A DNA stretch of 59,722 bases, from the NCBI GenBank assembly GCA_033722575.1, contig JAWVYU010000001.1, positions 1-59,722 of the forward strand, read 5' to 3'. The position numbers were made by a program, and so were the translations under genes. Position 1 is the first letter of the stretch; every line of letters starts with the position of its first letter. Below, piece by piece: positions 1 to 59,722 of this stretch. Below the pieces are notes generated by a model. That model did no database searches. It was not told the DNA's origin and saw only the letters and a program-made list of their open reading frames with translations. Source of the stretch: Ketobacteraceae bacterium (GTDB lineage Bacteria; Pseudomonadota; Gammaproteobacteria; Pseudomonadales; Ketobacteraceae).

Positions 1-134
1 CACTGGAATTGCGGCTTATATTACCGTAAAAGCCGTAAATTACCGGATTTAAACAGGATATAATTTTGTGTGATAGCCGGGGCTGTTATAATTCATCCCC
101 TTTTTTTGAGAGTGGGCTCCTAAGCGATTGATTT

Positions 135-1397
135 ATGGTGTTACTGGCGTTTGGTATTAACCATCGGACCGCCCCGGTTGACGTGCGCGAAAAAGTCGCG
201 TTCGCCCCGGACTGCGTGGCTGATGCGCTCCGGGAGGCGCGCCGCGAGGCGAACCTGTCGGAGGTTGCCATTCTGTCCACCTGTAATCGCACCGAAGTCT
301 ACGGGGCCTGTGACCGTAAGGACAGCCAGCGTCTGGTGGACTGGATCGGCCGTTATCATCACCTGCAGCAGGGTATGTTGCGGGAAAGCGCCTATGAGTT
401 CTGGGATCAGCGGGCCGTGATGCACATGATGCGAGTAGCCAGCGGGCTGGATTCCATGGTGCTGGGAGAACCCCAGATTCTGGGTCAGCTGAAAACCGCG
501 TTTCAGGTGGCCCGCGAGGCCGACACCCTGGGGCCGCTGCTGGGGCGGATGTTCCAGCACTCCTTTTCGGTGGCCAAGCGGGTACGGACTGACACCGGAA
601 TTGGTACCAATCCGGTCTCTGTTGCCTATGCGGCCGTGTCCCTGGCCCGTCATATATTTTCTGATTTGTCGAAGAACTCGGCGTTGCTGATTGGCGCCGG
701 TGAAACGGTGGAACTGGTGGCCCGGCACCTTCATGAGCAGGGGGTCAAGGATATCGTGGTGGCTAACCGGACCCTGGCACGGGCAAATTCTCTGGCAGAA
801 ATGTTCAGTGGCCGGGCCATTACACTGTCGGAAATTCCCGACATGCTGCATCGGGCCGACATTGTGATTTCTTCCACTGCCAGCCAGCTGCCTATCCTGG
901 GCAAGGGCGCGGTGGAGCATGCTCTGAAAAAACGTCGCCACAAGCCCATGTTCATGATGGATATTGCTGTACCACGGGATATCGAAGAGGAGGTGTCGGA
1001 GCTGGCGGACGTCTACCTTTACACTGTGGATGACCTGCAGCAGGTGGTGGATGAAAATCGCAAGCAGCGTGAGCGTGCGGCAACGACGGCCGAGTCGATT
1101 GTGTCGGAAGAATCACAGCTTTTCATGGAAGGCCTGCGGGGTCTGGATGCCGTGGAAACCATACGGGCCTTCCGCGAAATGATGGAAACCCACCGCGAAA
1201 CGGAACTGGCCAAGGCAGTGCAGGCCGTGGCGCGTGGTGAGGATCCCGGCGAAGTCATGCAGCGCATGAGCCGTGCCCTGACCAACAAGATGCTGCATGC
1301 GCCCACCATACAACTGAAAAAGGCCGGCGAAGCCGGTCAGCTGGAAAAACTGCGCTGGGCTGAGTCCCTGCTGGGTATTGACAAGAAAGAGCACTAA
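135..1397 (+). CDS. hemA: glutamyl-tRNA reductase
   Basis: 420-aa ORF. The N-terminus [23 protein letters not shown] and the active-site region [12 protein letters not shown] are hallmark HemA sequences. It is followed by prfA-prmC, as in many gammaproteobacteria. Confidence 0.95.
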
Positions 1398-1405
1398 TCC
1401 AATTT

Positions 1406-2488
1406 ATGAAAGAATCTCTGCTGAGAAAACTGGAAAGTCTGAGTGACCGCTATGAGGAAATCGGCCATTTGCTGAGTGATCCGGAGGTGATCAGTAACCA
1501 GGGTCAGTTTCGCAAACTGTCTCAGGAATATTCCGAAATCGAGCCGGTGGTGAAATGTTTCGGCGAATACTCCCAGGTTCTGGAAAACCTGGAAGAGGCC
1601 AGGCTGCTGCTGGAAGACAGCGATCCTGACATGCGCGAAATGGGTCAGGAAGAGCTGAAATCCGGCGAGGTGCGCAAGGAAACTCTGGAAGAGGATCTGC
1701 AGAAACTGATGTTGCCGCGGGATCCGAATGACGGCCGTAATGTGTACCTGGAAATCCGTGCGGGCACCGGCGGTGACGAGGCAGCGATTTTTTCCGGGGA
1801 TCTGTTTCGTATGTACTCCCGCTATGCGGAAACACAGGGCTGGCGAATTGAAGTGGTCAGTGCCAGCGAAGGTGAGCACGGCGGCTACAAGGAACTGATT
1901 GCCCGTGTGGTGGGGCAGAACGTGTATTCCCGCCTGAAATTTGAATCGGGGGCCCATCGCGTCCAGCGGGTGCCGGAAACCGAATCCCAGGGCCGGATCC
2001 ATACCTCGGCCTGTACCGTGGCGATTCTGCCGGAGCCCGATGAAGTGGGCGAGGTGAATATCCGCACGGAAGATCTTCGCATCGACACCTATCGCTCCTC
2101 CGGGGCCGGCGGTCAGCATGTTAACACCACGGACTCTGCTGTTCGTATTACCCACCTGCCCACCGGCGTTGTAGTGGAATGTCAGGAAGAGCGCTCCCAG
2201 CACAAGAACAAGGCCAAGGCCCTGTCACTGTTGCAGGCCAAACTGCTGAACAGTGCGCAAGAAGCAGCGGCAAAGGAAACCAGCGATACCCGCCGTAATC
2301 TGGTGGGCAGCGGGGACCGCTCAGAGCGTATCCGCACCTATAACTACCCTCAAGGGCGGGTCACGGATCACCGTATCAATCTGACCCTGTATAAACTCTC
2401 CGAGGTGATGGAAGGCGATCTGGATGAGGTGATCCAGCCGTTGATCAGTGAACACCAGGCCGATCAGCTGGCGGCACTGGCGGAGTAA
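1406..2488 (+). CDS. prfA: peptide chain release factor 1
   Basis: 360-aa ORF with the GGQ motif ([20 protein letters not shown]) and an RF1-type P-x-T loop (RVPETE). Sits in the conserved hemA-prfA-prmC context. Confidence 0.95.
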
Positions 2489-3336
2489 TGATGACGGTGG
2501 CCGGTTTGTTGCGGACTGCCAGAGAGCGTCTGGACTCCGTTAGCCCCACTCCGGCACTGGACGCGGAACTGTTGCTTGCCCGGGTGCTGGAGGAAAGCCC
2601 CACCTGGCTGAAAACCTGGCCTGAAAAGGCTATTTCGCAGGGTGATTCGGAGCGCTTTGAAGTGTTGCTTTGCCGTCGTCTGGGGGGTGAACCCATTGCT
2701 TATATTCTGGGCAGCCAGCCATTCTGGACCCTGGATCTGCGGGTGTCTCCGGACACGCTGATCCCGCGGCCCGAAACCGAGTTACTGGTGGAAACCGTGC
2801 TGGCGCTCATGCCGGCAGAAGCCCCGCTGCGGGTGATTGACCTGGGTACTGGCACGGGCGCCATCGCCCTGGCTCTGGCCAGCGAGCGACCGCGCTGGCA
2901 TATTACCGCCTGTGATGATTCTGCTGCCGCGCTTGCCGTGGCCACTGCCAACCGCGACGGCCTTGGCCTTGAGGTATCGCTGGTCCGGTCTGACTGGTTT
3001 GACCGCATCGAGCCCCAGGTGTTTGATGTGGTCGTGTCCAATCCCCCCTATATCGAATCCGGCGACAGACATCTCAGCGAAGGGGATCTCCGGTTTGAGC
3101 CCGCAAAGGCGCTGGTTTCCGGCGAAGACGGGCTGGCGGATATCCGCCGGATCGTGCGGCAGTCCGCCGCTTATCTGGCAGAGGGCGGGCTGCTGATACT
3201 GGAACACGGTTTTGATCAGGCAGCAAAAGTGCGCGATATTCTGGAGGACAGCGGTTATGCCGGGATAGTGACCTGCAGGGATCTGTCCGGCCATGAACGC
3301 GCAACGTACGGGTTTCGCCCCGGTCACAGCCACTGA
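2488..3336 (+). CDS. prmC: release factor glutamine N5-methyltransferase
   Basis: 282-aa ORF. SAM-binding VIDLGTGTGAIALA and catalytic NPPY (VVSNPPYI). The start overlaps the prfA stop. Confidence 0.9.
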   Translation: MMTVAGLLRTARERLDSVSPTPALDAELLLARVLEESPTWLKTWPEKAISQGDSERFEVLLCRRLGGEPIAYILGSQPFWTLDLRVSPDTLIPRPETELLVETVLALMPAEAPLRVIDLGTGTGAIALALASERPRWHITACDDSAAALAVATANRDGLGLEVSLVRSDWFDRIEPQVFDVVVSNPPYIESGDRHLSEGDLRFEPAKALVSGEDGLADIRRIVRQSAAYLAEGGLLILEHGFDQAAKVRDILEDSGYAGIVTCRDLSGHERATYGFRPGHSH

Positions 3337-3357
3337 CAACGTCTGGAGCCTGCCACC

Positions 3358-4107
3358 ATGTTAAACGACGAACAGTTACTCCGTTACAGCCGGCAGATCA
3401 TGTTGCCGCAGTTTGATATCAGCGGGCAGGAAAAAATCTGTGATGCCAGTGTGCTTATTGTTGGAGCCGGCGGCCTGGGGTGCCCGGCTGCCATGTACCT
3501 GGCGGCCGCAGGCGTGGGCAGTTTGACACTGGTGGATCACGATGTGGTGGAACTCACCAACCTCCAGCGGCAGATCGCCCACGATACCACCACCCTCAAT
3601 CTGCCCAAGGTGGAATCTGCCGCGCAGACCCTGCGCCGGTTGGCACCGGAATGCCGGGTGATTCCCGTTAACGAATCATTGTCAGAAGATAACGTGGCAG
3701 AACTGGTGGCAAACGCCGATCTGGTGCTGGATTGTTCTGATAATTTTGCCTGCCGTTTCCTGTTGAACCGGCATTGCGTTCTGGCGGGAAAACCCCTGGT
3801 ATCCGGCGCTGCTATCCGCATGGAAGGGCAGGTGTCCGTATTCGATATGCGCGATGCAGGCAGTCCCTGTTATCGGTGTCTCTATGATGAAACCGGGGGT
3901 GAGGATATGCGTTGTGCTACCAATGGCGTATTGGCACCGGTGGTGGGTATCATTGGCAGTGTCCAGGCTACCGAGGCACTGAAATTACTGGCCGGGGTCT
4001 CGGGGACCCTGACAGGGCGCCTGCTGCTGATGGATGCACAGCAGATGGAGTGGCGCACCATGAGGCTGAAAAAAGATCCCCATTGTCCGGTATGCGGTGG
4101 GCACTGA
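3358..4107 (+). CDS. moeB: ThiF/MoeB-family adenylyltransferase (molybdopterin-synthase adenylyltransferase likely)
   Basis: 249-aa ORF. Opens with LRYSRQI, has the nucleotide loop VGAGGLGC and two CxxC pairs (CYRC, CPVC). MoeB versus ThiF cannot be decided from sequence alone. As I recall, moeB follows hemK in Pseudomonas. Confidence 0.75.
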   Translation: MLNDEQLLRYSRQIMLPQFDISGQEKICDASVLIVGAGGLGCPAAMYLAAAGVGSLTLVDHDVVELTNLQRQIAHDTTTLNLPKVESAAQTLRRLAPECRVIPVNESLSEDNVAELVANADLVLDCSDNFACRFLLNRHCVLAGKPLVSGAAIRMEGQVSVFDMRDAGSPCYRCLYDETGGEDMRCATNGVLAPVVGIIGSVQATEALKLLAGVSGTLTGRLLLMDAQQMEWRTMRLKKDPHCPVCGGH

Positions 4108-4139
4108 ATAATAAGAATTACAAACAGGAGTTGAGCTTG

Positions 4140-4841
4140 ATGGTGGGTTTCATTTTAAGGTTCGCGGGTATTTTCTGGTTGGGGTTTCTTGCGTCGTTGC
4201 ATGCCTACGGAGAGGTCCAGAAAAAGCCCTTGTCAGACATCGATATTGACCAGTTTACCAGTGAGCTGCAGGTGGTGGTTTCCGATGCCAGCTCCATGAC
4301 CCAGGTATGGTGGATCCCTGCCGAGTTCTGGGCCAGTGCCTTCACCCGTACCAATCCTGCGCTGGCAGAACAGGCCATGTCCGCGCTCTCGGATTACGGC
4401 ATTCTGGCGGTGGTGCAGGCGGATATCACACCCCTGGCATCCTTTGTTTTTCATGATCGCGAGGATGTGGCAAAGCGCATGTCCGTCAGGTTCAGCAGCT
4501 ATGCCCGCGAAACGGTCCAGCTGGAACAGGCCTCTGAGCTTCCCGATTCCGTGCAAATGCTGATTAATGTGCTGGGCCCCATGTTTGCGAATACCATGGG
4601 TGAACTGGGCAAGAACATGCACCTGTACGTGATGGATAACACCGATAAAAACGGCATTATTATTGATCCCTACAAACAGGGTCGGGTGACAGTTAATCTG
4701 GCCGCTACCAAAACTACACCGGAACGCCACCTGTCCATTGACCTGCCGGTGGATGCGCTTTATGAGCCGCGCTACTGCCCCAACGGCAAACCGGCCCATA
4801 TCTCCTGGAACTATTGCCCCTGGAGCGGGAAAAAACTGTAG
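4140..4841 (+). CDS. hypothetical exported protein
   Basis: The ATG at 4140 opens MVGFILRFAGIFWLGFLASLHAYGE, a signal-peptide-like N-terminus. The longer tracked ORF starting at 3912 overlaps moeB and was trimmed. I recognise no family. The C-terminus has a Cys pair (YCPNGKPAHISWNYCPW). Confidence 0.6.
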   Translation: MVGFILRFAGIFWLGFLASLHAYGEVQKKPLSDIDIDQFTSELQVVVSDASSMTQVWWIPAEFWASAFTRTNPALAEQAMSALSDYGILAVVQADITPLASFVFHDREDVAKRMSVRFSSYARETVQLEQASELPDSVQMLINVLGPMFANTMGELGKNMHLYVMDNTDKNGIIIDPYKQGRVTVNLAATKTTPERHLSIDLPVDALYEPRYCPNGKPAHISWNYCPWSGKKL

Positions 4842-4868
4842 GTTTGCGGATCGGTCAGGCAGAGCCCC

Positions 4869-5279
4869 TCAGATGAGGGGCCCGATATGCTGAAGATAGC
4901 CGGCTTCCCGCAGGCGGGTTGTGCGAAACAGCACTTCGTCGGGAGAAAGCTCCAGCTCTTTGGCAAAAATATGGAAGGGTCTGCTGGAGAGCGGCAAACC
5001 TCTGCGCAGCAGGGCCAGCAACTGCTTGTCCCAGTGAGTTAACAGGGTTTTGGTCATGCGGGGATCATTCACGTTCCACAGACTGGGTCGCTGGCGGCTG
5101 ATGCGGTGTTCACGAATCAGGTGGTGGATTCGCAGAATAAGCGCCATTTCTCCCATATCCAGTGCGGTCGCAACGGCTTTATAGGGTCGTGCACAGATGG
5201 GGAGTCCGGCTTTCACGTTCTGCACGATCCGGGTGTCCAGATCGGCCAGATTGTCGTACTGGTAGTTCGGTTGCTTCAT
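4869..5279 (-). CDS. Lrp/AsnC-like protein made of two tandem NirD-type winged-HTH modules
   Basis: 136-aa ORF. Two internal repeats share the pattern D-x9-GLP-x3-RP(Y/F): LDTRIVQNVKAGLPICARPYKAVATAL and WDKQLLALLRRGLPLSSRPFHIFAKEL. This is typical of the N-terminal HTH of NirD/L/G/H-AhbA/B-type Lrp-like proteins. No C-terminal RAM/ligand domain is visible. Confidence 0.6.
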   Translation of the reverse strand: MKQPNYQYDNLADLDTRIVQNVKAGLPICARPYKAVATALDMGEMALILRIHHLIREHRISRQRPSLWNVNDPRMTKTLLTHWDKQLLALLRRGLPLSSRPFHIFAKELELSPDEVLFRTTRLREAGYLQHIGPLI

Positions 5280-5415
5280 AGGGCGTACCTCAACCGTTAC
5301 GAGTGAACCCTTTTAACTACCAGAATTGTCATAGTTCGTTAAATTCTTAATTTATATAACTAAATAAATATCTGCTATAAGCGATTTTATGTCTGGAAAA
5401 TAAACAGGTTGTATT

Positions 5416-5453
5416 TAGTTCTACACTTTGATAGTTTTCAAACTATAGAACTA
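5416..5453. promoter_or_regulatory. nested palindrome in the AT-rich divergent region between the Lrp-like gene and the OYE gene
   Basis: TAGTTCTA (5416-5423) pairs with TAGAACTA (5446-5453). Inside it, ATAGTTT (5431-5437), TC, then AAACTAT (5440-5446). It lies 23-60 nt upstream of the OYE start. Confidence 0.35.
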
Positions 5454-5475
5454 ACAAGACAGGACGGTACTGACT

Positions 5476-6765
5476 ATGACAGCAACAAACACAGCAACAC
5501 AGAGCACAGCCACAACGGCAACAGAGAGCCCGGCAGAGATACTGGGTCAGCCACTGATATTGAAAAGCGGGGTTACCCTTAAGAACCGGTTTGCCAAATC
5601 GGCCATGAGTGAAACCCTTGGCACGGCCGAAGGGGAACCTACCCCCATGCTGGCAAAACTCTACCAGGCGTGGGCCCGTGGTGGCACAGGGCTGCTGATT
5701 ACCGGCAATGTCATGGTAGACCGGCGGTGTCTGGGGGAGCCCAATAATGTGGTGTTTGAAGACGAGCGTTTCCTGCCCGCTATCCGGGAATGGGCGCAGG
5801 CGGCCACTGAAAACAACACACATGCCTGGGTTCAGCTCAATCATCCCGGCAAGCAGTCGCCCGGTATGCTGTCGAAGCAACCCATGGCGCCTTCCGCTAT
5901 TCCGCTGGCAAAGGAGTTGCGCAGTTTTTTCAATCCGCCCCGGGCCATGACCGAGGAGGACATCCATCAGCAGATCGAAAATTTCGGACGGGCTGCCGGT
6001 ATCGCAAAACAGGCCGGTTTTACCGGCGTTCAGATTCATGGCGCCCACGGTTACCTGGTGAGCCAGTTTCTGTCGCCTCACCATAACCAGCGCACGGATC
6101 AGTGGGGTGGCTCCATTGAAAACCGCGCCCGGTTTGTTCTGGCGGTTTATCGCAGTATCCGCGCCGCGGTGGGAGAGTCCTTTCCGGTAGCTATTAAAAT
6201 GAACTCGGCTGACTTTCAGCGGGGTGGATTTACCGAAGATGAATCCATGCTGGTGGCGGAAATGCTGGCGGATGCAGGCATGGACCTGATTGAGATATCC
6301 GGCGGCAATTACGAATCACCCAGTATGACCGGACTGAATGTAAAAGAGAGCACCAAAGCCCGCGAGGCCTACTTTCTGACCTATGCAGAGACTGTTCGCC
6401 AAAGGATTGATACGCCGCTGATGGTGACCGGCGGATTCCGGACCCACCAGGGTATGGCGGCGGCAGTGCGCAGCGGTGCCACCGATCTGGCGGGACTGGG
6501 CAGGCCGCTGGTCATTGAGCCGGATTTTCCCAGCCGGATACTGCGTGGTGAAAGCTTCACCAGTCAGGTGCGGCCACGGCTCACCGGTATCAAGGCCATT
6601 GACGAGCGGGCCATGATGGAGACTGCATGGTACACCAATCAGCTGAAACGCATTGCTCAGGGCAAGGGCCCTAAAGTGAACGAGCATCCCCTGGTGGCTT
6701 TTCTCCGCTATCTGACGGTCAGCTCCCTGCGAGGAGTAAAAATACAGCGGCTAAGGGCAAGGTAA
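5476..6765 (+). CDS. NADH:flavin oxidoreductase, Old Yellow Enzyme family
   Basis: 429-aa ORF with the OYE-like core, including VQIHGAHGYLVSQFLSP. The N-terminus is a Thr/Ala-rich low-complexity extension. Confidence 0.85.
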   Translation: MTATNTATQSTATTATESPAEILGQPLILKSGVTLKNRFAKSAMSETLGTAEGEPTPMLAKLYQAWARGGTGLLITGNVMVDRRCLGEPNNVVFEDERFLPAIREWAQAATENNTHAWVQLNHPGKQSPGMLSKQPMAPSAIPLAKELRSFFNPPRAMTEEDIHQQIENFGRAAGIAKQAGFTGVQIHGAHGYLVSQFLSPHHNQRTDQWGGSIENRARFVLAVYRSIRAAVGESFPVAIKMNSADFQRGGFTEDESMLVAEMLADAGMDLIEISGGNYESPSMTGLNVKESTKAREAYFLTYAETVRQRIDTPLMVTGGFRTHQGMAAAVRSGATDLAGLGRPLVIEPDFPSRILRGESFTSQVRPRLTGIKAIDERAMMETAWYTNQLKRIAQGKGPKVNEHPLVAFLRYLTVSSLRGVKIQRLRAR

Positions 6766-6975
6766 CGGGGCGCCCGCGGTTTTTTTATGTGGCTATATGC
6801 CGGAGCTATGTAACTGAAGGCCAAGCACTTTCTAGGTCGGTCCGCCAAAGGCTGCCAGAATATCCAAACGGGGGGTTTACAGGCAGGGTGACCGCGGGTA
6901 CTTTGACACTAATGGAGTAGATAAAACGACCAAAAAAGCACAATAACAATAATCACAAAAAGCGGTTCAAAGGCC

Positions 6976-7818
6976 ATGGCTAACAGCTCCCAGCTCTACT
7001 TGTGGAATGATCGCACCCTGTATATAGGACCAGCACCACAGCGCAGTTGCCTGTCATTCGGTTCGGCATGTCTTGTTGTTTTTCTTGACGCCAACGCAAC
7101 CCTCCGGTTTCAGGATCAATTTGTCACCGCGCAGACTTTTCTGATTTCCAGCGGTTGCGCTTTTGAAGTGGACCGGCACCAGGGGCGGGCGGCAGTGCTG
7201 TTGCTGGACTCTCTCGGTTACGAATACCACGCCCTGCAGGGCACCATGATGCATCGCACACCATCCTACAGCTGGCACTCCATGACGGAAAAAGCGGTCG
7301 CCCAGACCTTTCGCACTATTTTTCGTGGTAACTATGGTGCCCGGGACCTATACCACTGGATGCGCAGCCTGACGCGGCCGGAAGAGTACATGAAAGCATC
7401 CCGGTATGTTCATGATGCACGGATTGAAAAGGCCATGACCCTGATCAAGAACTACGGTGCAACGCCCATGGATATCATGGATTGTGCGCAACAGGTGGGA
7501 GTGAGCGTGATAGAGCTGGAAGCGCTGTTCCGCCGGCATCTTGGGCTGTCCATCAAGGGGTTTCGGGCCTGGCGGCTACTGGGAGATACCATCACCTATG
7601 CAGCGGAAGGCGATGACCTGGGCACCGCCAGTCGCAAGGCAGGTTTCAGGGATGAACATCAGTATCTCCGGGTTTTCTCCCGGCATTTCGGCATGCACCC
7701 AAGGGCCCTGGCCAAATATGCCCAGGGCACGGATATCTACATCTACAAAAAGCCCATCGCGTCGGAAGAGCCCAAAGAAGCGCTTTACTCAGCACCGGAC
7801 TTCTTTGAGCTGGTGTAG
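6976..7818 (+). CDS. AraC-family transcriptional regulator
   Basis: 280-aa ORF. The C-terminal double HTH (MDCAQQVGVSVIELEALFRRHLG ... ASRKAGFRDEHQYLRVFSRHFGMHP) is typical of AraC/XylS. Confidence 0.85.
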   Translation: MANSSQLYLWNDRTLYIGPAPQRSCLSFGSACLVVFLDANATLRFQDQFVTAQTFLISSGCAFEVDRHQGRAAVLLLDSLGYEYHALQGTMMHRTPSYSWHSMTEKAVAQTFRTIFRGNYGARDLYHWMRSLTRPEEYMKASRYVHDARIEKAMTLIKNYGATPMDIMDCAQQVGVSVIELEALFRRHLGLSIKGFRAWRLLGDTITYAAEGDDLGTASRKAGFRDEHQYLRVFSRHFGMHPRALAKYAQGTDIYIYKKPIASEEPKEALYSAPDFFELV

Positions 7819-7841
7819 CGGGTGTGCTGCTATATCAGGTG

Positions 7842-8651
7842 TCAGCCTTTGGTGGCGCTTTGTTGCAGCAGGACCTTGAGTTCTTCCATTTGTCGTGACA
7901 GGTCCTCCAGCGTCAGTTTGCCTTCGGCTTCGTCCTGAGCTGCCTGCTCTTTGGCATGCTCCTGTTCCAGAACACCCACAATAATGCCGATCACCATGTT
8001 CAGGAAGGCAAAGGCCGTGAAGAAAATAAAGGTGACATAGAAGATCCAGCTCATGGGATAGACCGCCATGGTTTCATACATCACGTCGGTCCAGTCTTCA
8101 AACGTCATGACCCGGAAAAGTGTCAGCAGCGAACGGGTAATGTCGCCCCAGAGCACCTCGTTGATGCTCGCAAAAAAGGTGGCGCCAATGGCAGCGTAAA
8201 TGTAGAAAATAATAAACATCAGCAGCATCACATAACCCAGCTGGGGCAGGGCCTTGAGCAGGGAATTGAGCAGCATGCGCAGTTCGGGAATGATCGATAC
8301 CATTCGCAGCACGCGGAATATCCGGATTAACCGGCCCACCAGCGCCATGTCGGAATTTTCTGCCGGAATCAGGCTCACCACCACGATCACCGTATCGAAC
8401 ACATTCCAGCCCTGCTTGAAAAAATCTCGCTTGCGCTCTTCACCAAGAAAACGAACGATGATCTCCACCAGAAATATTGCGGTAATGAACCAGTCCAGCC
8501 AGGTCATGAGGGTGAGCAGTCGGGAAGGGATGTCATAGGTTTTCGCGCCAATGACCAGTGCTGAGAAGATAATGATAAAAACCACAAACAGCTCAAAGGC
8601 TTTGTTGCTGCGAATTTTCAGAAAGCGCTGCTGAAGGGAATCGGTATTCAT
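7842..8651 (-). CDS. bacterial voltage-gated cation channel (BacNav/NaChBac family, single 6-TM domain)
   Basis: 269-aa ORF. S4 carries four Arg at every third position (GRLIRIFRVLRMV). The pore loop is LFRVMTFEDWTDVMY. A C-terminal coiled-coil-like tail follows (LTLEDLSRQMEELKVLLQQ). Confidence 0.85.
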   Translation of the reverse strand: MNTDSLQQRFLKIRSNKAFELFVVFIIIFSALVIGAKTYDIPSRLLTLMTWLDWFITAIFLVEIIVRFLGEERKRDFFKQGWNVFDTVIVVVSLIPAENSDMALVGRLIRIFRVLRMVSIIPELRMLLNSLLKALPQLGYVMLLMFIIFYIYAAIGATFFASINEVLWGDITRSLLTLFRVMTFEDWTDVMYETMAVYPMSWIFYVTFIFFTAFAFLNMVIGIIVGVLEQEHAKEQAAQDEAEGKLTLEDLSRQMEELKVLLQQSATKG

Positions 8652-8804
8652 AGTCTCACTTGTGAAAGGTGGAAAAAACCATTGGGACAGGCGTCAGATC
8701 TGATCGTGTGCTGATCAATGCCGAAGCGGGATATTAGCACAAAACCATTATTTTCCAGCAATTCAAAGGCTTAAAACCTGGAGTTCAATGGGCGGAATTT
8801 ATGC

Positions 8805-8833
8805 TTGACTAAGAGACCAGTGGTCACTAATAT
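8805..8833 (+). promoter_or_regulatory. sigma70-like promoter upstream of the SDR gene
   Basis: TTGACT (8805-8810), a 17-nt spacer, then TAATAT (8828-8833). About 120 nt upstream of the SDR start at 8956. Confidence 0.5.
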
Positions 8834-8848
8834 TGGTGACCGCTGGTC
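8815..8848. promoter_or_regulatory. 13-bp inverted repeat (operator-like) overlapping the promoter
   Basis: GACCAGTGGTCAC (8815-8827), an 8-nt spacer TAATATTG, then GTGACCGCTGGTC (8836-8848). The arms are complementary at 12 of 13 positions. The repeat spans the spacer, the -10 box and the predicted transcription start. Confidence 0.5.
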
Positions 8849-8955
8849 ATTAATTGCTGGCCAGTTCCCGGTCAATAACCTGATCGGTAAAGATAAACTG
8901 AGCGATCAAAACAACCGGTAAATATAAACGGATTGAAAGGCAGAAAGGTGACGTC

Positions 8956-9714
8956 ATGAAATATGTCTTGGTAACAGGTGCCAGTGCGGGTATTGGTGAG
9001 GAGTTTGCCAGGCAGCTGGCCGGGGCAGGTGAAAGCCTAATTCTGGTGGCCCGGCGCGAGGAACGGCTGCAGGCACTGGCCACTGAACTTCAGGATGCTC
9101 ATGGGGTGAGTGTACAGACCGTGGCGCTGGATCTGTCCCGGCCCGATGCCGGCGAAACCCTGGCGGAAAAAATCATCCAGGAGGCATGGCAGCTGAAGGG
9201 TCTGATCAACAACGCCGGTTTTGGTGATCGGGGCAAATTTACCGAGCTGCCCCTGGAGCGCCAGCTGAACATGATTCAGGTGAATGTCACTGTTCTGGTT
9301 GATCTTACCCACCGGCTTTTGCCACTGCTGCAGGCATCCGGGGATGGGTTCATTATCAATGTTGCCTCCACCGCCAGCTTCCAGGCCGGGCCCAACATGG
9401 CGATCTATTATGCCACCAAGGCCTTTGTACTCTCATTTTCCGAAGCTCTTCATGAAGAGCTGTCCGGCAGGGTTCAGGTATCGGCCCTGTGTCCAGGCGC
9501 CACTGACTCCGAGTTTGCGCGGGAGGCTAACATGTCGGATACCCTGCTGTTCAAAGCCGGCACCATGAGTTCACAGGCCGTGGTTAAAAAGGCCCTGCAG
9601 CAGCGTCGTCGTGCCATTGTGATACCAGGATTTAAGAACTGGTTCGGGGCATTGCTGGCGAAATTGTCGCCCCGTTTTATTACCCGCAAAATGGCGGGAA
9701 TGCTGCAGGCATAG
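8956..9714 (+). CDS. short-chain dehydrogenase/reductase (SDR) family oxidoreductase
   Basis: 252-aa ORF with the TGASAGIG cofactor motif and the catalytic YxxxK (YYATK). Confidence 0.9.
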   Translation: MKYVLVTGASAGIGEEFARQLAGAGESLILVARREERLQALATELQDAHGVSVQTVALDLSRPDAGETLAEKIIQEAWQLKGLINNAGFGDRGKFTELPLERQLNMIQVNVTVLVDLTHRLLPLLQASGDGFIINVASTASFQAGPNMAIYYATKAFVLSFSEALHEELSGRVQVSALCPGATDSEFAREANMSDTLLFKAGTMSSQAVVKKALQQRRRAIVIPGFKNWFGALLAKLSPRFITRKMAGMLQA

Positions 9715-9767
9715 GCATACCGCCCCCAAGCCTGTCGAATACGGTGATTTTTGCCCGAATTCATAAA

Positions 9768-9783
9768 CTTAGCTAAGCTTAGC
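9768..9783. promoter_or_regulatory. overlapping perfect palindromes upstream of the hybrid kinase gene
   Basis: CTTAGCTAAGCTTAGC contains CTTAGCTAAG and GCTAAGCTTAGC, both self-complementary. It lies 50 nt upstream of the start at 9833. Confidence 0.3.
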
Positions 9784-9832
9784 GGGTAATTTTTTCTCCC
9801 CTCATCTTATCTAGGCGGGTACCCGGTCACTG

Positions 9833-12646
9833 ATGCAGGATAACCAGGACGGCTCCATAGGCAGAACGCTTTTCGAGATCCTTTTGCTGGCCGCCGCCTA
9901 TGTGGCCACTGCACGACTGGGTCAGACGCTGGCGATTCCGCCCGGAAACGTCACGCCCGTCTGGATTCCCTCAGGCATTGTGCTTGCCGCGGTGCTGCTG
10001 CGTGGCCCGGTCATATGGCCGGGTATCTGGCTCGGAGCGTTTGCGGGAAACGTCTGGGCCTATCTCGACTGGGAGAATTTCAGCAATCTTGGCATTGCCT
10101 TTATTTCAGGTACGGTTAATGGTCTTGGCGATACGCTGGGAGCATTGCTGGCTGGTTTTCTTCTGCGGCGCTATTGCGACGTTGAGCATCTGTTTGACAG
10201 TGCGTCGAACGTGGCGAAGTTCGTGTTGTACGGGGCTGTACTGAACAGTGCCGTCAGTGCCTGCTTTGGGGTAAGCGGGATGGCGGCAGTGGGGCTGCTC
10301 GACTGGGCTGATTATCGCTATGTCTGGATTACCTGGTGGGTGGGGGATGGTGTTGGTGTGATTCTGATGACGCCACTGTTGCTGACACTGCCACACTGGT
10401 TTCGCCGGGGCATATTCAGCGGCATTAACTGGCGTGAATTTCTGGCTTTTGTGGCGCTGCTGGCACTGATCACTGAAATGTCGCTTGGCATTTTCCGTCA
10501 ACCGGTGTTGCCCTTGCCGCTGGTAATGGTGCTGCCGGTATTGTTATGGGGCGCGTTACGCTTTAATGGCCACCTGGCGATCGTGGCCAGTGTGATCGTG
10601 GCGGGCCTGGCCATTGCGGTGACCTCCGCCGGGGAAGGCCCTTTTGCTTCTCCTGAACTCAATGAATCGCTGATCGAACTACAGCTGTTTTTATGTACCG
10701 TACTGATTACGGTGTTGCTGCAGCTCAGCATCGCCAGTGAGCGCAAGCATTTGCAGCGGGAGCTGCAGGATGTCTCCGACACCTACATAAAAATGTTCGA
10801 TCTGACCATGGGGGGGGTGATTGTTACCGATCGGCAGGGATGTATTCAGTCGGTCAATCAGACGGCGGAAAGCATTTTCGGTTACAGCCAGGATGAACTT
10901 GCCGGACGCAACATAAACTTTCTGCTGCCCGCGCGGCTTCGGGAAAGGCATCAGGCCTATATCGATGACCCGGAAAGTCACCGGGTTTCGGATATCTTTT
11001 CTGTGGGCCGTGAGGTTACCGGCTGTCACAGGGATGGTCATGATATTCCGCTGCGGGTGGCGGTGAATCCATCGCTCGACAGGGAAAAATCCCAATATCT
11101 CGTCGTGATCCATGATTTGTCTGATATCAGACAACTGCAATCCTCACTGGACCTCCAGAAACAGCTGTTCGGGCTGCTGGTCAGGTCTGCGTTTGACGCC
11201 CTGATTGTTTTAAGGAACAACCGGGTTGCCAATGTCAATGACCGCTTTGAGAAACTGTTTGCCTATAACGGCGATGAACTGCTGGGTAAATCCCTGAAAA
11301 CCAAACTGTTCACCACCGATCTGGTGTTTATTGAAGGGCAGGGTCAGGTGGTGGAGTCCGAGGGCATCGACAAGCACGGGCGACGCTTCCCGGTGCAAGT
11401 GCAACAGAAAAGTCTGCGGGTTGGGGATGACACCGTGAAGATCATCAGTATCCATGATTTAACGGCCTCCAGAAGGCAGGAACAGGCCCTGAAACAGGCA
11501 CTGGCGCAAGCCAGGGACGCAAATCTGGCCAAATCCCGGTTTCTGTCCTCCATGAGCCACGAGCTGCGTACCCCCATGAATGCCATCGTAGGTTTTGCCC
11601 AGTTGCTGGAAATGGGGGAAAACAGCCTGTCAGAGCGTCAGCGTGAATCTGTCAGGGAAATCCGTTCAGCGGGGAATCATCTGCTGGAGGTGATTGACGA
11701 CATTCTTGATCTGGCGCGTATCGAGGCCGGCACTTGTGTTGTGAATTGTGAAAATGTGGCTGTTAATACACTGGTCAGTGACTGTGTGGAATTGATCAAG
11801 GAGCATGCGGTCAAGCGGGGAATCAAGGTATTCAATCACCTCACCCCGGAAAGAGTCCATATCGTCAATGCGGATCCGTTTCGTCTGAAGCAAATCATTC
11901 TTAATCTGCTGTCCAATGCCATCAAGTTCAATCATGCGGATGGCACGGTGTCCATCAGCGCAGAACCCACCACCACTGAGCGATTGCGTATCAGTGTTAC
12001 TGATTCCGGTGTGGGTTTGAGCGAGCATGAGCAGGACCTTGTGTTCCAGCCCTTCGAGCGTGTCACCAATGGCGAAGGGTCTGCCGCAAAGGGAACCGGT
12101 ATCGGACTGGTCATTGCCAAAAGCCTGATTGAGCAAATGGGCGGGGAAATCGGCCTGGAAAGTTACAAGTATATGGGCTCTACCTTCTGGATTGAATTGC
12201 CGCTCCATAAAACGGTAACCGGGCATCGCCCGCTGGCACTGGCGGAAGCGCTAAACCCTGTAGCGGTCGATGGGGCTTCGGGAAAGAAAATTCTCTATGT
12301 GGAAGACCAGCCTGCCAACGTAAAGTTACTGGAGCACCTGGTGGAGCAGCTTGCCATCGGGCGGTTTCTTTCCGCCAACGATGGCGAGACCGGGCTTCGG
12401 ATCGCGAAAGAGGAGCGGCCGGACCTGATGATTCTGGATATCAATATGCCGGGCCTGGATGGGTTCAGCGTACTGCGCCTGGTACGTGAGGATCCGGACC
12501 TGAAAGCAATCCCGGTAATTGCGCTGAGTTCCAGCAGCGCGGCAGAGGAGGTCAGGGATGGGCTGGCCGCCGGGTTCGATGCTTATCTGACCAAGCCGGT
12601 GGATCTGGATGAGTTATCCCAGGTACTGGAAGAATACCTGGGATAG
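9833..12646 (+). CDS. hybrid sensor histidine kinase (MASE1-like membrane domain, PAS, HisKA-HATPase, receiver)
   Basis: 937-aa ORF. About 300 aa of polytopic N-terminus, then PAS-like segments. H-box SHELRTPMNAI, N box LLSNAIKFN, G box GTGIGL. C-terminal receiver with DLMILDINMPGLDG and LTKP. Confidence 0.85.
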   Translation: MQDNQDGSIGRTLFEILLLAAAYVATARLGQTLAIPPGNVTPVWIPSGIVLAAVLLRGPVIWPGIWLGAFAGNVWAYLDWENFSNLGIAFISGTVNGLGDTLGALLAGFLLRRYCDVEHLFDSASNVAKFVLYGAVLNSAVSACFGVSGMAAVGLLDWADYRYVWITWWVGDGVGVILMTPLLLTLPHWFRRGIFSGINWREFLAFVALLALITEMSLGIFRQPVLPLPLVMVLPVLLWGALRFNGHLAIVASVIVAGLAIAVTSAGEGPFASPELNESLIELQLFLCTVLITVLLQLSIASERKHLQRELQDVSDTYIKMFDLTMGGVIVTDRQGCIQSVNQTAESIFGYSQDELAGRNINFLLPARLRERHQAYIDDPESHRVSDIFSVGREVTGCHRDGHDIPLRVAVNPSLDREKSQYLVVIHDLSDIRQLQSSLDLQKQLFGLLVRSAFDALIVLRNNRVANVNDRFEKLFAYNGDELLGKSLKTKLFTTDLVFIEGQGQVVESEGIDKHGRRFPVQVQQKSLRVGDDTVKIISIHDLTASRRQEQALKQALAQARDANLAKSRFLSSMSHELRTPMNAIVGFAQLLEMGENSLSERQRESVREIRSAGNHLLEVIDDILDLARIEAGTCVVNCENVAVNTLVSDCVELIKEHAVKRGIKVFNHLTPERVHIVNADPFRLKQIILNLLSNAIKFNHADGTVSISAEPTTTERLRISVTDSGVGLSEHEQDLVFQPFERVTNGEGSAAKGTGIGLVIAKSLIEQMGGEIGLESYKYMGSTFWIELPLHKTVTGHRPLALAEALNPVAVDGASGKKILYVEDQPANVKLLEHLVEQLAIGRFLSANDGETGLRIAKEERPDLMILDINMPGLDGFSVLRLVREDPDLKAIPVIALSSSSAAEEVRDGLAAGFDAYLTKPVDLDELSQVLEEYLG

Positions 12647-12717
12647 AACGGTACCCGGCAGGCTCAAGAGTACAGGGTATAGGAGTACCCGAGAGAACGG
12701 CTTCCGGTCGTGATCTT

Positions 12718-14181
12718 TTATTTCAGCTTGGCTGCCAGTATCTGGTTTACCTGCTGGGGGTTTGCCTTGCCCTTTGAGGCTTTCATTACCTGACCCACAA
12801 AGAACCCAATCAGTTTTTTGCGTTTGTTATCGTCTGCCGCCAGGTACTGTTCCACCTGTTCCCGGTTGCCGGCAATCACCTCATCCACCATGGCCTCGAT
12901 GGCACCGGTATCGGTGACCTGCTTCAGGCCTTTGGCTTCAATAATGTCATCGGTGGTGCCGCCCTCGCTCCACAGGGTTTCAAACACTGTTTTGGCAATT
13001 TTGCCGGAGATGGTGTTGTCCTGAATGCGTTTCAGCAGCCCGCCGATCTGTTCCGCACTTACCGGGCTGTGAGTGATGTCCAGGTCGTTCTTGTTGAGTG
13101 CCCCCATGATTTCGCTGGTTACCCAGTTGGCGGCCAGCTTGGCTGGCGCACCGGAGGTTTGCACCACGGTTTCAAAGTAATCAGCCAGCGCCTTGTCTGC
13201 GGCCAGCACCTGCGCGTCATAAGCGGACAGTCCGTGTTCTGACTGGAATCGTGCCACTTTTTCGGCCGGTAATTCCGGCAGCTTTTCCCTGACTTCCTGC
13301 AGGAAGTCAGGGGTGATTTCCACCGGGAGCAGATCCGGGTCCGGGAAATAGCGGTAATCGTTGGCCTCTTCCTTGGTGCGCATGGAGCGGCTTTCGTTTT
13401 TCACCGCATCGAACAGGCGCGTTTCCTGAACCACCTCCTCACCGTTTTCGTAAAGATCTATCTGGCGCTCCACTTCCAGTTCAATGGCTTTTTCAACAAA
13501 CTTGAAGGAGTTGACGTTTTTGGTTTCGGTGCGGGTGCGGAATTCCTCTTCGCCCTTCAGACGCACGGACACGTTCACATCACAGCGCATGGAGCCTTCC
13601 GCCATATTGCCATCGGAGATATCCAGGTAGCGCACAATGGAGTGAATGGCTTTCAGGTAGGCCACGGCTTCCTCCGCCGAGCGGATATCCGGTTCCGACA
13701 CGATCTCCAGGAGGGGAGTGCCTGCGCGGTTCAGATCAATGCCGCTCATGCCGTGGAAATCCTCGTGGAGCGATTTGCCGGCATCTTCCTCAAGATGGGC
13801 CCGGGTAACACCAATGGTTTTGGTGGTGCCGTCCGCCAGTGTGATGTCCACTTTGCCTTCGCCCACAATGGGCAGTTCAAACTGACTGATCTGATAGCCT
13901 TTGGGCAGGTCAGGGTAAAAATAGTTTTTCCGGGCGAATACCGAGCGCGGCGCGATATGGGCATCGATGGCAAGCCCGAACCTGACCGCTTTCCTCACGG
14001 CTTCCGCATTCAGCACCGGCAGTACACCGGGCATGCCCAGATCCACCAGGCTGGCCTGGGTGTTGGGTTCGGCGCCAAAGGCGGTGCTGCTGCCTGAAAA
14101 AATTTTCGACTGGGTAGATAGCTGGACGTGTATTTCCAGCCCGATAATGGTTTCCCATTCCATGATTGATTCCTCGTTCAA
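12718..14181 (-). CDS. gatB: Asp-tRNA(Asn)/Glu-tRNA(Gln) amidotransferase subunit B
   Basis: 487-aa ORF. The N-terminal [15 protein letters not shown] is a hallmark GatB sequence. Last gene of the gatC-gatA-gatB operon order. Confidence 0.95.
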
Positions 14182-14183
14182 CG

Positions 14184-15641
14184 TCAGCCTTTGAAGTTTT
14201 CCGGTAGGTGTCGGTGCCAGTCGGTTTCCTGCTGGAACCGGTGGCCAACGTTCAGAAGTCGGGTTTCATCAAAGTGCCTGCCGATAATCTGCAGACCCAC
14301 GGGCAGCCCGCCAGCAAAGCCTGCCGGCAGCGTTAACGCCGGCAGACCTGCCAGGTTGACCGCAATGGTGTAGATATCCGACAGGTACATGGAAACCGGA
14401 TCGTCCGCCTTTTCCCCCAGCCGAAAGCCGGGCGTGGGAGCGGTGGGCCCCATGATCACGTCCACTTCCTTGAAGGCATTGTCATAATCATTCTTGATCA
14501 GCCTGCGGATTTTCTGGGCCTTGAGGTAGTAAGCGTCATAATAACCGGCGGACAGGGCATAGGTGCCTACCATGATCCGGCGCTTGACTTCTTCCCCAAA
14601 GCCTTCGCTGCGGCTGCGTTCATACAGGTCGACAAGGTTTTCCGGAGCCTGGCAGCGATAGCCAAAACGTACCCCATCAAAGCGGGACAGGTTGGAGGAT
14701 GCCTCGGCAGGTGCGATCACATAATAGGCAGGCACTGCCAGACGGGCATTGGGCAGGGAGATTTTGATGATGGTGGCGCCCATGGCCTCATATTGTTTGA
14801 TGGCGGCATCAATCACGTTGCGCACCTCATCGGAGAGACCTTCCTGGAAAAACTCCTCCGGGAGGCCGATTTTCAGGCCGCTGATATCGCCAGTCAGGGA
14901 CGCCCGGTAGTCCGGCACCGGCTGATCAATGGAGGTGGAGTCCCGGGTATCGAAGCCGGCCATGGCTTCCAGCATTAATGCCGCATCTTCCACGGACTGG
15001 GTCATGGGGCCGCCCTGATCCAGGCTGGAGGCGAAGGCGATCATGCCCCAGCGGGATACCCTGCCATAGGTGGGTTTCAGGCCGGTAATGCCGCACAGGC
15101 TGGCGGGTTGGCGTATGGAGCCACCGGTATCGGTTCCCGTGGCTGCGGGCACCAGACGAGCACCCACGGCTGCGGCCGAGCCGCCGGAAGAGCCGCCGGG
15201 CACGTGCTCCCGGTGCCAGGGGTTACGCACCGGTCCGTAAAAGCTGGTTTCATTGGAGGAACCCATGGCGAATTCGTCCATATTGGTTTTGCCCAGGCAG
15301 ACAATACCGGCGTTAGCCAGTTTCTCCACCACGGTGGCATCGTAAGGCGCATTGAAGTTATCCAGCATTCTGGAGCCGCAACTGGTTTTGATGCCCCGTG
15401 TGCAGAAAATATCCTTGTGGGCGATGGGCAGGCCGGTGAGGGGGCCGGCGTTACCACTGGCGATCAGCTCATCAGCCTTGCCGGCCTGTGCCAGTGCCTG
15501 TTCCTCGGTGATGGTAATAAAACTGTTCAGATCCCCGTCATGTTTTTTGATGCGGTCCAGAAAATGCCGGGTTAATTCCACGCTGGAAACCGCTTTGGAT
15601 TGCAGCAGTTCCGAAAGTTCGGTCAGTGTCTTGTCATGCAT
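14184..15641 (-). CDS. gatA: Asp-tRNA(Asn)/Glu-tRNA(Gln) amidotransferase subunit A
   Basis: Amidase-signature protein ([11 protein letters not shown]). I prefer the ATG at 15641 (MHDKTLTEL, with GAAGGA 8 nt upstream) over the GTG at 15656 used in the ORF track. Confidence 0.93.
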
Positions 15642-15652
15642 GGGTGATTCCT

Positions 15653-15940
15653 TCACTCAATCACTCGTGGGACCAGGTACAGGCCATCTTCAGTGGCAGG
15701 AGCCACCTGCTGGTATTCATCGCGATGATTGCTTTCGGTGACCTTGTCTTCCCTCAGCCGCTGAGTGGCATCCAGGGGGTGGGCCATGGGTGCAATATCA
15801 TCGGTGTTCACGGCCTTAAGCTGTTCCACCAGACCCAGAATGCTGGACAGGCTTTCGGCATATTCCGGTGCCTTGTCGGGGTCCACTTTGATCCGCGCGA
15901 GCTGGGCAATTTTTGCCACTTCTTCGTTATCAAGCGCCAT
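15653..15940 (-). CDS. gatC: Asp-tRNA(Asn)/Glu-tRNA(Gln) amidotransferase subunit C
   Basis: 95-aa ORF ([17 protein letters not shown]...) immediately upstream of gatA. Confidence 0.9.
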
Positions 15941-16183
15941 GATTCGGGTTCCTAAACGGTTTGGATTTGCGGGGTCGTCTGAAAAGCGGCTAATAGTAGC
16001 AGAAAAATCAGTATCATAAAAAAGGCGCGTCAGTGGTTTGCTAATGTTCCGCCAGGGCCGGGCAAAGGGCAGTACAGGTTCGCAAAGTCGCTGAAATTTC
16101 TGATGAAATCATGACAAGAAGCTTGCCCAACGGGGGTTGCACTGCTAGAGTTCCCCCCATCGGCAAAGTGGCACTAATCCTAC

Positions 16184-16227
16184 GGTTTGCCCGCATTGCT
16201 GCAGGTTTGCCCACAGGTTCTCCCGCA
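16184..16227 (+). repeat. three copies of a 12-nt motif GGTT(T/C)(G/T)CCC(G/A)CA upstream of mreB
   Basis: GGTTTGCCCGCA at 16184-16195, GGTTTGCCCACA at 16204-16215 and GGTTCTCCCGCA at 16216-16227. They lie 65-108 nt upstream of the mreB start. Confidence 0.4.
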
Positions 16228-16279
16228 AGAGACCCGGCGGAACTGCAGTAAATGGTTCCAAAAGATTCTAACTGGTTGA

Positions 16280-17329
<1,050 letters not shown>

Positions 17330-17347
17330 GCCACGGGTTGCTGTATC

Positions 17348-17389
17348 AAGCCTCTATTGGGACACCTCAGTAGAGGCTTTTGTGTTTCT
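17348..17389 (+). terminator. hairpin plus T-rich tract between mreB and mreC (attenuator or partial terminator)
   Basis: AAGCCTCTA (17348-17356) pairs perfectly with TAGAGGCTT (17371-17379) across a 14-nt loop. TTGTGTTTCT follows. Confidence 0.45.
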
Positions 17390-17489
17390 GGGGTGACACT
17401 TTTGCCGGCCGGGCCGGCTACTATCCATTGGGGAGGACGCGACAATAAAAACGATTTTTGCGCAGAATACAGCCAATCGTTATCGCCTG

Positions 17490-18389
17490 GTGTTCTTCAC
17501 CATGGTCTCTTTCGCGCTGATTTTTGTCGATCACAGAACCGATATGCTGAACCCGGTGCGCAACGGGCTGTCGGTTTTCACCTTGCCCATCCACTACGTC
17601 GCCAATATCCCCCACACGCTGGTGGAATGGTCTTCGGAGAGTGTGCAGTCCCGAGAGGATCTGGAACAGGAAAACCGCCGCCTGGAATCCGAGGTGCTGT
17701 TGCTGCAGCGCCGGGTGCAGAAACTGGCGGCTATTGTGGCGGAAAATACCCGTTTGAAAGAGTTGCTGAATTCCGCAGATCTGGTGGACGACCAGGTGAT
17801 CGTGGCGGAAATCGTTGGTGTGGATCCTGACCCGTTCCGCCATGAAGTGATCATCGACAAAGGCTCCCGTGACAAAGCCTATCCCGGTCAGGCCGTGCTG
17901 GATGCCGACGGCCTGATGGGCCAGCTCACGGATGTGGGCCCCTTCAGTTCCCGGGCGCTGCTGATCAGTGACGCCTCCCACGGTGTCCCGGTGCATGTGG
18001 CGCGCAATGGTGTACGGGCCATTGCCGTGGGTTCCGGCAGCCTGGATAAACTCAAGCTGATCCATGTGCCGGATACGGCAGACATTGTGGTGGGTGACTT
18101 GCTGGTAACCTCCGGGCTGGGAGGGCGGTTCCCCTCCGGTTATCCGGTGGGCAAGGTAACGGAAGTACGCCATGACCCGGGATTGCCCTTTGCCATTGTC
18201 AGTGCGGTACCGCTGGCCCAGCTGGACCGCAGCCGCCATGTGCTGCTGGTGTTTTCTGAAGAAAACCGCATACCGCCCGTGGCCGCCGGGGAGATCGACA
18301 ATGCACCAGGGGTAACGGGTGCTGAAGGAACCGAAACAGCCACCTCAACCGAAGATCAGGCAACGGAATCTGCCGGGGAGGCGCCATAA
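17490..18389 (+). CDS. mreC: rod shape-determining protein MreC
   Basis: 299-aa ORF from the first canonical start (GTG 17490). Has the MreC-like coiled-coil (LEQENRRLESEVLLLQRRVQKL) and beta-rich C-terminus. The conserved N-terminus appears to extend upstream to an ATA at 17445 (see findings). Confidence 0.9.
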   Translation: MFFTMVSFALIFVDHRTDMLNPVRNGLSVFTLPIHYVANIPHTLVEWSSESVQSREDLEQENRRLESEVLLLQRRVQKLAAIVAENTRLKELLNSADLVDDQVIVAEIVGVDPDPFRHEVIIDKGSRDKAYPGQAVLDADGLMGQLTDVGPFSSRALLISDASHGVPVHVARNGVRAIAVGSGSLDKLKLIHVPDTADIVVGDLLVTSGLGGRFPSGYPVGKVTEVRHDPGLPFAIVSAVPLAQLDRSRHVLLVFSEENRIPPVAAGEIDNAPGVTGAEGTETATSTEDQATESAGEAP

Positions 18390-18865
18390 TGGGACGCGGT
18401 GCCGGGGCTATAATGGCAACTTTTTTGGTTGCCTATATCCTGGAGGTTGTGGCCTTGCCAGACTGGGCAGAACCTGCACGCCCTTGCTGGGTTGCGCTGG
18501 TTTTGCTCTACTGGGTGATAGCGGTGCCCCACCGGGTGGGGGTTATCTCTGCCTGGACTGCCGGCCTGTTCCTGGATGTGGTCCTTGGCGATGTGCTGGG
18601 CCAGAATGCCTTTTCCCTGGCACTGGTGGCTTACGTTACCTATGTGCTGCACCTGCGTATCCGGGTTTTTCCCGTATGGCAGCAGTGCCTGTCCATTGTG
18701 GTGTTGGTGGGTATTTACCAACTCAGCGCACTGCTTATCCAGCGGTCTGTGCACATTACACCCTGGACAATGAGTTACTGGATGGGCGCTATCATGTCCG
18801 GGATTTTCTGGCCATGGGTGCTGGCTACACTGCGCTTTTTGCGGCGTCGCTACCGAATTGAATAA
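18389..18865 (+). CDS. mreD: rod shape-determining protein MreD
   Basis: 158-aa polytopic hydrophobic ORF directly after mreC, start overlapping the mreC stop. The call rests on position and size. Confidence 0.85.
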   Translation: MGRGAGAIMATFLVAYILEVVALPDWAEPARPCWVALVLLYWVIAVPHRVGVISAWTAGLFLDVVLGDVLGQNAFSLALVAYVTYVLHLRIRVFPVWQQCLSIVVLVGIYQLSALLIQRSVHITPWTMSYWMGAIMSGIFWPWVLATLRFLRRRYRIE

Positions 18866-18899
18866 CCAATAAAAAACCAGAAAAAATCCGGATTATTGT

Positions 18900-19499
18900 A
18901 TGTTTGAGAAAGTCTACCTGGCGTCCGGCTCCCCCCGGCGGCGGGAGCTGCTCGCCCAGATTGGCGTGCCTTGTGAGGTTTATCCTGTGGATCTGGACGA
19001 ATCGGAGCTTTTCGGCGAGTCTCCCGAGGATTATGTGCGGCGGCTGGCCATTGGCAAGGCGGCAGCCGGCTGGGACCTCACTCAGGAGGCAGGCAAGCCG
19101 CCTTTGCCGGTGATTGGTTCGGACACTTCTGTGGTATTGGATGGTCAAACCCTGGGAAAGCCTGAGGACAAGACTCACGCCCTGTCCATGCTGCAATCCC
19201 TGTCAGGCACAGAGCACACCGTCATGAGTGCAGTGGCGATGCAGTTTGAGGGCCGGGTGGAGTGCCAGCTATCCTGTACAGCGGTGTATTTCAGGCCTTT
19301 GCCCGCAGAATTGATAGAGCGTTACTGGGCCACGGGTGAGCCGGCGGACAAAGCCGGTGCCTACGGCATTCAGGGGTTCGGTGCCGCCTTTGTTGAGCGG
19401 ATTGAAGGCAGTTACAGTGGTGTGGTGGGTTTGCCTCTGATGGAAACCATCAGTTTGCTGGAACGCTTTGGGGTGACCTACTGGCATCACAGTGAGTGA
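18900..19499 (+). CDS. maf: Maf-family nucleoside triphosphate pyrophosphatase
   Basis: 199-aa ORF. The N-terminal VYLASGSPRRRELLAQIG is the Maf signature. Sits between mreD and rng. Confidence 0.9.
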   Translation: MFEKVYLASGSPRRRELLAQIGVPCEVYPVDLDESELFGESPEDYVRRLAIGKAAAGWDLTQEAGKPPLPVIGSDTSVVLDGQTLGKPEDKTHALSMLQSLSGTEHTVMSAVAMQFEGRVECQLSCTAVYFRPLPAELIERYWATGEPADKAGAYGIQGFGAAFVERIEGSYSGVVGLPLMETISLLERFGVTYWHHSE

Positions 19500-19507
19500 C
19501 AGGGATT

Positions 19508-20983
19508 ATGAGTGAAGAGATTCTGATTAATGTAACCCCCATGGAAACCCGGGTGGCGGTGATCGAAAACGGTGTGGTTCAGGAAATTATTATTGAGCGC
19601 ACTGCCAAACGGGGCCTGGTGGGTGGCATCTTCAAGGGCAAGGTGGTGCGGGTGCTGCCCGGCATGCAGGCCGCGTTTGTGGATATCGGACTGGAGCGGG
19701 CTGCGTTTCTTCATGCCAAGGACATCTGGGTGCCCAGCAACAGTGACGGTGGCAGCAATGAAGAAGTAGCCAACATCAACGAGCTGGTGAAAGAAGGCGA
19801 TGCCATTCTGGTGCAGGTCACCAAGGATATGATCGGTACCAAGGGTGCGCGCCTCACCAGTCACATATCCATTCCGTCCCGCTACCTGGTGTACATGCCC
19901 TACAGTGATCATATCGGTGTTTCCCAGAAAATAGAGGACGAAAACGAACGGGAAAGGCTGCGCTCCATTGTGGAAAATATTGTGGCGGAGCGCGAGGATA
20001 TTGAGCGCAAGGGCTTTATTCTGCGCACCGTTGCCGAAGGCTGTGATGAAGAATCCCTGCGCAGTGACGTGGATTTTCTGTGGCGTTTGTGGCGGTCTGT
20101 ACAAAGCAAGTCCGCCAATGCCCGCATGGCCAGCAATATTCATCAGGATCTGCCCCTTTACATGCGTACCCTGCGGGATGAAGTGCGGGACTCCGTGGAA
20201 AAGATTCGTATTGATTCCCGGGAAACCCACGGCAAGGTAATGGAGTTTGTCCGGGAGTTTATTCCCGATCTGGAAAAATACATTGAGCATTATCCCGGTG
20301 AGCGCCCCATTTTTGATCTTTATGGTGTTGAGCAGGAAATCCAGAAAGCGCTGGGCCGCGAAGTGCAGCTGAAGTCCGGTGGTCATATTGTGATTGATCA
20401 GACGGAAGCCATGACCACCATCGATGTGAACACCGGCGCCTTTGTGGGGCATCGCAATCTTGAGGAAACCATCTTCAAAACCAACCTTGAGGCGGCCCAG
20501 ACCATTGCTCGCCAGTTACGGTTGCGCAACCTGGGCGGGATTATCATTATTGACTTCATCGATATGGAAGATGAAGAGCATCGCCGCCAGGTGCTGCGCA
20601 TATTCGAAAAAGCACTGGAAAAAGACCGGGTGAAAACCAAAATCACCCAGGTGTCGGAGCTGGGGCTGGTGGAAATGACCCGCAAGCGCACCCGGGAAAG
20701 CCTGGAGCGGGTGCTTTGTGAAACCTGCCCGGCCTGTGAGGGGCGGGGTGTGGTAAAAACATCGGAATCCGTATGCTATGAGATCTTCCGGGAAATCCTG
20801 CGCCAGCGGCGGGCTTACGAAATGGAATCCTTTCTGGTGATCGCCTCCCAGAGTGTGGTTGACCGGTTGCTGGATGAGGAATCCGCCAATGTGGCAGATC
20901 TGGAAGATTTTGTGGGCAAAACCATTCGTTTCCAGGTGGAAGCACTTTACAGCCAGGAACAGTTTGACGTCGTATTAATGTGA
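19508..20983 (+). CDS. rng: ribonuclease G
   Basis: MSEEILINVTPMETRVAVIENG (S1 domain) resembles the E. coli Rng N-terminus. The ATG at 19508 is preferred over the GTG at 19496. Confidence 0.92.
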   Translation: MSEEILINVTPMETRVAVIENGVVQEIIIERTAKRGLVGGIFKGKVVRVLPGMQAAFVDIGLERAAFLHAKDIWVPSNSDGGSNEEVANINELVKEGDAILVQVTKDMIGTKGARLTSHISIPSRYLVYMPYSDHIGVSQKIEDENERERLRSIVENIVAEREDIERKGFILRTVAEGCDEESLRSDVDFLWRLWRSVQSKSANARMASNIHQDLPLYMRTLRDEVRDSVEKIRIDSRETHGKVMEFVREFIPDLEKYIEHYPGERPIFDLYGVEQEIQKALGREVQLKSGGHIVIDQTEAMTTIDVNTGAFVGHRNLEETIFKTNLEAAQTIARQLRLRNLGGIIIIDFIDMEDEEHRRQVLRIFEKALEKDRVKTKITQVSELGLVEMTRKRTRESLERVLCETCPACEGRGVVKTSESVCYEIFREILRQRRAYEMESFLVIASQSVVDRLLDEESANVADLEDFVGKTIRFQVEALYSQEQFDVVLM

Positions 20984-23900
20984 ATCGATTGGTCCTTCTA
21001 CTCTCGCGCCTGTTTCTTGTCGGGCTTATTGCGCTGGTGGTTCTGGCGGCAGTGGTTGTGGGTGTGGGGCGCCAGCTGGTCAGTCATATCGAGGAGTTTC
21101 AGCCGGAAATTCGCAATTACCTGTCCGATGCCACCGGGCTGACCATTCGGTTTGACTCCATTTCCGGCGACTGGCAGGCCCTGTCTCCCCAAATAACCCT
21201 TGAGTCAGTCAGTGTTCAGGCCCCTGCCAAGCCGGCGGAATTTCTGGCCATGAAACAGCTGACGCTGGAAGTGGATCTGGGAAATTCATTACTCAAGCTC
21301 CGCCCCGTGATCAAGGTCTGGCTGGATGGCGCCGCCTTTGAAATCCAGTATCAGGATAAACGGTTTTCCCTGAAAAACGGCCCGGATCCAGATTCCGGGA
21401 GCGATGAGCAGGCGGCACAGAAATCAGACAGGCCTTCCCTGTGGGATCGGTTGGATCTGGTGCTGAGACAACCCTACATCGAAATCAGCAACAGCCGCAT
21501 TGCCGTGAAAGGTTTCTGGAAACAGGATGCCATCGTATCGGACATCAATCTTGGTGTGATCAGGAAAGAACAGCGCAAGCATTTTCGGGCTGATCTGACG
21601 CTGGAGAGTGAATCCCGGATTACCGCCTCGGTGTATGGCGATATCAGCGGGCGCCTGTCGGAACTGGAGACAGTGAACGGCCACCTTTACAGCCGTGTAT
21701 CAGCACCGCAGCTTGCCCCCTGGATGCCGTTACCTGTAAGTGAGCTGAGTGGCCTGGAAATCAGTGAGGCCAGCGGTGATGTGGAGCTTTGGGGCAAGAT
21801 CCATCAGGGGACGCTGGAACGGGTGACCGCCCGCCTCAGGGTGGAAGACGTCAGTATTGTTCACGAGGATCGTGCCGTGCAGCCGCCTCTGTTACAGGCA
21901 GTCAACGGCGTGGCAAAGTGGGAAGGCAACTGGCAGGGGGACTGGGTTGTAGGGTTCGAGTCCTTGGAGGTCAGTGGCGAGGACTTTACCTGGCATCCGG
22001 AGCAGCTGGTATTGCACAGTAGCCGGACAGAAGAAGATAAACGGCATTATATCGGCAGGCTGGACCAGGCCACACTGTCTCCCTGGGTACGCTATTATCT
22101 CGCGTTCCTGGATGGCGAAAGCAGTACCTACCGTACCCTCAGCGCGCTGCAACCGGACGCGGTTCTGTCCGACCTGGTGTTTGAAATGAATATGTCCAGG
22201 GAAGCGGTGAGTGATTTCCGCATGTCGGCCCGTTTGTCCGATATCAGCCTGCGGCCAAAGCGCTGGATACCGGGAGTCAATAACGTCACTGCGAATCTGC
22301 TGATAGGCAAGTCACTTTCAGTGATCGAGCTGCGGGGTGAGAATGTCGACCTTGATTATCCTCGCCTGTTCAGGGCGCCATTGCAGGTGGACGAGGTCAA
22401 AGGCGCGCTGGTTATCCATAACAGTGCCGATGAGCTGCGTATTGAAAGCGGTTTGCTGGAGGTGAACGACCGGCAGCTGAATGCAGCAACCCAGTTGGCG
22501 GTGATCAAGGACAAGGCAAGAGATGCCGATCCCTACCTGCGCTTACAGGCGACCCTGGATCAGTTTGATGCAGCCAATGTGTATGATCATCTGCCGGTGG
22601 GAGTGATCCCTGACGGCGTGGCAAACTGGCTGGACACTGCCATCAAAAGTGGCACGCTGTTGCGCAGTGATCTGTTATTCCATGGGCCGGTCAATCTGGA
22701 AGCTCTTGAACCTTTTCAGTTCGTGCTTGGTTTCACTGTGGATAATACCCGGCTGTCCTTTCAGGAAGCCTGGCGCCCCATCGATGACCTGTCCGGTGAT
22801 GTCCGGATCTATAACGGGGTAGTGGACGCCTGGGCGTTCAGTGGCAGTTATTACGATGCTGACCTCGATCAGGCCTGGGTGGGTACCCGCCGGATCGCTC
22901 CCGGGGAAGTGGATTTGATTGTAGACGCCGGACTGACCGGCCCTCTGGAAAAAACCAGCCGGATACTGGTTGATTCTCCCATCAGTGAAGTCACTGCTCC
23001 CGTAATGGAAACCATGAGTGTATCCGGAACCGGGAATATTAAGGTTCGTGTGGAGGTGCCGTTCCGACAGGGGCAAGAGCCGGATGTGGAAGTGCAGGTG
23101 GGTGTGACGATCGAAGATGGCATCTATCGTCTTAAAGAGCCGCAGCTGACTATTGAAGACGTTGCCGGTGAGGTGAAATTCAGCATGTCCCGGGGCCTGT
23201 CCGCCAGCGGGCTCACCGGCAAACTCTTCGGTGGCGATATCCGTGCTGACATCACAACAGAAGCAGAAGGCGACACAAAGCAGACAAGGGTGCTGGTGAA
23301 CGGGAATACCGATTTTGCGGCGATCAAACCCTGGCTGAAACTGGATTTGCTGGCGCCGATCAGTGGCCCTTTTGGGTACCAGGCCGACATTGTTATTCAT
23401 CAGCGTGAAGCAGGCGCTTCTGAAACGCAGAACACCCTGAAGATTACCTCTGACCTGACGGATGTCACCATCGCCTATCCGTACCCGTTGAATAAACCGG
23501 CGGGAAACCCCGTGGCCTTCCGCTACCAGACCACGCTTGGCGCTGGGGAACGGTTGCAAACTCTGCGTTTTGACCACCTGTTTGAGCTGCGGATGGTGAC
23601 GGAAAATGACGAAATGGAGCGCGGGGCTATCATGTTCGGTGGCGACGCAGTTTTGCCGGATTCCCCTTATTTTGCCATTGGCGGTACCATTGACCATATC
23701 GATGCAGATGCCTGGCTGAATGCCTGGAAACCGGTACAAAGTGCGCGACAAAGCTCGCAGCAGGGTAAGCGTTCTGCGGGTTTGGTGGCAATGGTGGATC
23801 ACAGCACGCTGAAGATCGGGTCGCTTGCGCTGAGAGACTTGAGGTTCCGGTCTCTGGAGCTGGCGTGGCTCCGTCAGGATGGCGCGGTCAGTTTTCAGGT

Positions 23901-25026
23901 GGATTCGCCGGATATCAGGGGTGATGCCACCATCCCCCATGGTTATCTTGGCAACCGGAATTATCGTGAACTGGACACGCCCCTGAAGATCAGCATCAGT
24001 CAACTCAGGCTGCCAAAAAAAACCGCCTCCGAGGAAGCTGAGCAGTCAGAAACACCACTGGATCTGATCGACAGCTCCGTAGATCCGAGAGTATTGCCGG
24101 CGCTGGATCTGGAAATCGCGAGTCTGCAATTCGGCGATGATGATTTCGGTCGCTGGCGTCTGAACTGGTCCCCTGTAAGCGACGGGGTGCATTTTGATTC
24201 GCTGGCTTTTGAGCTGAAAGCTTTAACCTTTGCGGGCACCGGTGACTGGCTGTGGAAAAATGAACGTCCGGAAACCCGTATCGCCGGCGAGGCCAGCGCC
24301 AGTAACGTGGCAGATATTCTGACAGCCTGGGGTTATGCTCCCAGCCTGACCAGCGAAACGGCGCGCATGAAATTGTCGGCTCAGTGGCGAAATGCGCCTT
24401 ACGACTTCGATCTTTTAACCGCCGAAGCCAGGCTTGATCTGATTATCAAGGAAGGGCGCTTTCTGAATGTCAGTTCCGGCGCGGCCGACAAGGTGCTGGG
24501 CGTGCTGAATTTTGATGATTGGCTGTCGCGGTTGCGCCTGAAGATCAAGGATCTGGAAAGTAATGAAATGCCCTACAGTGAGATTCGCGGTGACTTTCTG
24601 CTGAAAGAGGAAATACTCAATACCAAACAGTTAAAGCTGGATGGCGCCGCAATGAAGATGACCATGGATGGCGATCTGAACCTTGAGAGTAAAACCATTG
24701 ACGCCAACCTGAGCGTTGTTATACCGGTAACCAGAAACCTGGTGATACCCGCTGCCGCAATGGGCGGCCTGCCGGCGGCGGCTACGGTATACGTGATAGA
24801 AAAAGTGCTGGGCTCTCAGCTGGACAAGCTGACCACCATGAAATACAAAGTGGACGGCCCGCTGAATGATCCCTCGGTAACCCTGCAGGAATCCTTCAAT
24901 ATTATTCCGAAGCAGATTCAGGAGTCCATCGTGAAGGAAGGTGGCGCCTCTCCGGAGGCGGCTCCGTCCACGCAGGAATCTGAGACACCTGAAGATTCAA
25001 CGATGACGCACAATCCAAAGCTTTGA
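20980..25026 (+). CDS. yhdP: YhdP/AsmA2-family large envelope-spanning protein (TIGR02099-like)
   Basis: 1348-aa ORF with an N-terminal membrane anchor (LLLSRLFLVGLIALVVLAAVVVGV). The GTG start overlaps the rng stop. The position after rng is conserved in E. coli and Pseudomonas. Confidence 0.8.
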   Translation: MNRLVLLLSRLFLVGLIALVVLAAVVVGVGRQLVSHIEEFQPEIRNYLSDATGLTIRFDSISGDWQALSPQITLESVSVQAPAKPAEFLAMKQLTLEVDLGNSLLKLRPVIKVWLDGAAFEIQYQDKRFSLKNGPDPDSGSDEQAAQKSDRPSLWDRLDLVLRQPYIEISNSRIAVKGFWKQDAIVSDINLGVIRKEQRKHFRADLTLESESRITASVYGDISGRLSELETVNGHLYSRVSAPQLAPWMPLPVSELSGLEISEASGDVELWGKIHQGTLERVTARLRVEDVSIVHEDRAVQPPLLQAVNGVAKWEGNWQGDWVVGFESLEVSGEDFTWHPEQLVLHSSRTEEDKRHYIGRLDQATLSPWVRYYLAFLDGESSTYRTLSALQPDAVLSDLVFEMNMSREAVSDFRMSARLSDISLRPKRWIPGVNNVTANLLIGKSLSVIELRGENVDLDYPRLFRAPLQVDEVKGALVIHNSADELRIESGLLEVNDRQLNAATQLAVIKDKARDADPYLRLQATLDQFDAANVYDHLPVGVIPDGVANWLDTAIKSGTLLRSDLLFHGPVNLEALEPFQFVLGFTVDNTRLSFQEAWRPIDDLSGDVRIYNGVVDAWAFSGSYYDADLDQAWVGTRRIAPGEVDLIVDAGLTGPLEKTSRILVDSPISEVTAPVMETMSVSGTGNIKVRVEVPFRQGQEPDVEVQVGVTIEDGIYRLKEPQLTIEDVAGEVKFSMSRGLSASGLTGKLFGGDIRADITTEAEGDTKQTRVLVNGNTDFAAIKPWLKLDLLAPISGPFGYQADIVIHQREAGASETQNTLKITSDLTDVTIAYPYPLNKPAGNPVAFRYQTTLGAGERLQTLRFDHLFELRMVTENDEMERGAIMFGGDAVLPDSPYFAIGGTIDHIDADAWLNAWKPVQSARQSSQQGKRSAGLVAMVDHSTLKIGSLALRDLRFRSLELAWLRQDGAVSFQVDSPDIRGDATIPHGYLGNRNYRELDTPLKISISQLRLPKKTASEEAEQSETPLDLIDSSVDPRVLPALDLEIASLQFGDDDFGRWRLNWSPVSDGVHFDSLAFELKALTFAGTGDWLWKNERPETRIAGEASASNVADILTAWGYAPSLTSETARMKLSAQWRNAPYDFDLLTAEARLDLIIKEGRFLNVSSGAADKVLGVLNFDDWLSRLRLKIKDLESNEMPYSEIRGDFLLKEEILNTKQLKLDGAAMKMTMDGDLNLESKTIDANLSVVIPVTRNLVIPAAAMGGLPAAATVYVIEKVLGSQLDKLTTMKYKVDGPLNDPSVTLQESFNIIPKQIQESIVKEGGASPEAAPSTQESETPEDSTMTHNPKL

Positions 25027-25059
25027 CAGGGCAGGAAGCAGTACACTGGAGTAAACACA

Positions 25060-25950
25060 ATGAGCGAGTCCAACCAACCTAACCAATCCAACGACAGCTG
25101 CATGGAAAAGCTGGTGACAGCAGCGGTACAGATGGTGAGCAAGGCCGATGTGAGTGAGAATATGAAAGCGGCCGGCCGCCTGGTGGGGCAGGCTGCCAGT
25201 GAAGGCGCCCAGCTGGTTTTATTGCCGGAAAATTTCGCCGTATTTAATGCCAGCGCCCTTTATGAGTGGGGTGAAAAAGAACGGGAAGGTTTTCTGTCCG
25301 AACAGGTGGCGTCCTGGGCGCGGGAGTATCAGGTCTGGATAGTGGCAGGAACCCTGCCGGAGCGAACCCGCTTTCCGGAATCCGGTGATGTCAGCCCCGG
25401 CCGGGTGCGTACCAGCTCGCTGGTGTTTAACCCCCGGGGAGAACGGCAGGCCCGCTATGACAAAATCCACCTGTTTGACGTGGATGTGGCGGATGCCCAC
25501 GGGGCCTACCGGGAATCTGAAACCATTGAGCCCGGCAGCGAAGGGGTGTTGCTGAAGGTACCCCTGAACGATGGCCAGCAGATCGGAATCGGGCTGACGG
25601 TATGCTATGACCTGAGGTTCCCGGAACTCTACCGCATGCTGGCAGCTCAGGGGGCAGATATTTTCACAGTGCCGGCAGCCTTTACCTGGGAAACCGGCCG
25701 GGCACACTGGGAGTCTCTGTTACGGGCCCGTGCCATTGAGAACCAGTGTTATGTCATAGCGGCCAACCAGGGCGGCGACCACAGCAGTACCCGCAAAACC
25801 TGGGGTCACAGCATGATCATTGATCCCTGGGGGCGTGTTGTTGCCAGTCTTGAAGAGGGTGAAGGCGTGGTAACGGCAACGCTGGATTTCAGTGCCCAGG
25901 CGTCTCTCAGGAAGCAAATGCCCGTGCAGCAGCACAGGGTTATTCTGTAG
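25060..25950 (+). CDS. carbon-nitrogen hydrolase (nitrilase superfamily)
   Basis: 296-aa ORF with the Glu-Lys-Cys triad contexts [15 protein letters not shown] and [10 protein letters not shown]. Confidence 0.85.
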
Positions 25951-26014
25951 TGGCAGCGGGTGCCCGCAGGCACACTGCTATACTGTGTTGTATCAGTCCC
26001 ATCATGAGGTAGGC

Positions 26015-27460
26015 ATGTCGTCAGCAGAGCATTTTTCGCAAGCCAAACAACTCCTGTGGACACCCTACGGTGTCGATGAAACCCAAATCCGGCGGTTGCT
26101 TGAGTCAATGCACACCAGCCATCTCAACTACGGGGATCTCTATTTTCAGCGCATTCAGAGCGAATCCTGGGTGCTGGAGGATGGTATCGTAAAAAACGGT
26201 TCCCACCAGATTGGTGGTGGTGTGGGCGTGCGGGCCGTCAGCGGGGAGAAAACCGGCTTTTCCTATTCTGATGACCTGCAGTTTGCGGCCATAGAGAAAG
26301 CTGCTGCTGCCGCAAAAACCATTGTCCGGCAGGGCCAGAGCCTGACAGTACCGGTGTTAAAGCAGGTAGAGTATGAAGCGTTGTATGGCCCACTGAATCC
26401 ACTGGATACCCTGACGGCGGATCAGAAGGTGGCAATGCTGAAGCTGGTGGATCAGCAGGCACGTGCGCTGGATCCCCATGTGGCGGAGGTATCCGTCAGT
26501 CTGGCCGGCAACTGGTCAGGGGTGCTGGTGGCGAGCACGGATGGCCCCCTGGCGGCCGACGTGCGGCCACTGGTGAGATTCAATGTCTCGGTGATCATGG
26601 AAAAAAACGGCCGCCGCGAGCGGGGTGGTTGCGGCGGTGGGGGCCGCTGTGGCTATGACATGTTTGACGAAGCAACTCTCAATACCTATGCCCGTGAAGC
26701 GGTTCGCATGGCGCAGGTGAATATGGATTCGGTGGCGGCGCCGGCGGGCACCATGCCGGTTGTTCTGGGGCCCGGCTGGCCGGGGGTGTTGCTCCATGAA
26801 GCGGTGGGTCATGGCCTGGAAGGTGATTTCAACCGCAAGGGCAGCTCGGCGTTTTCCGGCAGAGTGGGGCACAAGGTGGCTTCGGACCTCTGTACGGTGG
26901 TGGATGATGGCACCCTGGCAGATCGCCGTGGTTCACTGTCTGTCGATGATGAGGGTGTGGCGAGTGAAAGCACCGTGCTGATCGAGAACGGTATCCTCAA
27001 GGGTTACATGCAGGACAAATTCAATGCCGGGCTGATGGGTGGAAAATCCACAGGCAATGGCCGCCGGGAATCCTATGCACATCTACCCATGCCACGCATG
27101 ACCAATACGTACATGTATCCGGGCCAGGATTATCCCGAAGATATTATTCGCTCGGTAAAAAAAGGTATTTATGCGGTGAATTTTGGTGGCGGTCAGGTGG
27201 ATATCACCTCCGGCAAATTTGTGTTCTCTGCCAACGAAGCCTATCTGATTGAGGATGGAAAGGTCACCCGCCCGGTAAAAGGCGCCACACTCATTGGCAA
27301 TGGGCCAGAGGCCATGACCCGGGTATCCATGGTGGGGAATGATCTGTCCCTGGACCGGGGCGTAGGTGTGTGCGGTAAGGAAGGGCAGTCGGTGCCGGTG
27401 GGTGTGGGACAACCCACACTGAAAATCGACGAGCTGACGGTGGGAGGCACCGCCAGCTAG
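26015..27460 (+). CDS. tldD: metalloprotease TldD
   Basis: The ATG at 26015 ([12 protein letters not shown]) is preferred, because the tracked ORF start at 25892 overlaps the preceding gene. HEAVGHGLE metal motif and a TldD-like C-terminus. Confidence 0.92.
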
Positions 27461-27485
27461 GAGCCGGGTAAACCAGCTTCGGGTG

Positions 27486-28019
27486 TCAGGCAGACTCCTC
27501 CTGCAACTGCCGAAGAAACCGGAACAGCGCGCGCCCTTGTTTGTTATCGGTGGTGCCCTGGCTTTCGTTTATCTGCTGTTCCTTTTTGGCGTTGCGCACC
27601 AGCTGCCGCAGCTTCTGCTTGTCCACCAGTGGAAACCGGGCGATCACATCCCCGATGTCGTTATTATCCCCCGCGATCAGTTTATCGCGCAGGTCCTCGA
27701 GCTCATGAAACGCCCGGGTATTGAGCTGGTGAGCGGAGTCCCGCTGCTCGAAATAGGTTTCAATGGGCTCCAGGTCGATATCGCGCATCAATTTGCCAAT
27801 GTACTGACGGTGGCGCCGCAGTGCCTCGTTTTTTTTCATGCGCGTGGCTTCTTCCAGCGCCACTTCCAGCTCCGCTGGCAGATTCAGCGTTGCCCGCTCT
27901 TCCGGTTTTAGCGTTATGAGCTTTTCGCCCAGCGCCTGACGATAGTGCATTTCTTTTTTGCGACGGGTTTTGCTCACCCACTCATCGTCGTCTTCTTGAT
28001 GGTCGTTGCTATTGTTCAT
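27486..28019 (-). CDS. yjgA: ribosome-associated protein YjgA (DUF615/DarP family)
   Basis: 177-aa highly charged ORF divergent from pmbA, the conserved yjgA-pmbA arrangement. Confidence 0.75.
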   Translation of the reverse strand: MNNSNDHQEDDDEWVSKTRRKKEMHYRQALGEKLITLKPEERATLNLPAELEVALEEATRMKKNEALRRHRQYIGKLMRDIDLEPIETYFEQRDSAHQLNTRAFHELEDLRDKLIAGDNNDIGDVIARFPLVDKQKLRQLVRNAKKEQQINESQGTTDNKQGRALFRFLRQLQEESA

Positions 28020-28193
28020 TTGATTAACAAATCCGGCGGTTGCTCGTCAGAATGCGCCAAATAACGCTATACTTAAAAGATTGTTCTGTAAAAAACCTAA
28101 CCTCCAAATTATAACAGTGAGGACAGTTCACCGACAGTAATACCCTTTGATGACGCCAGGGGAAATGAAACGCAATTCAATGAAGGTTGTTGA

Positions 28194-29525
28194 ATGGATA
28201 TAGCATCAGATAAAGCAAAACTGTACCAGTGTATCGAAACTGCCCTGTCCAGGGCGGCATCATTGGGAGCGACCCAGGCGGAGGTAGCCGCTTCATCTGA
28301 TGAGGGGCTGATTGCCACGGCAAGAAAAGGTGAAGCGGAAACCGTGGAATTCACCAAAAACCACGGGTTTGGCGTGACCCTTTACCGGGGCAAGGCCAAA
28401 GGCAGTTCTGCCACATCGGAATTAACCCCCGCAGCCGTGGAAACGGCGGTGGCGGCGGCCTGGGATATTGCCCAGCACACCTCGGAAGATCCCTGCGCCG
28501 GCCTGGCAGATGCTGAACTCATGGCCACCGAGTTTCCGGATCTGGATCTGGATCATCCCTGGGATATCGGCCCCGAGGAGGCGCTGGAAATGGCGCTTGC
28601 CTGCGAGGCCGAAGGCATCAGCAATCCCGGCATCACCAATTCCGAGGGGGCCACCGTGAGTACCGGCCGCAGCGTCAGGGTATATGGTAACAGTCACGGG
28701 TTTCGCTACGGCAGTCTGGGTACTCAGCACGGTATCAGTTGTGCGCTCATAGCCGGTGAAGGTGAGCGGATGCAACGGGATTTCTGGTCAACCCGGCACC
28801 GGGTGCCCTCCCGGCTCCAGGCTCCCGGGGAGGTGGGTGCAGAGGCTGCCAGGCGCGCACTGGCGCGGCTGGACCCCCGTCAGATACCCACGGGTACCTA
28901 TCCGGTATTATTCGCGGCACCAGTGGCGGGCGGCTTGATCGGACATCTGCTGTCGGCCATTGCTGGCGGCAGTCTGTACCGCAAATCCTCCTTTTTGCTG
29001 GACAAACTGAATCAGCCGGTGGCAGCGCCTCTGCTGTCGGTCTACGAGAAACCAAGGCTGGTGAGGGGAATCGCCAGTGCGGTCTGTGACGGCGATGGCC
29101 TGCCCACCTACGAAAAGCATTTTGTCAAAGATGGCATTCTCTGCAGCTACATGCTGGGCACCTATTCTGCCCGGCGCCTGGGGATGCAAAGCACCGCCAA
29201 CGTCGGTGGGGCCCGAAATATTCGGGTGGATGATACCGGGCAGGATTTCAGCGGCCTGGTGAAATCCATGGACAAGGGGTTGATTGTAACCGAGCTGATG
29301 GGGCAGGGGATTAACCTGGTAACCGGGGACTATTCCCGGGGTGCCAGCGGATTCTGGGTGGAAAGCGGGGAAATCCGGCACCCGGTTCAGGAGATCACGG
29401 TAGCCGGCAACCTGGCTGATATGTACCGCCATATTGTGGCTATCGGAACCGACAGGGATATCCGGGGTAATATCCAGAGTGGCTCAATCATGATCGATGC
29501 CATGACAGTGGCGGGGCGTAATTAG
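28194..29525 (+). CDS. pmbA: metalloprotease PmbA (TldE)
   Basis: 443-aa TldD/PmbA-family ORF lacking the HExxxH motif, as expected for PmbA. Conserved position. Confidence 0.88.
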   Translation: MDIASDKAKLYQCIETALSRAASLGATQAEVAASSDEGLIATARKGEAETVEFTKNHGFGVTLYRGKAKGSSATSELTPAAVETAVAAAWDIAQHTSEDPCAGLADAELMATEFPDLDLDHPWDIGPEEALEMALACEAEGISNPGITNSEGATVSTGRSVRVYGNSHGFRYGSLGTQHGISCALIAGEGERMQRDFWSTRHRVPSRLQAPGEVGAEAARRALARLDPRQIPTGTYPVLFAAPVAGGLIGHLLSAIAGGSLYRKSSFLLDKLNQPVAAPLLSVYEKPRLVRGIASAVCDGDGLPTYEKHFVKDGILCSYMLGTYSARRLGMQSTANVGGARNIRVDDTGQDFSGLVKSMDKGLIVTELMGQGINLVTGDYSRGASGFWVESGEIRHPVQEITVAGNLADMYRHIVAIGTDRDIRGNIQSGSIMIDAMTVAGRN

Positions 29526-29707
29526 GATCTAATACTGGTGGGAAGCATGGCGATTCGTTATTTGTCAGGCGTGATAAAACTTCGTTAGCCTATCAGTCAG
29601 GAGTGTGTGCGTTGCAATTTGCAGGGCCATTTTTGTTCAGGGAGATTCAGGGGGGCGGCGGTGTGCTGGGCGGACGGAAAACAGGGTTATCAGCGGAAGG
29701 AATTCAG

Positions 29708-32653
29708 GTGTTTTGGAAACTGAGGGCTAAGGCTTTAGCAGGCTTCGCCTTTTTTGTCTGTATCGGGTTTGCTGTCGGTTTCGCCCAGGCCGATTCTGAT
29801 CTTAAACCGGTTACCGTGCAGCTCAAGTGGAAACACCAGTTCCAGTTTGCGGGGTTTTATGCCGCCATCGAGAACGGGTATTACAGGGATATCGGGCTCG
29901 ATGTCACTCTGAAAGAAGCCGGGCCCGGCACCAATCCTGTTGAAGAGGTTATCAAGGGAAACGCCGACTACGGCGTGGCCAATGCAGAACTGCTTCTGTA
30001 CCGCATGATCGGTGAACCTGTTACCGCGCTGGCTGCCATATTTCAGCATTCCCCACTGGTGATCATTACACTCCGGGAGTCCGGCATCACCACCCCGCAG
30101 GATCTTATCGGCAAGCGGGTGATGTTTCCAGAAGGGCCTTATGGCGCCAATACCCTTGGTGTATTGTTGAAAGAGGGGGTTGATCCTTCACAGGTACAGC
30201 AGGTTCCCCTTTCCTTCAATCTTGAGGATCTTGTCAGCGGCAATGTGGACGCGATGGTGGGCTACATTACCGACAAACCCTACATGCTGAAGGAACGCGG
30301 CATTTCCTTTCAGGTGATTGACCCTGCCGTTTACGGTGTGGACTTTTATGGTGACACACTGTTCACCACCGAAGAACGCTCTGTAGAGCAGTTTGATGAA
30401 GTGAAAGCTTTCCGTGAAGCCACACTGAAAGGCTGGCGCTACGCCCTTAGTCATCAGGCAGAGCTGGTGGATCTGATCCGGGAGAAATACACCACCAGCT
30501 ATTCCCGCGATCAGCTTTTGTATGAAGCCAGGGAAACGGCGGAGCTCATCATGCCCCAGTTGGTCGATCTCGGACACATGAATCCGGACCGCTGGGAACA
30601 TATTGCTGAGACCTTCCGGCAGTTGCATCTGGTGGGAGGCTCCTTTGACAGGGAAGCCTTCGTTTTTGATCCCGCCAACCGCGCCATGAGTTCAGAATTC
30701 CGTTTCTGGCGTAAAGTGTTTCTGGCGGTAGTGGCAGGGGCTGTCGGATTTATTGTATTGCTGAGTGCCTTTAATAGCCGCCTGAAAAAACGGGTTCAGG
30801 AACAGACCGCCCACCTGGAAGAGGCCAACCAGTTTCTGGTGCACCAGACCAACGAGCTTATCGCTGCTGAATCCAGAGTGTCTGAACTGAACCGGGACCT
30901 TGAAAACCGTGTACTGGAGCGCACAGAGGATCTGTTCAGGGCCAACGAGGAGTTGAAAAGCGAGGTGAGTCTGCGTCGGGAGCGGGAGCTTTCGCTACAG
31001 CTCCTGTCCAGCGCACTGGAAAATATTTCCGGGCTGGTGGTCATTATTGATTACAAAGGCTTTGTGACTTATGTCAATCTGGCCTTCAGGGATTTTACCG
31101 GCCAGCTGAGCGCATCTCTTGAGGGCTGCGAGCTGGAGGATCTGGAAGGCTATTTCCAGTTTCCCACCGTGGATCATGAAGATTTTCTTTCCTATGTCAA
31201 AACCAAGCGCAAGATTGAAATCTGCGGCCACGATTCCGGTGGCAAGAGTCACTGGTTCCAGACAACCATCTCCCCGATTTTTACCAGGGACAAGGTTCCG
31301 ACACACTATGTCATAGTCTGTGAGGACGTAACCGTGATGAAGCAGCGCCAGGACCAGATGGAACGACTGGCATTTTACGACCCTCTGACCGGCCTGGAAA
31401 ACCGGGTGCTGTTCAAACAGAATATCCAGAAACTCATGGATATCGTAAAGCGAGACCAGCAGAAAGCCGCGTTACTCTTCATCGATCTGGATCATTTCAA
31501 GGCCATCAATGACACCCACGGCCATGGCACCGGTGATATTGTATTGAAAACCGTTGCCGATCGTATTCGCAGCCAGGTAAGGGATAGTGACTCGGTGGCC
31601 CGCATCAGCGGTGATGAGTTCAGTGTGCTGCTGCGGGATATTGCCAGTCCCCGGGATGTTGCGAGAATCGCCGGTTATATACTGGAAGAAACCATCAAAC
31701 CCATCAGCTACCAGGGCAATGACCATTACGTGTCGGCCAGTATCGGTATCAGTATTACACCAGATGACACCATACTCACAGACGATCTTATCCGGTTTGC
31801 GGATATGGCCATGTACAAAGCCAAGCGTAAAGGGCGCAACAGTTTTCATTTTTACCAGGACCTCACTCAGGAGCAGATCACGGATTCCGAAAAAATGGCG
31901 AATTCCATTCGTGGCTCGCTGGATGAAAGTGAATTCCTGTTTGAGTTTCAGCCCCAGATCTGTCTGAAAAGCAACGAGGTGAAAGCAGTGGAAGCTCTGC
32001 TGCGCTGGAATCGCCACGATGGCAGGGTGCATATGCCGGACGAATTTCTGGAAATTGCCGAACGGGATGATCTGGTGGTAGCCATGGGGCAGTGGATTGT
32101 GAATGAAATTGAAAAAACCCGGGAAGCACTGGCCCTTGCAGGCATGACGGGCGTGAAGGTGGCGGTTAATCTGTCCGCCAAGCAGTTCAGAGACGAACGG
32201 TTTACCATGATACTGGCCGAAGTTGCCAAAGCGCATCCCGAGCACGTTGGCCATATGCAGATCGAAGTCAAAGAAAAGTCATTGTTTGAGGAGCCGGAAG
32301 AAAGCCTGCAGAAGCTTAAGCAGTTCAGGGAACTGGGTTACTCGATTGCCATCGATGATTTCGGCGTAGGCTATCTGTCCGTAAGCTATCTGCGCCAGTT
32401 TCCGGTGGATACCATTAAAATAGACAAATCCCTTATCAGCCGCCTGCCGACCGACGTTGAAGCGGTTGAGGTTACCCTTGCACTGATAGCACTGGCGCAC
32501 AAGCTGAATATCAAGGTGGTTGCCGAAGGGGTTGAATCAGAAGAACAGCTGCGTTTTCTTCGTAACAATGGCTGCGATCTGGCGCAGGGGTTTTATTTCA
32601 GTGAGGCGGTGGGGCTGAGCGAACTTATCAGCCAGCGCTCCAGGCTTCACTAA
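29708..32653 (+). CDS. sensor diguanylate cyclase/phosphodiesterase (periplasmic NMT1/THI5-like SBP domain, TM, coiled coil, PAS, GGDEF, EAL)
   Basis: The GTG at 29708 with GGAAGGA upstream is preferred over 29603. SBP-like VTVQLKWKHQFQFAGFYAAIENGYY. The GGDEF domain has SGDEF (31607-31621) and an RxxD I-site (RDSD, 31580-31591). The EAL motif is at 31991-31999. Confidence 0.85.
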   Translation: MFWKLRAKALAGFAFFVCIGFAVGFAQADSDLKPVTVQLKWKHQFQFAGFYAAIENGYYRDIGLDVTLKEAGPGTNPVEEVIKGNADYGVANAELLLYRMIGEPVTALAAIFQHSPLVIITLRESGITTPQDLIGKRVMFPEGPYGANTLGVLLKEGVDPSQVQQVPLSFNLEDLVSGNVDAMVGYITDKPYMLKERGISFQVIDPAVYGVDFYGDTLFTTEERSVEQFDEVKAFREATLKGWRYALSHQAELVDLIREKYTTSYSRDQLLYEARETAELIMPQLVDLGHMNPDRWEHIAETFRQLHLVGGSFDREAFVFDPANRAMSSEFRFWRKVFLAVVAGAVGFIVLLSAFNSRLKKRVQEQTAHLEEANQFLVHQTNELIAAESRVSELNRDLENRVLERTEDLFRANEELKSEVSLRRERELSLQLLSSALENISGLVVIIDYKGFVTYVNLAFRDFTGQLSASLEGCELEDLEGYFQFPTVDHEDFLSYVKTKRKIEICGHDSGGKSHWFQTTISPIFTRDKVPTHYVIVCEDVTVMKQRQDQMERLAFYDPLTGLENRVLFKQNIQKLMDIVKRDQQKAALLFIDLDHFKAINDTHGHGTGDIVLKTVADRIRSQVRDSDSVARISGDEFSVLLRDIASPRDVARIAGYILEETIKPISYQGNDHYVSASIGISITPDDTILTDDLIRFADMAMYKAKRKGRNSFHFYQDLTQEQITDSEKMANSIRGSLDESEFLFEFQPQICLKSNEVKAVEALLRWNRHDGRVHMPDEFLEIAERDDLVVAMGQWIVNEIEKTREALALAGMTGVKVAVNLSAKQFRDERFTMILAEVAKAHPEHVGHMQIEVKEKSLFEEPEESLQKLKQFRELGYSIAIDDFGVGYLSVSYLRQFPVDTIKIDKSLISRLPTDVEAVEVTLALIALAHKLNIKVVAEGVESEEQLRFLRNNGCDLAQGFYFSEAVGLSELISQRSRLH

Positions 32654-32691
32654 CTTTTTTCAAAACTGAACAAAACACAGGGAGCACAGTC

Positions 32692-33477
32692 TTGAGTCTG
32701 GAGCTTGTACAAGTGGACGCTTTTAGCCGGCAGCTATTCGGTGGAAACCCGGCGGCAGTTATTGTGGTGGATGACTGGCCTGATAACGGGTTAATGCAGA
32801 ATATTGCCATGGAAAACCAGCTGTCAGAGACGGTGTTTGTGAAACAGGAAGATGCTGGCTGGGGGATTCGCTGGTTTACCCCGGATATCGAAGTGGACCT
32901 TTGTGGTCATGCCACGCTGGCAGCAGCTTACGTTTTATTTCAGGATGCCCGGGTATCCGGTGACATGATTCATTTTACCAGTCAGAGTGGACCTTTGTCG
33001 GTGCAGCGGGAGGCCGACAGGCTATACCTCGATTTTCCCTCCCGGCCCGGAACGCCCCTGAAGGCCCTTGAAGGTTTTGCGAATGCCATCGGACAAGAAG
33101 TGCTGGCGGGGTTTCAGTCCAGAGACACTTTGCTGATTCTGGAAAGCCAGGAACAGGTGGAGGATTGCAAGCCGGATATGCGGGCGTTATCCCTGCTGGA
33201 TACCTTTGCGGTGATAATTTCTGCCCCCGGCAGGGATTGTGACTTTGTCTCCCGTTTCTTTGCGCCGGGTGCGGGAATAGATGAGGATCCGGTAACAGGG
33301 TCAGCACACTGTACACTAACACCTTACTGGGCCGAACGGCTGAACAGAACCAGCCTCAGAGCACGGCAGTTATCCCGGCGCGGCGGTGAACTGTTCTGTG
33401 AGTATTTGGGGGAGCGGGTCCGTATCGGTGGGTATTGCAAGGAGTATATGCGGGGACGCATTGCGCTGCCGGATTAA
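32692..33477 (+). CDS. PhzF-family isomerase-like protein
   Basis: 261-aa ORF with a TTG start. LVQVDAFSRQLFGGNPAAVIVV is the typical PhzF-family N-terminus. Confidence 0.8.
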   Translation: MSLELVQVDAFSRQLFGGNPAAVIVVDDWPDNGLMQNIAMENQLSETVFVKQEDAGWGIRWFTPDIEVDLCGHATLAAAYVLFQDARVSGDMIHFTSQSGPLSVQREADRLYLDFPSRPGTPLKALEGFANAIGQEVLAGFQSRDTLLILESQEQVEDCKPDMRALSLLDTFAVIISAPGRDCDFVSRFFAPGAGIDEDPVTGSAHCTLTPYWAERLNRTSLRARQLSRRGGELFCEYLGERVRIGGYCKEYMRGRIALPD

Positions 33478-33487
33478 CAAAGAAAAA

Positions 33488-33514
33488 GGGCGGGAGGCAT
33501 AATGCCACCCGCCC
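33488..33514. terminator. bidirectional intrinsic terminator hairpin between the PhzF-like gene and the CRTAC1-like gene
   Basis: GGGCGGGAGGCAT pairs with ATGCCACCCGCCC (one A/A mismatch). Flanked by AGAAAAA on the left, which gives a T-run for the minus-strand transcript, and TTTG on the right. Confidence 0.6.
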
Positions 33515-33541
33515 TTTGCGTGCTACTGCGTGAGTGCTTTG

Positions 33542-36271
33542 TTACTGATTGATCAGACTATACTGGTTTTTGGACAGCTGATAGGTCTCCACCTTTCCTT
33601 GTCCACACCAGTCAACCTGCAGTGAGACATGACCCGGGTACTGGTCCAGCCCGAACAGCAGACGCTGGTCGGATTGCGCTACCAGTCCGTTAGATGCCAT
33701 CACTTCACGATACTGCATGGGCAAATCCGTGGAATCTTCATACACCAGGGTGGCCTTGGTGCCCACTGCATCCCGGTTACAGGTAGTGCCGTTACCCACC
33801 AGTTTTACGCCGGCCCACTGCTTGTCTTTGGAATCGTTCCGGTAAATGCCCAGGGGAGCGAAGGGCTGTGATACCAGTACGTCCAGGTCACCATCGTTGT
33901 CGAGGTCGACGGTGGCAATACCACGGGCCACTTCGGTGTCGCTCCATCCCACCTGGTCTGCAGCATCCACGAAGTAATCGCCGGTGTTCAGATAAACCCG
34001 TTTCTTGTCGTGGGGATAGATACAACGGCCCCGCAGGTCTGCGTACCGGTCAGCATAGCTGTGGACTTCCGGGCCGGTGAGGGCAATCTTGTCATTCCAG
34101 TACCAGTAGTCCGGACAACCTTCATAAAGCTCGTCGTAATTGTCATTCACCATGCCGTTGGCCTGAAGAATATCCAGACGACCGTCACGGTCAATATCTG
34201 CCGCGGCTGCACCCCAGCCGAAACGGTTTTCATTCAGGGCGTTCAGTGCCATGGCACGGTCTTCCATACCGTAAGGGCCTTCGGTATCCAGCGTGCCCTT
34301 GTTAATCCACAGCATGGAGCCTTCTGCCTGGAGCGCCACGTGTACGTTGGATACATAAACATCCAGCAGGCCGTCGCTGTTGAAGTCTGCCATGGTGGCG
34401 TTCATGCCTTTATAGGTATCACGGCCCATTTCACCCACGAAGCGGCCTTTGAGTTGTTTGAACCTGCGGCCTTCTTCGCTGATAAACAGCTGATCGGGAC
34501 CAAAATCGTTGGCCAGGTAAATATCGGGCCATCCGTCTTTGTTCAGGTCACCTACGGCGTGGTCCAGAGTCCAGCGGGTACCGGTGTAACCCCAGGCTTC
34601 ATTATCCTGTGCCACGAATCCCTGGCCGTTGTTCAGGAAAATAATGTTTTCACCACCATTATCGGCGTTGTGCCAGGTGCGGTGCATGAAGTGTACGCCG
34701 CGACGGTCGCCTTCATATTCCGGCTCCGGCAGATCAAAAATATTGAAATAGCGGGTGTCTTCATAATCCGGGAATTTCACTTGCAATGAGTTGGCTACCA
34801 GCAGGTCCAGCAGACCATCCTGGTTCAGGTCAGCGGCAGTGGCGCTCATCGAGTTGGTGTAGGCTAATACGTTGGCTTCACCGGTTACATCAACAAAGCC
34901 GAGGGTGCCGGATTCACTCAGGGTGTTCTGCAGCAGGCGTCCGTAACCAAAACCGGTTACCACGTAAAGGTCCTTGTCGCCATCGTTGTCGTAGTCAAAC
35001 CACAGGCCGCCAGAGGGCAGGCCATTCTCGCGGAAATTCTTGACGTAATCGTTCAGCGCAGGCAGCGGGAAGCGCTCAAAGCTGAAGCCGCCATTGTTGA
35101 TATACAGCGCAACGCGGGCTTCCTGGGTTTTCAGCGGGTAGCTGATAAAGAAATCCTGGTCACCGTCGTTGTCAACATCCGCCACGGCTACGCCATCACC
35201 CTGTGCCAGTATCCACTTGCTGAGGTGCTGAACTCTCGGGTCTACCTGAGTCAGGGTATCACCCGGCTCCGAAAGAATACCCAGGGATTCCGCCTCGATC
35301 TTGGTGAATTTGAAGCCCGGATCGGCTACCGGACTGTAAGTGTGACCGATGTTATAGAGGGCAACGCCCATCAGGCCCACCAGCGGTATACCTGCCAGCC
35401 GGGGCAGATAGCCTTTGAAGCTGTCCATAAAAGAATGCTGCGGATTGTGCTTTTTGAATTCATACCAGCGATAGAAATACATCAGGCAGTAGAATACGAA
35501 GCCTGCCTTGAACAGGGTGGAAAGCGATTCGAACTTATGAAGTGCCAGATCGAAAAAGCTGATAAAAAAGGCCATGAAGATCTGTCCTTTGGTGGATCGC
35601 GGCGAGGTTGCGGGATCCGTAATCATAAAGAAGGTGAACAGATAGAAAGCCGGTGATGTAATGGTACCCATGATTATGGTTTCAGGGGGTACGTGGTGTT
35701 GCGTGATATAACCGCGAATAAAAAGCGTGAGGGTATAGAAACCCAGGAACGAAATAATCAGCGGATTTCGGTTAATCCGGAATACAAACAGGATTAGTGC
35801 AGCCGTTACCACAAACGCCGAGAAAGCGGTGTAGCCACCCCACTGATAGGCCGGAGCGGGACTGATCATTCCGCCCCCAATGGTCACTGCTGTTAACAGG
35901 CCAAACAGATTGGGGTTAAAAATATGCCGGCCATTCACGGTGATCAGATATTTTGATGCCACCGCGAAAAAGGCAGGAATCATCGGGAACCAGATACCGT
36001 GCGCGGTATTCACCAGTATGCTCAGACCAAAACCGGTAATGGCTGAGCTGAGAGGAAACAATACTTTCCGGCGGAAGATAATGGAAAATATTGTATCAAG
36101 GGCACAGGTAGTGCCCACGATCACAGCGATCTGGCCAAGGCTCCGGTTAAAGCCCAGGACGGTGACGCCCAGGATAACGTATGTTATCAGTATGGCGACA
36201 AATGGAAGACGAGGATCATTCCTGGTGGGAAATCGGTCCCAGGTGATCCCTCCGATGGTTGCGGCAGTCAT
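33542..36271 (-). CDS. membrane-anchored FG-GAP/VCBP-repeat protein, CRTAC1/ASPIC-UnbV type, with an RnfD/NqrB-like N-terminal membrane domain
   Basis: 909-aa ORF. About 330 aa of polytopic N-terminus containing GRHIFNPNLFG (RnfD/NqrB-like). Then seven Dx(D/N)xDGxxD blades (DVDNDGDQD, DYDNDGDKD, DLNQDGLLD, DLNKDGWPD, DFNSDGLLD, DIDRDGRLD, DLDNDGDLD). The tail is UnbV/ASPIC-like (NRDAVGTKATLVY...LLFGL). Confidence 0.7.
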   Translation of the reverse strand: MTAATIGGITWDRFPTRNDPRLPFVAILITYVILGVTVLGFNRSLGQIAVIVGTTCALDTIFSIIFRRKVLFPLSSAITGFGLSILVNTAHGIWFPMIPAFFAVASKYLITVNGRHIFNPNLFGLLTAVTIGGGMISPAPAYQWGGYTAFSAFVVTAALILFVFRINRNPLIISFLGFYTLTLFIRGYITQHHVPPETIIMGTITSPAFYLFTFFMITDPATSPRSTKGQIFMAFFISFFDLALHKFESLSTLFKAGFVFYCLMYFYRWYEFKKHNPQHSFMDSFKGYLPRLAGIPLVGLMGVALYNIGHTYSPVADPGFKFTKIEAESLGILSEPGDTLTQVDPRVQHLSKWILAQGDGVAVADVDNDGDQDFFISYPLKTQEARVALYINNGGFSFERFPLPALNDYVKNFRENGLPSGGLWFDYDNDGDKDLYVVTGFGYGRLLQNTLSESGTLGFVDVTGEANVLAYTNSMSATAADLNQDGLLDLLVANSLQVKFPDYEDTRYFNIFDLPEPEYEGDRRGVHFMHRTWHNADNGGENIIFLNNGQGFVAQDNEAWGYTGTRWTLDHAVGDLNKDGWPDIYLANDFGPDQLFISEEGRRFKQLKGRFVGEMGRDTYKGMNATMADFNSDGLLDVYVSNVHVALQAEGSMLWINKGTLDTEGPYGMEDRAMALNALNENRFGWGAAAADIDRDGRLDILQANGMVNDNYDELYEGCPDYWYWNDKIALTGPEVHSYADRYADLRGRCIYPHDKKRVYLNTGDYFVDAADQVGWSDTEVARGIATVDLDNDGDLDVLVSQPFAPLGIYRNDSKDKQWAGVKLVGNGTTCNRDAVGTKATLVYEDSTDLPMQYREVMASNGLVAQSDQRLLFGLDQYPGHVSLQVDWCGQGKVETYQLSKNQYSLINQ

Positions 36272-36311
36272 TTTCTTGCTCCTATAAGTTTAGGGTGATA
36301 AAGGGATTCAT

Positions 36312-37301
36312 TCATACAGTTCGGTTTGGCACAGAGTCGACAAATGCCTGAAACGGGTCTTTCGACCTGATTTCATTCATAAAACTGAACATCTCGACGT
36401 TGGTAATATTCCCGGTGGTTGTATCTGACAATCGCTTCTGGACTTCTGGCAGGTTATGCCAGGGCACTGCAGGGAACAGGTGGTGTTCTGTGTGCAGGTT
36501 GAAGTGATAACAGGTGATCGCCGATAACCAGGGGGGCATCAGCGCAGTACGGCAGTGGCTGTCCTGCTCATGCAAAGGCACCGCATCAGGGTGGGAGTCG
36601 CTGATGTAGGGGTACAGACCCGAGTGATGGGTCAGGTTAATGCATTCAAAAAAGATATAGAAAAAGATAAAAGCCGGTGCGATATAGGCCAGCGCGGATT
36701 CGCCCAGCAGAACAACGAGGCCCACCAGCGCTGCGGCGGTTATCAGGGTGGAGATCGCTCCGTACAGCGCGTTGCTGGTATTCCCGGCCCGCCATTGCTT
36801 GAACGGATACATCCAGAATGCCGCAACGACGCCCCCTAGTGCGGCCAATGGAATACGCAGCTTCCAGAGAACCAACAGCAGGTTCCGCATGATGGGGCCG
36901 TATTCCTTGATGGAGAGCAGGCCGACGGAGGTCGGGTCCTTGTCGACCACGCCAACCCACTTATGATGCTCGAAGTGGGCGTTGCGCCAGCAGAGGTAGG
37001 GTACGGCACACAAGCACCCGAAGAGGGTGCCGAACATGGTGTTGAGGCTTTTCTGACCGAACAGGGTGCCATGACCGCATTCATGAGTCAGCACAAAGCA
37101 GCGGAACAGGCTCAGGCCCAGCAGCGCCTGCAGTATCCAGTAGCCCGGTGAAAACAGTTCCACCAGCCACAAGCCATAAATAATCGCGGCCATCACGATC
37201 AGCTCTGTGGTGGTGGTGACGAACGCCCGGGTGTTGCTCTTGCGGAACAAGCCGTCAGACATCAGGGATTTTCGTATGGTTACATATTCTGCGCGGTTCA
37301 T
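36312..37301 (-). CDS. membrane fatty-acid desaturase family protein
   Basis: 329-aa ORF with three His boxes (HECGHGT, HFEHHKW, HTEHHLFP) and hydrophobic segments. Confidence 0.85.
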   Translation of the reverse strand: MNRAEYVTIRKSLMSDGLFRKSNTRAFVTTTTELIVMAAIIYGLWLVELFSPGYWILQALLGLSLFRCFVLTHECGHGTLFGQKSLNTMFGTLFGCLCAVPYLCWRNAHFEHHKWVGVVDKDPTSVGLLSIKEYGPIMRNLLLVLWKLRIPLAALGGVVAAFWMYPFKQWRAGNTSNALYGAISTLITAAALVGLVVLLGESALAYIAPAFIFFYIFFECINLTHHSGLYPYISDSHPDAVPLHEQDSHCRTALMPPWLSAITCYHFNLHTEHHLFPAVPWHNLPEVQKRLSDTTTGNITNVEMFSFMNEIRSKDPFQAFVDSVPNRTV

Positions 37302-37318
37302 GTGTCGTTTCCTTTCAA

Positions 37319-38449
37319 CTAGTGCAGCGCCATTTCAAAGCCAGGGTTTATGCTGGAAAAATTCTCGATATCAAAGCTGTGGTCATTACCCCGGAAGCCG
37401 TAAAGATCCATAGGTACCTTTTGCACTCTGAAACCGGATAAGCCTTTCTCCAGCTTGCTTTGCTGGGGCACGAATGCCGCGATAAAGTGATAATTCCTGC
37501 CGCGGTGGTGGTTGTAGATACCACGCAGCAGCTGATTCATCAGTTCCGGATCATCATTTTCAATTTCAAGATGAGTCAGCCCCAGCAGATTGAAACACTC
37601 CCCCGGTTTGGGCATGGGGGCATGGCCTCTCAGCCTGGCTTCAAGATCGATACCCTTGCGGATCAGCTTCATGGTTCCGCGGTAACCGTGCACCCTGCTG
37701 CGGCGCAGGCTGTCGGCGTTATTCCACGGGGCGGCACAGGCAACAATCTTTCCTTCCTTGTTCCTGATGGCAAAGAAATTGTTCACGCCGAAATCCGGCC
37801 AGCTTTCGATCCGGTTACGCAGCATGGCTTCATCTATAACAAAGCCGAAAGCTCTTTTTCTCGCCTGTTTCCCAAGAAATGCTGCCAGCTCGGGAATGTC
37901 GCTATCCTGTAACTGGTTCACTTCCAGCGTTTGCGGAATGGCACGGTTCAGTACCTGGAGGTTTACCATGTGATAAGGCGTTATCAGCGATGCGTTGGCC
38001 ATGCGCTGAGCGTACTGGGCGCTGGCATTGGAGCGCATGATGGAGAAATAGAACACATCAACCGGCTCTTGCCGTTTTATGTAGTCGATAAATATCGAAA
38101 TACTCTGGGGAAACACCTTGCCGCTGCGAAATCGCTCCGCCATGCGCAGGTCACAAAGGTATCCGATGGATTTTATTTCTCCGTTAAGCCAGCCTTTACG
38201 GACAACCACCGAGCAGCAGCCGGCAATGCGCTCCTGTTCGGCCAGGTTGTCGGACTTGTCTTCCAGCACTATGGTATAGGGGGTGCCGGAATGGAGTTTC
38301 CGCAGGGCGAAAAAATCCGGCTCACGCTCTTCAGTGAGAATCAGATCCGACGGCATACTGACACTGCGAAACAGTGCGCAGAGGCTGTCATTGTCCTCTG
38401 GTTGTGCGAGCCGCAGACGCCACTCCGGCTGGTCGAAGACTATATCCAA
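37319..38449 (-). CDS. hypothetical protein (possibly a GNAT-fold acyltransferase; unverified)
   Basis: 376-aa ORF. The TTG start lies inside the last codons of the Rieske gene. The N-terminal pattern RLRLAQPEDNDSLCALFRSV ... CCSVVVRKGWLNGEIKSIGYLCDLRMAERFRSGK is reminiscent of GNAT beta1-beta4/alpha3. I am not sure of any family assignment. Confidence 0.45.
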   Translation of the reverse strand: MDIVFDQPEWRLRLAQPEDNDSLCALFRSVSMPSDLILTEEREPDFFALRKLHSGTPYTIVLEDKSDNLAEQERIAGCCSVVVRKGWLNGEIKSIGYLCDLRMAERFRSGKVFPQSISIFIDYIKRQEPVDVFYFSIMRSNASAQYAQRMANASLITPYHMVNLQVLNRAIPQTLEVNQLQDSDIPELAAFLGKQARKRAFGFVIDEAMLRNRIESWPDFGVNNFFAIRNKEGKIVACAAPWNNADSLRRSRVHGYRGTMKLIRKGIDLEARLRGHAPMPKPGECFNLLGLTHLEIENDDPELMNQLLRGIYNHHRGRNYHFIAAFVPQQSKLEKGLSGFRVQKVPMDLYGFRGNDHSFDIENFSSINPGFEMALH

Positions 38450-39501
38450 AAGTCCATCTCCCGTTTCATGGGTTTGGGGCGTGGCCCCTCACAGCCGGAC
38501 TCTTCCCATTCCCGCAATGACTCGATAAACAGGTGCAATGTGTCAGCCGGCGTACTCTTGAAATCGGGCTCTTCTTCCTGCAGTGAGGCTCCCTGATTGG
38601 CCATGATCTCTACATCCTGCTCGATCACCTGACGGGTGTACCAGGGCAGCCAGTATTTCGCGGTGGGCTGCAATATGCCCAGGTTGTAACTGATGCATGT
38701 ATACACCTGGGATTTGAAGTCGCTGACAGGCGTGGAGGTGCTGGTAATCACAAAACCGCGCTCGTTGTTGCCAAACACATAGTCCACGCGGGTGTTGTTG
38801 GGCATATAGAAATTATCGGTGTGATAGAGCGGCAGTTTTTTGGGGTTCAGCAAGCGCTCTGCAAAACCAATGGCATCCTCTGTCTGGTCATAGGTCACCA
38901 GTACTGAATTTTCGGTGCGCTCAACGGTGGCTTTCACCAGCTTTTTGGTCCGGTCACGGAACCAGCCCTCGTGCACGAACACCGTATGAGGCACGTCCAT
39001 GAAATTCTCTGCCAGATGGGTAACGCCATTGTCGAATTCGGTGACCATGTAATAGGTTTTCCAGCCTTTTACGCCGTAAAACGGCATGGGGAAGGGCTTT
39101 TTCTCCGGATCGGGCTCCTTGCTTTCGCCCATCCAGACCCATACCAGTCCTTCCTGCTCGATAACGGGAAAACGCTCAACCTTGCGATTGGAAAAGGGCT
39201 TGCCGTTCTCACCCTCAGAGGGCACGTTCACGCAGTTGCCTTCGCTGTCGAAGGTCCAGCCGTGGTAAGGGCATTTGATGCAGTTTTTCTTGACTTTGCC
39301 TTCACTGAGGAAAACATTGCGGTGTGAACAGCGATCGCGCAGCACAGAGACTTCACCCTGTTTGTTGCGCCATAACACCAGCCGGGTCTCCAGAATGGTG
39401 CTGGAGTGGGGCTTGTCCACTTTCAAATCCTCTGATGTACAGGCAACGTACCAGTACTCGCGCAGTGCTCCAACGCGCTCTCTCATAGGAATCTTTTTCA
39501 T
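38440..39501 (-). CDS. Rieske [2Fe-2S] non-heme-iron oxygenase (alpha-subunit type, PAO/KshA-like)
   Basis: 353-aa ORF. Rieske motif CSHRNVFLSEGKVKKNCIKCPYHGW (CxH-x17-CxxH). Mononuclear iron motif ENFMDVPHTVFVH (E-x3-D-x2-H-x4-H). Confidence 0.85.
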   Translation of the reverse strand: MKKIPMRERVGALREYWYVACTSEDLKVDKPHSSTILETRLVLWRNKQGEVSVLRDRCSHRNVFLSEGKVKKNCIKCPYHGWTFDSEGNCVNVPSEGENGKPFSNRKVERFPVIEQEGLVWVWMGESKEPDPEKKPFPMPFYGVKGWKTYYMVTEFDNGVTHLAENFMDVPHTVFVHEGWFRDRTKKLVKATVERTENSVLVTYDQTEDAIGFAERLLNPKKLPLYHTDNFYMPNNTRVDYVFGNNERGFVITSTSTPVSDFKSQVYTCISYNLGILQPTAKYWLPWYTRQVIEQDVEIMANQGASLQEEEPDFKSTPADTLHLFIESLREWEESGCEGPRPKPMKREMDFWI

Positions 39502-41117
39502 AACTTACTACTCCGTAAAGAAAAAACCTGATGCCAGTCATAACGCGCATCCAGATGCGTTGGTTTGATGTCGCCGATCCGTTGACCCTTTGATGACAGG
39601 TGTTCCTGATATTGCTTCCAGCCTTCCTTAACGGGCTGGATATCCATCGGACCAAGCTGACCCCGCTGCCTGCAGTAGCTGTAGTGGTGGCCGGTTTCCA
39701 GGTACTGCTCCACAATGGTGGTGAATTCTTTCAGCTTTTCAGTGGGTCCGTCGGACTCAATAAAAAGTGTGTAGTGCAGAGGCGGCTTTTTGCGAGGGGC
39801 TATCAGGGCGAAGCGGGTATTGATACCGGTTTCGCGGCTGGCCAGTTTGATTGCCTTGTCCGCCTGGTTGGCGTGAATTTTTTCCCCGCAAAGATCACTC
39901 ACGCGATCCAGCTTGTTGACATAGGTCAGTTCCGGCGTATTGCGGCGGAAACCGGTGCACTCAACAATGTCTTTCAGGTGATACCGGTAGAGTCCGCCAG
40001 AGGTGGTAATAATGGGGGAATACACGCCGCCTCTTTCCAGCTCGTGTGCCAACCTGGGAGCCGCGCTTTCATTGTTAAGGTCAATGAACTCATAGAAATG
40101 GCTGTTCACTGCCAGCACACCACCGTGGCTGATAAGATCGGACTCTGCATCCTGAGGGGTCTTGTCCAGGGGTATGGTGATCACTCCCTCTGTGGCCAGT
40201 AAACCTTTCCCCTGAATAAATACCTCCGGAAAATAATCCCTCAGGCGCGTGCTGAAATCAGCGGAGATACCGTCACTCCAGCAGGAAATCACTTTAAGAT
40301 TGGGCCACAGGGTTTCACCGTTCACGCCAGAGCGGGAGCGGTCTATGGCGGTATACAACCGGCGCCGGGCGTCCCGCGGCAGATCCTCCGCCAGGGCGTC
40401 TGTGTTGGCCTGGATATATTCCATCAGGGCCAGCAGGAAAGTGGGGCTCCATACCGAGATAAAGCCAAGGTTTTTCTCCTGCAGAAGGTGCCTGCAGGTC
40501 TGGTGCTTCCATTCACGGTCACAGGTGATGTGCCGCACACTGGAGGGCACACAAAGCATCTGTTCAAGGGACCATTTGGCCACCGGATTGAAATACTCGG
40601 TTTCTTCCTCGAAGCCAACGGGCACACCGCCGGACGTGGTGGTTTCATTATGGGAAACCGGCGATACGGACCAGTAGGATTTGGTACCGATCAGACCCGG
40701 AATTCGTGTGTAAAGGTTGTGTAGCCAGGGGTTGGTGGCAGCAGAGAACTCGTCCAGCAGCGCCTGGGTATAAGGAATGTACTTGGTGGTCGATGTGGAT
40801 CCGCCGGAACGCTCCAGCATCATCACCGGGTCGGACGTCAGCACATTCTGGTAACCCGCACATATCTGCTGAATGTAGGGCTCGATATCATCGTAACCCA
40901 CCACCGGTACCTTTTTGCGGAATTCCGCAATGGAGCTTATGCCGGAAAAACCCAGCTTGCTGCCATAGACCGTGGCAGCATTCTTCGCCAGAACACGGTC
41001 AAGTTTCCGGGACTGAATGTCGGCGGGCTTTCTGATGGCACGGCTGTAGCGCCGTGAATCGCGCAGCAGGCTGGCGATGTAAGCCCTTTGCAGGACGCTC
41101 AGGATTGTACTGGCCAT
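39498..41117 (-). CDS. GH3-family adenylate-forming acyl-acid amido synthetase
   Basis: 539-aa ORF. GH3 motifs: ERSGGSTSTTKYIPYT (compare SSGTTxGxxKxIP), GLLATEG (compare YxSSE) and GGLYRYHLKDIVEC (compare GLYRYRxGDxV). The stop overlaps the Rieske start (ATGA). Confidence 0.85.
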   Translation of the reverse strand: MASTILSVLQRAYIASLLRDSRRYSRAIRKPADIQSRKLDRVLAKNAATVYGSKLGFSGISSIAEFRKKVPVVGYDDIEPYIQQICAGYQNVLTSDPVMMLERSGGSTSTTKYIPYTQALLDEFSAATNPWLHNLYTRIPGLIGTKSYWSVSPVSHNETTTSGGVPVGFEEETEYFNPVAKWSLEQMLCVPSSVRHITCDREWKHQTCRHLLQEKNLGFISVWSPTFLLALMEYIQANTDALAEDLPRDARRRLYTAIDRSRSGVNGETLWPNLKVISCWSDGISADFSTRLRDYFPEVFIQGKGLLATEGVITIPLDKTPQDAESDLISHGGVLAVNSHFYEFIDLNNESAAPRLAHELERGGVYSPIITTSGGLYRYHLKDIVECTGFRRNTPELTYVNKLDRVSDLCGEKIHANQADKAIKLASRETGINTRFALIAPRKKPPLHYTLFIESDGPTEKLKEFTTIVEQYLETGHHYSYCRQRGQLGPMDIQPVKEGWKQYQEHLSSKGQRIGDIKPTHLDARYDWHQVFSLRSSKL

Positions 41118-41896
41118 GGTTTCAGAATGGTCTCATTGAGTTTTTTGAATGACTTTTTCATGATTTTTGCGGGGTAGCTCAACGCCAGCGTCGCATCGAT
41201 CCGGCCGATGCAACAGAGCTCGTCGCCCTGGGCGTGGCCCTGGTTTTTCTCCAGAAAAAACCGGATATCGGCTTGGTTGAGCATGCTCTGGTCGATAGGC
41301 GCAATGCCGCCTTTCAGCTTGCCCATGGGTTGCTTGAAAGACAGTACACCTTTCTCTGGTATCCAGCTGTCGGCGAACATGGAGGTGGCAAGGTGGTTCA
41401 GAATCGCTTTTTCCTGAGCCGGGGTTGGCCGGTCATGGCGTGGCCAGTAATTGGGAAAGTTCCGACTGAGCAGCAAATAGGTTTTATAACCTTTGGAAAT
41501 AAGAAACCAGTACACATCCTTGGTGGGATGCTGCAACTTGGTTTTAATAATGTACCTGAAGAAGGTTTTCTGGAGGGCTGTCTGACCCCAGTAGGCTTCG
41601 TCAATAATGGTGTCGCCGGAATACACAGCAACAAAGTCTTTCCCGTTGACCGCGTCATCAAACACCTTCAGGGTGGAAAAGCCTTTCAGTTGACGAAGAT
41701 TCGGGTCGAACAGCAGGATGACATCTTTCTTGTTGGAAAGGTCTGACTCGAAGCGGCTGCGCTCGATATCCTCGTAGTAGTTTTTGAAAAGGTCCCACAT
41801 GGCTTCGATAAGCTCACGGTCAAGCGCGTCTACGGGGCAGACCCGTGCCTTGAGTGTTCCTGTCGATGTCGGATTGAGTGTTGTGGTGACAGCCAT
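41099..41896 (-). CDS. hypothetical protein, first gene of the GH3 operon
   Basis: 265-aa ORF with AGGAG 6 nt upstream of the ATG. It overlaps the GH3 start by 19 nt. No family recognised; FLISKGYKTYLLLSRNFPNYWPR is the most distinctive segment. Two 60-nt lines I counted by hand were 38% and 45% GC. Confidence 0.6.
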   Translation of the reverse strand: MAVTTTLNPTSTGTLKARVCPVDALDRELIEAMWDLFKNYYEDIERSRFESDLSNKKDVILLFDPNLRQLKGFSTLKVFDDAVNGKDFVAVYSGDTIIDEAYWGQTALQKTFFRYIIKTKLQHPTKDVYWFLISKGYKTYLLLSRNFPNYWPRHDRPTPAQEKAILNHLATSMFADSWIPEKGVLSFKQPMGKLKGGIAPIDQSMLNQADIRFFLEKNQGHAQGDELCCIGRIDATLALSYPAKIMKKSFKKLNETILKPWPVQS

Positions 41897-41925
41897 CAGC
41901 AGCTCCTATTTACCTTTCGTTCATG

Positions 41926-41945
41926 GTTTTCGGATATTCGAAAAC
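41926..41945. promoter_or_regulatory. 7-6-7 palindrome in the 5' region of the GH3 operon
   Basis: GTTTTCG (41926-41932), GATATT, then CGAAAAC (41939-41945). It lies 30-50 nt upstream of the 265-aa gene start on the minus strand. Confidence 0.35.
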
Positions 41946-42385
41946 GAAAATAAGGGTCACAGTCAGTGCTAAGTGCTATATGTTGAATGGTTTATCCAAA
42001 GCGCCGGATAAATATAACAAAAACCTTTAAAAAACTGGCTTTAAATACGGTTTAGTTTTGTAATTGGATTCAAATACTTCCATAAATCACTGATATATAT
42101 AAATTATATTTTCTTGCAGTTTAAAAAATACTCAATTTTTCGGTGTTGTGACCGGTAGTCCATTTACACGGAATTACAGTGGAATCATCATTTTCCATTT
42201 TTAATTGGTACTTTCGTTTAGAAAAGTTCCGTTGCGAAAAGTTGCAATGTTGTTCTTTTGTGAATATGTGAAAATTAGGTATGACATTCTAGGTTTTATC
42301 TATATGATTCCCCGCAATTGGCATAGGTCAAGTTAAGAGCCTGTGTTGACTGTTTTACCTCGCGCACACAATCAGAGCCTGATTA

Positions 42386-42430
42386 GCGCCCGTTTCCGGG
42401 TGGCCGACGGGCGTTTGTCTGTTTTTCATG
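42386..42430 (+). terminator. intrinsic-terminator-like hairpin plus T-tract in the leader of the methyltransferase operon
   Basis: CGCCCGT (42387-42393) pairs with ACGGGCG (42407-42413), with an inner CGG/CCG extension. TTTGTCTGTTTTT follows. It ends about 45 nt before the ICMT-like start. Confidence 0.45.
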
Positions 42431-42432
42431 AT

Positions 42433-42451
42433 CACCAGGCTGCGCCTGGTG
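42433..42451 (+). promoter_or_regulatory. second leader hairpin
   Basis: CACCAGGC (42433-42440), loop TGC, then GCCTGGTG (42444-42451). A perfect 8-bp stem. Confidence 0.4.
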
Positions 42452-42476
42452 GGCTGACTGCATCTTGGTGTGCGTT

Positions 42477-43055
42477 ATGGATCTTTCTCTTGTTGTTCTT
42501 ATAGAGGCATGTTTTTTATATGCCGGAACCCTGCCAGCAGTGTTTTTCAAGTCTGGCGCCAGGAAGAACCTGAAATGGTTTGTTTCCTGTATCCCCATGT
42601 TTGTGCTTCCGTTTCTGTTGCTGTTTCTGTTTTTTACCCGTGATGCGTACCCGCTGGAAGGCTGGCTGGCTTATGGCGCCACGATCCTGGCGGTGATCAG
42701 CTGCCTGGCATCGGTCCTGCTGATCAACTGGGCGGTGCTCACCCATGCCGAGCCGATACCGCTCTGGCATCAGGAATCGCACCAGATGCCGTCCACCATT
42801 ATTGTTAGCGGCCCCTACGGAGTGGTCAGACACCCGTTCTATCTGGCCTACATACTGCTTTACTTTGCGACCTTCCTGGCAACCCTTCACTGGTTGGCTG
42901 CGGCATTACTCATTTGGGGTATTGCGGCCAACTATCTCACTGCCAGAAAAGAAGAGCTGACCATTATGGCATCCGGTATTGCCGCTGATTACGGTCAGTA
43001 CCGGGAGCGGGTCGGCATGTTATTTCCAAAACTCAGCCGTAGTCGGAGGGCATGA
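42477..43055 (+). CDS. ICMT/PEMT-family integral-membrane carboxyl methyltransferase
   Basis: Polytopic ORF of about 192 aa from the ATG at 42477; the tracked ORF starts at a TTG at 42465. The C-terminal GPYGVVRHPFYLAYILLYF matches the RHPxY motif of isoprenylcysteine carboxyl / phospholipid methyltransferase-like enzymes. Confidence 0.72.
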   Translation: MDLSLVVLIEACFLYAGTLPAVFFKSGARKNLKWFVSCIPMFVLPFLLLFLFFTRDAYPLEGWLAYGATILAVISCLASVLLINWAVLTHAEPIPLWHQESHQMPSTIIVSGPYGVVRHPFYLAYILLYFATFLATLHWLAAALLIWGIAANYLTARKEELTIMASGIAADYGQYRERVGMLFPKLSRSRRA

Positions 43056-44401
43056 TGGCACAGCCAACAATGACGTTTGTACCCAAGGAAAACAGGGAAC
43101 TTCCGCAGATACCCGGAAGCTGGGGCATGCCTGTTTTTGGTAATACCTTTTCCTATATGAAAGACAGCGTGGCCTGGTCTCACAAGAATTACGAGATGTA
43201 TGGCCCGGTATTCAAGGTGAATGCCTTTTTCCTGAAAGGTGCAGTGGCCCTGGGGCCTGAAGCACTTCAGTTTGTATTGCAGGACAAAGAGGGCAATTTC
43301 TCAACCGCCCTGGGCTGGGCGCCTTTCTTCCACAAACTCTTTCCCAGCAGCCTGCCCATGCGGGATGGTGACGACCACCGTTTCAACCGCAGAATCGTTC
43401 AGGAGGCCTTCAAGAAAGAAGCCATGACCGGTTACGTGGACGTGATCAACCCGGTGGTGGATCGTCAGTTGCAGGAGTGGAAGAGCCAGGAGACTTTTCT
43501 CTTCTACCCCCAGATCAAGGCGCTGGCACTGAATGTATCGGCTGCTGTGTTTATGGGGCTGGATCTTGGGGAAGAGGCCGACAAGGCCAATAAGGCGTTA
43601 CTTGATCTGGTGGCGGCCGTGGGTGCGGTTTTTCATCGCGAGGTGCCGTTTCTCAAGTTCAGAAAAGGCATGAATGGGCGCCGCTATCTGTGTGAGCTGC
43701 TGATGCCGTTTATCGAAGACAAAAAGAAAGTGGCCCCCAAAGATCTGTTCGGGCACCTGTGTCATGCAAAAACCGAAGAGGGCGACGCCTTCAGCCATCA
43801 GGAAATCGTGGATCATACCATTGCTATCATGTTTGCATCCCACGACACCACCACCAGCATTCTGACCTCCATGGCCTACTGGATGGCACGCTACCCCGAG
43901 TGGCAGGACAAAGTTCGGGAAGAGTGCCTGGGTCTCGGCAAGCCTTTTATCCATTACGATGATCTTGACGATATGCAGGTGATGGAATGGGTGTTTAAAG
44001 AAGGCCTGCGCCTGAATCCTCCGGTGGATCTTGCCCAGCGCCGTGCCGTGCGTGACTGCGAATTACTTGGCTACCACATTCCCAAGGATACCATCGTGAT
44101 GGCAGGGATCGGCTTTACCCACCGTATGAAAGATTACTGGAAAGAACCTGAGAGGTTCGATCCCACCCGCTTTGCCCCGGGCAGAGAAGAAGATAAACAG
44201 CATCCGTTTTTATGGTCACCCTTCGGTGGTGGCGCCCATAAGTGCATCGGTATGCACTTTGCGTATATGAACGTTAAAGCCATCATGCACCAATTGCTGA
44301 CCCGTTACCGGTTCGAGCTGCCCTGCGACCCTGAAGTGAAATTCCAGGCCATACCGGTCAAGCCGCGGAACAATCTGCCTTTCCGGGTAGTGCCATTGTA
44401 A
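43052..44401 (+). CDS. cytochrome P450
   Basis: 449-aa ORF. I-helix AIMFASHDTTTS, ExxR (KEGLRL), heme loop FGGGAHKCIGMHFA. The N-terminal LPQIPGSWGMPVFGNTFSYM and C-terminal KPRNNLPFRV resemble CYP120/CYP26-type soluble P450s as I remember them (weak). The start overlaps the methyltransferase stop (ATGA). Confidence 0.9.
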   Translation: MMAQPTMTFVPKENRELPQIPGSWGMPVFGNTFSYMKDSVAWSHKNYEMYGPVFKVNAFFLKGAVALGPEALQFVLQDKEGNFSTALGWAPFFHKLFPSSLPMRDGDDHRFNRRIVQEAFKKEAMTGYVDVINPVVDRQLQEWKSQETFLFYPQIKALALNVSAAVFMGLDLGEEADKANKALLDLVAAVGAVFHREVPFLKFRKGMNGRRYLCELLMPFIEDKKKVAPKDLFGHLCHAKTEEGDAFSHQEIVDHTIAIMFASHDTTTSILTSMAYWMARYPEWQDKVREECLGLGKPFIHYDDLDDMQVMEWVFKEGLRLNPPVDLAQRRAVRDCELLGYHIPKDTIVMAGIGFTHRMKDYWKEPERFDPTRFAPGREEDKQHPFLWSPFGGGAHKCIGMHFAYMNVKAIMHQLLTRYRFELPCDPEVKFQAIPVKPRNNLPFRVVPL

Positions 44402-44428
44402 GCAGCCGCTACAGGTAACGGGTGAACC

Positions 44429-45946
44429 ATGAACAGCTTTGATGAGTATGTGGACTATGATGCTGCCGGTCTGGCAGAACTGGTTGCCAGGGGCGAGCTA
44501 TCGCCTCTGGATATGGTTAAGGCCGCAGGGTGCCAGATTGACAAATGGAATCCCCGGATCAATGCGCTGACTTTCCATGATGCCAGGCAGGCTGCGGAAT
44601 ACGCAGACCGGAAGGATCTTTCCGGGACTGATTACAAAGGCGTGCCCTTTCTGGTGAAGGACCTGGTGACAGAGGTGAAGGGCTTTCCCCATACCTGTGG
44701 GAGCAAGGCGCTGGCTTCCTATGTTTCGGCCGAAGACTGCGAACTGGTGAAACGTTACCGTCAGGCGGGTTTCAATATTATGGGCGCTACCAATACAGCG
44801 GAGTTCGGCTTGTTGCCGGTGACCGAATCGGCCCACACAGGCGTCACCAGAAACCCCTGGAACACCGAATGCAACGCCGGTGGCTCCTCCGGAGGTGCCG
44901 CTGCGGCTGTCGCCTGCGGCATCGTGCCGGTGGCTGGCGCCACCGATGGGGGTGGTTCCATTCGCATCCCTGCGGCCTTTACCGGCACCTTTGGTTTCAA
45001 GCCCAGTCGTGGTCTGGTACCGCAGGATCCCATGGGTGAGCCCTGGGACGGCGCGGCCGTAACCCATGTGATCTCCCGGACCGTGCGTGACTCTTTTCAG
45101 GTACTGAATAAAACCCTGGGAATGACGGCATCGGCACCCTACGCACCTGTATCCGGCATCGAATCCGGCAATAAGGCTCTATCGCCTCGCGGTAAAAAAA
45201 TAGGTGTCTGCTTTACGTCGCCTTTATCCATGCCGGTATCGGAAAATAACCTGAAAGCACTGAGGAAGTGTGTGGCTGCGCTTGAAGCCAGGGGCTACGA
45301 GATTGTAGAAATAGACCGGTTGTATAATGGTTACGACCTGCTGGACAGCTTCTGCCCCGTGTTGTTCGGTCAGGTATCGGCGGATCTGCAAACCATTGGG
45401 GCGAAGCTGGGCAAGCCAGTTACCCGAAAAGATGTGGAGCCTGCCACCTGGCTGATTTCCGAGATTGGCCGGCATGTTTCGGCCCGTGATTTCGCCCTGG
45501 CCAAACAGCGTTGGGCGGAATTCCGCTTATTGATGGCAACCTATTTTTGCGAGTATGACTTTATTCTCACGCCGGTGACAGCGATCGATGCGCCACTGAA
45601 TGGTGAACTGGTACCGGACCCGGCTGAGCTCAAGGCCCTGAAATTCGTCAGCGCCATAAAGCTGGAGCGCTACCTGCCCAACAGTCGGCAATTCCGGGAA
45701 AACTTTTACCAGTCTTTTGAGCCATTTCCTTTTACGCTGATGGCTAATATCACAGGCATTCCTGCATTTTCAGCGCCTGTCTGGGTTGATGGGTCTGATA
45801 TGCCCTCTGCTGTTCAGGCCATGGGGCCCATTGGCTCCGATGCGGAGCTGATGAATCTGGCGCTGACAATTGAGCAGGAACTGCCCTGGATTGATACCTA
45901 TAAACGACTGCACCAATTGACAGATAACCAAGAGAAACCAGCATGA
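44429..45946 (+). CDS. amidase-signature family amidase
   Basis: 505-aa ORF with GGSSGGAAAAVA and the catalytic Lys context VPFLVKDL. It is a paralogue of gatA in this window. Confidence 0.9.
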   Translation: MNSFDEYVDYDAAGLAELVARGELSPLDMVKAAGCQIDKWNPRINALTFHDARQAAEYADRKDLSGTDYKGVPFLVKDLVTEVKGFPHTCGSKALASYVSAEDCELVKRYRQAGFNIMGATNTAEFGLLPVTESAHTGVTRNPWNTECNAGGSSGGAAAAVACGIVPVAGATDGGGSIRIPAAFTGTFGFKPSRGLVPQDPMGEPWDGAAVTHVISRTVRDSFQVLNKTLGMTASAPYAPVSGIESGNKALSPRGKKIGVCFTSPLSMPVSENNLKALRKCVAALEARGYEIVEIDRLYNGYDLLDSFCPVLFGQVSADLQTIGAKLGKPVTRKDVEPATWLISEIGRHVSARDFALAKQRWAEFRLLMATYFCEYDFILTPVTAIDAPLNGELVPDPAELKALKFVSAIKLERYLPNSRQFRENFYQSFEPFPFTLMANITGIPAFSAPVWVDGSDMPSAVQAMGPIGSDAELMNLALTIEQELPWIDTYKRLHQLTDNQEKPA

Positions 45947-46755
45947 GATATTTGTTCAGCCTGATGTTTGTGTTGGGTGCCGTGATTTCTGCGCCTTCAA
46001 TGGCCCAGACGGCGGAGCAAAAAGCGCTTGATATCGCCAGACAGGCGGACAAGCAGGATACCGGCTATGTGGATGAAAGAGTTGATGTGGACATGATCCT
46101 GATCCACAACTCCGGTAAAAAACTGACGCGGGAATCCCACTGGCGGATCAAGGAGCGTCGCACCGACGGTGATATGCGCCTGTATGTATTTCACAGCCCT
46201 GAAGATCAGCGGGGGGCGGCAATTCTTTCCCATGGTCATATCGACAGGGCGGACGACCAGTGGATATACCTGCCCAGCCTGGGGCGCTCCCTGATGATCA
46301 GTAACGAAAACCGGTCCGGATCATTTGTTGGCAGTGAGTTTTCCTATGAAGATATTAATTCACAGGAGATTCCCAAGTTTGAATGGCGTTATCTGCGGGA
46401 AGATACTCTGCGGGGTCGCAAGGTTCACGTTTCAGAGCGTCGCCCCAGGGATCCCTTCTCCGGTTACAGCAAGCAGCACTTATGGGTTGACCAGGAAAAC
46501 CTGTATACCATGCGGATTGAAAGTTTTGACCGCAAAGGCACGCATTTCAAAACCGCAGAAATTACCGGATGGAAGCTCCTGCAGGGATTCTGGCGGCAGG
46601 CGAAAATAGAAATGACCAATCATATCAATAAAAACGTATCCATACTGGAGTTCAGTAACCGGTCGATCAATACCGGGCTTGAAGCGGAAGAGTTTTCTGT
46701 AGAGGGATTCGCGACCGGTGAAACATTATTTACCAGGGGAAGAGGCGGGAAATAA
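45943..46755 (+). CDS. periplasmic LolA-like outer-membrane lipoprotein-sorting-type protein
   Basis: 270-aa ORF with a Sec signal peptide (MRYLFSLMFVLGAVISAPSMA/QT). The size and the position directly upstream of COG1033 RND genes are typical of the LolA-like partners of such exporters. The start overlaps the amidase stop (ATGA). Confidence 0.55.
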   Translation: MRYLFSLMFVLGAVISAPSMAQTAEQKALDIARQADKQDTGYVDERVDVDMILIHNSGKKLTRESHWRIKERRTDGDMRLYVFHSPEDQRGAAILSHGHIDRADDQWIYLPSLGRSLMISNENRSGSFVGSEFSYEDINSQEIPKFEWRYLREDTLRGRKVHVSERRPRDPFSGYSKQHLWVDQENLYTMRIESFDRKGTHFKTAEITGWKLLQGFWRQAKIEMTNHINKNVSILEFSNRSINTGLEAEEFSVEGFATGETLFTRGRGGK

Positions 46756-46756
46756 T

Positions 46757-49030
46757 ATGGTAGACAATATTGCACAATACCTTGTAGACAAGCGAAAGCT
46801 GCTGTTCTGGGTTTCCCTGCTGGTTGTAACACTGATTGCAGTGGGTGCAAAAAATATCTGGATACAGAGCGATTACAAGGCCTTTTTCTCGGACACTAAC
46901 CCGCAACTGCTGGCCCATCGTAATATTCAGGATACCTACACCGATACGGATAACCTGTTGTTTATTGTTGATGCCAAAGGCCAGTCCGTATTTTCAGAGC
47001 AAGGCCTGGACCTGGTGGGGGACATCACGGAAAAAGCCTGGACAACGCCCTACTCATTGCGGGTGGATTCGGTAACCAATTACCAGTACAGCTATGGCGA
47101 TGAAGACGAGCTGATAGTGGAAGCGCTGCTGGACATTGGTGGCGGTGATAATCCGGACTATCAGAAAATCAGAAACATCGCCCTGAGTGAACCCCTGCTG
47201 AGAAACAATCTGATATCGCCGGATGGCACGGTCACCGCAGTTAATGTGATGCTGGGGCTGCCGGACCCTGCGGACATGGCAGTGCGGGAAGTGGTTGCCT
47301 ACGGCCGCGATATCGTCAGCTCTCTCGAAGAGAAGTACCCCGGATTTGATATTTATCTGCAGGGTACTGCTGCAGTGAACCATGCGTTCATTGAATCCTC
47401 GGAAAAAGACGCCATGACCCTTATGCCGGTGATGTTCATGGTGATTCTGATTATCCTGGTACTCTGGTTGCGTTCGGTAAAGGGCACGTTGATCACCTTG
47501 CTGGTCATTAATTTAAGCTCCGCAGTGGCGGTGGGTTTTTGTGGCTGGCTGAATATTGCCATCAACCAGATTAATGTCATTGCCCCCACGGTGATAATGA
47601 CGCTGGCTATTTGCGACTGCGTTCACCTGCTGGTGTCCTATTTTGAAAGGCTCAGTCACGGCATGGAACCGGAAGCGGCCATGAAGGAAAGCCTGACTGC
47701 CAACCTCCAGCCGGTGTTTCTGACCAGCTTTACTACCGCCATCGGTTTTCTTTGCATCAATTTCAGTGAGTCACCGCCACTGGCGGAAATGGGAACCATC
47801 ACGGCCGTTGGTGTCATTGCCGCGTTCTGGCTGTCGGTAGCGCTGATTCCGTTCCTGGGAATCAGGTTTATCAAAGGGTCCAACGGGGTTAACCCGGCCG
47901 CTTCAAAAGTGGTTACTGCCTTTTCCGGTTTTCTGTTGCGGCATAAAAACCCCGTGTTCTGGGTAACGCTGCTGGTTTCCGCTTTGCTGGTAACTTTCCT
48001 GTTCAGAAATGATATCGATGATAACTACATCAAGTATTTCAGCCACGATACGGAAATCAGGCAGGCTGCGCAGTTTACCCAGGATAACCTGACTGGTATT
48101 GATACCCTGGCGTTTTCGTTCTCCAGTGGCAAGGAGAATGGGATTGCCAATCCGGAGTTTCTTGAAGCGGTGCAGGCTTTCGTAACCTGGGCCCAAGCCC
48201 AGCCGGAAGTGGTGCATGTGGACAGCTACATTGACATACTGAAGCGCCTGAACAAGATCATGCACGGTGACCAGGCCGAATGGTACCGGATTCCGGATGA
48301 GCGGGAGCTGGCATCACAGTATACCCTGCTGTATGAATTATCCCTGCCGTTCGGGCTGGACCTCAACAATCAGATCAGTTTCGATAAATCCTCACTGCTG
48401 GTTAATCTGCGGCTGAAAGTGGATAAAGCCAAGGAGATCATTGCACTTGATGAGCGTGCTGGGGAATGGCTGAAAACGAACTATCCGGAGATACATACCA
48501 ACGGAGCGAGCGTTTCGCTGATGTTTGCCCATCTGGGCAAGAGCAATATTTCCAATATGATGTACGGCAATGTGGTGGGTATTCTGCTGATCAGCCTGAC
48601 GCTGATGCTGGCCCTGCGCTCTTTCAAATATGGGCTGATCAGCCTGTTGCCCAATGCCATGCCTGCCGCCGTTGCCCTGGGATTGTGGGGTATCTTTGTG
48701 GCAGAAGTGAATATTGCGGTGGCAGTGGTGTTCTCCGTTACCCTGGGTATTGTGGTGGACGATACCGTGCACTTTCTCTCCAAATATATCAAGGCACGCC
48801 GGGATCTGGGCAAGTCTTCCGAAGAGTCGGTGGTCTATGCCTTTGAACAGGTGGGCAAGGCGCTGGTGATTACATCCGTGGTACTGGCCATCGGCTTCTT
48901 TGTGCTGGCGCTGTCAGACTTTACCGTGAACAGCTCAATGGGCCTGATGGTGGGTGTCACCATTATTGTTGCCCTGCTGTTTGATTTCCTGTTTTTACCG
49001 ACATTGCTGATGAAAGTGGATCGAAAATAG
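46757..49030 (+). CDS. RND-superfamily exporter, COG1033/MMPL (HpnN-like) type
   Basis: 757 aa from the ATG at 46757, one nt after the LolA-like stop. Two blocks of about 6 TM helices each follow a periplasmic domain. Conserved LGIVVDDTVHF in the last TM bundle. Confidence 0.8.
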   Translation: MVDNIAQYLVDKRKLLFWVSLLVVTLIAVGAKNIWIQSDYKAFFSDTNPQLLAHRNIQDTYTDTDNLLFIVDAKGQSVFSEQGLDLVGDITEKAWTTPYSLRVDSVTNYQYSYGDEDELIVEALLDIGGGDNPDYQKIRNIALSEPLLRNNLISPDGTVTAVNVMLGLPDPADMAVREVVAYGRDIVSSLEEKYPGFDIYLQGTAAVNHAFIESSEKDAMTLMPVMFMVILIILVLWLRSVKGTLITLLVINLSSAVAVGFCGWLNIAINQINVIAPTVIMTLAICDCVHLLVSYFERLSHGMEPEAAMKESLTANLQPVFLTSFTTAIGFLCINFSESPPLAEMGTITAVGVIAAFWLSVALIPFLGIRFIKGSNGVNPAASKVVTAFSGFLLRHKNPVFWVTLLVSALLVTFLFRNDIDDNYIKYFSHDTEIRQAAQFTQDNLTGIDTLAFSFSSGKENGIANPEFLEAVQAFVTWAQAQPEVVHVDSYIDILKRLNKIMHGDQAEWYRIPDERELASQYTLLYELSLPFGLDLNNQISFDKSSLLVNLRLKVDKAKEIIALDERAGEWLKTNYPEIHTNGASVSLMFAHLGKSNISNMMYGNVVGILLISLTLMLALRSFKYGLISLLPNAMPAAVALGLWGIFVAEVNIAVAVVFSVTLGIVVDDTVHFLSKYIKARRDLGKSSEESVVYAFEQVGKALVITSVVLAIGFFVLALSDFTVNSSMGLMVGVTIIVALLFDFLFLPTLLMKVDRK

Positions 49031-51325
49031 ATGTTAGCTTCCCTTGTGGATACGTTGTTTCGGAAAAGAAAGCTGCTGTCTGTGCTGGCAATGCTATTGC
49101 TGGTGGCGGGCAGTGCGTTCCTTGCCAGACTCTCTCTGGATAATCATTTCAGCATTTTTTTTGATGCTCAGGATGTGCGTCTGCAGGAGTACAACAAAAT
49201 CCAGAAGGAATTTGTCAGAACTGACAATGTGCTGGTCGCCATTGCGCCGGCAGAAGGAGAGGTGTTCAATCCGGCATTTGTTACCAGGTTGCGGAGGTTT
49301 ACCGAAGCATCCTGGCAGGTTCCCTTTGTGAAAAGGGTGGACTCCATCACCAATTATCAGCACGTGTTCAGTACCGAGGGGGGCATTACCATTCGCTCAC
49401 TGGCCAGTGGTGATGGGGATAACCTGGATATGGACTTGCTGCGGGAACGAACCCTCAGCGAAAAGGATCTGGTGGGAGCCTTGATAGATCCTCAGGGGCA
49501 GGTAACGGGCGTTAACCTGCTGCTGGATATGCCGAAAGATCCTGCGGCGCCAGCAGACGTGATGTCCGCTGTCCGCCAGCTGATGGATGAGCATTTTTTG
49601 CCGGAAGACCAGGTGCACGTGCATGGTATTGTGGCGCTGAACAATGCGTTCATGGAGGCCACAGAAAGAGACGGCATGACGCTGATGCCCCTGATGTTTC
49701 TGGTGATCAGCGTGCTGCTGATGGTGCTGCTGGGATCGTGGCGTGCCGCAGCGGGTGTGCTGCTGGTGGTGACCCTGGGTTCCTGGTCGGTGGTGGTGGC
49801 CATTGCCGCTTTCGGCTTTGACCTGAACATGGTGAATGTAGTTGCCATCACCATTGTCATGACCCTGGCCGTGGCGGATTGCGTGCACCTGGTGTCCACT
49901 TATCAGGAGGCGCTGAAAGAGGGCATGACGCCGGAAGTGGCTGCCCGTCAAAGCCTGTCTGTCAATTTCGTGCCGGTACTGATCACCAGCCTGACCACCG
50001 CCATTGGTTTTCTGGCGCTGCTGTTCAGCAATTCTCCGCCTATCCGTGAGCTGGGAATCGTTACCGCCACGGGCGTTCTGAGCGTTTTTGTATTCAGCGT
50101 AACCGTGTTCGTGTGGCTATTGCCGGTGATCTCGGTAAAACATAGAGAAGCCCCGGGATTTATGGACCAGTGGATGCACAAGCTGGCAGAAGGGGTACTG
50201 GGCCGCAGGGTTCTGGTGGTGGTCGGGTTTGCGCTGGTATCACCGATATTGGTGTTCCTGGCCTTTACCAATGAAATCAATGACCATGCCAGCCACTATT
50301 TTTCCAAGGATGCGGAGTTTGCAAAGAGTACCGCATTTATTTCCGATCATTTAACGGGCCTGGACACGCTGTCGTTTGAGTTGGCGACAGGTGAAGGCTA
50401 CGGTATTAATGAGGTGGGCTATATTGAAAAACTGTCAGCGTTCGGTGAGTGGCTGGCATCCCAGCCGGAAGTGGTTCATGTGAAATCCTACGTGGAAGTG
50501 CTGAAGCGCATCAATCAATACACCCACGGTGGCGATGCTGATTATTATCGCTTGCCGGACAGTAAAAAGCAGGCGTCACAGTTTTTGTTGCTTTACAGCA
50601 TGTCCACCACGTTCGGCCTCGGAATTGAGGACAGGGTTAATTTCGATCAGAGTGCCACCCGGATTGAGGCGCGTCTGGCGATTGATAATCCCAGGGAAAT
50701 GCTGTCGCTGACACAGAAAGCAGAGGCATGGGTAGAGCAAAACTGGCCGGGTGTGCAGTTGACAAGTTCCAGTGTGCCTAAGCTGTTCGCGGATATCGGT
50801 ATCGAAAATATCCGAAGTATGCTGCAGGGCAATTTCTTTGCGGTGCTGGCCATTGCGCTGTTACTTGTGGTGGCTTTTGGTTCCTGGCGTTTCGGCCTGG
50901 TGAGCGTGCTGCCAAACCTTGTGCCCGCTCTGGTGGCCCTGGGAATCTGGGCTCTCATCAGCGCCAAGATCAACCTGGCGGCCTCCATTGTATTCGCGGT
51001 TACCCTGGGCATTATTGTGGATGACTCCGTGCACTTCATCCATAAATACCTGCTGGCTCTGAGGGGCGGCAGATCACCTGAGGATGCCATCCGTTACGCC
51101 TTTGCCAATGTGGGCAGAGCCCTGGTGGTCACCACTCTGGTCCTTGGCCTTGGCTTTGCCATGCTGGGTTTCTCCGACTTCGCCGTAAACAGCGTTATGG
51201 GCATACTGGTATGCATTACGCTGGTGGTGGCACTGGTGGTGGATTTGCTGTTTTTGCCGCTGGTGTTGTTGTGGCTGGGCAAACGGAAACTGCTTACCGG
51301 GGATAAAATATCTGCCTCATCCTGA
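49031..51325 (+). CDS. RND-superfamily exporter, COG1033/MMPL type (tandem paralogue)
   Basis: 764-aa ORF starting immediately after the previous stop. It is colinear with the upstream exporter (KRKLL..., VDS(V/I)TNYQ, LGI(V/I)VDD(T/S)VHF, LSDF(T/A)VNS). Confidence 0.8.
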   Translation: MLASLVDTLFRKRKLLSVLAMLLLVAGSAFLARLSLDNHFSIFFDAQDVRLQEYNKIQKEFVRTDNVLVAIAPAEGEVFNPAFVTRLRRFTEASWQVPFVKRVDSITNYQHVFSTEGGITIRSLASGDGDNLDMDLLRERTLSEKDLVGALIDPQGQVTGVNLLLDMPKDPAAPADVMSAVRQLMDEHFLPEDQVHVHGIVALNNAFMEATERDGMTLMPLMFLVISVLLMVLLGSWRAAAGVLLVVTLGSWSVVVAIAAFGFDLNMVNVVAITIVMTLAVADCVHLVSTYQEALKEGMTPEVAARQSLSVNFVPVLITSLTTAIGFLALLFSNSPPIRELGIVTATGVLSVFVFSVTVFVWLLPVISVKHREAPGFMDQWMHKLAEGVLGRRVLVVVGFALVSPILVFLAFTNEINDHASHYFSKDAEFAKSTAFISDHLTGLDTLSFELATGEGYGINEVGYIEKLSAFGEWLASQPEVVHVKSYVEVLKRINQYTHGGDADYYRLPDSKKQASQFLLLYSMSTTFGLGIEDRVNFDQSATRIEARLAIDNPREMLSLTQKAEAWVEQNWPGVQLTSSSVPKLFADIGIENIRSMLQGNFFAVLAIALLLVVAFGSWRFGLVSVLPNLVPALVALGIWALISAKINLAASIVFAVTLGIIVDDSVHFIHKYLLALRGGRSPEDAIRYAFANVGRALVVTTLVLGLGFAMLGFSDFAVNSVMGILVCITLVVALVVDLLFLPLVLLWLGKRKLLTGDKISASS

Positions 51326-51379
51326 GGCTTGAAAGAGAAGGTATGAAATCGAAGGGATAAAAGAGTGGGGCAGCAGAAA

Positions 51380-51399
51380 GGGAGGGGAATTCCCCTCCC
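51380..51399. terminator. perfect 20-bp palindrome between the RND gene and sodB
   Basis: GGGAGGGGAATTCCCCTCCC. The flanking T-tracts are poor (CTTTCT on the minus-strand side only). Confidence 0.35.
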
Positions 51400-51416
51400 A
51401 GCGGTATAACGGGGAA

Positions 51417-51998
51417 TCAGCCAAGATTCTTGTTGGCAAAATCCCAGTTCACCAGATTCCAGAAGCCTTCCAGATACTTGGGACGCGCATTGCGGTAGTC
51501 AATGTAGTAGGCGTGTTCCCACAGATCCACAGTCAGCAGAGGCGTTACACCTTCTTCAGTAATCGGCGTGCCCGCGTTGCTGGTGTTCATGATATCCAGT
51601 GAGCCATCAGCTTTCTTTACCAGCCAGGTCCAGCTGGAGCCGAAGTTGTTGACGGCCTTGTCGTTGAATTTTTCCTTGAACGCTTCAAAGGAGCCGAAGG
51701 CAGAGTTGATAGCTTCAGCAACCGCGCCTGTTGGTTCGCCACCACCATTGGGGCTCAGGCTGTTCCAGTAAAAGGTGTGGTTCCAGATTTGTGCAGAGTT
51801 ATTGAATACACCACCGGAAGATGACTTGATGATGTCTTCCAGGCTTTTGCCTTCCATGTCCGTGCCTTCGATCAGGCCATTGAGTTTGGTCACGTAGGTC
51901 GCATGGTGTTTGCCGTGGTGGTAATCCAGGGTTTCTGCTGAGATATGTGGTTCCAGTGCATCTTTAGCATAAGGTAGTTCAGGTAATTCAAAGGCCAT
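51417..51998 (-). CDS. sodB: iron superoxide dismutase
   Basis: 193-aa [38 protein letters not shown] is nearly identical to the E. coli SodB N-terminus. Confidence 0.95.
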
Positions 51999-52148
51999 TT
52001 GCGGTCCCCTCTCTCAATTGTGACGCAATTACACGAAAACCTGAGTAAATAACTCAGACTATAGGTAAACCCTAACTTTAACAGATATAACCAACTGATG
52101 TGAAACGCTGTTTCAGATATTGTCGAAGCTGAAAACAACCCGGAAGCA

Positions 52149-53507
52149 TCAGGCGTAGAATGCTGTGGCCAGCCCCAGAAAGGCGAAAAAACCAACAACG
52201 TCTGTCACTGTGGTTAATACGACACCACCCGACAGGGCAGGGTCAATATTCATTCGCTTCAGAATCAGGGGCAGGGATGCCCCGGCGACGGCCGCCACCA
52301 TCAGGTTAATCACCATGGCCGAGGCAATGATGACCCCCAGCCGGTAATCGCTGAACCAGAGGGATGCCACCGCGCCGATCACCACCGACCAGAAAAGGCC
52401 GTTCAGCACGCCTACACCCATTTCCCGGGATAACAGCCAGCTGGCGTTGCTGGGCCCTACGTGCCCCAGGGCCATACCGCGAATTACCACCGTCAGGGTC
52501 TGGCTGCCGGCGATTCCTCCCATACTGGCAACGATGGGCATCAATACGGCCAGCGCCACCACTTTTTCCAGAGTCGCTTCAAAAAGCCCGATGACCCACG
52601 AGGCCAGCAGGGCAGTGAGCAGGTTAATTCCCAGCCAGACGGAGCGCCGGCGGGTTGTTTTCCAAACCGGCGCGAAGGTGTCTTCGTATTCATCCAGACC
52701 GGCCATACTCATCAGGGAGTGGTCTGCGCCTTCACGAATCACGTCCACCACGTCATCAATGGTGATGCGGCCAATAAGGCGGCCTTCATCATCCACCACG
52801 GGGGCGGACACCAGGTCCTGACGCTCAAATATTGTGGCCACGTCGCTGGCGGGCGTGTTTGCCGGGATCGCGGTAACATCGGTCAGCATGGCATCCCGTA
52901 CACTCATGGACGGATCGCTGATCAGCAGTTTTGTGAGGGGAATGACTCCGATAAATTTGTCGGCGCGGTTAACTACCAGTATGGAGTCGGTCATTTCGGG
53001 AAGTGACTGGTGCAGCCGCAGATAACGCAATACCACGTCAAGGCTGATATCAGGCCGTACCGTGACACTCTCGGGGTTCATCAAACCACCGGCCGTGTCC
53101 TCGCCGTAAGAAAGCACTGCCTCGATACGCTGGCGATTCTGGTCGTCCATGGCCTCCAGGATTCGCTCCGTGACTTTTCGGGGCAGCTCCTGGAGCAGGT
53201 CGGCAATATCATCCACTTCAAAGTCTTCGAAAGCGTTGATGATATCCTGGGTATCCCGGTGGCGAAGGAAGTCCGCCGCGATTTCCTCGTTGAGATACTG
53301 GAGGATTTCCCCTTCTTCCTCCTGATCAATCAGCTTCCAGATAATGTTTCTGGAGCGGGGTGGCGATGATTCAATCAGGTGCGCAACTTCCGCGGGCGCC
53401 ATGGCGCGCAGCATGTGACGCACCTCCACAAAGGTGCCTGAATCCAGCGCCTCGTTAAACGCCTGCAGTGTTTGCTGCGCGAGCTGTGAATTGGGATTCT
53501 TTGCCAT
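52149..53507 (-). CDS. mgtE: magnesium transporter MgtE
   Basis: 452-aa ORF with the MgtE N-domain, tandem CBS region and a C-terminal five-TM domain. Confidence 0.9.
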   Translation of the reverse strand: MAKNPNSQLAQQTLQAFNEALDSGTFVEVRHMLRAMAPAEVAHLIESSPPRSRNIIWKLIDQEEEGEILQYLNEEIAADFLRHRDTQDIINAFEDFEVDDIADLLQELPRKVTERILEAMDDQNRQRIEAVLSYGEDTAGGLMNPESVTVRPDISLDVVLRYLRLHQSLPEMTDSILVVNRADKFIGVIPLTKLLISDPSMSVRDAMLTDVTAIPANTPASDVATIFERQDLVSAPVVDDEGRLIGRITIDDVVDVIREGADHSLMSMAGLDEYEDTFAPVWKTTRRRSVWLGINLLTALLASWVIGLFEATLEKVVALAVLMPIVASMGGIAGSQTLTVVIRGMALGHVGPSNASWLLSREMGVGVLNGLFWSVVIGAVASLWFSDYRLGVIIASAMVINLMVAAVAGASLPLILKRMNIDPALSGGVVLTTVTDVVGFFAFLGLATAFYA

Positions 53508-53668
53508 GCTTACGTCTCAATCCTGCTGAAGGGGCACGGGGAACCTGTGGTAATTCTAGCGTTAAAATGCCGATTATGGGCTTTATGGCCGGTAAAATAA
53601 CGAAAAATTCAAACAGTTAGCTCACAAAACAGTTTACCGCTGCTGCCTGTTGTTCTCAACGGGATGTC

Positions 53669-53944
53669 TTATTCGGGCTCGTCAAAGCGGTTGTTGATCA
53701 GCGTGCAGATGGCGTCGAGGGCTTCCTGTTCATCCTCGCCACTGGCTTCAATATCCAGTGTCATGCCTTTGGCAGCGGCCAGCATCAGTATGGACATGAT
53801 GCTTTTGGCATCGGCTTTCTGGCCGGCGGGGTTGGTGACTTCGATACGGGCTTCGTAGCGGCTGGCCGTGGCCACCAGTTTGGAGGCGGCACGGGCATGC
53901 AGGCCAAGTTTATTGATGATTTCTATCTGGGTTCTGACAGCCAT
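53669..53944 (-). CDS. ptsO: HPr-family phosphocarrier NPr
   Basis: 91-aa ORF with the active-site His context NKLGLHARAASKL. Located downstream of rapZ and ptsN. Confidence 0.85.
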   Translation of the reverse strand: MAVRTQIEIINKLGLHARAASKLVATASRYEARIEVTNPAGQKADAKSIMSILMLAAAKGMTLDIEASGEDEQEALDAICTLINNRFDEPE

Positions 53945-53985
53945 TGATTCGTTGGTTTTGTTATTTGGCCCGCAGAGTATGCAGA

Positions 53986-54840
53986 CTATAGTTCCCTGTG
54001 TCTAGCCTGAACGTTTTTGTAGAGCTGCTTGAAATGATCAGTGAGTTGCTCGGCGATATAGACCGACCGGTGCTGGCCGCCAGTGCATCCGATGGCAATG
54101 GTGGTATAGCTGCGGTTGTTTTCCTCGAAGGTGGGCAGCCATTTGGTAAGAAAAGCCTGTATGTCTTCAATCATTTCGATGACTGCGTCATGGGACTTCA
54201 GAAATTCCTGGACCCCGCCATCCAGACCGGTTTGTTGCCGAAGCCCGGAAACCCAGTGGGGATTGGGAAGGGAACGAACATCAAATACGAAATCCGTGTC
54301 TGTGGGAATGCCATGCTTGAACCCGAAAGACTGGAACAGGATGGCCATGCCCTCGGCCTGGTCGCCACCCACCCGTTCTTTCACCAGGTCTCTCAGGCCA
54401 TGGATTGTCAGTTTGCTGGTATCAATATGAAGTGATGCTGAGGTCGATATGGGATCCAGAAGGCGTTTTTCCTCCTGAATCGCTTCACGCAGCGAAATTT
54501 TTTCATTGCTGATGGGGTGCTTGCGCCTGGTCTCGGAAAAGCGCTTTAACAGTGTTGGTTCATCGGCATCCAGAAAAATTACCTGAATGGTATCAACGAT
54601 CTTTTTCAGTTTTTGAAATACTTCGGGAAACTGGCTCAGCTGGTTGGGATGGTTGCGGGCATCAATACCCACGGCTGCACGGGGAACAGCCGTGTCAGCA
54701 GGATTCACCAGTTGGCTCACCAGCTCCGGCAGCAGCGTAACGGGCAGATTGTCTACGCAGTAAAACCCGATATCTTCCAGCACATTGAGTGCCGTTGTTT
54801 TACCGGAACCGGAACGCCCGCTGATAATGATAATGTCCAT
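53986..54840 (-). CDS. rapZ: RNase adapter protein RapZ
   Basis: MDIIIISGRSGSGKTTAL (Walker A) at the preferred ATG at 54840; the tracked ORF extends to 54864. Conserved rpoN-operon position. Confidence 0.9.
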   Translation of the reverse strand: MDIIIISGRSGSGKTTALNVLEDIGFYCVDNLPVTLLPELVSQLVNPADTAVPRAAVGIDARNHPNQLSQFPEVFQKLKKIVDTIQVIFLDADEPTLLKRFSETRRKHPISNEKISLREAIQEEKRLLDPISTSASLHIDTSKLTIHGLRDLVKERVGGDQAEGMAILFQSFGFKHGIPTDTDFVFDVRSLPNPHWVSGLRQQTGLDGGVQEFLKSHDAVIEMIEDIQAFLTKWLPTFEENNRSYTTIAIGCTGGQHRSVYIAEQLTDHFKQLYKNVQARHREL

Positions 54841-54941
54841 AACATGCCCTTTGTCACAAGCCAAAAGCCATTCATGTGTTAACAGAGTAACACAACCAGA
54901 TCGTCATGTAAGAGATGTATTGCACGCCCGTTACTACGGTG

Positions 54942-55400
54942 TTAATGGGACGGGTTTTTTACAAATTCTTCGAAAAAGGCGTTTTTGTCCCGGGCTTCCC
55001 GCAGGGAGTCGCGGACGTTTTCGTCAGAGAAACGCTGGGCGATCTGACTGAGTAACTGAAGGTGTTCTTCGGTGGCCTCTTCCGGCACCAGCAGTACGAA
55101 CATAAGATCCACAGGTTCGTCATCCTGGGCATCAAAATCCACCGGTTCCTGAAGTTTGAACAGCGCACCAATGGTGTGACTGCAGTGTTTGGCACGACAG
55201 TGGGGGATGGCAACGCCCTTGCCAATGGCGGTGCTGCCCAGCCGTTCCCGGGTAATCAGATTATCGAAAAGTTCATTGGCTGTGAATTCGGGAGCCTGCT
55301 GGGCTATCAGCCCAGCAGCATTTTCAAGCACACGCTTTTTGCTGGTGCCTTCAACATCGGTGAAGGTTCGCTCCGGCGTGATAATGTCTGTTACTTCCAT
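54942..55400 (-). CDS. ptsN: nitrogen-related PTS IIA protein
   Basis: 152-aa ORF with the phosphorylation-site context GKGVAIPHCR. Confidence 0.88.
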   Translation of the reverse strand: MEVTDIITPERTFTDVEGTSKKRVLENAAGLIAQQAPEFTANELFDNLITRERLGSTAIGKGVAIPHCRAKHCSHTIGALFKLQEPVDFDAQDDEPVDLMFVLLVPEEATEEHLQLLSQIAQRFSDENVRDSLREARDKNAFFEEFVKNPSH

Positions 55401-55420
55401 GAGAGGAAATCTCTTGAGGT

Positions 55421-55726
55421 TTATCGCGCTGATCCCTGGTTACGACTCTGGTTTTTCTGCTTGTGCTTGATGACCTGGCGATCCAGCTTGTCAGACAGGG
55501 CATCGATGGCAGCGTACATATCTTCGGACTCCGCATTGGCGAACAGGTCTGCACCTTTAACGTGAATAGTGGCTTCTGCAATTTGGCGTGTCTTCTGAAC
55601 ACTGAGGATAGCATTAATGCTGATGATATCGGCGGCGTGTCGCTCCAGTTTAGTCAGTTTTTCAGTGGTGTAGTCTTTCAAGGCGTCAGTTACATCGACA
55701 TGGTGTCCACTGATATTCACTTGCAT
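55421..55726 (-). CDS. hpf: ribosome hibernation promoting factor
   Basis: MQVNISGHHVDVTDALKDY resembles the E. coli HPF N-terminus. The ATG at 55726 is preferred over the tracked start at 55759. Confidence 0.88.
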   Translation of the reverse strand: MQVNISGHHVDVTDALKDYTTEKLTKLERHAADIISINAILSVQKTRQIAEATIHVKGADLFANAESEDMYAAIDALSDKLDRQVIKHKQKNQSRNQGSAR

Positions 55727-55799
55727 AATCCACTCCTTACGTGGTTGTGGTTGAAACAACGACAGGTTTCATCGTTGTGCCCATATCTGTTCTTGTAGT

Positions 55800-57473
55800 T
55801 TATACCAGTCTCTTCCGCTCGTTGGAAGGTGGTATGTTCATGGCCTCGCGGTACTTGGCAATGGTGCGTCGTGCGACTTTAATATCCTGTTCTTCCAGCA
55901 GTTTCGCGATCTTGCTGTCGCTGAGAGGCTTTTTGGGCTCTTCACCGGCAATGAGCTTCTTGATCATGGCGCGAATCGCAGTAGACGAGCATTCTCCGCC
56001 AGATCCTGTGCTGACGTGGCTGGAGAAAAAGTACTTCAATTCGAAAATCCCGCGCGGGGTGTGCATGTATTTCTGGGTGGTAACCCGGGAGATGGTTGAT
56101 TCATGCATTTCCACGGCTTCGGCAATGTCATGTAACACCAGCGGTTTCATGGCTTCCTCGCCCTGTTCGAAAAACTCGATCTGGTATTCCACAATTTTTG
56201 TGGCCACCTTCAGCAGGGTTTCGTTGCGGCTCATCAGGCTCTTGATAAACCAGCGGGCTTCCTGGAGGTTGTTTTTGAGGAAGGTGTTATCGCTGCTGGA
56301 ATCGGCCCGCTGAATCAGGGAGGCATAACTGTTGTTCACTTTCAGCCGCGGAGTGGCTTCCGGGTTAAGCTCCACTTTCCAGCGCCCCTTGTCCTTGGTC
56401 ACAATTACGTCAGGCACCACATATTCGGTGCGATCAGCATCCACGCTGGATCCCGGGTAGGGGTTCAGGGTCTGGATCAGTTTGATGGCTTCCTTGAGCT
56501 GGGATTCGCTCAGCTTGCCCTTGCGCATGATGGACGTAAAATCCCGGGATCCCAGCTGTTCAATAAACTGGTCCACTACCTTGATGGCTTCAGTGCGATA
56601 GGGCGTGTCATCGGGCAGCTGACGCAGCTGTATCAGCAGGCATTCTCTTAAATCCCGCGCGCCCACACCGGGTGGGTCGAATTGCTGAATCCGGCGGAGC
56701 ACGGCGCTCACTTCCTCTACAGAAATGTCGTGCCAGTCAGCGTCGGGATCGAAGGATTCCGCACCAGTCTCTTCGTGGGCACCCAGCGCCTGCTGGGGAT
56801 CAATGCCCATGGCCCTGAGAGCCTCATCCTGATTCCGGAACAGGTCCTCAACAATTTCTGACTGGGCCAGCAGGCTTTCCCGGATATCTTCCACCGGGGT
56901 CATCAGGTAACCCCGCTCATCAATGGACTCGATAATGGCGATGGCAATGGCGTTGTCCATGGGGGACATGGGGGTCAGATTCAGTTGCCACATCAGCTGG
57001 TCATAAAGGGTTTCCTGGGAGCTGTTCCTGCCTTCCAGGTCATAGTCGTCTTCCTCTGCCCCGCGGGCAGAGGGCGTGTAAGCGGTTTCCTGATAAAGAT
57101 CATCCCAGTTACTGTCCACCGGAAGGTCGTCCGGCAGGTCCTGGCGATTCGATAGATCCACTGAATCGTCTTCGCTGGATTTGGTCTGCAGGTCTGAGCT
57201 GGTGCTGTCGTTACCCGAGGAGAAGTCCACCACCTGATCGTTGTAGCTGTCGTCTTTGCTGTCCTTGTCTCCGGATTCCGCTTTTTCCTGATCGTTGCTG
57301 TTGCCCTCTGACTCGGGATTATCGTCAACCTCCAGCATGGGGTTTGCATCCAGCGCTTCCTGGACTTCGGACTGCAGATCCAGCGACGACAGCTGTAACA
57401 GGCGAATGGCCTGCTGCAGCTGGGGTGTCATCGTCAGGTGTTGACCGATTTTAAGCTGTAAGGTTGGTTTCAT
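55800..57473 (-). CDS. rpoN: RNA polymerase sigma-54 factor
   Basis: 557-aa ORF. Region [30 protein letters not shown] and the RpoN box [14 protein letters not shown]. Region II is unusually long and acidic. Confidence 0.97.
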
Positions 57474-57717
57474 GGAGTCCTTAGTTCGCTCTCAGATGGT
57501 GAAACTAGCGTTAATCTACCTGTATTGCACCTGGCAAACCTTGATTTGTGCCAGGGTGACAACCATCCGTACTGGCTTTGCGTGCTGTCCGATTCATTAG
57601 CTATATCAAACAGTTATAAGCTTTTTCTGGTCGGGCTCAGATCTTCCATTCTATTGCGAGTGGCGCAGTAAAGCAATTTACATGCCTTAAATTTATTATA
57701 GGTAAAATTTGGTGGGA

Positions 57718-58443
57718 TCAAAGCTTAAATTGATGCCCCAGATAGACTTCCCTGACCTTGTCGTTTTCCAGAATCTGTGCTGAGGTGCCCTCTGCGATGA
57801 TGTGGCCTTCGCTGACGATATAGGCTTTTTCGCAGATATCCAGAGTGTCCCGCACATTGTGGTCGGTAATCAGAACGCCCAGGCCGCGGTTCTTCAGATG
57901 GGTAATGATTTGCTTGATATCATTTACTGAAATGGGATCCACACCGGCAAAAGGCTCATCCAGCAGAATAAAAGCGGGATCGGTGGCCAGCGCGCGGGCT
58001 ATCTCCACCCGGCGGCGCTCCCCACCGGATAATGCCATACCCAGGGAATCGGCAAGGTGGGTCACATGAAATTCGCTCAACAGTTCTTCGAGCTTTTCCT
58101 TACGTTGCTTGCGTGACAGGTTTTTCCGGGTTTCCAGTATGGCCATGATGTTTTCTTTCACTTTCAGTTTGCGAAAGATGGAAGCTTCCTGGGGCAGGTA
58201 ACCGATACCCTGGCTGGCCCGGCCATGCATGGGGAGGTGGGTGATATCCCTGTCGTCGATGGACACAGTGCCTTTATCCTGGGGAATAATACCCACAATC
58301 ATGTAAAAACAGGTGGTTTTGCCAGCACCATTGGGGCCCAGCAGACCAACGATCTGGCCGCTGTCGATGGCGACGGAAACATCCTCCACCACACGACGGG
58401 TTTTATAGCTTTTGGCAAGGTGGGATGCGGTTAATCTACTCAT
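57718..58443 (-). CDS. lptB: LPS export ABC transporter ATPase LptB
   Basis: 241-aa ORF with Walker [10 protein letters not shown] and the signature [15 protein letters not shown]. Confidence 0.95.
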
Positions 58444-59107
58444 CGGACTGTTGGGTATCTACCGTGTTGGGGACTTCAGGAATTTCAGGACCATCAGCTG
58501 GGGCTGTTTCGGATGGTGGAGTGCTGTTGGGGTTTTCCTCTGCGGGGGTGTCGCCTGTTTGTGGTTGCAGAATCATCTTGACGCGGCCGGGCTGCTGTTC
58601 GCCGGTGCCTTCACCGGCGGTGAGCGTTTTGCCTCTGGCCTGCAGTTTCTGCTGGCTGATATCGTATTCAATGACATTGCCTTCAAACAGATTGTCGTTC
58701 TGCACCACCCGGGCATTTTCAATCAGGATGATTTTCTCGTTAACCACATAGTACTCTACGGTGTTTGCCTGGGCTTCGATGGGCTTTTCATCAGGGTTGG
58801 GGATCTGCTCAAAACGGGCCAGGTTGCCGGTGGCGATGACTTTTTCCACCTTGCCCTGTTTTCCCGCCTCAATGGTGAGCTGATCAGCCTGTATTTTCAG
58901 AGTACCCTGGGTCAGTATCACGTTACCCCGGTAGGTGGCTTTGCCGGCTTTGTCATCCAGCACGGCGCTGTCGGCAGACACGTCGATGGGCTTGAATCTG
59001 TCGCTGTCCAGGGCCCAGGACCAGGGGCACAGGCTGGTGCCCAGCACGCCGGCCATCAGGATCAGCTGTCTGATGAACTTATTCCGGTTGGGTGTTCGCG
59101 GGTACAT
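58436..59107 (-). CDS. lptA: LPS transport periplasmic protein LptA
   Basis: 223-aa ORF with a signal peptide and an OstA-like beta-jellyroll sequence. Has a Pro/Glu-rich C-terminal tail. Lies between lptC and lptB. Confidence 0.8.
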
Positions 59108-59687
59108 ATTGGCTTCTTACCTGTGAGAGGAGTTGTACTTTTCCTGCCGCAATATCAATGTTAAGGCCGGTGGCCGTGGTCACATGCCGGGCCTGTTCCA
59201 CGGTGACCGCTTCCTTGGTGGAGGCCACTTCCTGGTTGGGCTTTATGATCAGGGATCTGGTATTGAATTTCAAAGTGTCGGCATTTTTAAGGGGTTTGAC
59301 CACCTCCACGTTGCCGGAAAGGGTCAGGGTTTCACCGTCATCAATAATGAGACCTGTGGCGGCGCGGGCTTCCCAGTCGGTGGTTTCCTCCGGCGGGGCG
59401 TCGATAGCGGAGCTGTCCCGGTAAAACATGATGTGGGGTTTCATCATTTCGGCGGTGGAATGGCGGGAATAGTGGGTTACCTTGTCGGCCCGCAGATGAT
59501 ACTGGCGAATACCGGTCTCTGAGAACGTGGTCTGCGCAAAGCCGGACACGATGGATTCGGGTGCCCACTTCCGGGCGCCTTCCTGATGGCCACGGGGCAG
59601 GATGGAGGTACCGTCATACCAATGGATTCCAGCGGCAATCACAGCCAGTAAAAGGGTGCCCAGCAGTATCAGGCGGCGTTGGTCCAC
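59079..59687 (-). CDS. lptC: LPS export system protein LptC
   Basis: 202-aa ORF with a single N-terminal TM anchor (LILLGTLLLAVIAAGI). Position upstream of lptA. Confidence 0.75.
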   Translation of the reverse strand: MDQRRLILLGTLLLAVIAAGIHWYDGTSILPRGHQEGARKWAPESIVSGFAQTTFSETGIRQYHLRADKVTHYSRHSTAEMMKPHIMFYRDSSAIDAPPEETTDWEARAATGLIIDDGETLTLSGNVEVVKPLKNADTLKFNTRSLIIKPNQEVASTKEAVTVEQARHVTTATGLNIDIAAGKVQLLSQVRSQYVPANTQPE

Positions 59688-59698
59688 AGGTGCTCCGT

Positions 59699-59722
59699 TC
59701 AGTTCATGCAGCTGTTGTGATA
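59699..59722 (-). CDS. 3' end of a truncated upstream gene (kdsC is possible from the conserved kdsC-lptC order only)
   Basis: Seven codons plus a stop (..YHNSCMN*) at the window edge. Too short to identify. Confidence 0.25.
   Translation of the reverse strand, partial: YHNSCMN

Follow-up and report, generated by a model that had tools for sequence, protein, structure and literature searches.

A candidate biosynthesis and export system for an amide-linked lipid or amphiphile, centred on a GH3 ligase and GNAT-fold proteins, in a Ketobacteraceae bacterium

What do twelve tightly packed genes around a GH3-family ligase make, and do all of them belong to a single system? The question is raised by positions 33542-51325 of a contig from a Ketobacteraceae bacterium (GCA_033722575.1 JAWVYU010000001.1:1-59722), the whole analysed stretch of which, 59,722 nucleotides long, is referred to here as the window. 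To our knowledge, OlsH (2025) is the sole bacterial GH3 enzyme with a characterised product; bacterial GH3 ligases are numerous, and almost all of them are uncharacterised. The initial annotation of the window read the locus as one system that makes, tailors and exports an oxidised or desaturated acyl-amino-acid-like lipid or signal. We give about an even chance to the reading that it is a biosynthesis and export system for an amide-linked lipid or amphiphile of an uncharacterised type. The twelve genes themselves are a composite and not one conserved unit.

All twelve open reading frames were reproduced at the coordinates given in the initial annotation, in two arms that diverge from an AT-rich intergenic region of 568 bp (41897..42464), which has a GC content of 38.4%, and of 30.0% over 42001-42300; the whole locus has 52.7%. 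This gap presumably houses the promoters of both arms. An Rfam search of it gave no match, and its sequence is not conserved in the equally long gaps of two relatives (L084 and L081). About 45 nt 5' of the first plus-arm gene, on the plus strand, lies a terminator-like hairpin followed by TTTGTCTGTTTTT (42381..42419, -21.8 kcal/mol), which may act as an attenuator or terminate a small transcript. Neighbouring genes overlap by 4 nt at 39498-39501, 43052-43055 and 45943-45946, by 10 nt at 38440-38449 and by 19 nt at 41099-41117. The stop codon of the LolA-like gene (46753-46755) is followed by the ATG of the first RND gene at 46757, with GAGG upstream of it, and the second RND gene starts at 49031 with a gap of 0 nt after the stop of the first; the automatic ORF list places the start of the first RND gene at GTG 46718 instead. 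The left border is marked by a GC-rich hairpin (33485..33517, -25.5 kcal/mol), likely a bidirectional terminator, which separates the last gene of the minus arm from a PhzF-like gene convergent with it, and the right border by a perfect 8-bp GC hairpin (51380..51399, -18.4 kcal/mol) between the second RND gene and a convergent superoxide dismutase gene. The overlaps, the gap with its 30% GC core and the flanking hairpins are thus all as first described.

The family assignments were likewise recovered by profile search: FG-GAP/UnbV_ASPIC with an RnfD-like N-terminus, FA_desaturase, Rieske with VanA_C, GH3, p450, Amidase, LolA_like and two MMPL proteins, with the ICMT/PEMT assignment scoring slightly under the Pfam cut-offs. 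Motif inspection found the catalytic motifs of the Rieske protein, the desaturase, the P450 and the amidase intact. Domain searches of the locus proteins detected neither an acyl carrier protein nor a fatty-acid synthase nor a reductase partner, which counts against the biosynthetic reading; genes for regulators, dehydrogenases and beta-oxidation are lacking from the locus as well.

The anchor enzyme of the locus is a GH3-family adenylating acyl-acid amido synthetase on the minus strand (39498..41117), with all three GH3 Pfam domains over the cut-off of 23.6 bits (N-terminal 155.4, central 65.9, C-terminal 52.5). Its family profile matches the structures of the plant enzymes JAR1, GH3.15 and GH3.12, among others (E 2.5e-34 to 7e-24), and in an alignment of 20 homologues E102, G106 and S107, in and around the nucleotide-binding motif SGGS at residue 104, are invariant or nearly so. 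OlsH, which uses ATP to join a free fatty acid to ornithine and so yields N-acyl-ornithine, constitutes together with OlsI the ornithine-lipid pathway of Singulisphaera acidiphila (PMC12493201). The window enzyme was ruled out as an OlsH orthologue: it scores 48.1 bits against the OlsH equivalog model NF052613, for which the cut-off is 620, and matches over residues 21-127 only, at the N-terminus. It falls in another GH3 clade, one of far wider distribution, and its distance from OlsH counts against the lipid reading. An OlsI-type alpha/beta-hydrolase domain is absent from all twelve locus proteins.

Related loci, 88 in all, occur in at least twelve phyla (taxa as recorded in the database), and they show which parts of the minus arm belong together. 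The gene for a 265-aa protein adjoins the GH3 gene in 76 of them; in 61 it lies directly upstream on the same strand, in most cases overlapping it. The gene for a 376-aa protein is found in 59 loci. The conservation expected of these three genes is therefore borne out, and GH3 with the 265-aa protein, usually joined by the 376-aa protein, forms the conserved core. In the closest relative, L081, all six minus-arm genes occur in identical order (56-78% identity). The gene set and its order recur across many phyla, which chance adjacency does not account for; the minus arm represents a real pathway cassette that has been conserved. Its tailoring genes fall into two near-exclusive sets, Rieske oxygenases with membrane desaturases on the one hand and B12-radical-SAM genes, present in several copies each in 18 loci, on the other.

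Both of the proteins that the initial annotation had to leave as unknowns are, to judge from their predicted structures, putative GNAT-fold acyltransferases. The 265-aa protein (41099..41896, minus strand), a near-obligate partner of GH3, belongs to no Pfam family (no match at E <=0.01), and its family profile matched nothing among solved structures; its model (pLDDT 89.5) finds GNAT proteins in Foldseek (E ~5e-7). The family comprises 2275 clusters at 50% identity, and all source-given names among those listed are 'hypothetical protein'. The 376-aa protein (37319..38449, minus strand) is predicted by AlphaFold2 (pLDDT 91.7) to have a tandem-GNAT acyltransferase fold, for which the best Foldseek match is N-myristoyltransferase (NMT): the two superpose over their full length (TM 0.58-0.64, ~390 aligned columns, E ~1e-12) at a sequence identity of 10-12%. 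The window protein has no Pfam GNAT match at E <=0.01, PF00583 being found in some of its homologues, and its profile has a weak sequence match to one solved GNAT (E 4e-4). The NMT Pfam families do not match it, even at E values up to 10. Two acyltransferase folds would fit an acyl-amide product.

The remaining minus-strand genes encode two oxygen-dependent enzymes and a large membrane protein. The Rieske [2Fe-2S] non-haem-iron oxygenase (38440..39501; PF00355 92 bits, with VanA_C) is of the VanA/KshA/SdmA class with an alpha subunit only; its CxH...CxxH and DxxHxxxxH motifs are intact, its best solved relatives are DdmC, SxtT, NdmA and KshA, and its gene is found in 43 of the 88 loci. The membrane di-iron enzyme of the fatty-acid-desaturase/hydroxylase family (36312..37301; PF00487 136 bits) carries the His boxes HECGH, HFEHH and HTEHH. 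One to three such desaturase genes are present per locus in 20 of the 88, 18 of which also hold a Rieske gene. The 909-aa membrane protein (33542..36271) combines a polytopic RnfD/NqrB-like N-terminus with periplasmic FG-GAP repeats and a C-terminal UnbV_ASPIC domain (FG-GAP_3 118, NQR2_RnfD_RnfE 40.3 and UnbV_ASPIC 37.2 bits), and an SGAT-type FMN attachment motif is absent from it. It is the most conserved cassette protein in L081 (78% identity), has homologues in 18 of the 88 loci and may be involved in handling the product in the periplasm.

The plus arm begins with three enzymes. A membrane methyltransferase of the ICMT/PEMT superfamily (42465..43055, with the in-frame ATG 42477 as its likely start) scores 23.6 bits for PEMT (cut-off 25) and 18.5 for ICMT (cut-off 24); the NCBIfam isoprenylcysteine methyltransferase model gives 44 bits (E 1.8e-11) against a cut-off of 160, and the orthologue in L084 has an unmarked PEMT match. 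It is followed by a cytochrome P450 (43052..44401; PF00067 240 bits) with the haem-binding cysteine motif FGGGAHKCIG, whose closest solved relative is CYP120A1 (2ve3, E 4.5e-55), and by an amidase of the amidase-signature family (44429..45946; PF01425 268 bits) with a GGSSGG motif, nearest among solved structures to NylA and aryl acylamidase. Divergently opposite the cassette, the same three genes occur in one further lineage, represented by L084 and L085 (45%, 67% and 42% identity). The amidase and the P450 are lineage-specific additions.

The rest of the arm looks like an export module. A secreted LolA-like periplasmic carrier (45943..46755; PF17131 168.6 bits, cut-off 30) has a signal peptide and is without a lipobox cysteine; two MMPL/HAE3-type RND transporters follow (46757..49030 and 49031..51325; PF03176 144 and 104.9 bits, cut-off 20.5), the second a paralogue of the first with 40% identity across 705 residues. 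Both miss the cut-off of the HAE3 model TIGR00921 (156 and 145 bits; 351.9 needed) and those of HpnN (124 and 90 bits for the HpnN-like TIGR03480; 751.85 or 1100 needed).

Whether this export module serves the cassette is the point at which the twelve-gene claim divides. The minus arm recurs, as does the methyltransferase-P450-amidase group in L084/L085; the LolA-RND-RND trio was found next to a GH3 gene nowhere but in the window. It may be argued that the minus arm, probably with the methyltransferase, P450 and amidase, is one pathway, and that the trio is a generic exporter of hydrophobic compounds placed downstream, with other substrates. None of the 88 loci has a LolA-like homologue near GH3, and in the 80 genome loci homologues of the LolA-like, amidase and ICMT proteins are missing throughout. 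In L084/L085 the gene after the amidase is unrelated and on the opposite strand, and the sole LolA/RND relative that was found (L089) has no cassette genes. The window RNDs, moreover, are not orthologous to the cassette-associated RND subfamily, with which they share 23-25% identity only, and they are tied to the cassette by operon structure in one genome only. Against this, the 4-nt overlap of the amidase and LolA-like genes and the abutment of the LolA-like and two RND genes indicate co-translation and probably one transcript, and in other lineages MMPL or MFS transporters have been recruited or fused to the cassette, which makes export a recurrent need of the pathway. We consider a separate exporter unlikely.

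It is these recruitments and fusions that connect the cassette to membrane lipids and to export. In three relatives (L028, P0330 and P0434) the 265-aa GNAT domain is appended C-terminally to an MMPL RND pump; in P0455 it is joined to an MFS transporter and, in a triple fusion (P0331), to PAP2 and FA_desaturase domains; further fusions are with Cupin_8/JmjC and, in one case, with an Lnb_N domain. P0330 lies immediately 5' of GH3 and P0331 between GH3 and the Rieske gene, while MMPL pumps adjoin the cassette in L007 and L008. The initial proposal of lipid synthesis coupled to export thus gains backing from the relatives; the low identity of the window's own pumps to those of other cassettes tells against it.

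How such a system might work can be sketched. GH3 would adenylate a hydrophobic carboxylic acid in free form (a fatty acid is the likeliest) and join it to an amine or amino acid, after which the two GNAT-fold enzymes would acylate or aminoacylate the intermediate further at the inner membrane face. The Rieske protein and the membrane di-iron desaturase/hydroxylase would oxidise or desaturate the chain, and this may supply the hydroxyl that a second acylation needs. In this lineage, a free carboxylate could be methylated by the ICMT-like enzyme and the product oxidised by the P450 and trimmed or recycled by the amidase. Removal of the product from the inner membrane would fall to both HAE3-type RND pumps together with the LolA-like carrier, and the RnfD-like/FG-GAP protein may help on the periplasmic side.

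The product could instead be a small amide metabolite or signal other than a lipid, in which an amino-acid-derived, aromatic or isoprenoid acid is conjugated by GH3 and N-acylated by the GNAT-fold proteins, the transporters serving for secretion or import. The acids that GH3 enzymes conjugate in plants are small ones (jasmonate, IAA and benzoates, for instance), and the nearest relatives of the Rieske protein (SxtT, DdmC), a weak desaturase match (GntB, a free-arginine hydroxylase) and the nearest solved P450 (CYP120A1, a retinoic-acid hydroxylase) act on non-lipid or isoprenoid substrates and count against the lipid reading. An SBF organic-anion symporter also lies within the GH3 operon of Aquipseudomonas campi and of a Hahellaceae MAG. 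The fusions of the 265-aa GNAT domain with PAP2 plus FA_desaturase and with HAE3-type MMPL pumps nevertheless point to membrane-embedded substrates, as many as three membrane desaturases occur per locus, and the predicted fold of the 376-aa protein resembles a fatty-acyl transferase, so that a non-lipid product seems to us distinctly improbable.

A further alternative is catabolism or detoxification, in which the P450, the Rieske protein, an AlkB-like hydroxylase and the amidase would degrade a hydrophobic amide or xenobiotic and the RND and LolA-like proteins would serve uptake or efflux. The amidase is similar to NylA, which hydrolyses nylon oligomers, and to aryl acylamidase, and the Rieske protein resembles O- and N-demethylases, but the conserved core is a ligase with two transferase-fold proteins and hence anabolic, the locus encodes no regulator, dehydrogenase or beta-oxidation enzyme, and the amidase and P450 are additions of certain lineages; we regard this explanation as very improbable. 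Lipidation of a protein or ribosomal peptide by the NMT-like tandem GNAT, with a fatty acid activated by GH3, is hardly to be expected, for although eukaryotic NMT is the best full-length fold match, multi-copy B12-radical-SAM genes (18 loci) are of a type common in peptide natural-product clusters and one 265-aa fusion carries Lnb_N, only about 10-12% of residues are identical to those of NMT and the NMT Pfam families give no match, many small-molecule transferases also have the tandem GNAT fold, and no conserved small precursor ORF was seen, the small ORFs in the intergenic DNA of the window not being conserved among relatives.

Returning to an amide-linked lipid or amphiphile, we put at somewhat less than even the chance that the GH3/GNAT pair defines a class of bacterial envelope lipids or lipid-like amides that has gone unrecognised, spans a very wide phylogenetic range and follows a synthesise-and-export logic; the window would be the most elaborate known version of it. 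In some lineages synthase and RND or MFS transporter would be a single polypeptide. Tailoring would be exchanged between an oxygen-dependent set (Rieske and di-iron desaturases) and an oxygen-independent one (B12-radical-SAM), and the window version would also methylate the product, oxidise it by the P450, trim it with the amidase and send it to the outer membrane by way of the LolA-like and RND proteins. Were the product identified, bacterial envelope biology would probably gain a new class of lipid or amphiphile, two orphan protein families would receive functions, and it would become clear whether the two tailoring sets are aerobic and anaerobic substitutes in one pathway. As A. campi is cultured, has a complete genome and carries the cassette, the question is directly testable.

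The view that no characterised pathway has this gene combination held in literature and family-model checks, with OlsH as the one precedent (PMC12493201), and the literature search found no paper describing a GH3-GNAT cassette. As in OlsH/OlsI, a GH3 ligase would first form a fatty acid-amine amide at the expense of ATP and a second enzyme would add an acyl chain. The window differs in having no OlsI-type alpha/beta-hydrolase; its partners are two GNAT-fold proteins, a Rieske protein and desaturases, and in some lineages the cassette has transporters. With the plant GH3 enzymes (JAR1, GH3.12/PBS3, GH3.5/6) it shares the three-domain fold family and the nucleotide-binding motif; the similarity is at profile level only, its operon is bacterial and also encodes membrane enzymes, and the substrate is probably no hormone. 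Eukaryotic NMT has the same tandem GNAT fold of ~380 residues, superposable over its full length at a TM of ~0.6, whereas the 376-aa protein likely has a small molecule or a lipid as its acceptor. LolA-like/MMPL pairs accompany hopanoid and aryl-polyene clusters, and HpnN-type (HAE3/MMPL) proteins are lipid exporters. Similarly, the two MMPL RND pumps here have sterol-sensing-like domains and a secreted LolA-like carrier as their neighbour, and their genes follow lipid-modifying ones, although they score under the HpnN and HAE3 cut-offs and the locus is without hopanoid or aryl-polyene biosynthesis genes. Finally, MprF is a lysyl-phosphatidylglycerol synthase fused to a flippase, in which the lipid made at the inner leaflet by a cytoplasmic GNAT-fold domain is moved outward by the same polypeptide. 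The analogy is functional only: the transporters are MMPL/RND or MFS proteins and not an MprF flippase, GH3 is an obligatory neighbour, and in the window one arm encodes the GNAT and the other, separately, the pumps. By that analogy, the RND- and MFS-GNAT fusions of the relatives would appear to follow the same logic of synthase plus transporter.

The GH3 enzyme of the locus belongs to a cassette that is real, widespread and uncharacterised, in which it is joined by a 265-aa GNAT-fold protein and usually by a second one of 376 aa; sequence comparison gives good evidence for a putative role of this cassette in membrane-lipid metabolism and export. A GH3 profile was scanned against one genome per GTDB species, which returned 586 relatives; the best 80 loci were retained and eight more were added from exact-protein look-ups, giving 88 loci in which genes were counted by tblastn. 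The neighbourhood conservation sought in the initial annotation was found for its two unassigned proteins, the 265-aa GNAT standing beside GH3 in 76/88 loci and the 376-aa GNAT in 59/88, and does not extend to the 12-gene set as a whole. In 61/88 loci the 265-aa gene immediately precedes GH3 in the same orientation, usually overlapping it. A Rieske gene is present in 43/88 loci, at least one FA_desaturase-family gene in 20/88, at least one B12-radical-SAM gene in 18/88 and an RnfD-like/FG-GAP gene in 18/88. Where the full 10-kb flanks are available (n = 42), the 265-aa GNAT, the 376-aa GNAT and Rieske occur in 38/42, 34/42 and 25/42 loci. In L081, the closest relative, the order of the six minus-arm genes is identical, with identities from 56% (376-aa GNAT) to 78% (RnfD-like/FG-GAP).

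Going by record titles, carriers belong to Pseudomonadota, Myxococcota, Bdellovibrionota, Acidobacteriota, Planctomycetota, Gemmatimonadota, Chloroflexota, Clostridia, Fibrobacterota, Verrucomicrobiota, Nitrospirales and Sericytochromatia, but since some MAG titles are implausible for their gene content (L067, "Nanoarchaeota archaeon"; L028, "Enterobacteriaceae"), title-based phylum counts are approximate. Cultured carriers include Haliangium ochraceum, a Myxococcus isolate and Aquipseudomonas campi, whose complete genome (L092, CP053697.2, about 2.577-2.586 Mb) holds an eight-gene version with three desaturases, followed by a 3-beta-HSD/epimerase-family gene. One MAG carries a second, shorter GH3 paralogue of 449 aa (L091:4139-7505), flanked by two desaturases and divergent from the main operon of radical SAM, GNAT, GH3, Rieske and GNAT. 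A membrane protein of ~213 aa that Pfam assigns to no family stands beside the cassette in 14/88 loci (for example L044:4197-4838); the window has none, and the idea that it corresponds to the ICMT-like protein was discarded, as the two share no similarity.

Pfam recovers each family named in the initial annotation, the ICMT/PEMT matches falling slightly under threshold, and on inspection the Rieske enzyme, desaturase, P450 and amidase all retain intact catalytic motifs. The 265-aa and 376-aa proteins have no Pfam match, although PF00583 is present in some homologues of the latter. AlphaFold2, supplied with homologue alignments, gave confident models of both (pLDDT 89.5 and 91.7). The 265-aa protein is predicted to consist of an N-terminal GNAT fold and a C-terminal extension, and Foldseek matches it to AAC(2')-Ia, NatD and others at E ~5e-7; the 376-aa protein is modelled as a tandem GNAT, whose best full-length match is N-myristoyltransferase (TM ~0.6). 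That the two are paralogues was rejected: hhalign gives a probability of 8.7%, and the families have no detectable kinship. Given these folds, the minus arm (33542-41896) encodes three bond-forming enzymes, GH3 and two transferase folds; it also carries genes for two oxygenases and for a membrane protein whose periplasmic part is a beta-propeller. FMN binding by this RnfD-like protein was rejected, the SGAT-type attachment motif being absent.

Gene fusions link the cassette to export and membrane lipids. L028 has an MMPL RND pump and a 265-aa-family domain (34% identity, E 1e-42) in one ORF of 1062 aa (5072-8260), the domain forming its C-terminal part; downstream lie desaturase-GH3-Rieske, the 213-aa protein, the 376-aa GNAT and a MacB-type ABC pair. 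An exhaustive profile search placed the 265-aa family in 2275 clusters at 50% identity, and its best 150 matches contain two further MMPL fusions (P0330, L094:7751-10816; P0434), an MFS transporter fusion (P0455), a PAP2, FA_desaturase and GNAT triple fusion (P0331, L093:1776-4082), two fusions to Cupin_8/JmjC hydroxylases (P0325, P0171) and one to an Lnb_N domain (P0338). P0330 is placed between a B12-radical-SAM gene and GH3, and P0331 between GH3 and a Rieske gene; MMPL pumps also come after GH3 in L007 and next to the cassette in L008. From these Rosetta-stone fusions it can be argued that the GNAT partner has lipid-like substrates at the membrane and passes its product to a transporter, a logic of GNAT plus transporter resembling that of MprF.

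Beside the GH3/GNAT core stand two nearly exclusive tailoring sets: Rieske with one to three FA_desaturase-family genes, or one to three B12-binding radical-SAM genes. Among the 88 loci, desaturase and radical SAM never occur together (20 with the first only, 18 with the second only, 50 with neither; p 0.009), and Rieske and radical SAM do so in two (41, 16 and 29; p 4e-4), whereas Rieske and desaturase share 18 loci (25, 2 and 43; p 2e-5), all by Fisher tests that count related genomes as independent. Clostridia, Anaerolineales, Sedimentisphaerales and Phycisphaeraceae carry radical-SAM versions, as do Oligoflexia and some Myxococcota. We infer that the sets represent O2-dependent and O2-independent modification of one core product, by chemistry that need not be equivalent.

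The plus arm (42465-51325) is shared in part by a second lineage, L084/L085 (GH3 51% identical), where orthologues of the ICMT-like protein (45%), P450 (67%) and amidase (42%) diverge from the 265-aa gene, GH3 and Rieske as in the window, and an unrelated gene comes after the amidase; in L081 a further desaturase takes the divergent position of ICMT-P450-amidase. P450s of 25-28% identity come after the cassette in seven Acidobacteriota loci, and homologues of the amidase, ICMT and LolA-like protein lie within 10 kb in 0/80 genome loci. A conserved LolA-RND module tied to GH3 can be dismissed, as the LolA-like protein, searched against metagenomes, hit a single RND-LolA pair, in a locus that lacks cassette genes. 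RND1 and RND2 are paralogues (40% identical). Pumps that accompany the cassette make up a separate subfamily (39-46% identity among themselves), to which RND1 and RND2 show only 23-25% identity; they are therefore analogous recruits, linked by translational coupling only. From these comparisons the 12-gene set is a lineage-specific assembly on a conserved core. The lipid make-and-export system first proposed is partly supported: the GH3/GNAT cassette and its lipid and export fusions speak for it, but the 12 genes are a composite and the LolA/RND link is local to the window genome.

The layout of the locus was reproduced from ORF coordinates, GC counts and folding. The 12 ORFs lie where the initial annotation had put them, and their coordinates imply overlaps of 4, 10 and 19 nt as well as direct abutment of RND1 and RND2; the LolA-like gene stops at 46755, and an ATG preceded by GAGG is found at 46757. 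GC is 52.7% over the entire locus, 38.4% in the divergent gap (41897-42464) and 30.0% in its core (42001-42300), and both border hairpins fold stably (-25.5 and -18.4 kcal/mol). Some 45 nt before the first gene of the plus arm, the gap contains a stable terminator-like hairpin (42381-42419, plus strand, -21.8 kcal/mol) with a T-rich run after it, which may act as an attenuator or mark where a small transcript ends. At gathering thresholds Rfam recognised no RNA family anywhere in the window, nor did it find one in the intergenic region with E relaxed to 1. A shared regulatory motif was rejected: no conserved block emerged when the gap was aligned with those of L084 and L081, which match it in length, a motif search found only short repeats of doubtful meaning, and none of the small ORFs enumerated in the gap is backed by conservation. 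PADLOC, run on the ten locus proteins besides the two RNDs, matched none of them to anti-phage defence. The flanks are housekeeping: hemA-prfA, gatAB, mreB, rng, yhdP and tldD upstream, a sodB-like gene, mgtE, rapZ and ptsN downstream. They suggest a gammaproteobacterial chromosome; the contig itself stems from a metagenome assembly in ENA. Housekeeping proteins outside the locus include the AsmA-like YhdP (20980-25026, plus strand) and a second amidase-family protein (14184-15656, minus strand), which is GatA beside GatB. Two genes upstream of the locus, a 1016-aa protein (29603-32653, plus strand) combines an NMT1/THI5-like periplasmic binding domain with PAS, GGDEF and EAL domains; no sign of a regulatory tie to the locus was seen.

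The substrate is not fixed by the closest enzymes of known structure, which are CYP120A1 for the P450, NylA for the amidase and DdmC, SxtT and KshA for the Rieske enzyme. The GH3 operons of A. campi (L092) and a Hahellaceae MAG (L088) each include an SBF (bile-acid/Na+ symporter family) transporter, so the substrate could also be an acid that is imported or is not a fatty acid. The window pumps resemble HAE3/HpnN exporters, with scores under the curated cut-offs. The searchable literature yielded no account of the GH3/GNAT cassette. Among bacterial GH3 proteins OlsH alone has been characterised; it forms N-acyl-ornithine from ornithine, ATP and a free fatty acid, after which OlsI acts (PMC12493201). 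The window GH3 is not its orthologue (48 bits against an OlsH cut-off of 620), and an OlsI-like hydrolase was not found in the locus. The cassette is therefore not the OlsHI system, yet it may work in a similar way, as a variant of GH3-dependent synthesis of amide lipids.

Follow-up and report, generated by a model that had tools for sequence, protein, structure and literature searches.

The closest characterised system to the locus described here is the OlsH/OlsI GH3-dependent ornithine-lipid pathway of Singulisphaera acidiphila (PMC12493201; review PMC12971839). The bacterial GH3 enzyme OlsH carries out the ATP-dependent ligation of a free fatty acid to ornithine, with neither CoA nor ACP, and thereby opens a membrane lipid pathway; the authors of that work predict that other bacterial GH3 homologues produce other N-acyl amino acids (PMC12493201). 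A second point of comparison is provided by the orphan 'Rieske-containing' clusters of cyanobacteria, which are carrier-protein-free and combine several Rieske proteins with a sterol-desaturase/fatty-acid-hydroxylase family protein, acyltransferases and desaturases (Eusebio et al. 2021, PMC8406957). Fatty-acid-derived substrates were proposed for these clusters, whose product is not known there, and GH3 is not mentioned in the main text of that paper (PMC8406957). The present locus can be likened to them in gene content, and the window, by which we mean the whole 59,722-nucleotide stretch of Ketobacteraceae DNA that was analysed, contains no CylC-type halogenase. In plants, GH3 enzymes take part in hormone-conjugate homeostasis, which involves JAR1 and the auxin GH3s, the ILR1/IAR3 amidohydrolases, CYP94 enzymes and SABATH methyltransferases.

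The locus comprises 12 genes spanning positions 33542–51325, organised as two tightly packed divergent operons with gene overlaps of 4 to 38 nt. Flanked by a PhzF-like gene and sodB, it forms one 17.9-kb insertion, which gene positions and blastn show to be lacking in two congeneric genomes (G003 and G001). Positions 56969–51413 and 33458–33028 of the window are colinear with G003 by blastn, and the gap between the two blocks there is only about 160 bp, so that the inserted island, which as a whole has no strand, extends relative to this genome from 33459 to 51412; in G001 the same flanking blocks lie about 1.1 kb apart. The same 12 genes occur in the same order, fully syntenic, at a different genomic place in one other genus, and the island amidases of the two genomes, the second being G008, are sisters with 98/99 support. 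The single indel relative to genomes of the same genus and the full synteny in another genus thus indicate that the genes are co-inherited as one unit, and the treatment of them as one locus in an earlier, sequence-only reading is confirmed. The Rieske, GH3, methyltransferase-like, P450 and amidase genes named in that reading are all present at or next to the positions given for them, as long ORFs whose Pfam matches are far above gathering scores except in the case of the methyltransferase. The 568-bp divergent intergenic region between the operons (41897–42464, no strand) gave no Rfam match, and promoter-like sites in it were only weak (3 found, 1.4 expected). The island encodes neither a regulator nor a receptor, and Pfam searches found in it no acyl-activating enzyme, carrier protein or electron-transfer partner. 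We give roughly even chances to the reading that the 12 genes are a mobile island through which an oxidised, amide-linked (N-acyl) lipid is made, modified and exported.

The GH3-family protein (539 aa, 39498–41117, minus strand), a predicted ATP-dependent acyl-acid:amine ligase, contains the three GH3 Pfam domains (N, M and C, with 155, 66 and 52 bits), and plant GH3 structures match it at E 1e-25 to 1e-16. The three GH3 motifs that had been reported for it were all located, with the nucleotide-binding motif 1 as SGGSTSTTK, motif 2 as KGLLATEG and motif 3 as YRYHLKD, and the motif residues are invariant among 12 homologues; motif 3, however, retains its Asp but is missing the canonical Gly. 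From family chemistry and the example of OlsH, the enzyme would adenylate a carboxylic acid, most likely a fatty acid, and join it to an amine. The 93.5%-complete genome yielded neither a squalene/phytoene synthase nor a squalene-hopene cyclase, which favours a fatty-acyl acid over an isoprenoid acid. As in the OlsH/OlsI system, a bacterial GH3 lies in an operon with acyl-transferring and lipid-modifying enzymes. The island differs from that system in having neither an OlsI-type alpha/beta-hydrolase nor an OlsG-type N-methyltransferase, its GH3 scores 48 bits on the OlsH equivalog model (NCBIfam, cut-off 620), and the GH3 partners are instead a novel GNAT-like protein, an N-myristoyltransferase (NMT)-like tandem GNAT, a Rieske oxygenase, a desaturase, an RnfD/FG-GAP protein and dedicated RND exporters. 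Given this distance from OlsH and the lack of an OlsI-type hydrolase beside the GH3, the lipid assignment is made by analogy and from the membrane/lipid character of the neighbours.

The first gene of the minus operon (41099–41896, minus strand) overlaps the start of GH3 by 19 nt and encodes a 265-aa protein with no Pfam or NCBIfam match, whose predicted structure (pLDDT 87.4) has a GNAT fold (GNAT matches at Foldseek E 3e-07 and VIA Z about 12–13). The family has 896 representatives at E<=1e-30, and the domain is found fused to GH3 (P0385 and P0390), to MMPL (P0252), to an RnfD/FG-GAP protein with the architecture of the 909-aa island protein (P0342) and in a PAP2-desaturase-GNAT-like fusion (P0260); a fused form with JmjC also exists. 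This ORF lies inside the span 38440–45946 covered by the sequence-only reading and is absent from it. A second acyltransferase (376 aa, 37319–38449, minus strand) has no Pfam match; its AlphaFold model (pLDDT 86.9) is a tandem GNAT whose best structural match is N-myristoyltransferase, with Foldseek E 4e-14, TM 0.60–0.65 and VIA Z 23.1 over 314 aligned residues, other tandem GNATs reaching Z 17–21.5. The tandem-GNAT fold is thus shared with eukaryotic NMT, a comparison that concerns this one protein. NMT uses its C-terminal carboxylate as base, and the fixed-length C-terminus of the 376-aa family, in which 10 of 10 homologues stop at the same alignment column after an invariant Glu, recalls this arrangement. 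Sequence identity to NMT is, on the other hand, 9–12%, and MAB_4324, glucosamine N-acetyltransferases and Eis score within 2–4 Z units of it. Both GNAT-type proteins may add or transfer further acyl groups.

The remaining genes of the minus operon encode a Rieske [2Fe-2S] non-haem-iron oxygenase, a desaturase and a large membrane protein. The oxygenase (353 aa, 38440–39501, minus strand) is of the VanA/DdmC/SxtT/KshA type by Pfam (Rieske 92 bits, VanA_C 38 bits) and solved relatives, and its CxH...CxxH motif is present at residue 58. The membrane protein of the fatty-acid desaturase/hydroxylase family (329 aa, 36312–37301, minus strand; PF00487, 136 bits) has His boxes at 73, 109 and 266; it had been counted as part of the 38440–45946 locus and does belong to the same operon, but lies outside that span. 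These two enzymes would oxidise the chain. The last gene (33542–36271, minus strand) encodes a 909-aa protein in which Pfam identifies an RnfD/NqrB-like polytopic membrane domain, with six TM-like segments, and an FG-GAP/UnbV-ASPIC beta-propeller, and which presumably has some envelope role.

Neighbourhoods of GH3 were compared across 29 foreign loci from many phyla. The 265-aa GNAT-like protein adjoins GH3 in 26 of them, a Rieske oxygenase is present in 17 and the NMT-like tandem GNAT in 16, followed by an MMPL exporter (8/29), a desaturase (7/29) and a relative of the FG-GAP protein (5/29). Instead of oxygenases, loci in other, mostly anaerobic phyla contain 2–4 B12-radical-SAM genes. Such company for GH3, with a pair of acyltransferases, either oxygenases or radical-SAM enzymes, and an exporter, is a biosynthetic pattern, and the island is built around a widespread, unstudied core of GH3 and two acyltransferases. 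Two steady GH3 partners, the 265-aa protein and the tandem GNAT, had been left out of the sequence-only reading.

The plus operon begins with a four-TM membrane protein (196 aa, 42465–43055, plus strand) that overlaps the P450 gene by 4 nt. It is ICMT/PEMT-like, with all of its profile matches below threshold (PEMT 23.6 bits against 25; NCBIfam isoprenylcysteine O-methyltransferase 44 against 160; also MddA and LmtA), so that its earlier description as a carboxyl-methyltransferase-type enzyme is plausible, though unproven. In five genomes of a related genus, homologues with 33–37% identity are fused N-terminally to MMPL transporters, and the ICMT-like-MMPL fusion sits in a cluster with an AMP-ligase, KAS III, a fatty-acyl reductase and an AurF-like oxygenase; these fusions suggest that methylation is tied to lipid export rather than to the formation of a volatile or inactive ester. 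The enzyme may methylate the free carboxylate of a membrane-bound product. The soluble cytochrome P450 that follows (449 aa, 43052–44401, plus strand; PF00067, 240 bits) has the Cys-ligand haem loop and ExxR, and CYP120A1 (2ve3) is its best solved relative at E 4.5e-55, in agreement with the likeness to CYP120 seen earlier; it would hydroxylate the product. The cytoplasmic amidase-signature enzyme (505 aa, 44429–45946, plus strand; PF01425, 268 bits) has no signal peptide and retains its Lys-cisSer-Ser triad (Lys77, the GGSSGG motif at 151–156 and Ser177). NylA and aryl acylamidase are its best solved relatives, FAAH matches at 3e-22, and it could trim or edit an amide. In a route that is purely biosynthetic, such a hydrolase looks out of place. 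The operon ends with a periplasmic LolA-like protein (270 aa, 45943–46755, plus strand; PF17131, 169 bits; N-terminal signal-like segment) and two tandem MMPL/HAE3-type RND exporters of 770 and 764 aa (46718–51325, plus strand, with the gene boundary at 49030/49031; PF03176, 144 and 105 bits), which also match the sterol-sensing domain and whose HAE3 and HpnN-like NCBIfam scores are below the cut-offs. The LolA-like carrier and the two pumps would carry the product across the envelope.

The density of oxygenases in the island, the catabolic character of the amidase's best solved relatives and the relation of the host lineage to alkane degraders could be read as a salvage route, in which the RND/LolA-like system imports amide lipids or oxidised fatty acids from outside, the amidase cleaves them, oxidation follows through the P450, Rieske and desaturase enzymes, and GH3 re-activates the freed acid. 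We consider this very unlikely, since GH3 and the two GNAT acyltransferases catalyse bond formation, those HAE3/MMPL pumps that have been characterised are exporters, the island contains no beta-oxidation genes, dehydrogenases or catabolic-operon regulator, and the core pairs in other phyla with B12-radical-SAM enzymes typical of biosynthetic tailoring.

The sequence-only reading had instead proposed that GH3, amidase, P450 and methyltransferase form a reversible circuit setting the level of an active carboxylic-acid signal, as plant auxin and jasmonate conjugates do. The island does share with plants a GH3 of the same Pfam family, an amide hydrolase, a P450 and a probable carboxyl methyltransferase, with formally the same reactions; the four genes are co-inherited, catalytic motifs are reported intact in all four enzymes, and the amidase is cytoplasmic like GH3 and belongs to the superfamily that includes fatty-acid amide hydrolase. 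The amidase and methyltransferase, however, have no homology to their plant counterparts, as had been recognised (amidase-signature rather than M20, ICMT/PEMT-like rather than SABATH). The P450 is nearest to CYP120, with no specific tie to CYP94 shown. Among the 29 foreign loci the P450, methyltransferase and LolA-like protein each occur in one and the amidase in two, in one of which it is 6 kb from the core with 29% identity; the quartet is found in 1/29, that is, in two genomes sharing one ancestral island, and is not conserved with the GH3 clade. The link of the three enzymes to the core is one inherited arrangement without independent replication. Because amidase, P450 and methyltransferase accompany this GH3 in one other genome only, the likeness to plant hormone-conjugate control is unsupported, and we regard such a circuit as improbable: it leaves the constant GH3 partners, acyltransferases and exporters, unused, the methyltransferase family is fused to exporters in relatives, and the setting is one of biosynthesis and export with no signalling component. 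What stands of the earlier interpretation is the co-inherited unit and a lipid or carboxylic-acid substrate, which is reasonable. For the amidase, P450 and methyltransferase, the best reading is that they are lineage-specific late steps of the lipid pathway.

The rarity of these genes beside GH3, with P450, methyltransferase and LolA-like protein absent from 28 of the 29 loci and the amidase from 27, is also what would be expected of two independent modules travelling together, the minus operon a GH3/GNAT lipid pathway and the plus operon serving uptake, detoxification or efflux of hydrophobic amides or acids, as might be fitting for a Pseudomonadales bacterium that resembles hydrocarbon degraders. 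Among named relatives, Ketobacter-type marine bacteria are nearest to the host, whose genome has elsewhere at least three further CYP120-like P450s (43–46% identity), a family-wide amidase paralogue, at least six further MMPL genes and two LolA-like genes. We hold this to be unlikely, as both arms were gained or lost in one indel and their divergent arrangement is kept in a second genus, MMPL recurs beside the core in other loci and is fused to the GNAT-like domain in P0252, and the amidases of the islands evolve fast and group in a clade of their own, away from the housekeeping paralogue. Within the genus of the window, a paralogous cluster that recalls the Rieske-containing clusters of cyanobacteria places GH3 among three Rieske genes, a fatty-acid hydroxylase, a ferredoxin and an MMPL gene.

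The region consists of two divergent, close-packed operons with a 568-bp spacer between them. The minus-strand operon encodes, in order of transcription, a 265-residue protein without an assigned family (41099–41896), the GH3 protein (39498–41117), a Rieske/VanA_C oxygenase (38440–39501), a 376-residue protein that is also without a family (37319–38449), a fatty-acid desaturase family protein (36312–37301) and an RnfD-like/FG-GAP/UnbV fusion (33542–36271). The plus-strand operon begins with a four-TM ICMT/PEMT-like protein (42465–43055), followed by a P450 (43052–44401), an amidase-signature enzyme (44429–45946) and a LolA-like protein with a signal peptide (45943–46755), and ends with two MMPL/HAE3 RND pumps (46718–49030 and 49031–51325). 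Inspection of the catalytic motifs found them intact in the GH3 protein, the amidase, the P450, the Rieske protein and the desaturase. An Rfam search of the 568-bp intergenic region returned no match, and a promoter/terminator scan of the same region was not usefully above chance.

The locus forms a single inserted island. A complete genome of the same genus (G003) runs colinear with the window across the PhzF-like gene and sodB/mgtE and has only about 160 bp in place of positions 33459–51412, and in a second same-genus genome (G001) the gap at the island site is about 1.1 kb. Measured against these genomes, the inserted segment is exactly the 12 genes. All 12 are also found in a genome from another genus of the family (G008), with order and orientation kept and 44–74% identity, on a 132-kb contig (L001) that does not carry the mgtE of G008; the PhzF-like gene has no match in G008. 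In the amidase tree the island enzymes of the window and G008 are sister lineages (98/99 support) on long branches, separate from the family-wide amidase paralogue. The indel, the synteny with G008 and the sister relationship of the amidases together establish that the amidase, the P450 and the methyltransferase truly belong to the island, and the two islands go back to a single evolutionary event. Just outside the island, at 29603–32653, lies a gene for a 1016-residue protein with NMT1/THI5-like periplasmic-binding, PAS, GGDEF and EAL domains; it is conserved in a same-genus genome and is thus not part of the insertion. The host is an uncultured marine member of the Pseudomonadales, whose nearest named relatives are of the Ketobacter type at about 70% MgtE identity. 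The only sequencing data set listed as containing it is a tidal-flat metagenome, from which the genome was probably assembled, and no RNA data set was listed.

The GH3 protein contains the three domains of the family, with PF03321, PF23571 and PF23572 scoring 155.4, 65.9 and 52.5 bits against a cut-off of 23.6, all above the gathering scores, and plant GH3 structures match it with E values down to about 2e-25. It also carries the three nucleotide-binding motifs of the adenylating GH3 enzymes: SGGSTSTTK, which aligns with SSGTSAGERK of the plant proteins, LATEG, and YRYHLKD, in which the Asp is kept and the Gly is replaced. Residues G106, K112, T309, E310, R378, Y379, D383 and K518 are invariant across 12 homologues. 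To our knowledge, bacterial GH3 enzymes had no known role until 2025, and OlsH of Singulisphaera acidiphila (UniProt L0DAW6) is the sole one to have been characterised. OlsH ligates free fatty acids to ornithine in an ATP-dependent reaction, so that one bacterial GH3 clade starts ornithine-lipid synthesis, and its authors expect other N-acyl amino acids from other homologues (PMC12493201). The present system differs from the OlsH/OlsI pathway on both counts: the window GH3 is not an OlsH equivalog, as it reaches 48.1 bits over residues 21–127 only against a cut-off of 620 for NF052613, and the island is without OlsI, no alpha/beta-hydrolase Pfam match being found in any of the 12 island proteins.

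Structural models were predicted with confidence for both family-less proteins of the minus operon, with pLDDT values of 87.4 for the 265-residue and 86.9 for the 376-residue protein. The model of the 265-residue protein has a GNAT fold with an insertion, and is matched to AAC(2') and NatD by Foldseek (E 3e-07) and to GNAT proteins by VIA with Z of about 12–13. The 376-residue protein is modelled as a tandem GNAT, a single chain with two such domains. It is matched best by N-myristoyltransferase (NMT; Foldseek E 4e-14, TM 0.60–0.65; VIA Z 23.1 with an rmsd of 3.6 Å over 314 aligned residues), followed in VIA by MAB_4324 (Z 21.5) and other tandem GNATs (Z 17–21.5), and the sequence identity to NMT is only 9–12%, too low to place the protein in the NMT family itself. 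The C-termini of all 10 homologues coincide in the alignment, and an invariant Glu lies four residues before this shared end. NMT uses its C-terminal carboxylate as the base, a feature that the fixed C-terminus of the 376-residue homologues recalls. Atlas look-ups independently gave the same GNAT lead for both proteins. Profile searches with the two proteins against the PDB returned GNAT matches at E≥0.1 only, so the classification of both rests on fold, and on these models the two genes are predicted to encode acyltransferases.

In order to see which genes accompany GH3 elsewhere, we compared 29 loci outside the window, drawn from Pseudomonadota, Bdellovibrionota, Victivallales, Anaerolineae, Thermotogaceae, Verrucomicrobia, Obscuribacterales, Balneolales and a Woesearchaeota-labelled MAG. 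Relatives of the 265-residue GNAT-like protein occur at 26 of the 29, of the Rieske oxygenase at 17 and of the tandem GNAT at 16, followed by the MMPL exporter (8/29), the desaturase (7/29) and the FG-GAP fusion (5/29). Relatives of the amidase were found at two loci, one of them 6 kb away with 29% identity, and those of the P450, the methyltransferase and the LolA-like protein at one locus each; at one further locus an unrelated P450 fragment match (26% identity) adjoins the GH3 gene. The loci from distant phyla carry the GNAT–GH3–tandem-GNAT triad together with two to four B12-binding radical-SAM genes and no oxygenases, and the radical-SAM set resembles a version of the tailoring set that works without oxygen. 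The GH3 clade is rare among the sampled genomes of the phylum, with a match at E≤1e-50 in three of 400; a GH3 match is present in 12 of the 24 genomes of the window's family, with close orthologues in four or five only. Among cultured organisms, Haliangium ochraceum DSM 14365 has a related cluster, with a GH3 of 48% identity. The profile of the 265-residue family collects 896 cluster representatives at E≤1e-30.

Among the top matches of that profile are fusions of the GNAT-like domain to GH3 (P0385, P0390), to an MMPL pump (P0252), to the RnfD/FG-GAP/UnbV protein (P0342), to PAP2 plus desaturase (P0260) and to a JmjC/cupin oxygenase (P0246), a set of partners that mirrors the genes of the minus operon and the exporter; none of these top matches is fused to an amidase, a P450 or a methyltransferase. 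Since GH3 and the 265-residue protein are fused in some organisms, the two may form a two-part amide synthase. A complex prediction for the pair scored 0.01 and gives no verdict either way. The RnfD/NqrB-like polytopic domain joined to a seven-blade FG-GAP/UnbV-ASPIC propeller (33542–36271) has no known function, and the fusion recurs with the GH3 core in Pseudomonadota and Bacteriovoracaceae at 41–69% identity.

The sequence-only reading had compared the GH3 ligase, amidase, P450 and methyltransferase with plant hormone-conjugate homeostasis, as a circuit that may control a carboxylic-acid signal or lipid by conjugation, deconjugation, oxidation and methylation. The genes it named are all present at the locus by ORFs, domain calls and motifs, and its caveat that the amidase and the methyltransferase are not homologous to the plant enzymes was correct: the amidase belongs to the amidase-signature family PF01425 whereas the plant amidohydrolases are of the M20 type (ILR1/IAR3), and the methyltransferase matches membrane ICMT/PEMT-type models only whereas the plant enzymes are SABATH proteins. 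The circuit itself finds no comparative support in the counts for its amidase, P450 and methyltransferase, and the sole case with all four enzymes shares ancestry with the window island. An amidase that is cytoplasmic by localisation cues and of the same superfamily as FAAH would suit such control, but the circuit takes no account of the two acyltransferases, which are the true constant companions of GH3, and is unnecessary to explain the gene arrangement, and we consider it improbable. The hormone-homeostasis reading is a formal analogy on one lineage-specific arrangement, and the outcome for it is mainly negative.

The amidase scores 268 bits against PF01425 and has a complete Lys/cis-Ser/Ser triad (K77 in FLVKD, GGSSGG at 151–156 and S177 in GGGSIRIP). 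The P450 (PF00067, 240 bits) has FGGGAHKCIG at 394 and ExxR at 317 and 365. Its best solved relatives are CYP120A1 (191 bits), CYP725A4 (154) and CYP51 (141), and the alignment to CYP120A1 (2ve3) covers residues 11–444 at E 4.5e-55, which bears out the CYP120 resemblance suggested earlier. The enzyme may be called CYP120-like by its nearest characterised relative, not by formal family naming at ≥40% identity. When 400 genomes of the class were searched for orthologues, none with more than 44% identity turned up beyond the window's own genome. That genome contains at least three to four further CYP120-like P450 genes with 39–46% identity to the island P450 (contigs C148, C91, C177 and C446), and, outside the island, no fewer than six additional MMPL/HAE3 pumps and two LolA-like genes, numbers that amount to an unusual expansion of genes for handling lipids and hydrophobes.

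The methyltransferase candidate, with four TM-like segments, is the only island assignment based on sub-threshold matches: PEMT at 23.6 against a cut-off of 25, isoprenylcysteine O-methyltransferase at 44.2 against 160, and MddA and LmtA lower. In five genomes from a related genus, homologues with 33–37% identity make up the N-terminal part of a fusion with an MMPL pump, a 1020-residue ICMT/PEMT-like–MMPL/RND protein (L052:8322–11384 in G011:C25 and four sister genomes) whose methyltransferase part scores 23.5 against the ICMT cut-off of 24. Such fusions connect the methyltransferase with what the pump carries. Their neighbours encode an AMP-ligase, a KAS III, a fatty-acyl reductase and an AurF-like diiron oxygenase, and the L052-type locus is a candidate for a separate lipid-export cluster. 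Each of the two island pumps (about 770 residues) has two stretches matching PF03176 (144 bits for one pump and 105 for the other) and ten TM-like segments, in keeping with the duplicated MMPL domain and the 10–12 TM segments expected of MMPL/HAE3 RND proteins; the HAE3 model TIGR00921 gives 156 bits, under its subfamily cut-off of 352.

Three bond-forming enzymes (GH3 and the two GNATs), enzymes that oxidise or methylate the chain and a dedicated exporter point to biosynthesis, and the conserved logic is that of the biosynthesis of a membrane-associated amide. From this logic, the OlsH precedent, a GH3 that is not an OlsH equivalog and the lack of OlsI, we propose an oxidised N-acyl lipid as the product. 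The plus operon would add lineage-specific late steps, namely carboxyl methylation, hydroxylation and amide trimming, together with export. On this reading, what underlies the locus is a so far uncharacterised form of GH3-dependent amide-lipid biosynthesis that is equipped for exporting its product. We give little credence to a more elaborate scheme, in which the level or the head group of the amide-linked lipid would be subject to active editing, the cytoplasmic amidase reversing or proof-reading the ligation by GH3 and the membrane methyltransferase capping the carboxylate at hand-over to the RND pumps, as a make, unmake and mask circuit for a lipid signal or an outer-membrane lipid, convergent with hormone-conjugate control in plants; GH3 and the 265-residue protein would in addition act as the two-part synthase.

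An isoprenoid or steroid acid was also considered as the substrate, prompted by the SdmA/KshA-like Rieske and CrtW-like desaturase matches, the CYP120/CYP51-like P450 and the sterol-sensing-domain pumps. The genome, which is 93.5% complete, gave no family match to squalene/phytoene synthase or squalene-hopene cyclase; this makes an isoprenoid acid less likely, and it was ranked below a fatty-acyl substrate. The searched literature holds no characterised example of the gene combination. Orphan 'Rieske-containing' cyanobacterial clusters are carrier-free and combine Rieske, desaturase and acyltransferase genes; the paper that describes them makes no mention of GH3 (PMC8406957).

The GH3 clade described here differs from that of OlsH and is widespread: its obligate GNAT-like partner accounts for some 900 sequence clusters at E≤1e-30, and the loci collected place the clade in many phyla and in one archaeon-labelled MAG. 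As its partners are another set of enzymes and exporters of their own, the clade should make an undescribed class of amide lipids, and the core represents novel biochemistry. The window adds to this core an amidase, a P450 and a carboxyl-methyltransferase-like enzyme, whose roles are predicted from sequence, and is therefore a useful natural variant for work on product structure and late modifications. The GH3–GNAT and methyltransferase–MMPL fusions lead to testable hypotheses on enzyme partnerships.

Three further loci were recorded. The contig labelled Candidatus Woesearchaeota archaeon (L009, CAYIBE010000002.1) carries tandem-GNAT, GNAT-like and GH3 genes with two B12-radical-SAM genes, which means that either an archaeon acquired these genes or the contig was binned wrongly. 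A paralogous GH3 cluster (about 31–33% identity) is found in the window's genus and family (L030 at G001:C334:2200–22000, L031, L047 and L048), with three Rieske genes, a 2Fe-2S ferredoxin, an SDR, a fatty-acid hydroxylase, a hexapeptide transferase, a GMC oxidoreductase, an MMPL gene, an SBF bile-acid-type symporter and two ORFs (330 and 409 residues) without a Pfam family. The MAG of the window itself has a second, partial module on contig C74 (about 2052–10197), in which a divergent MMPL pump is followed, at a pump-to-Rieske distance of only about 670 bp, by a Rieske gene (62% identity), a tandem GNAT (41%) and an RnfD/FG-GAP fusion (69%). This module has neither a GH3 nor a 265-residue GNAT-like gene, and resembles the cluster type of genome G020 minus the GH3 pair.
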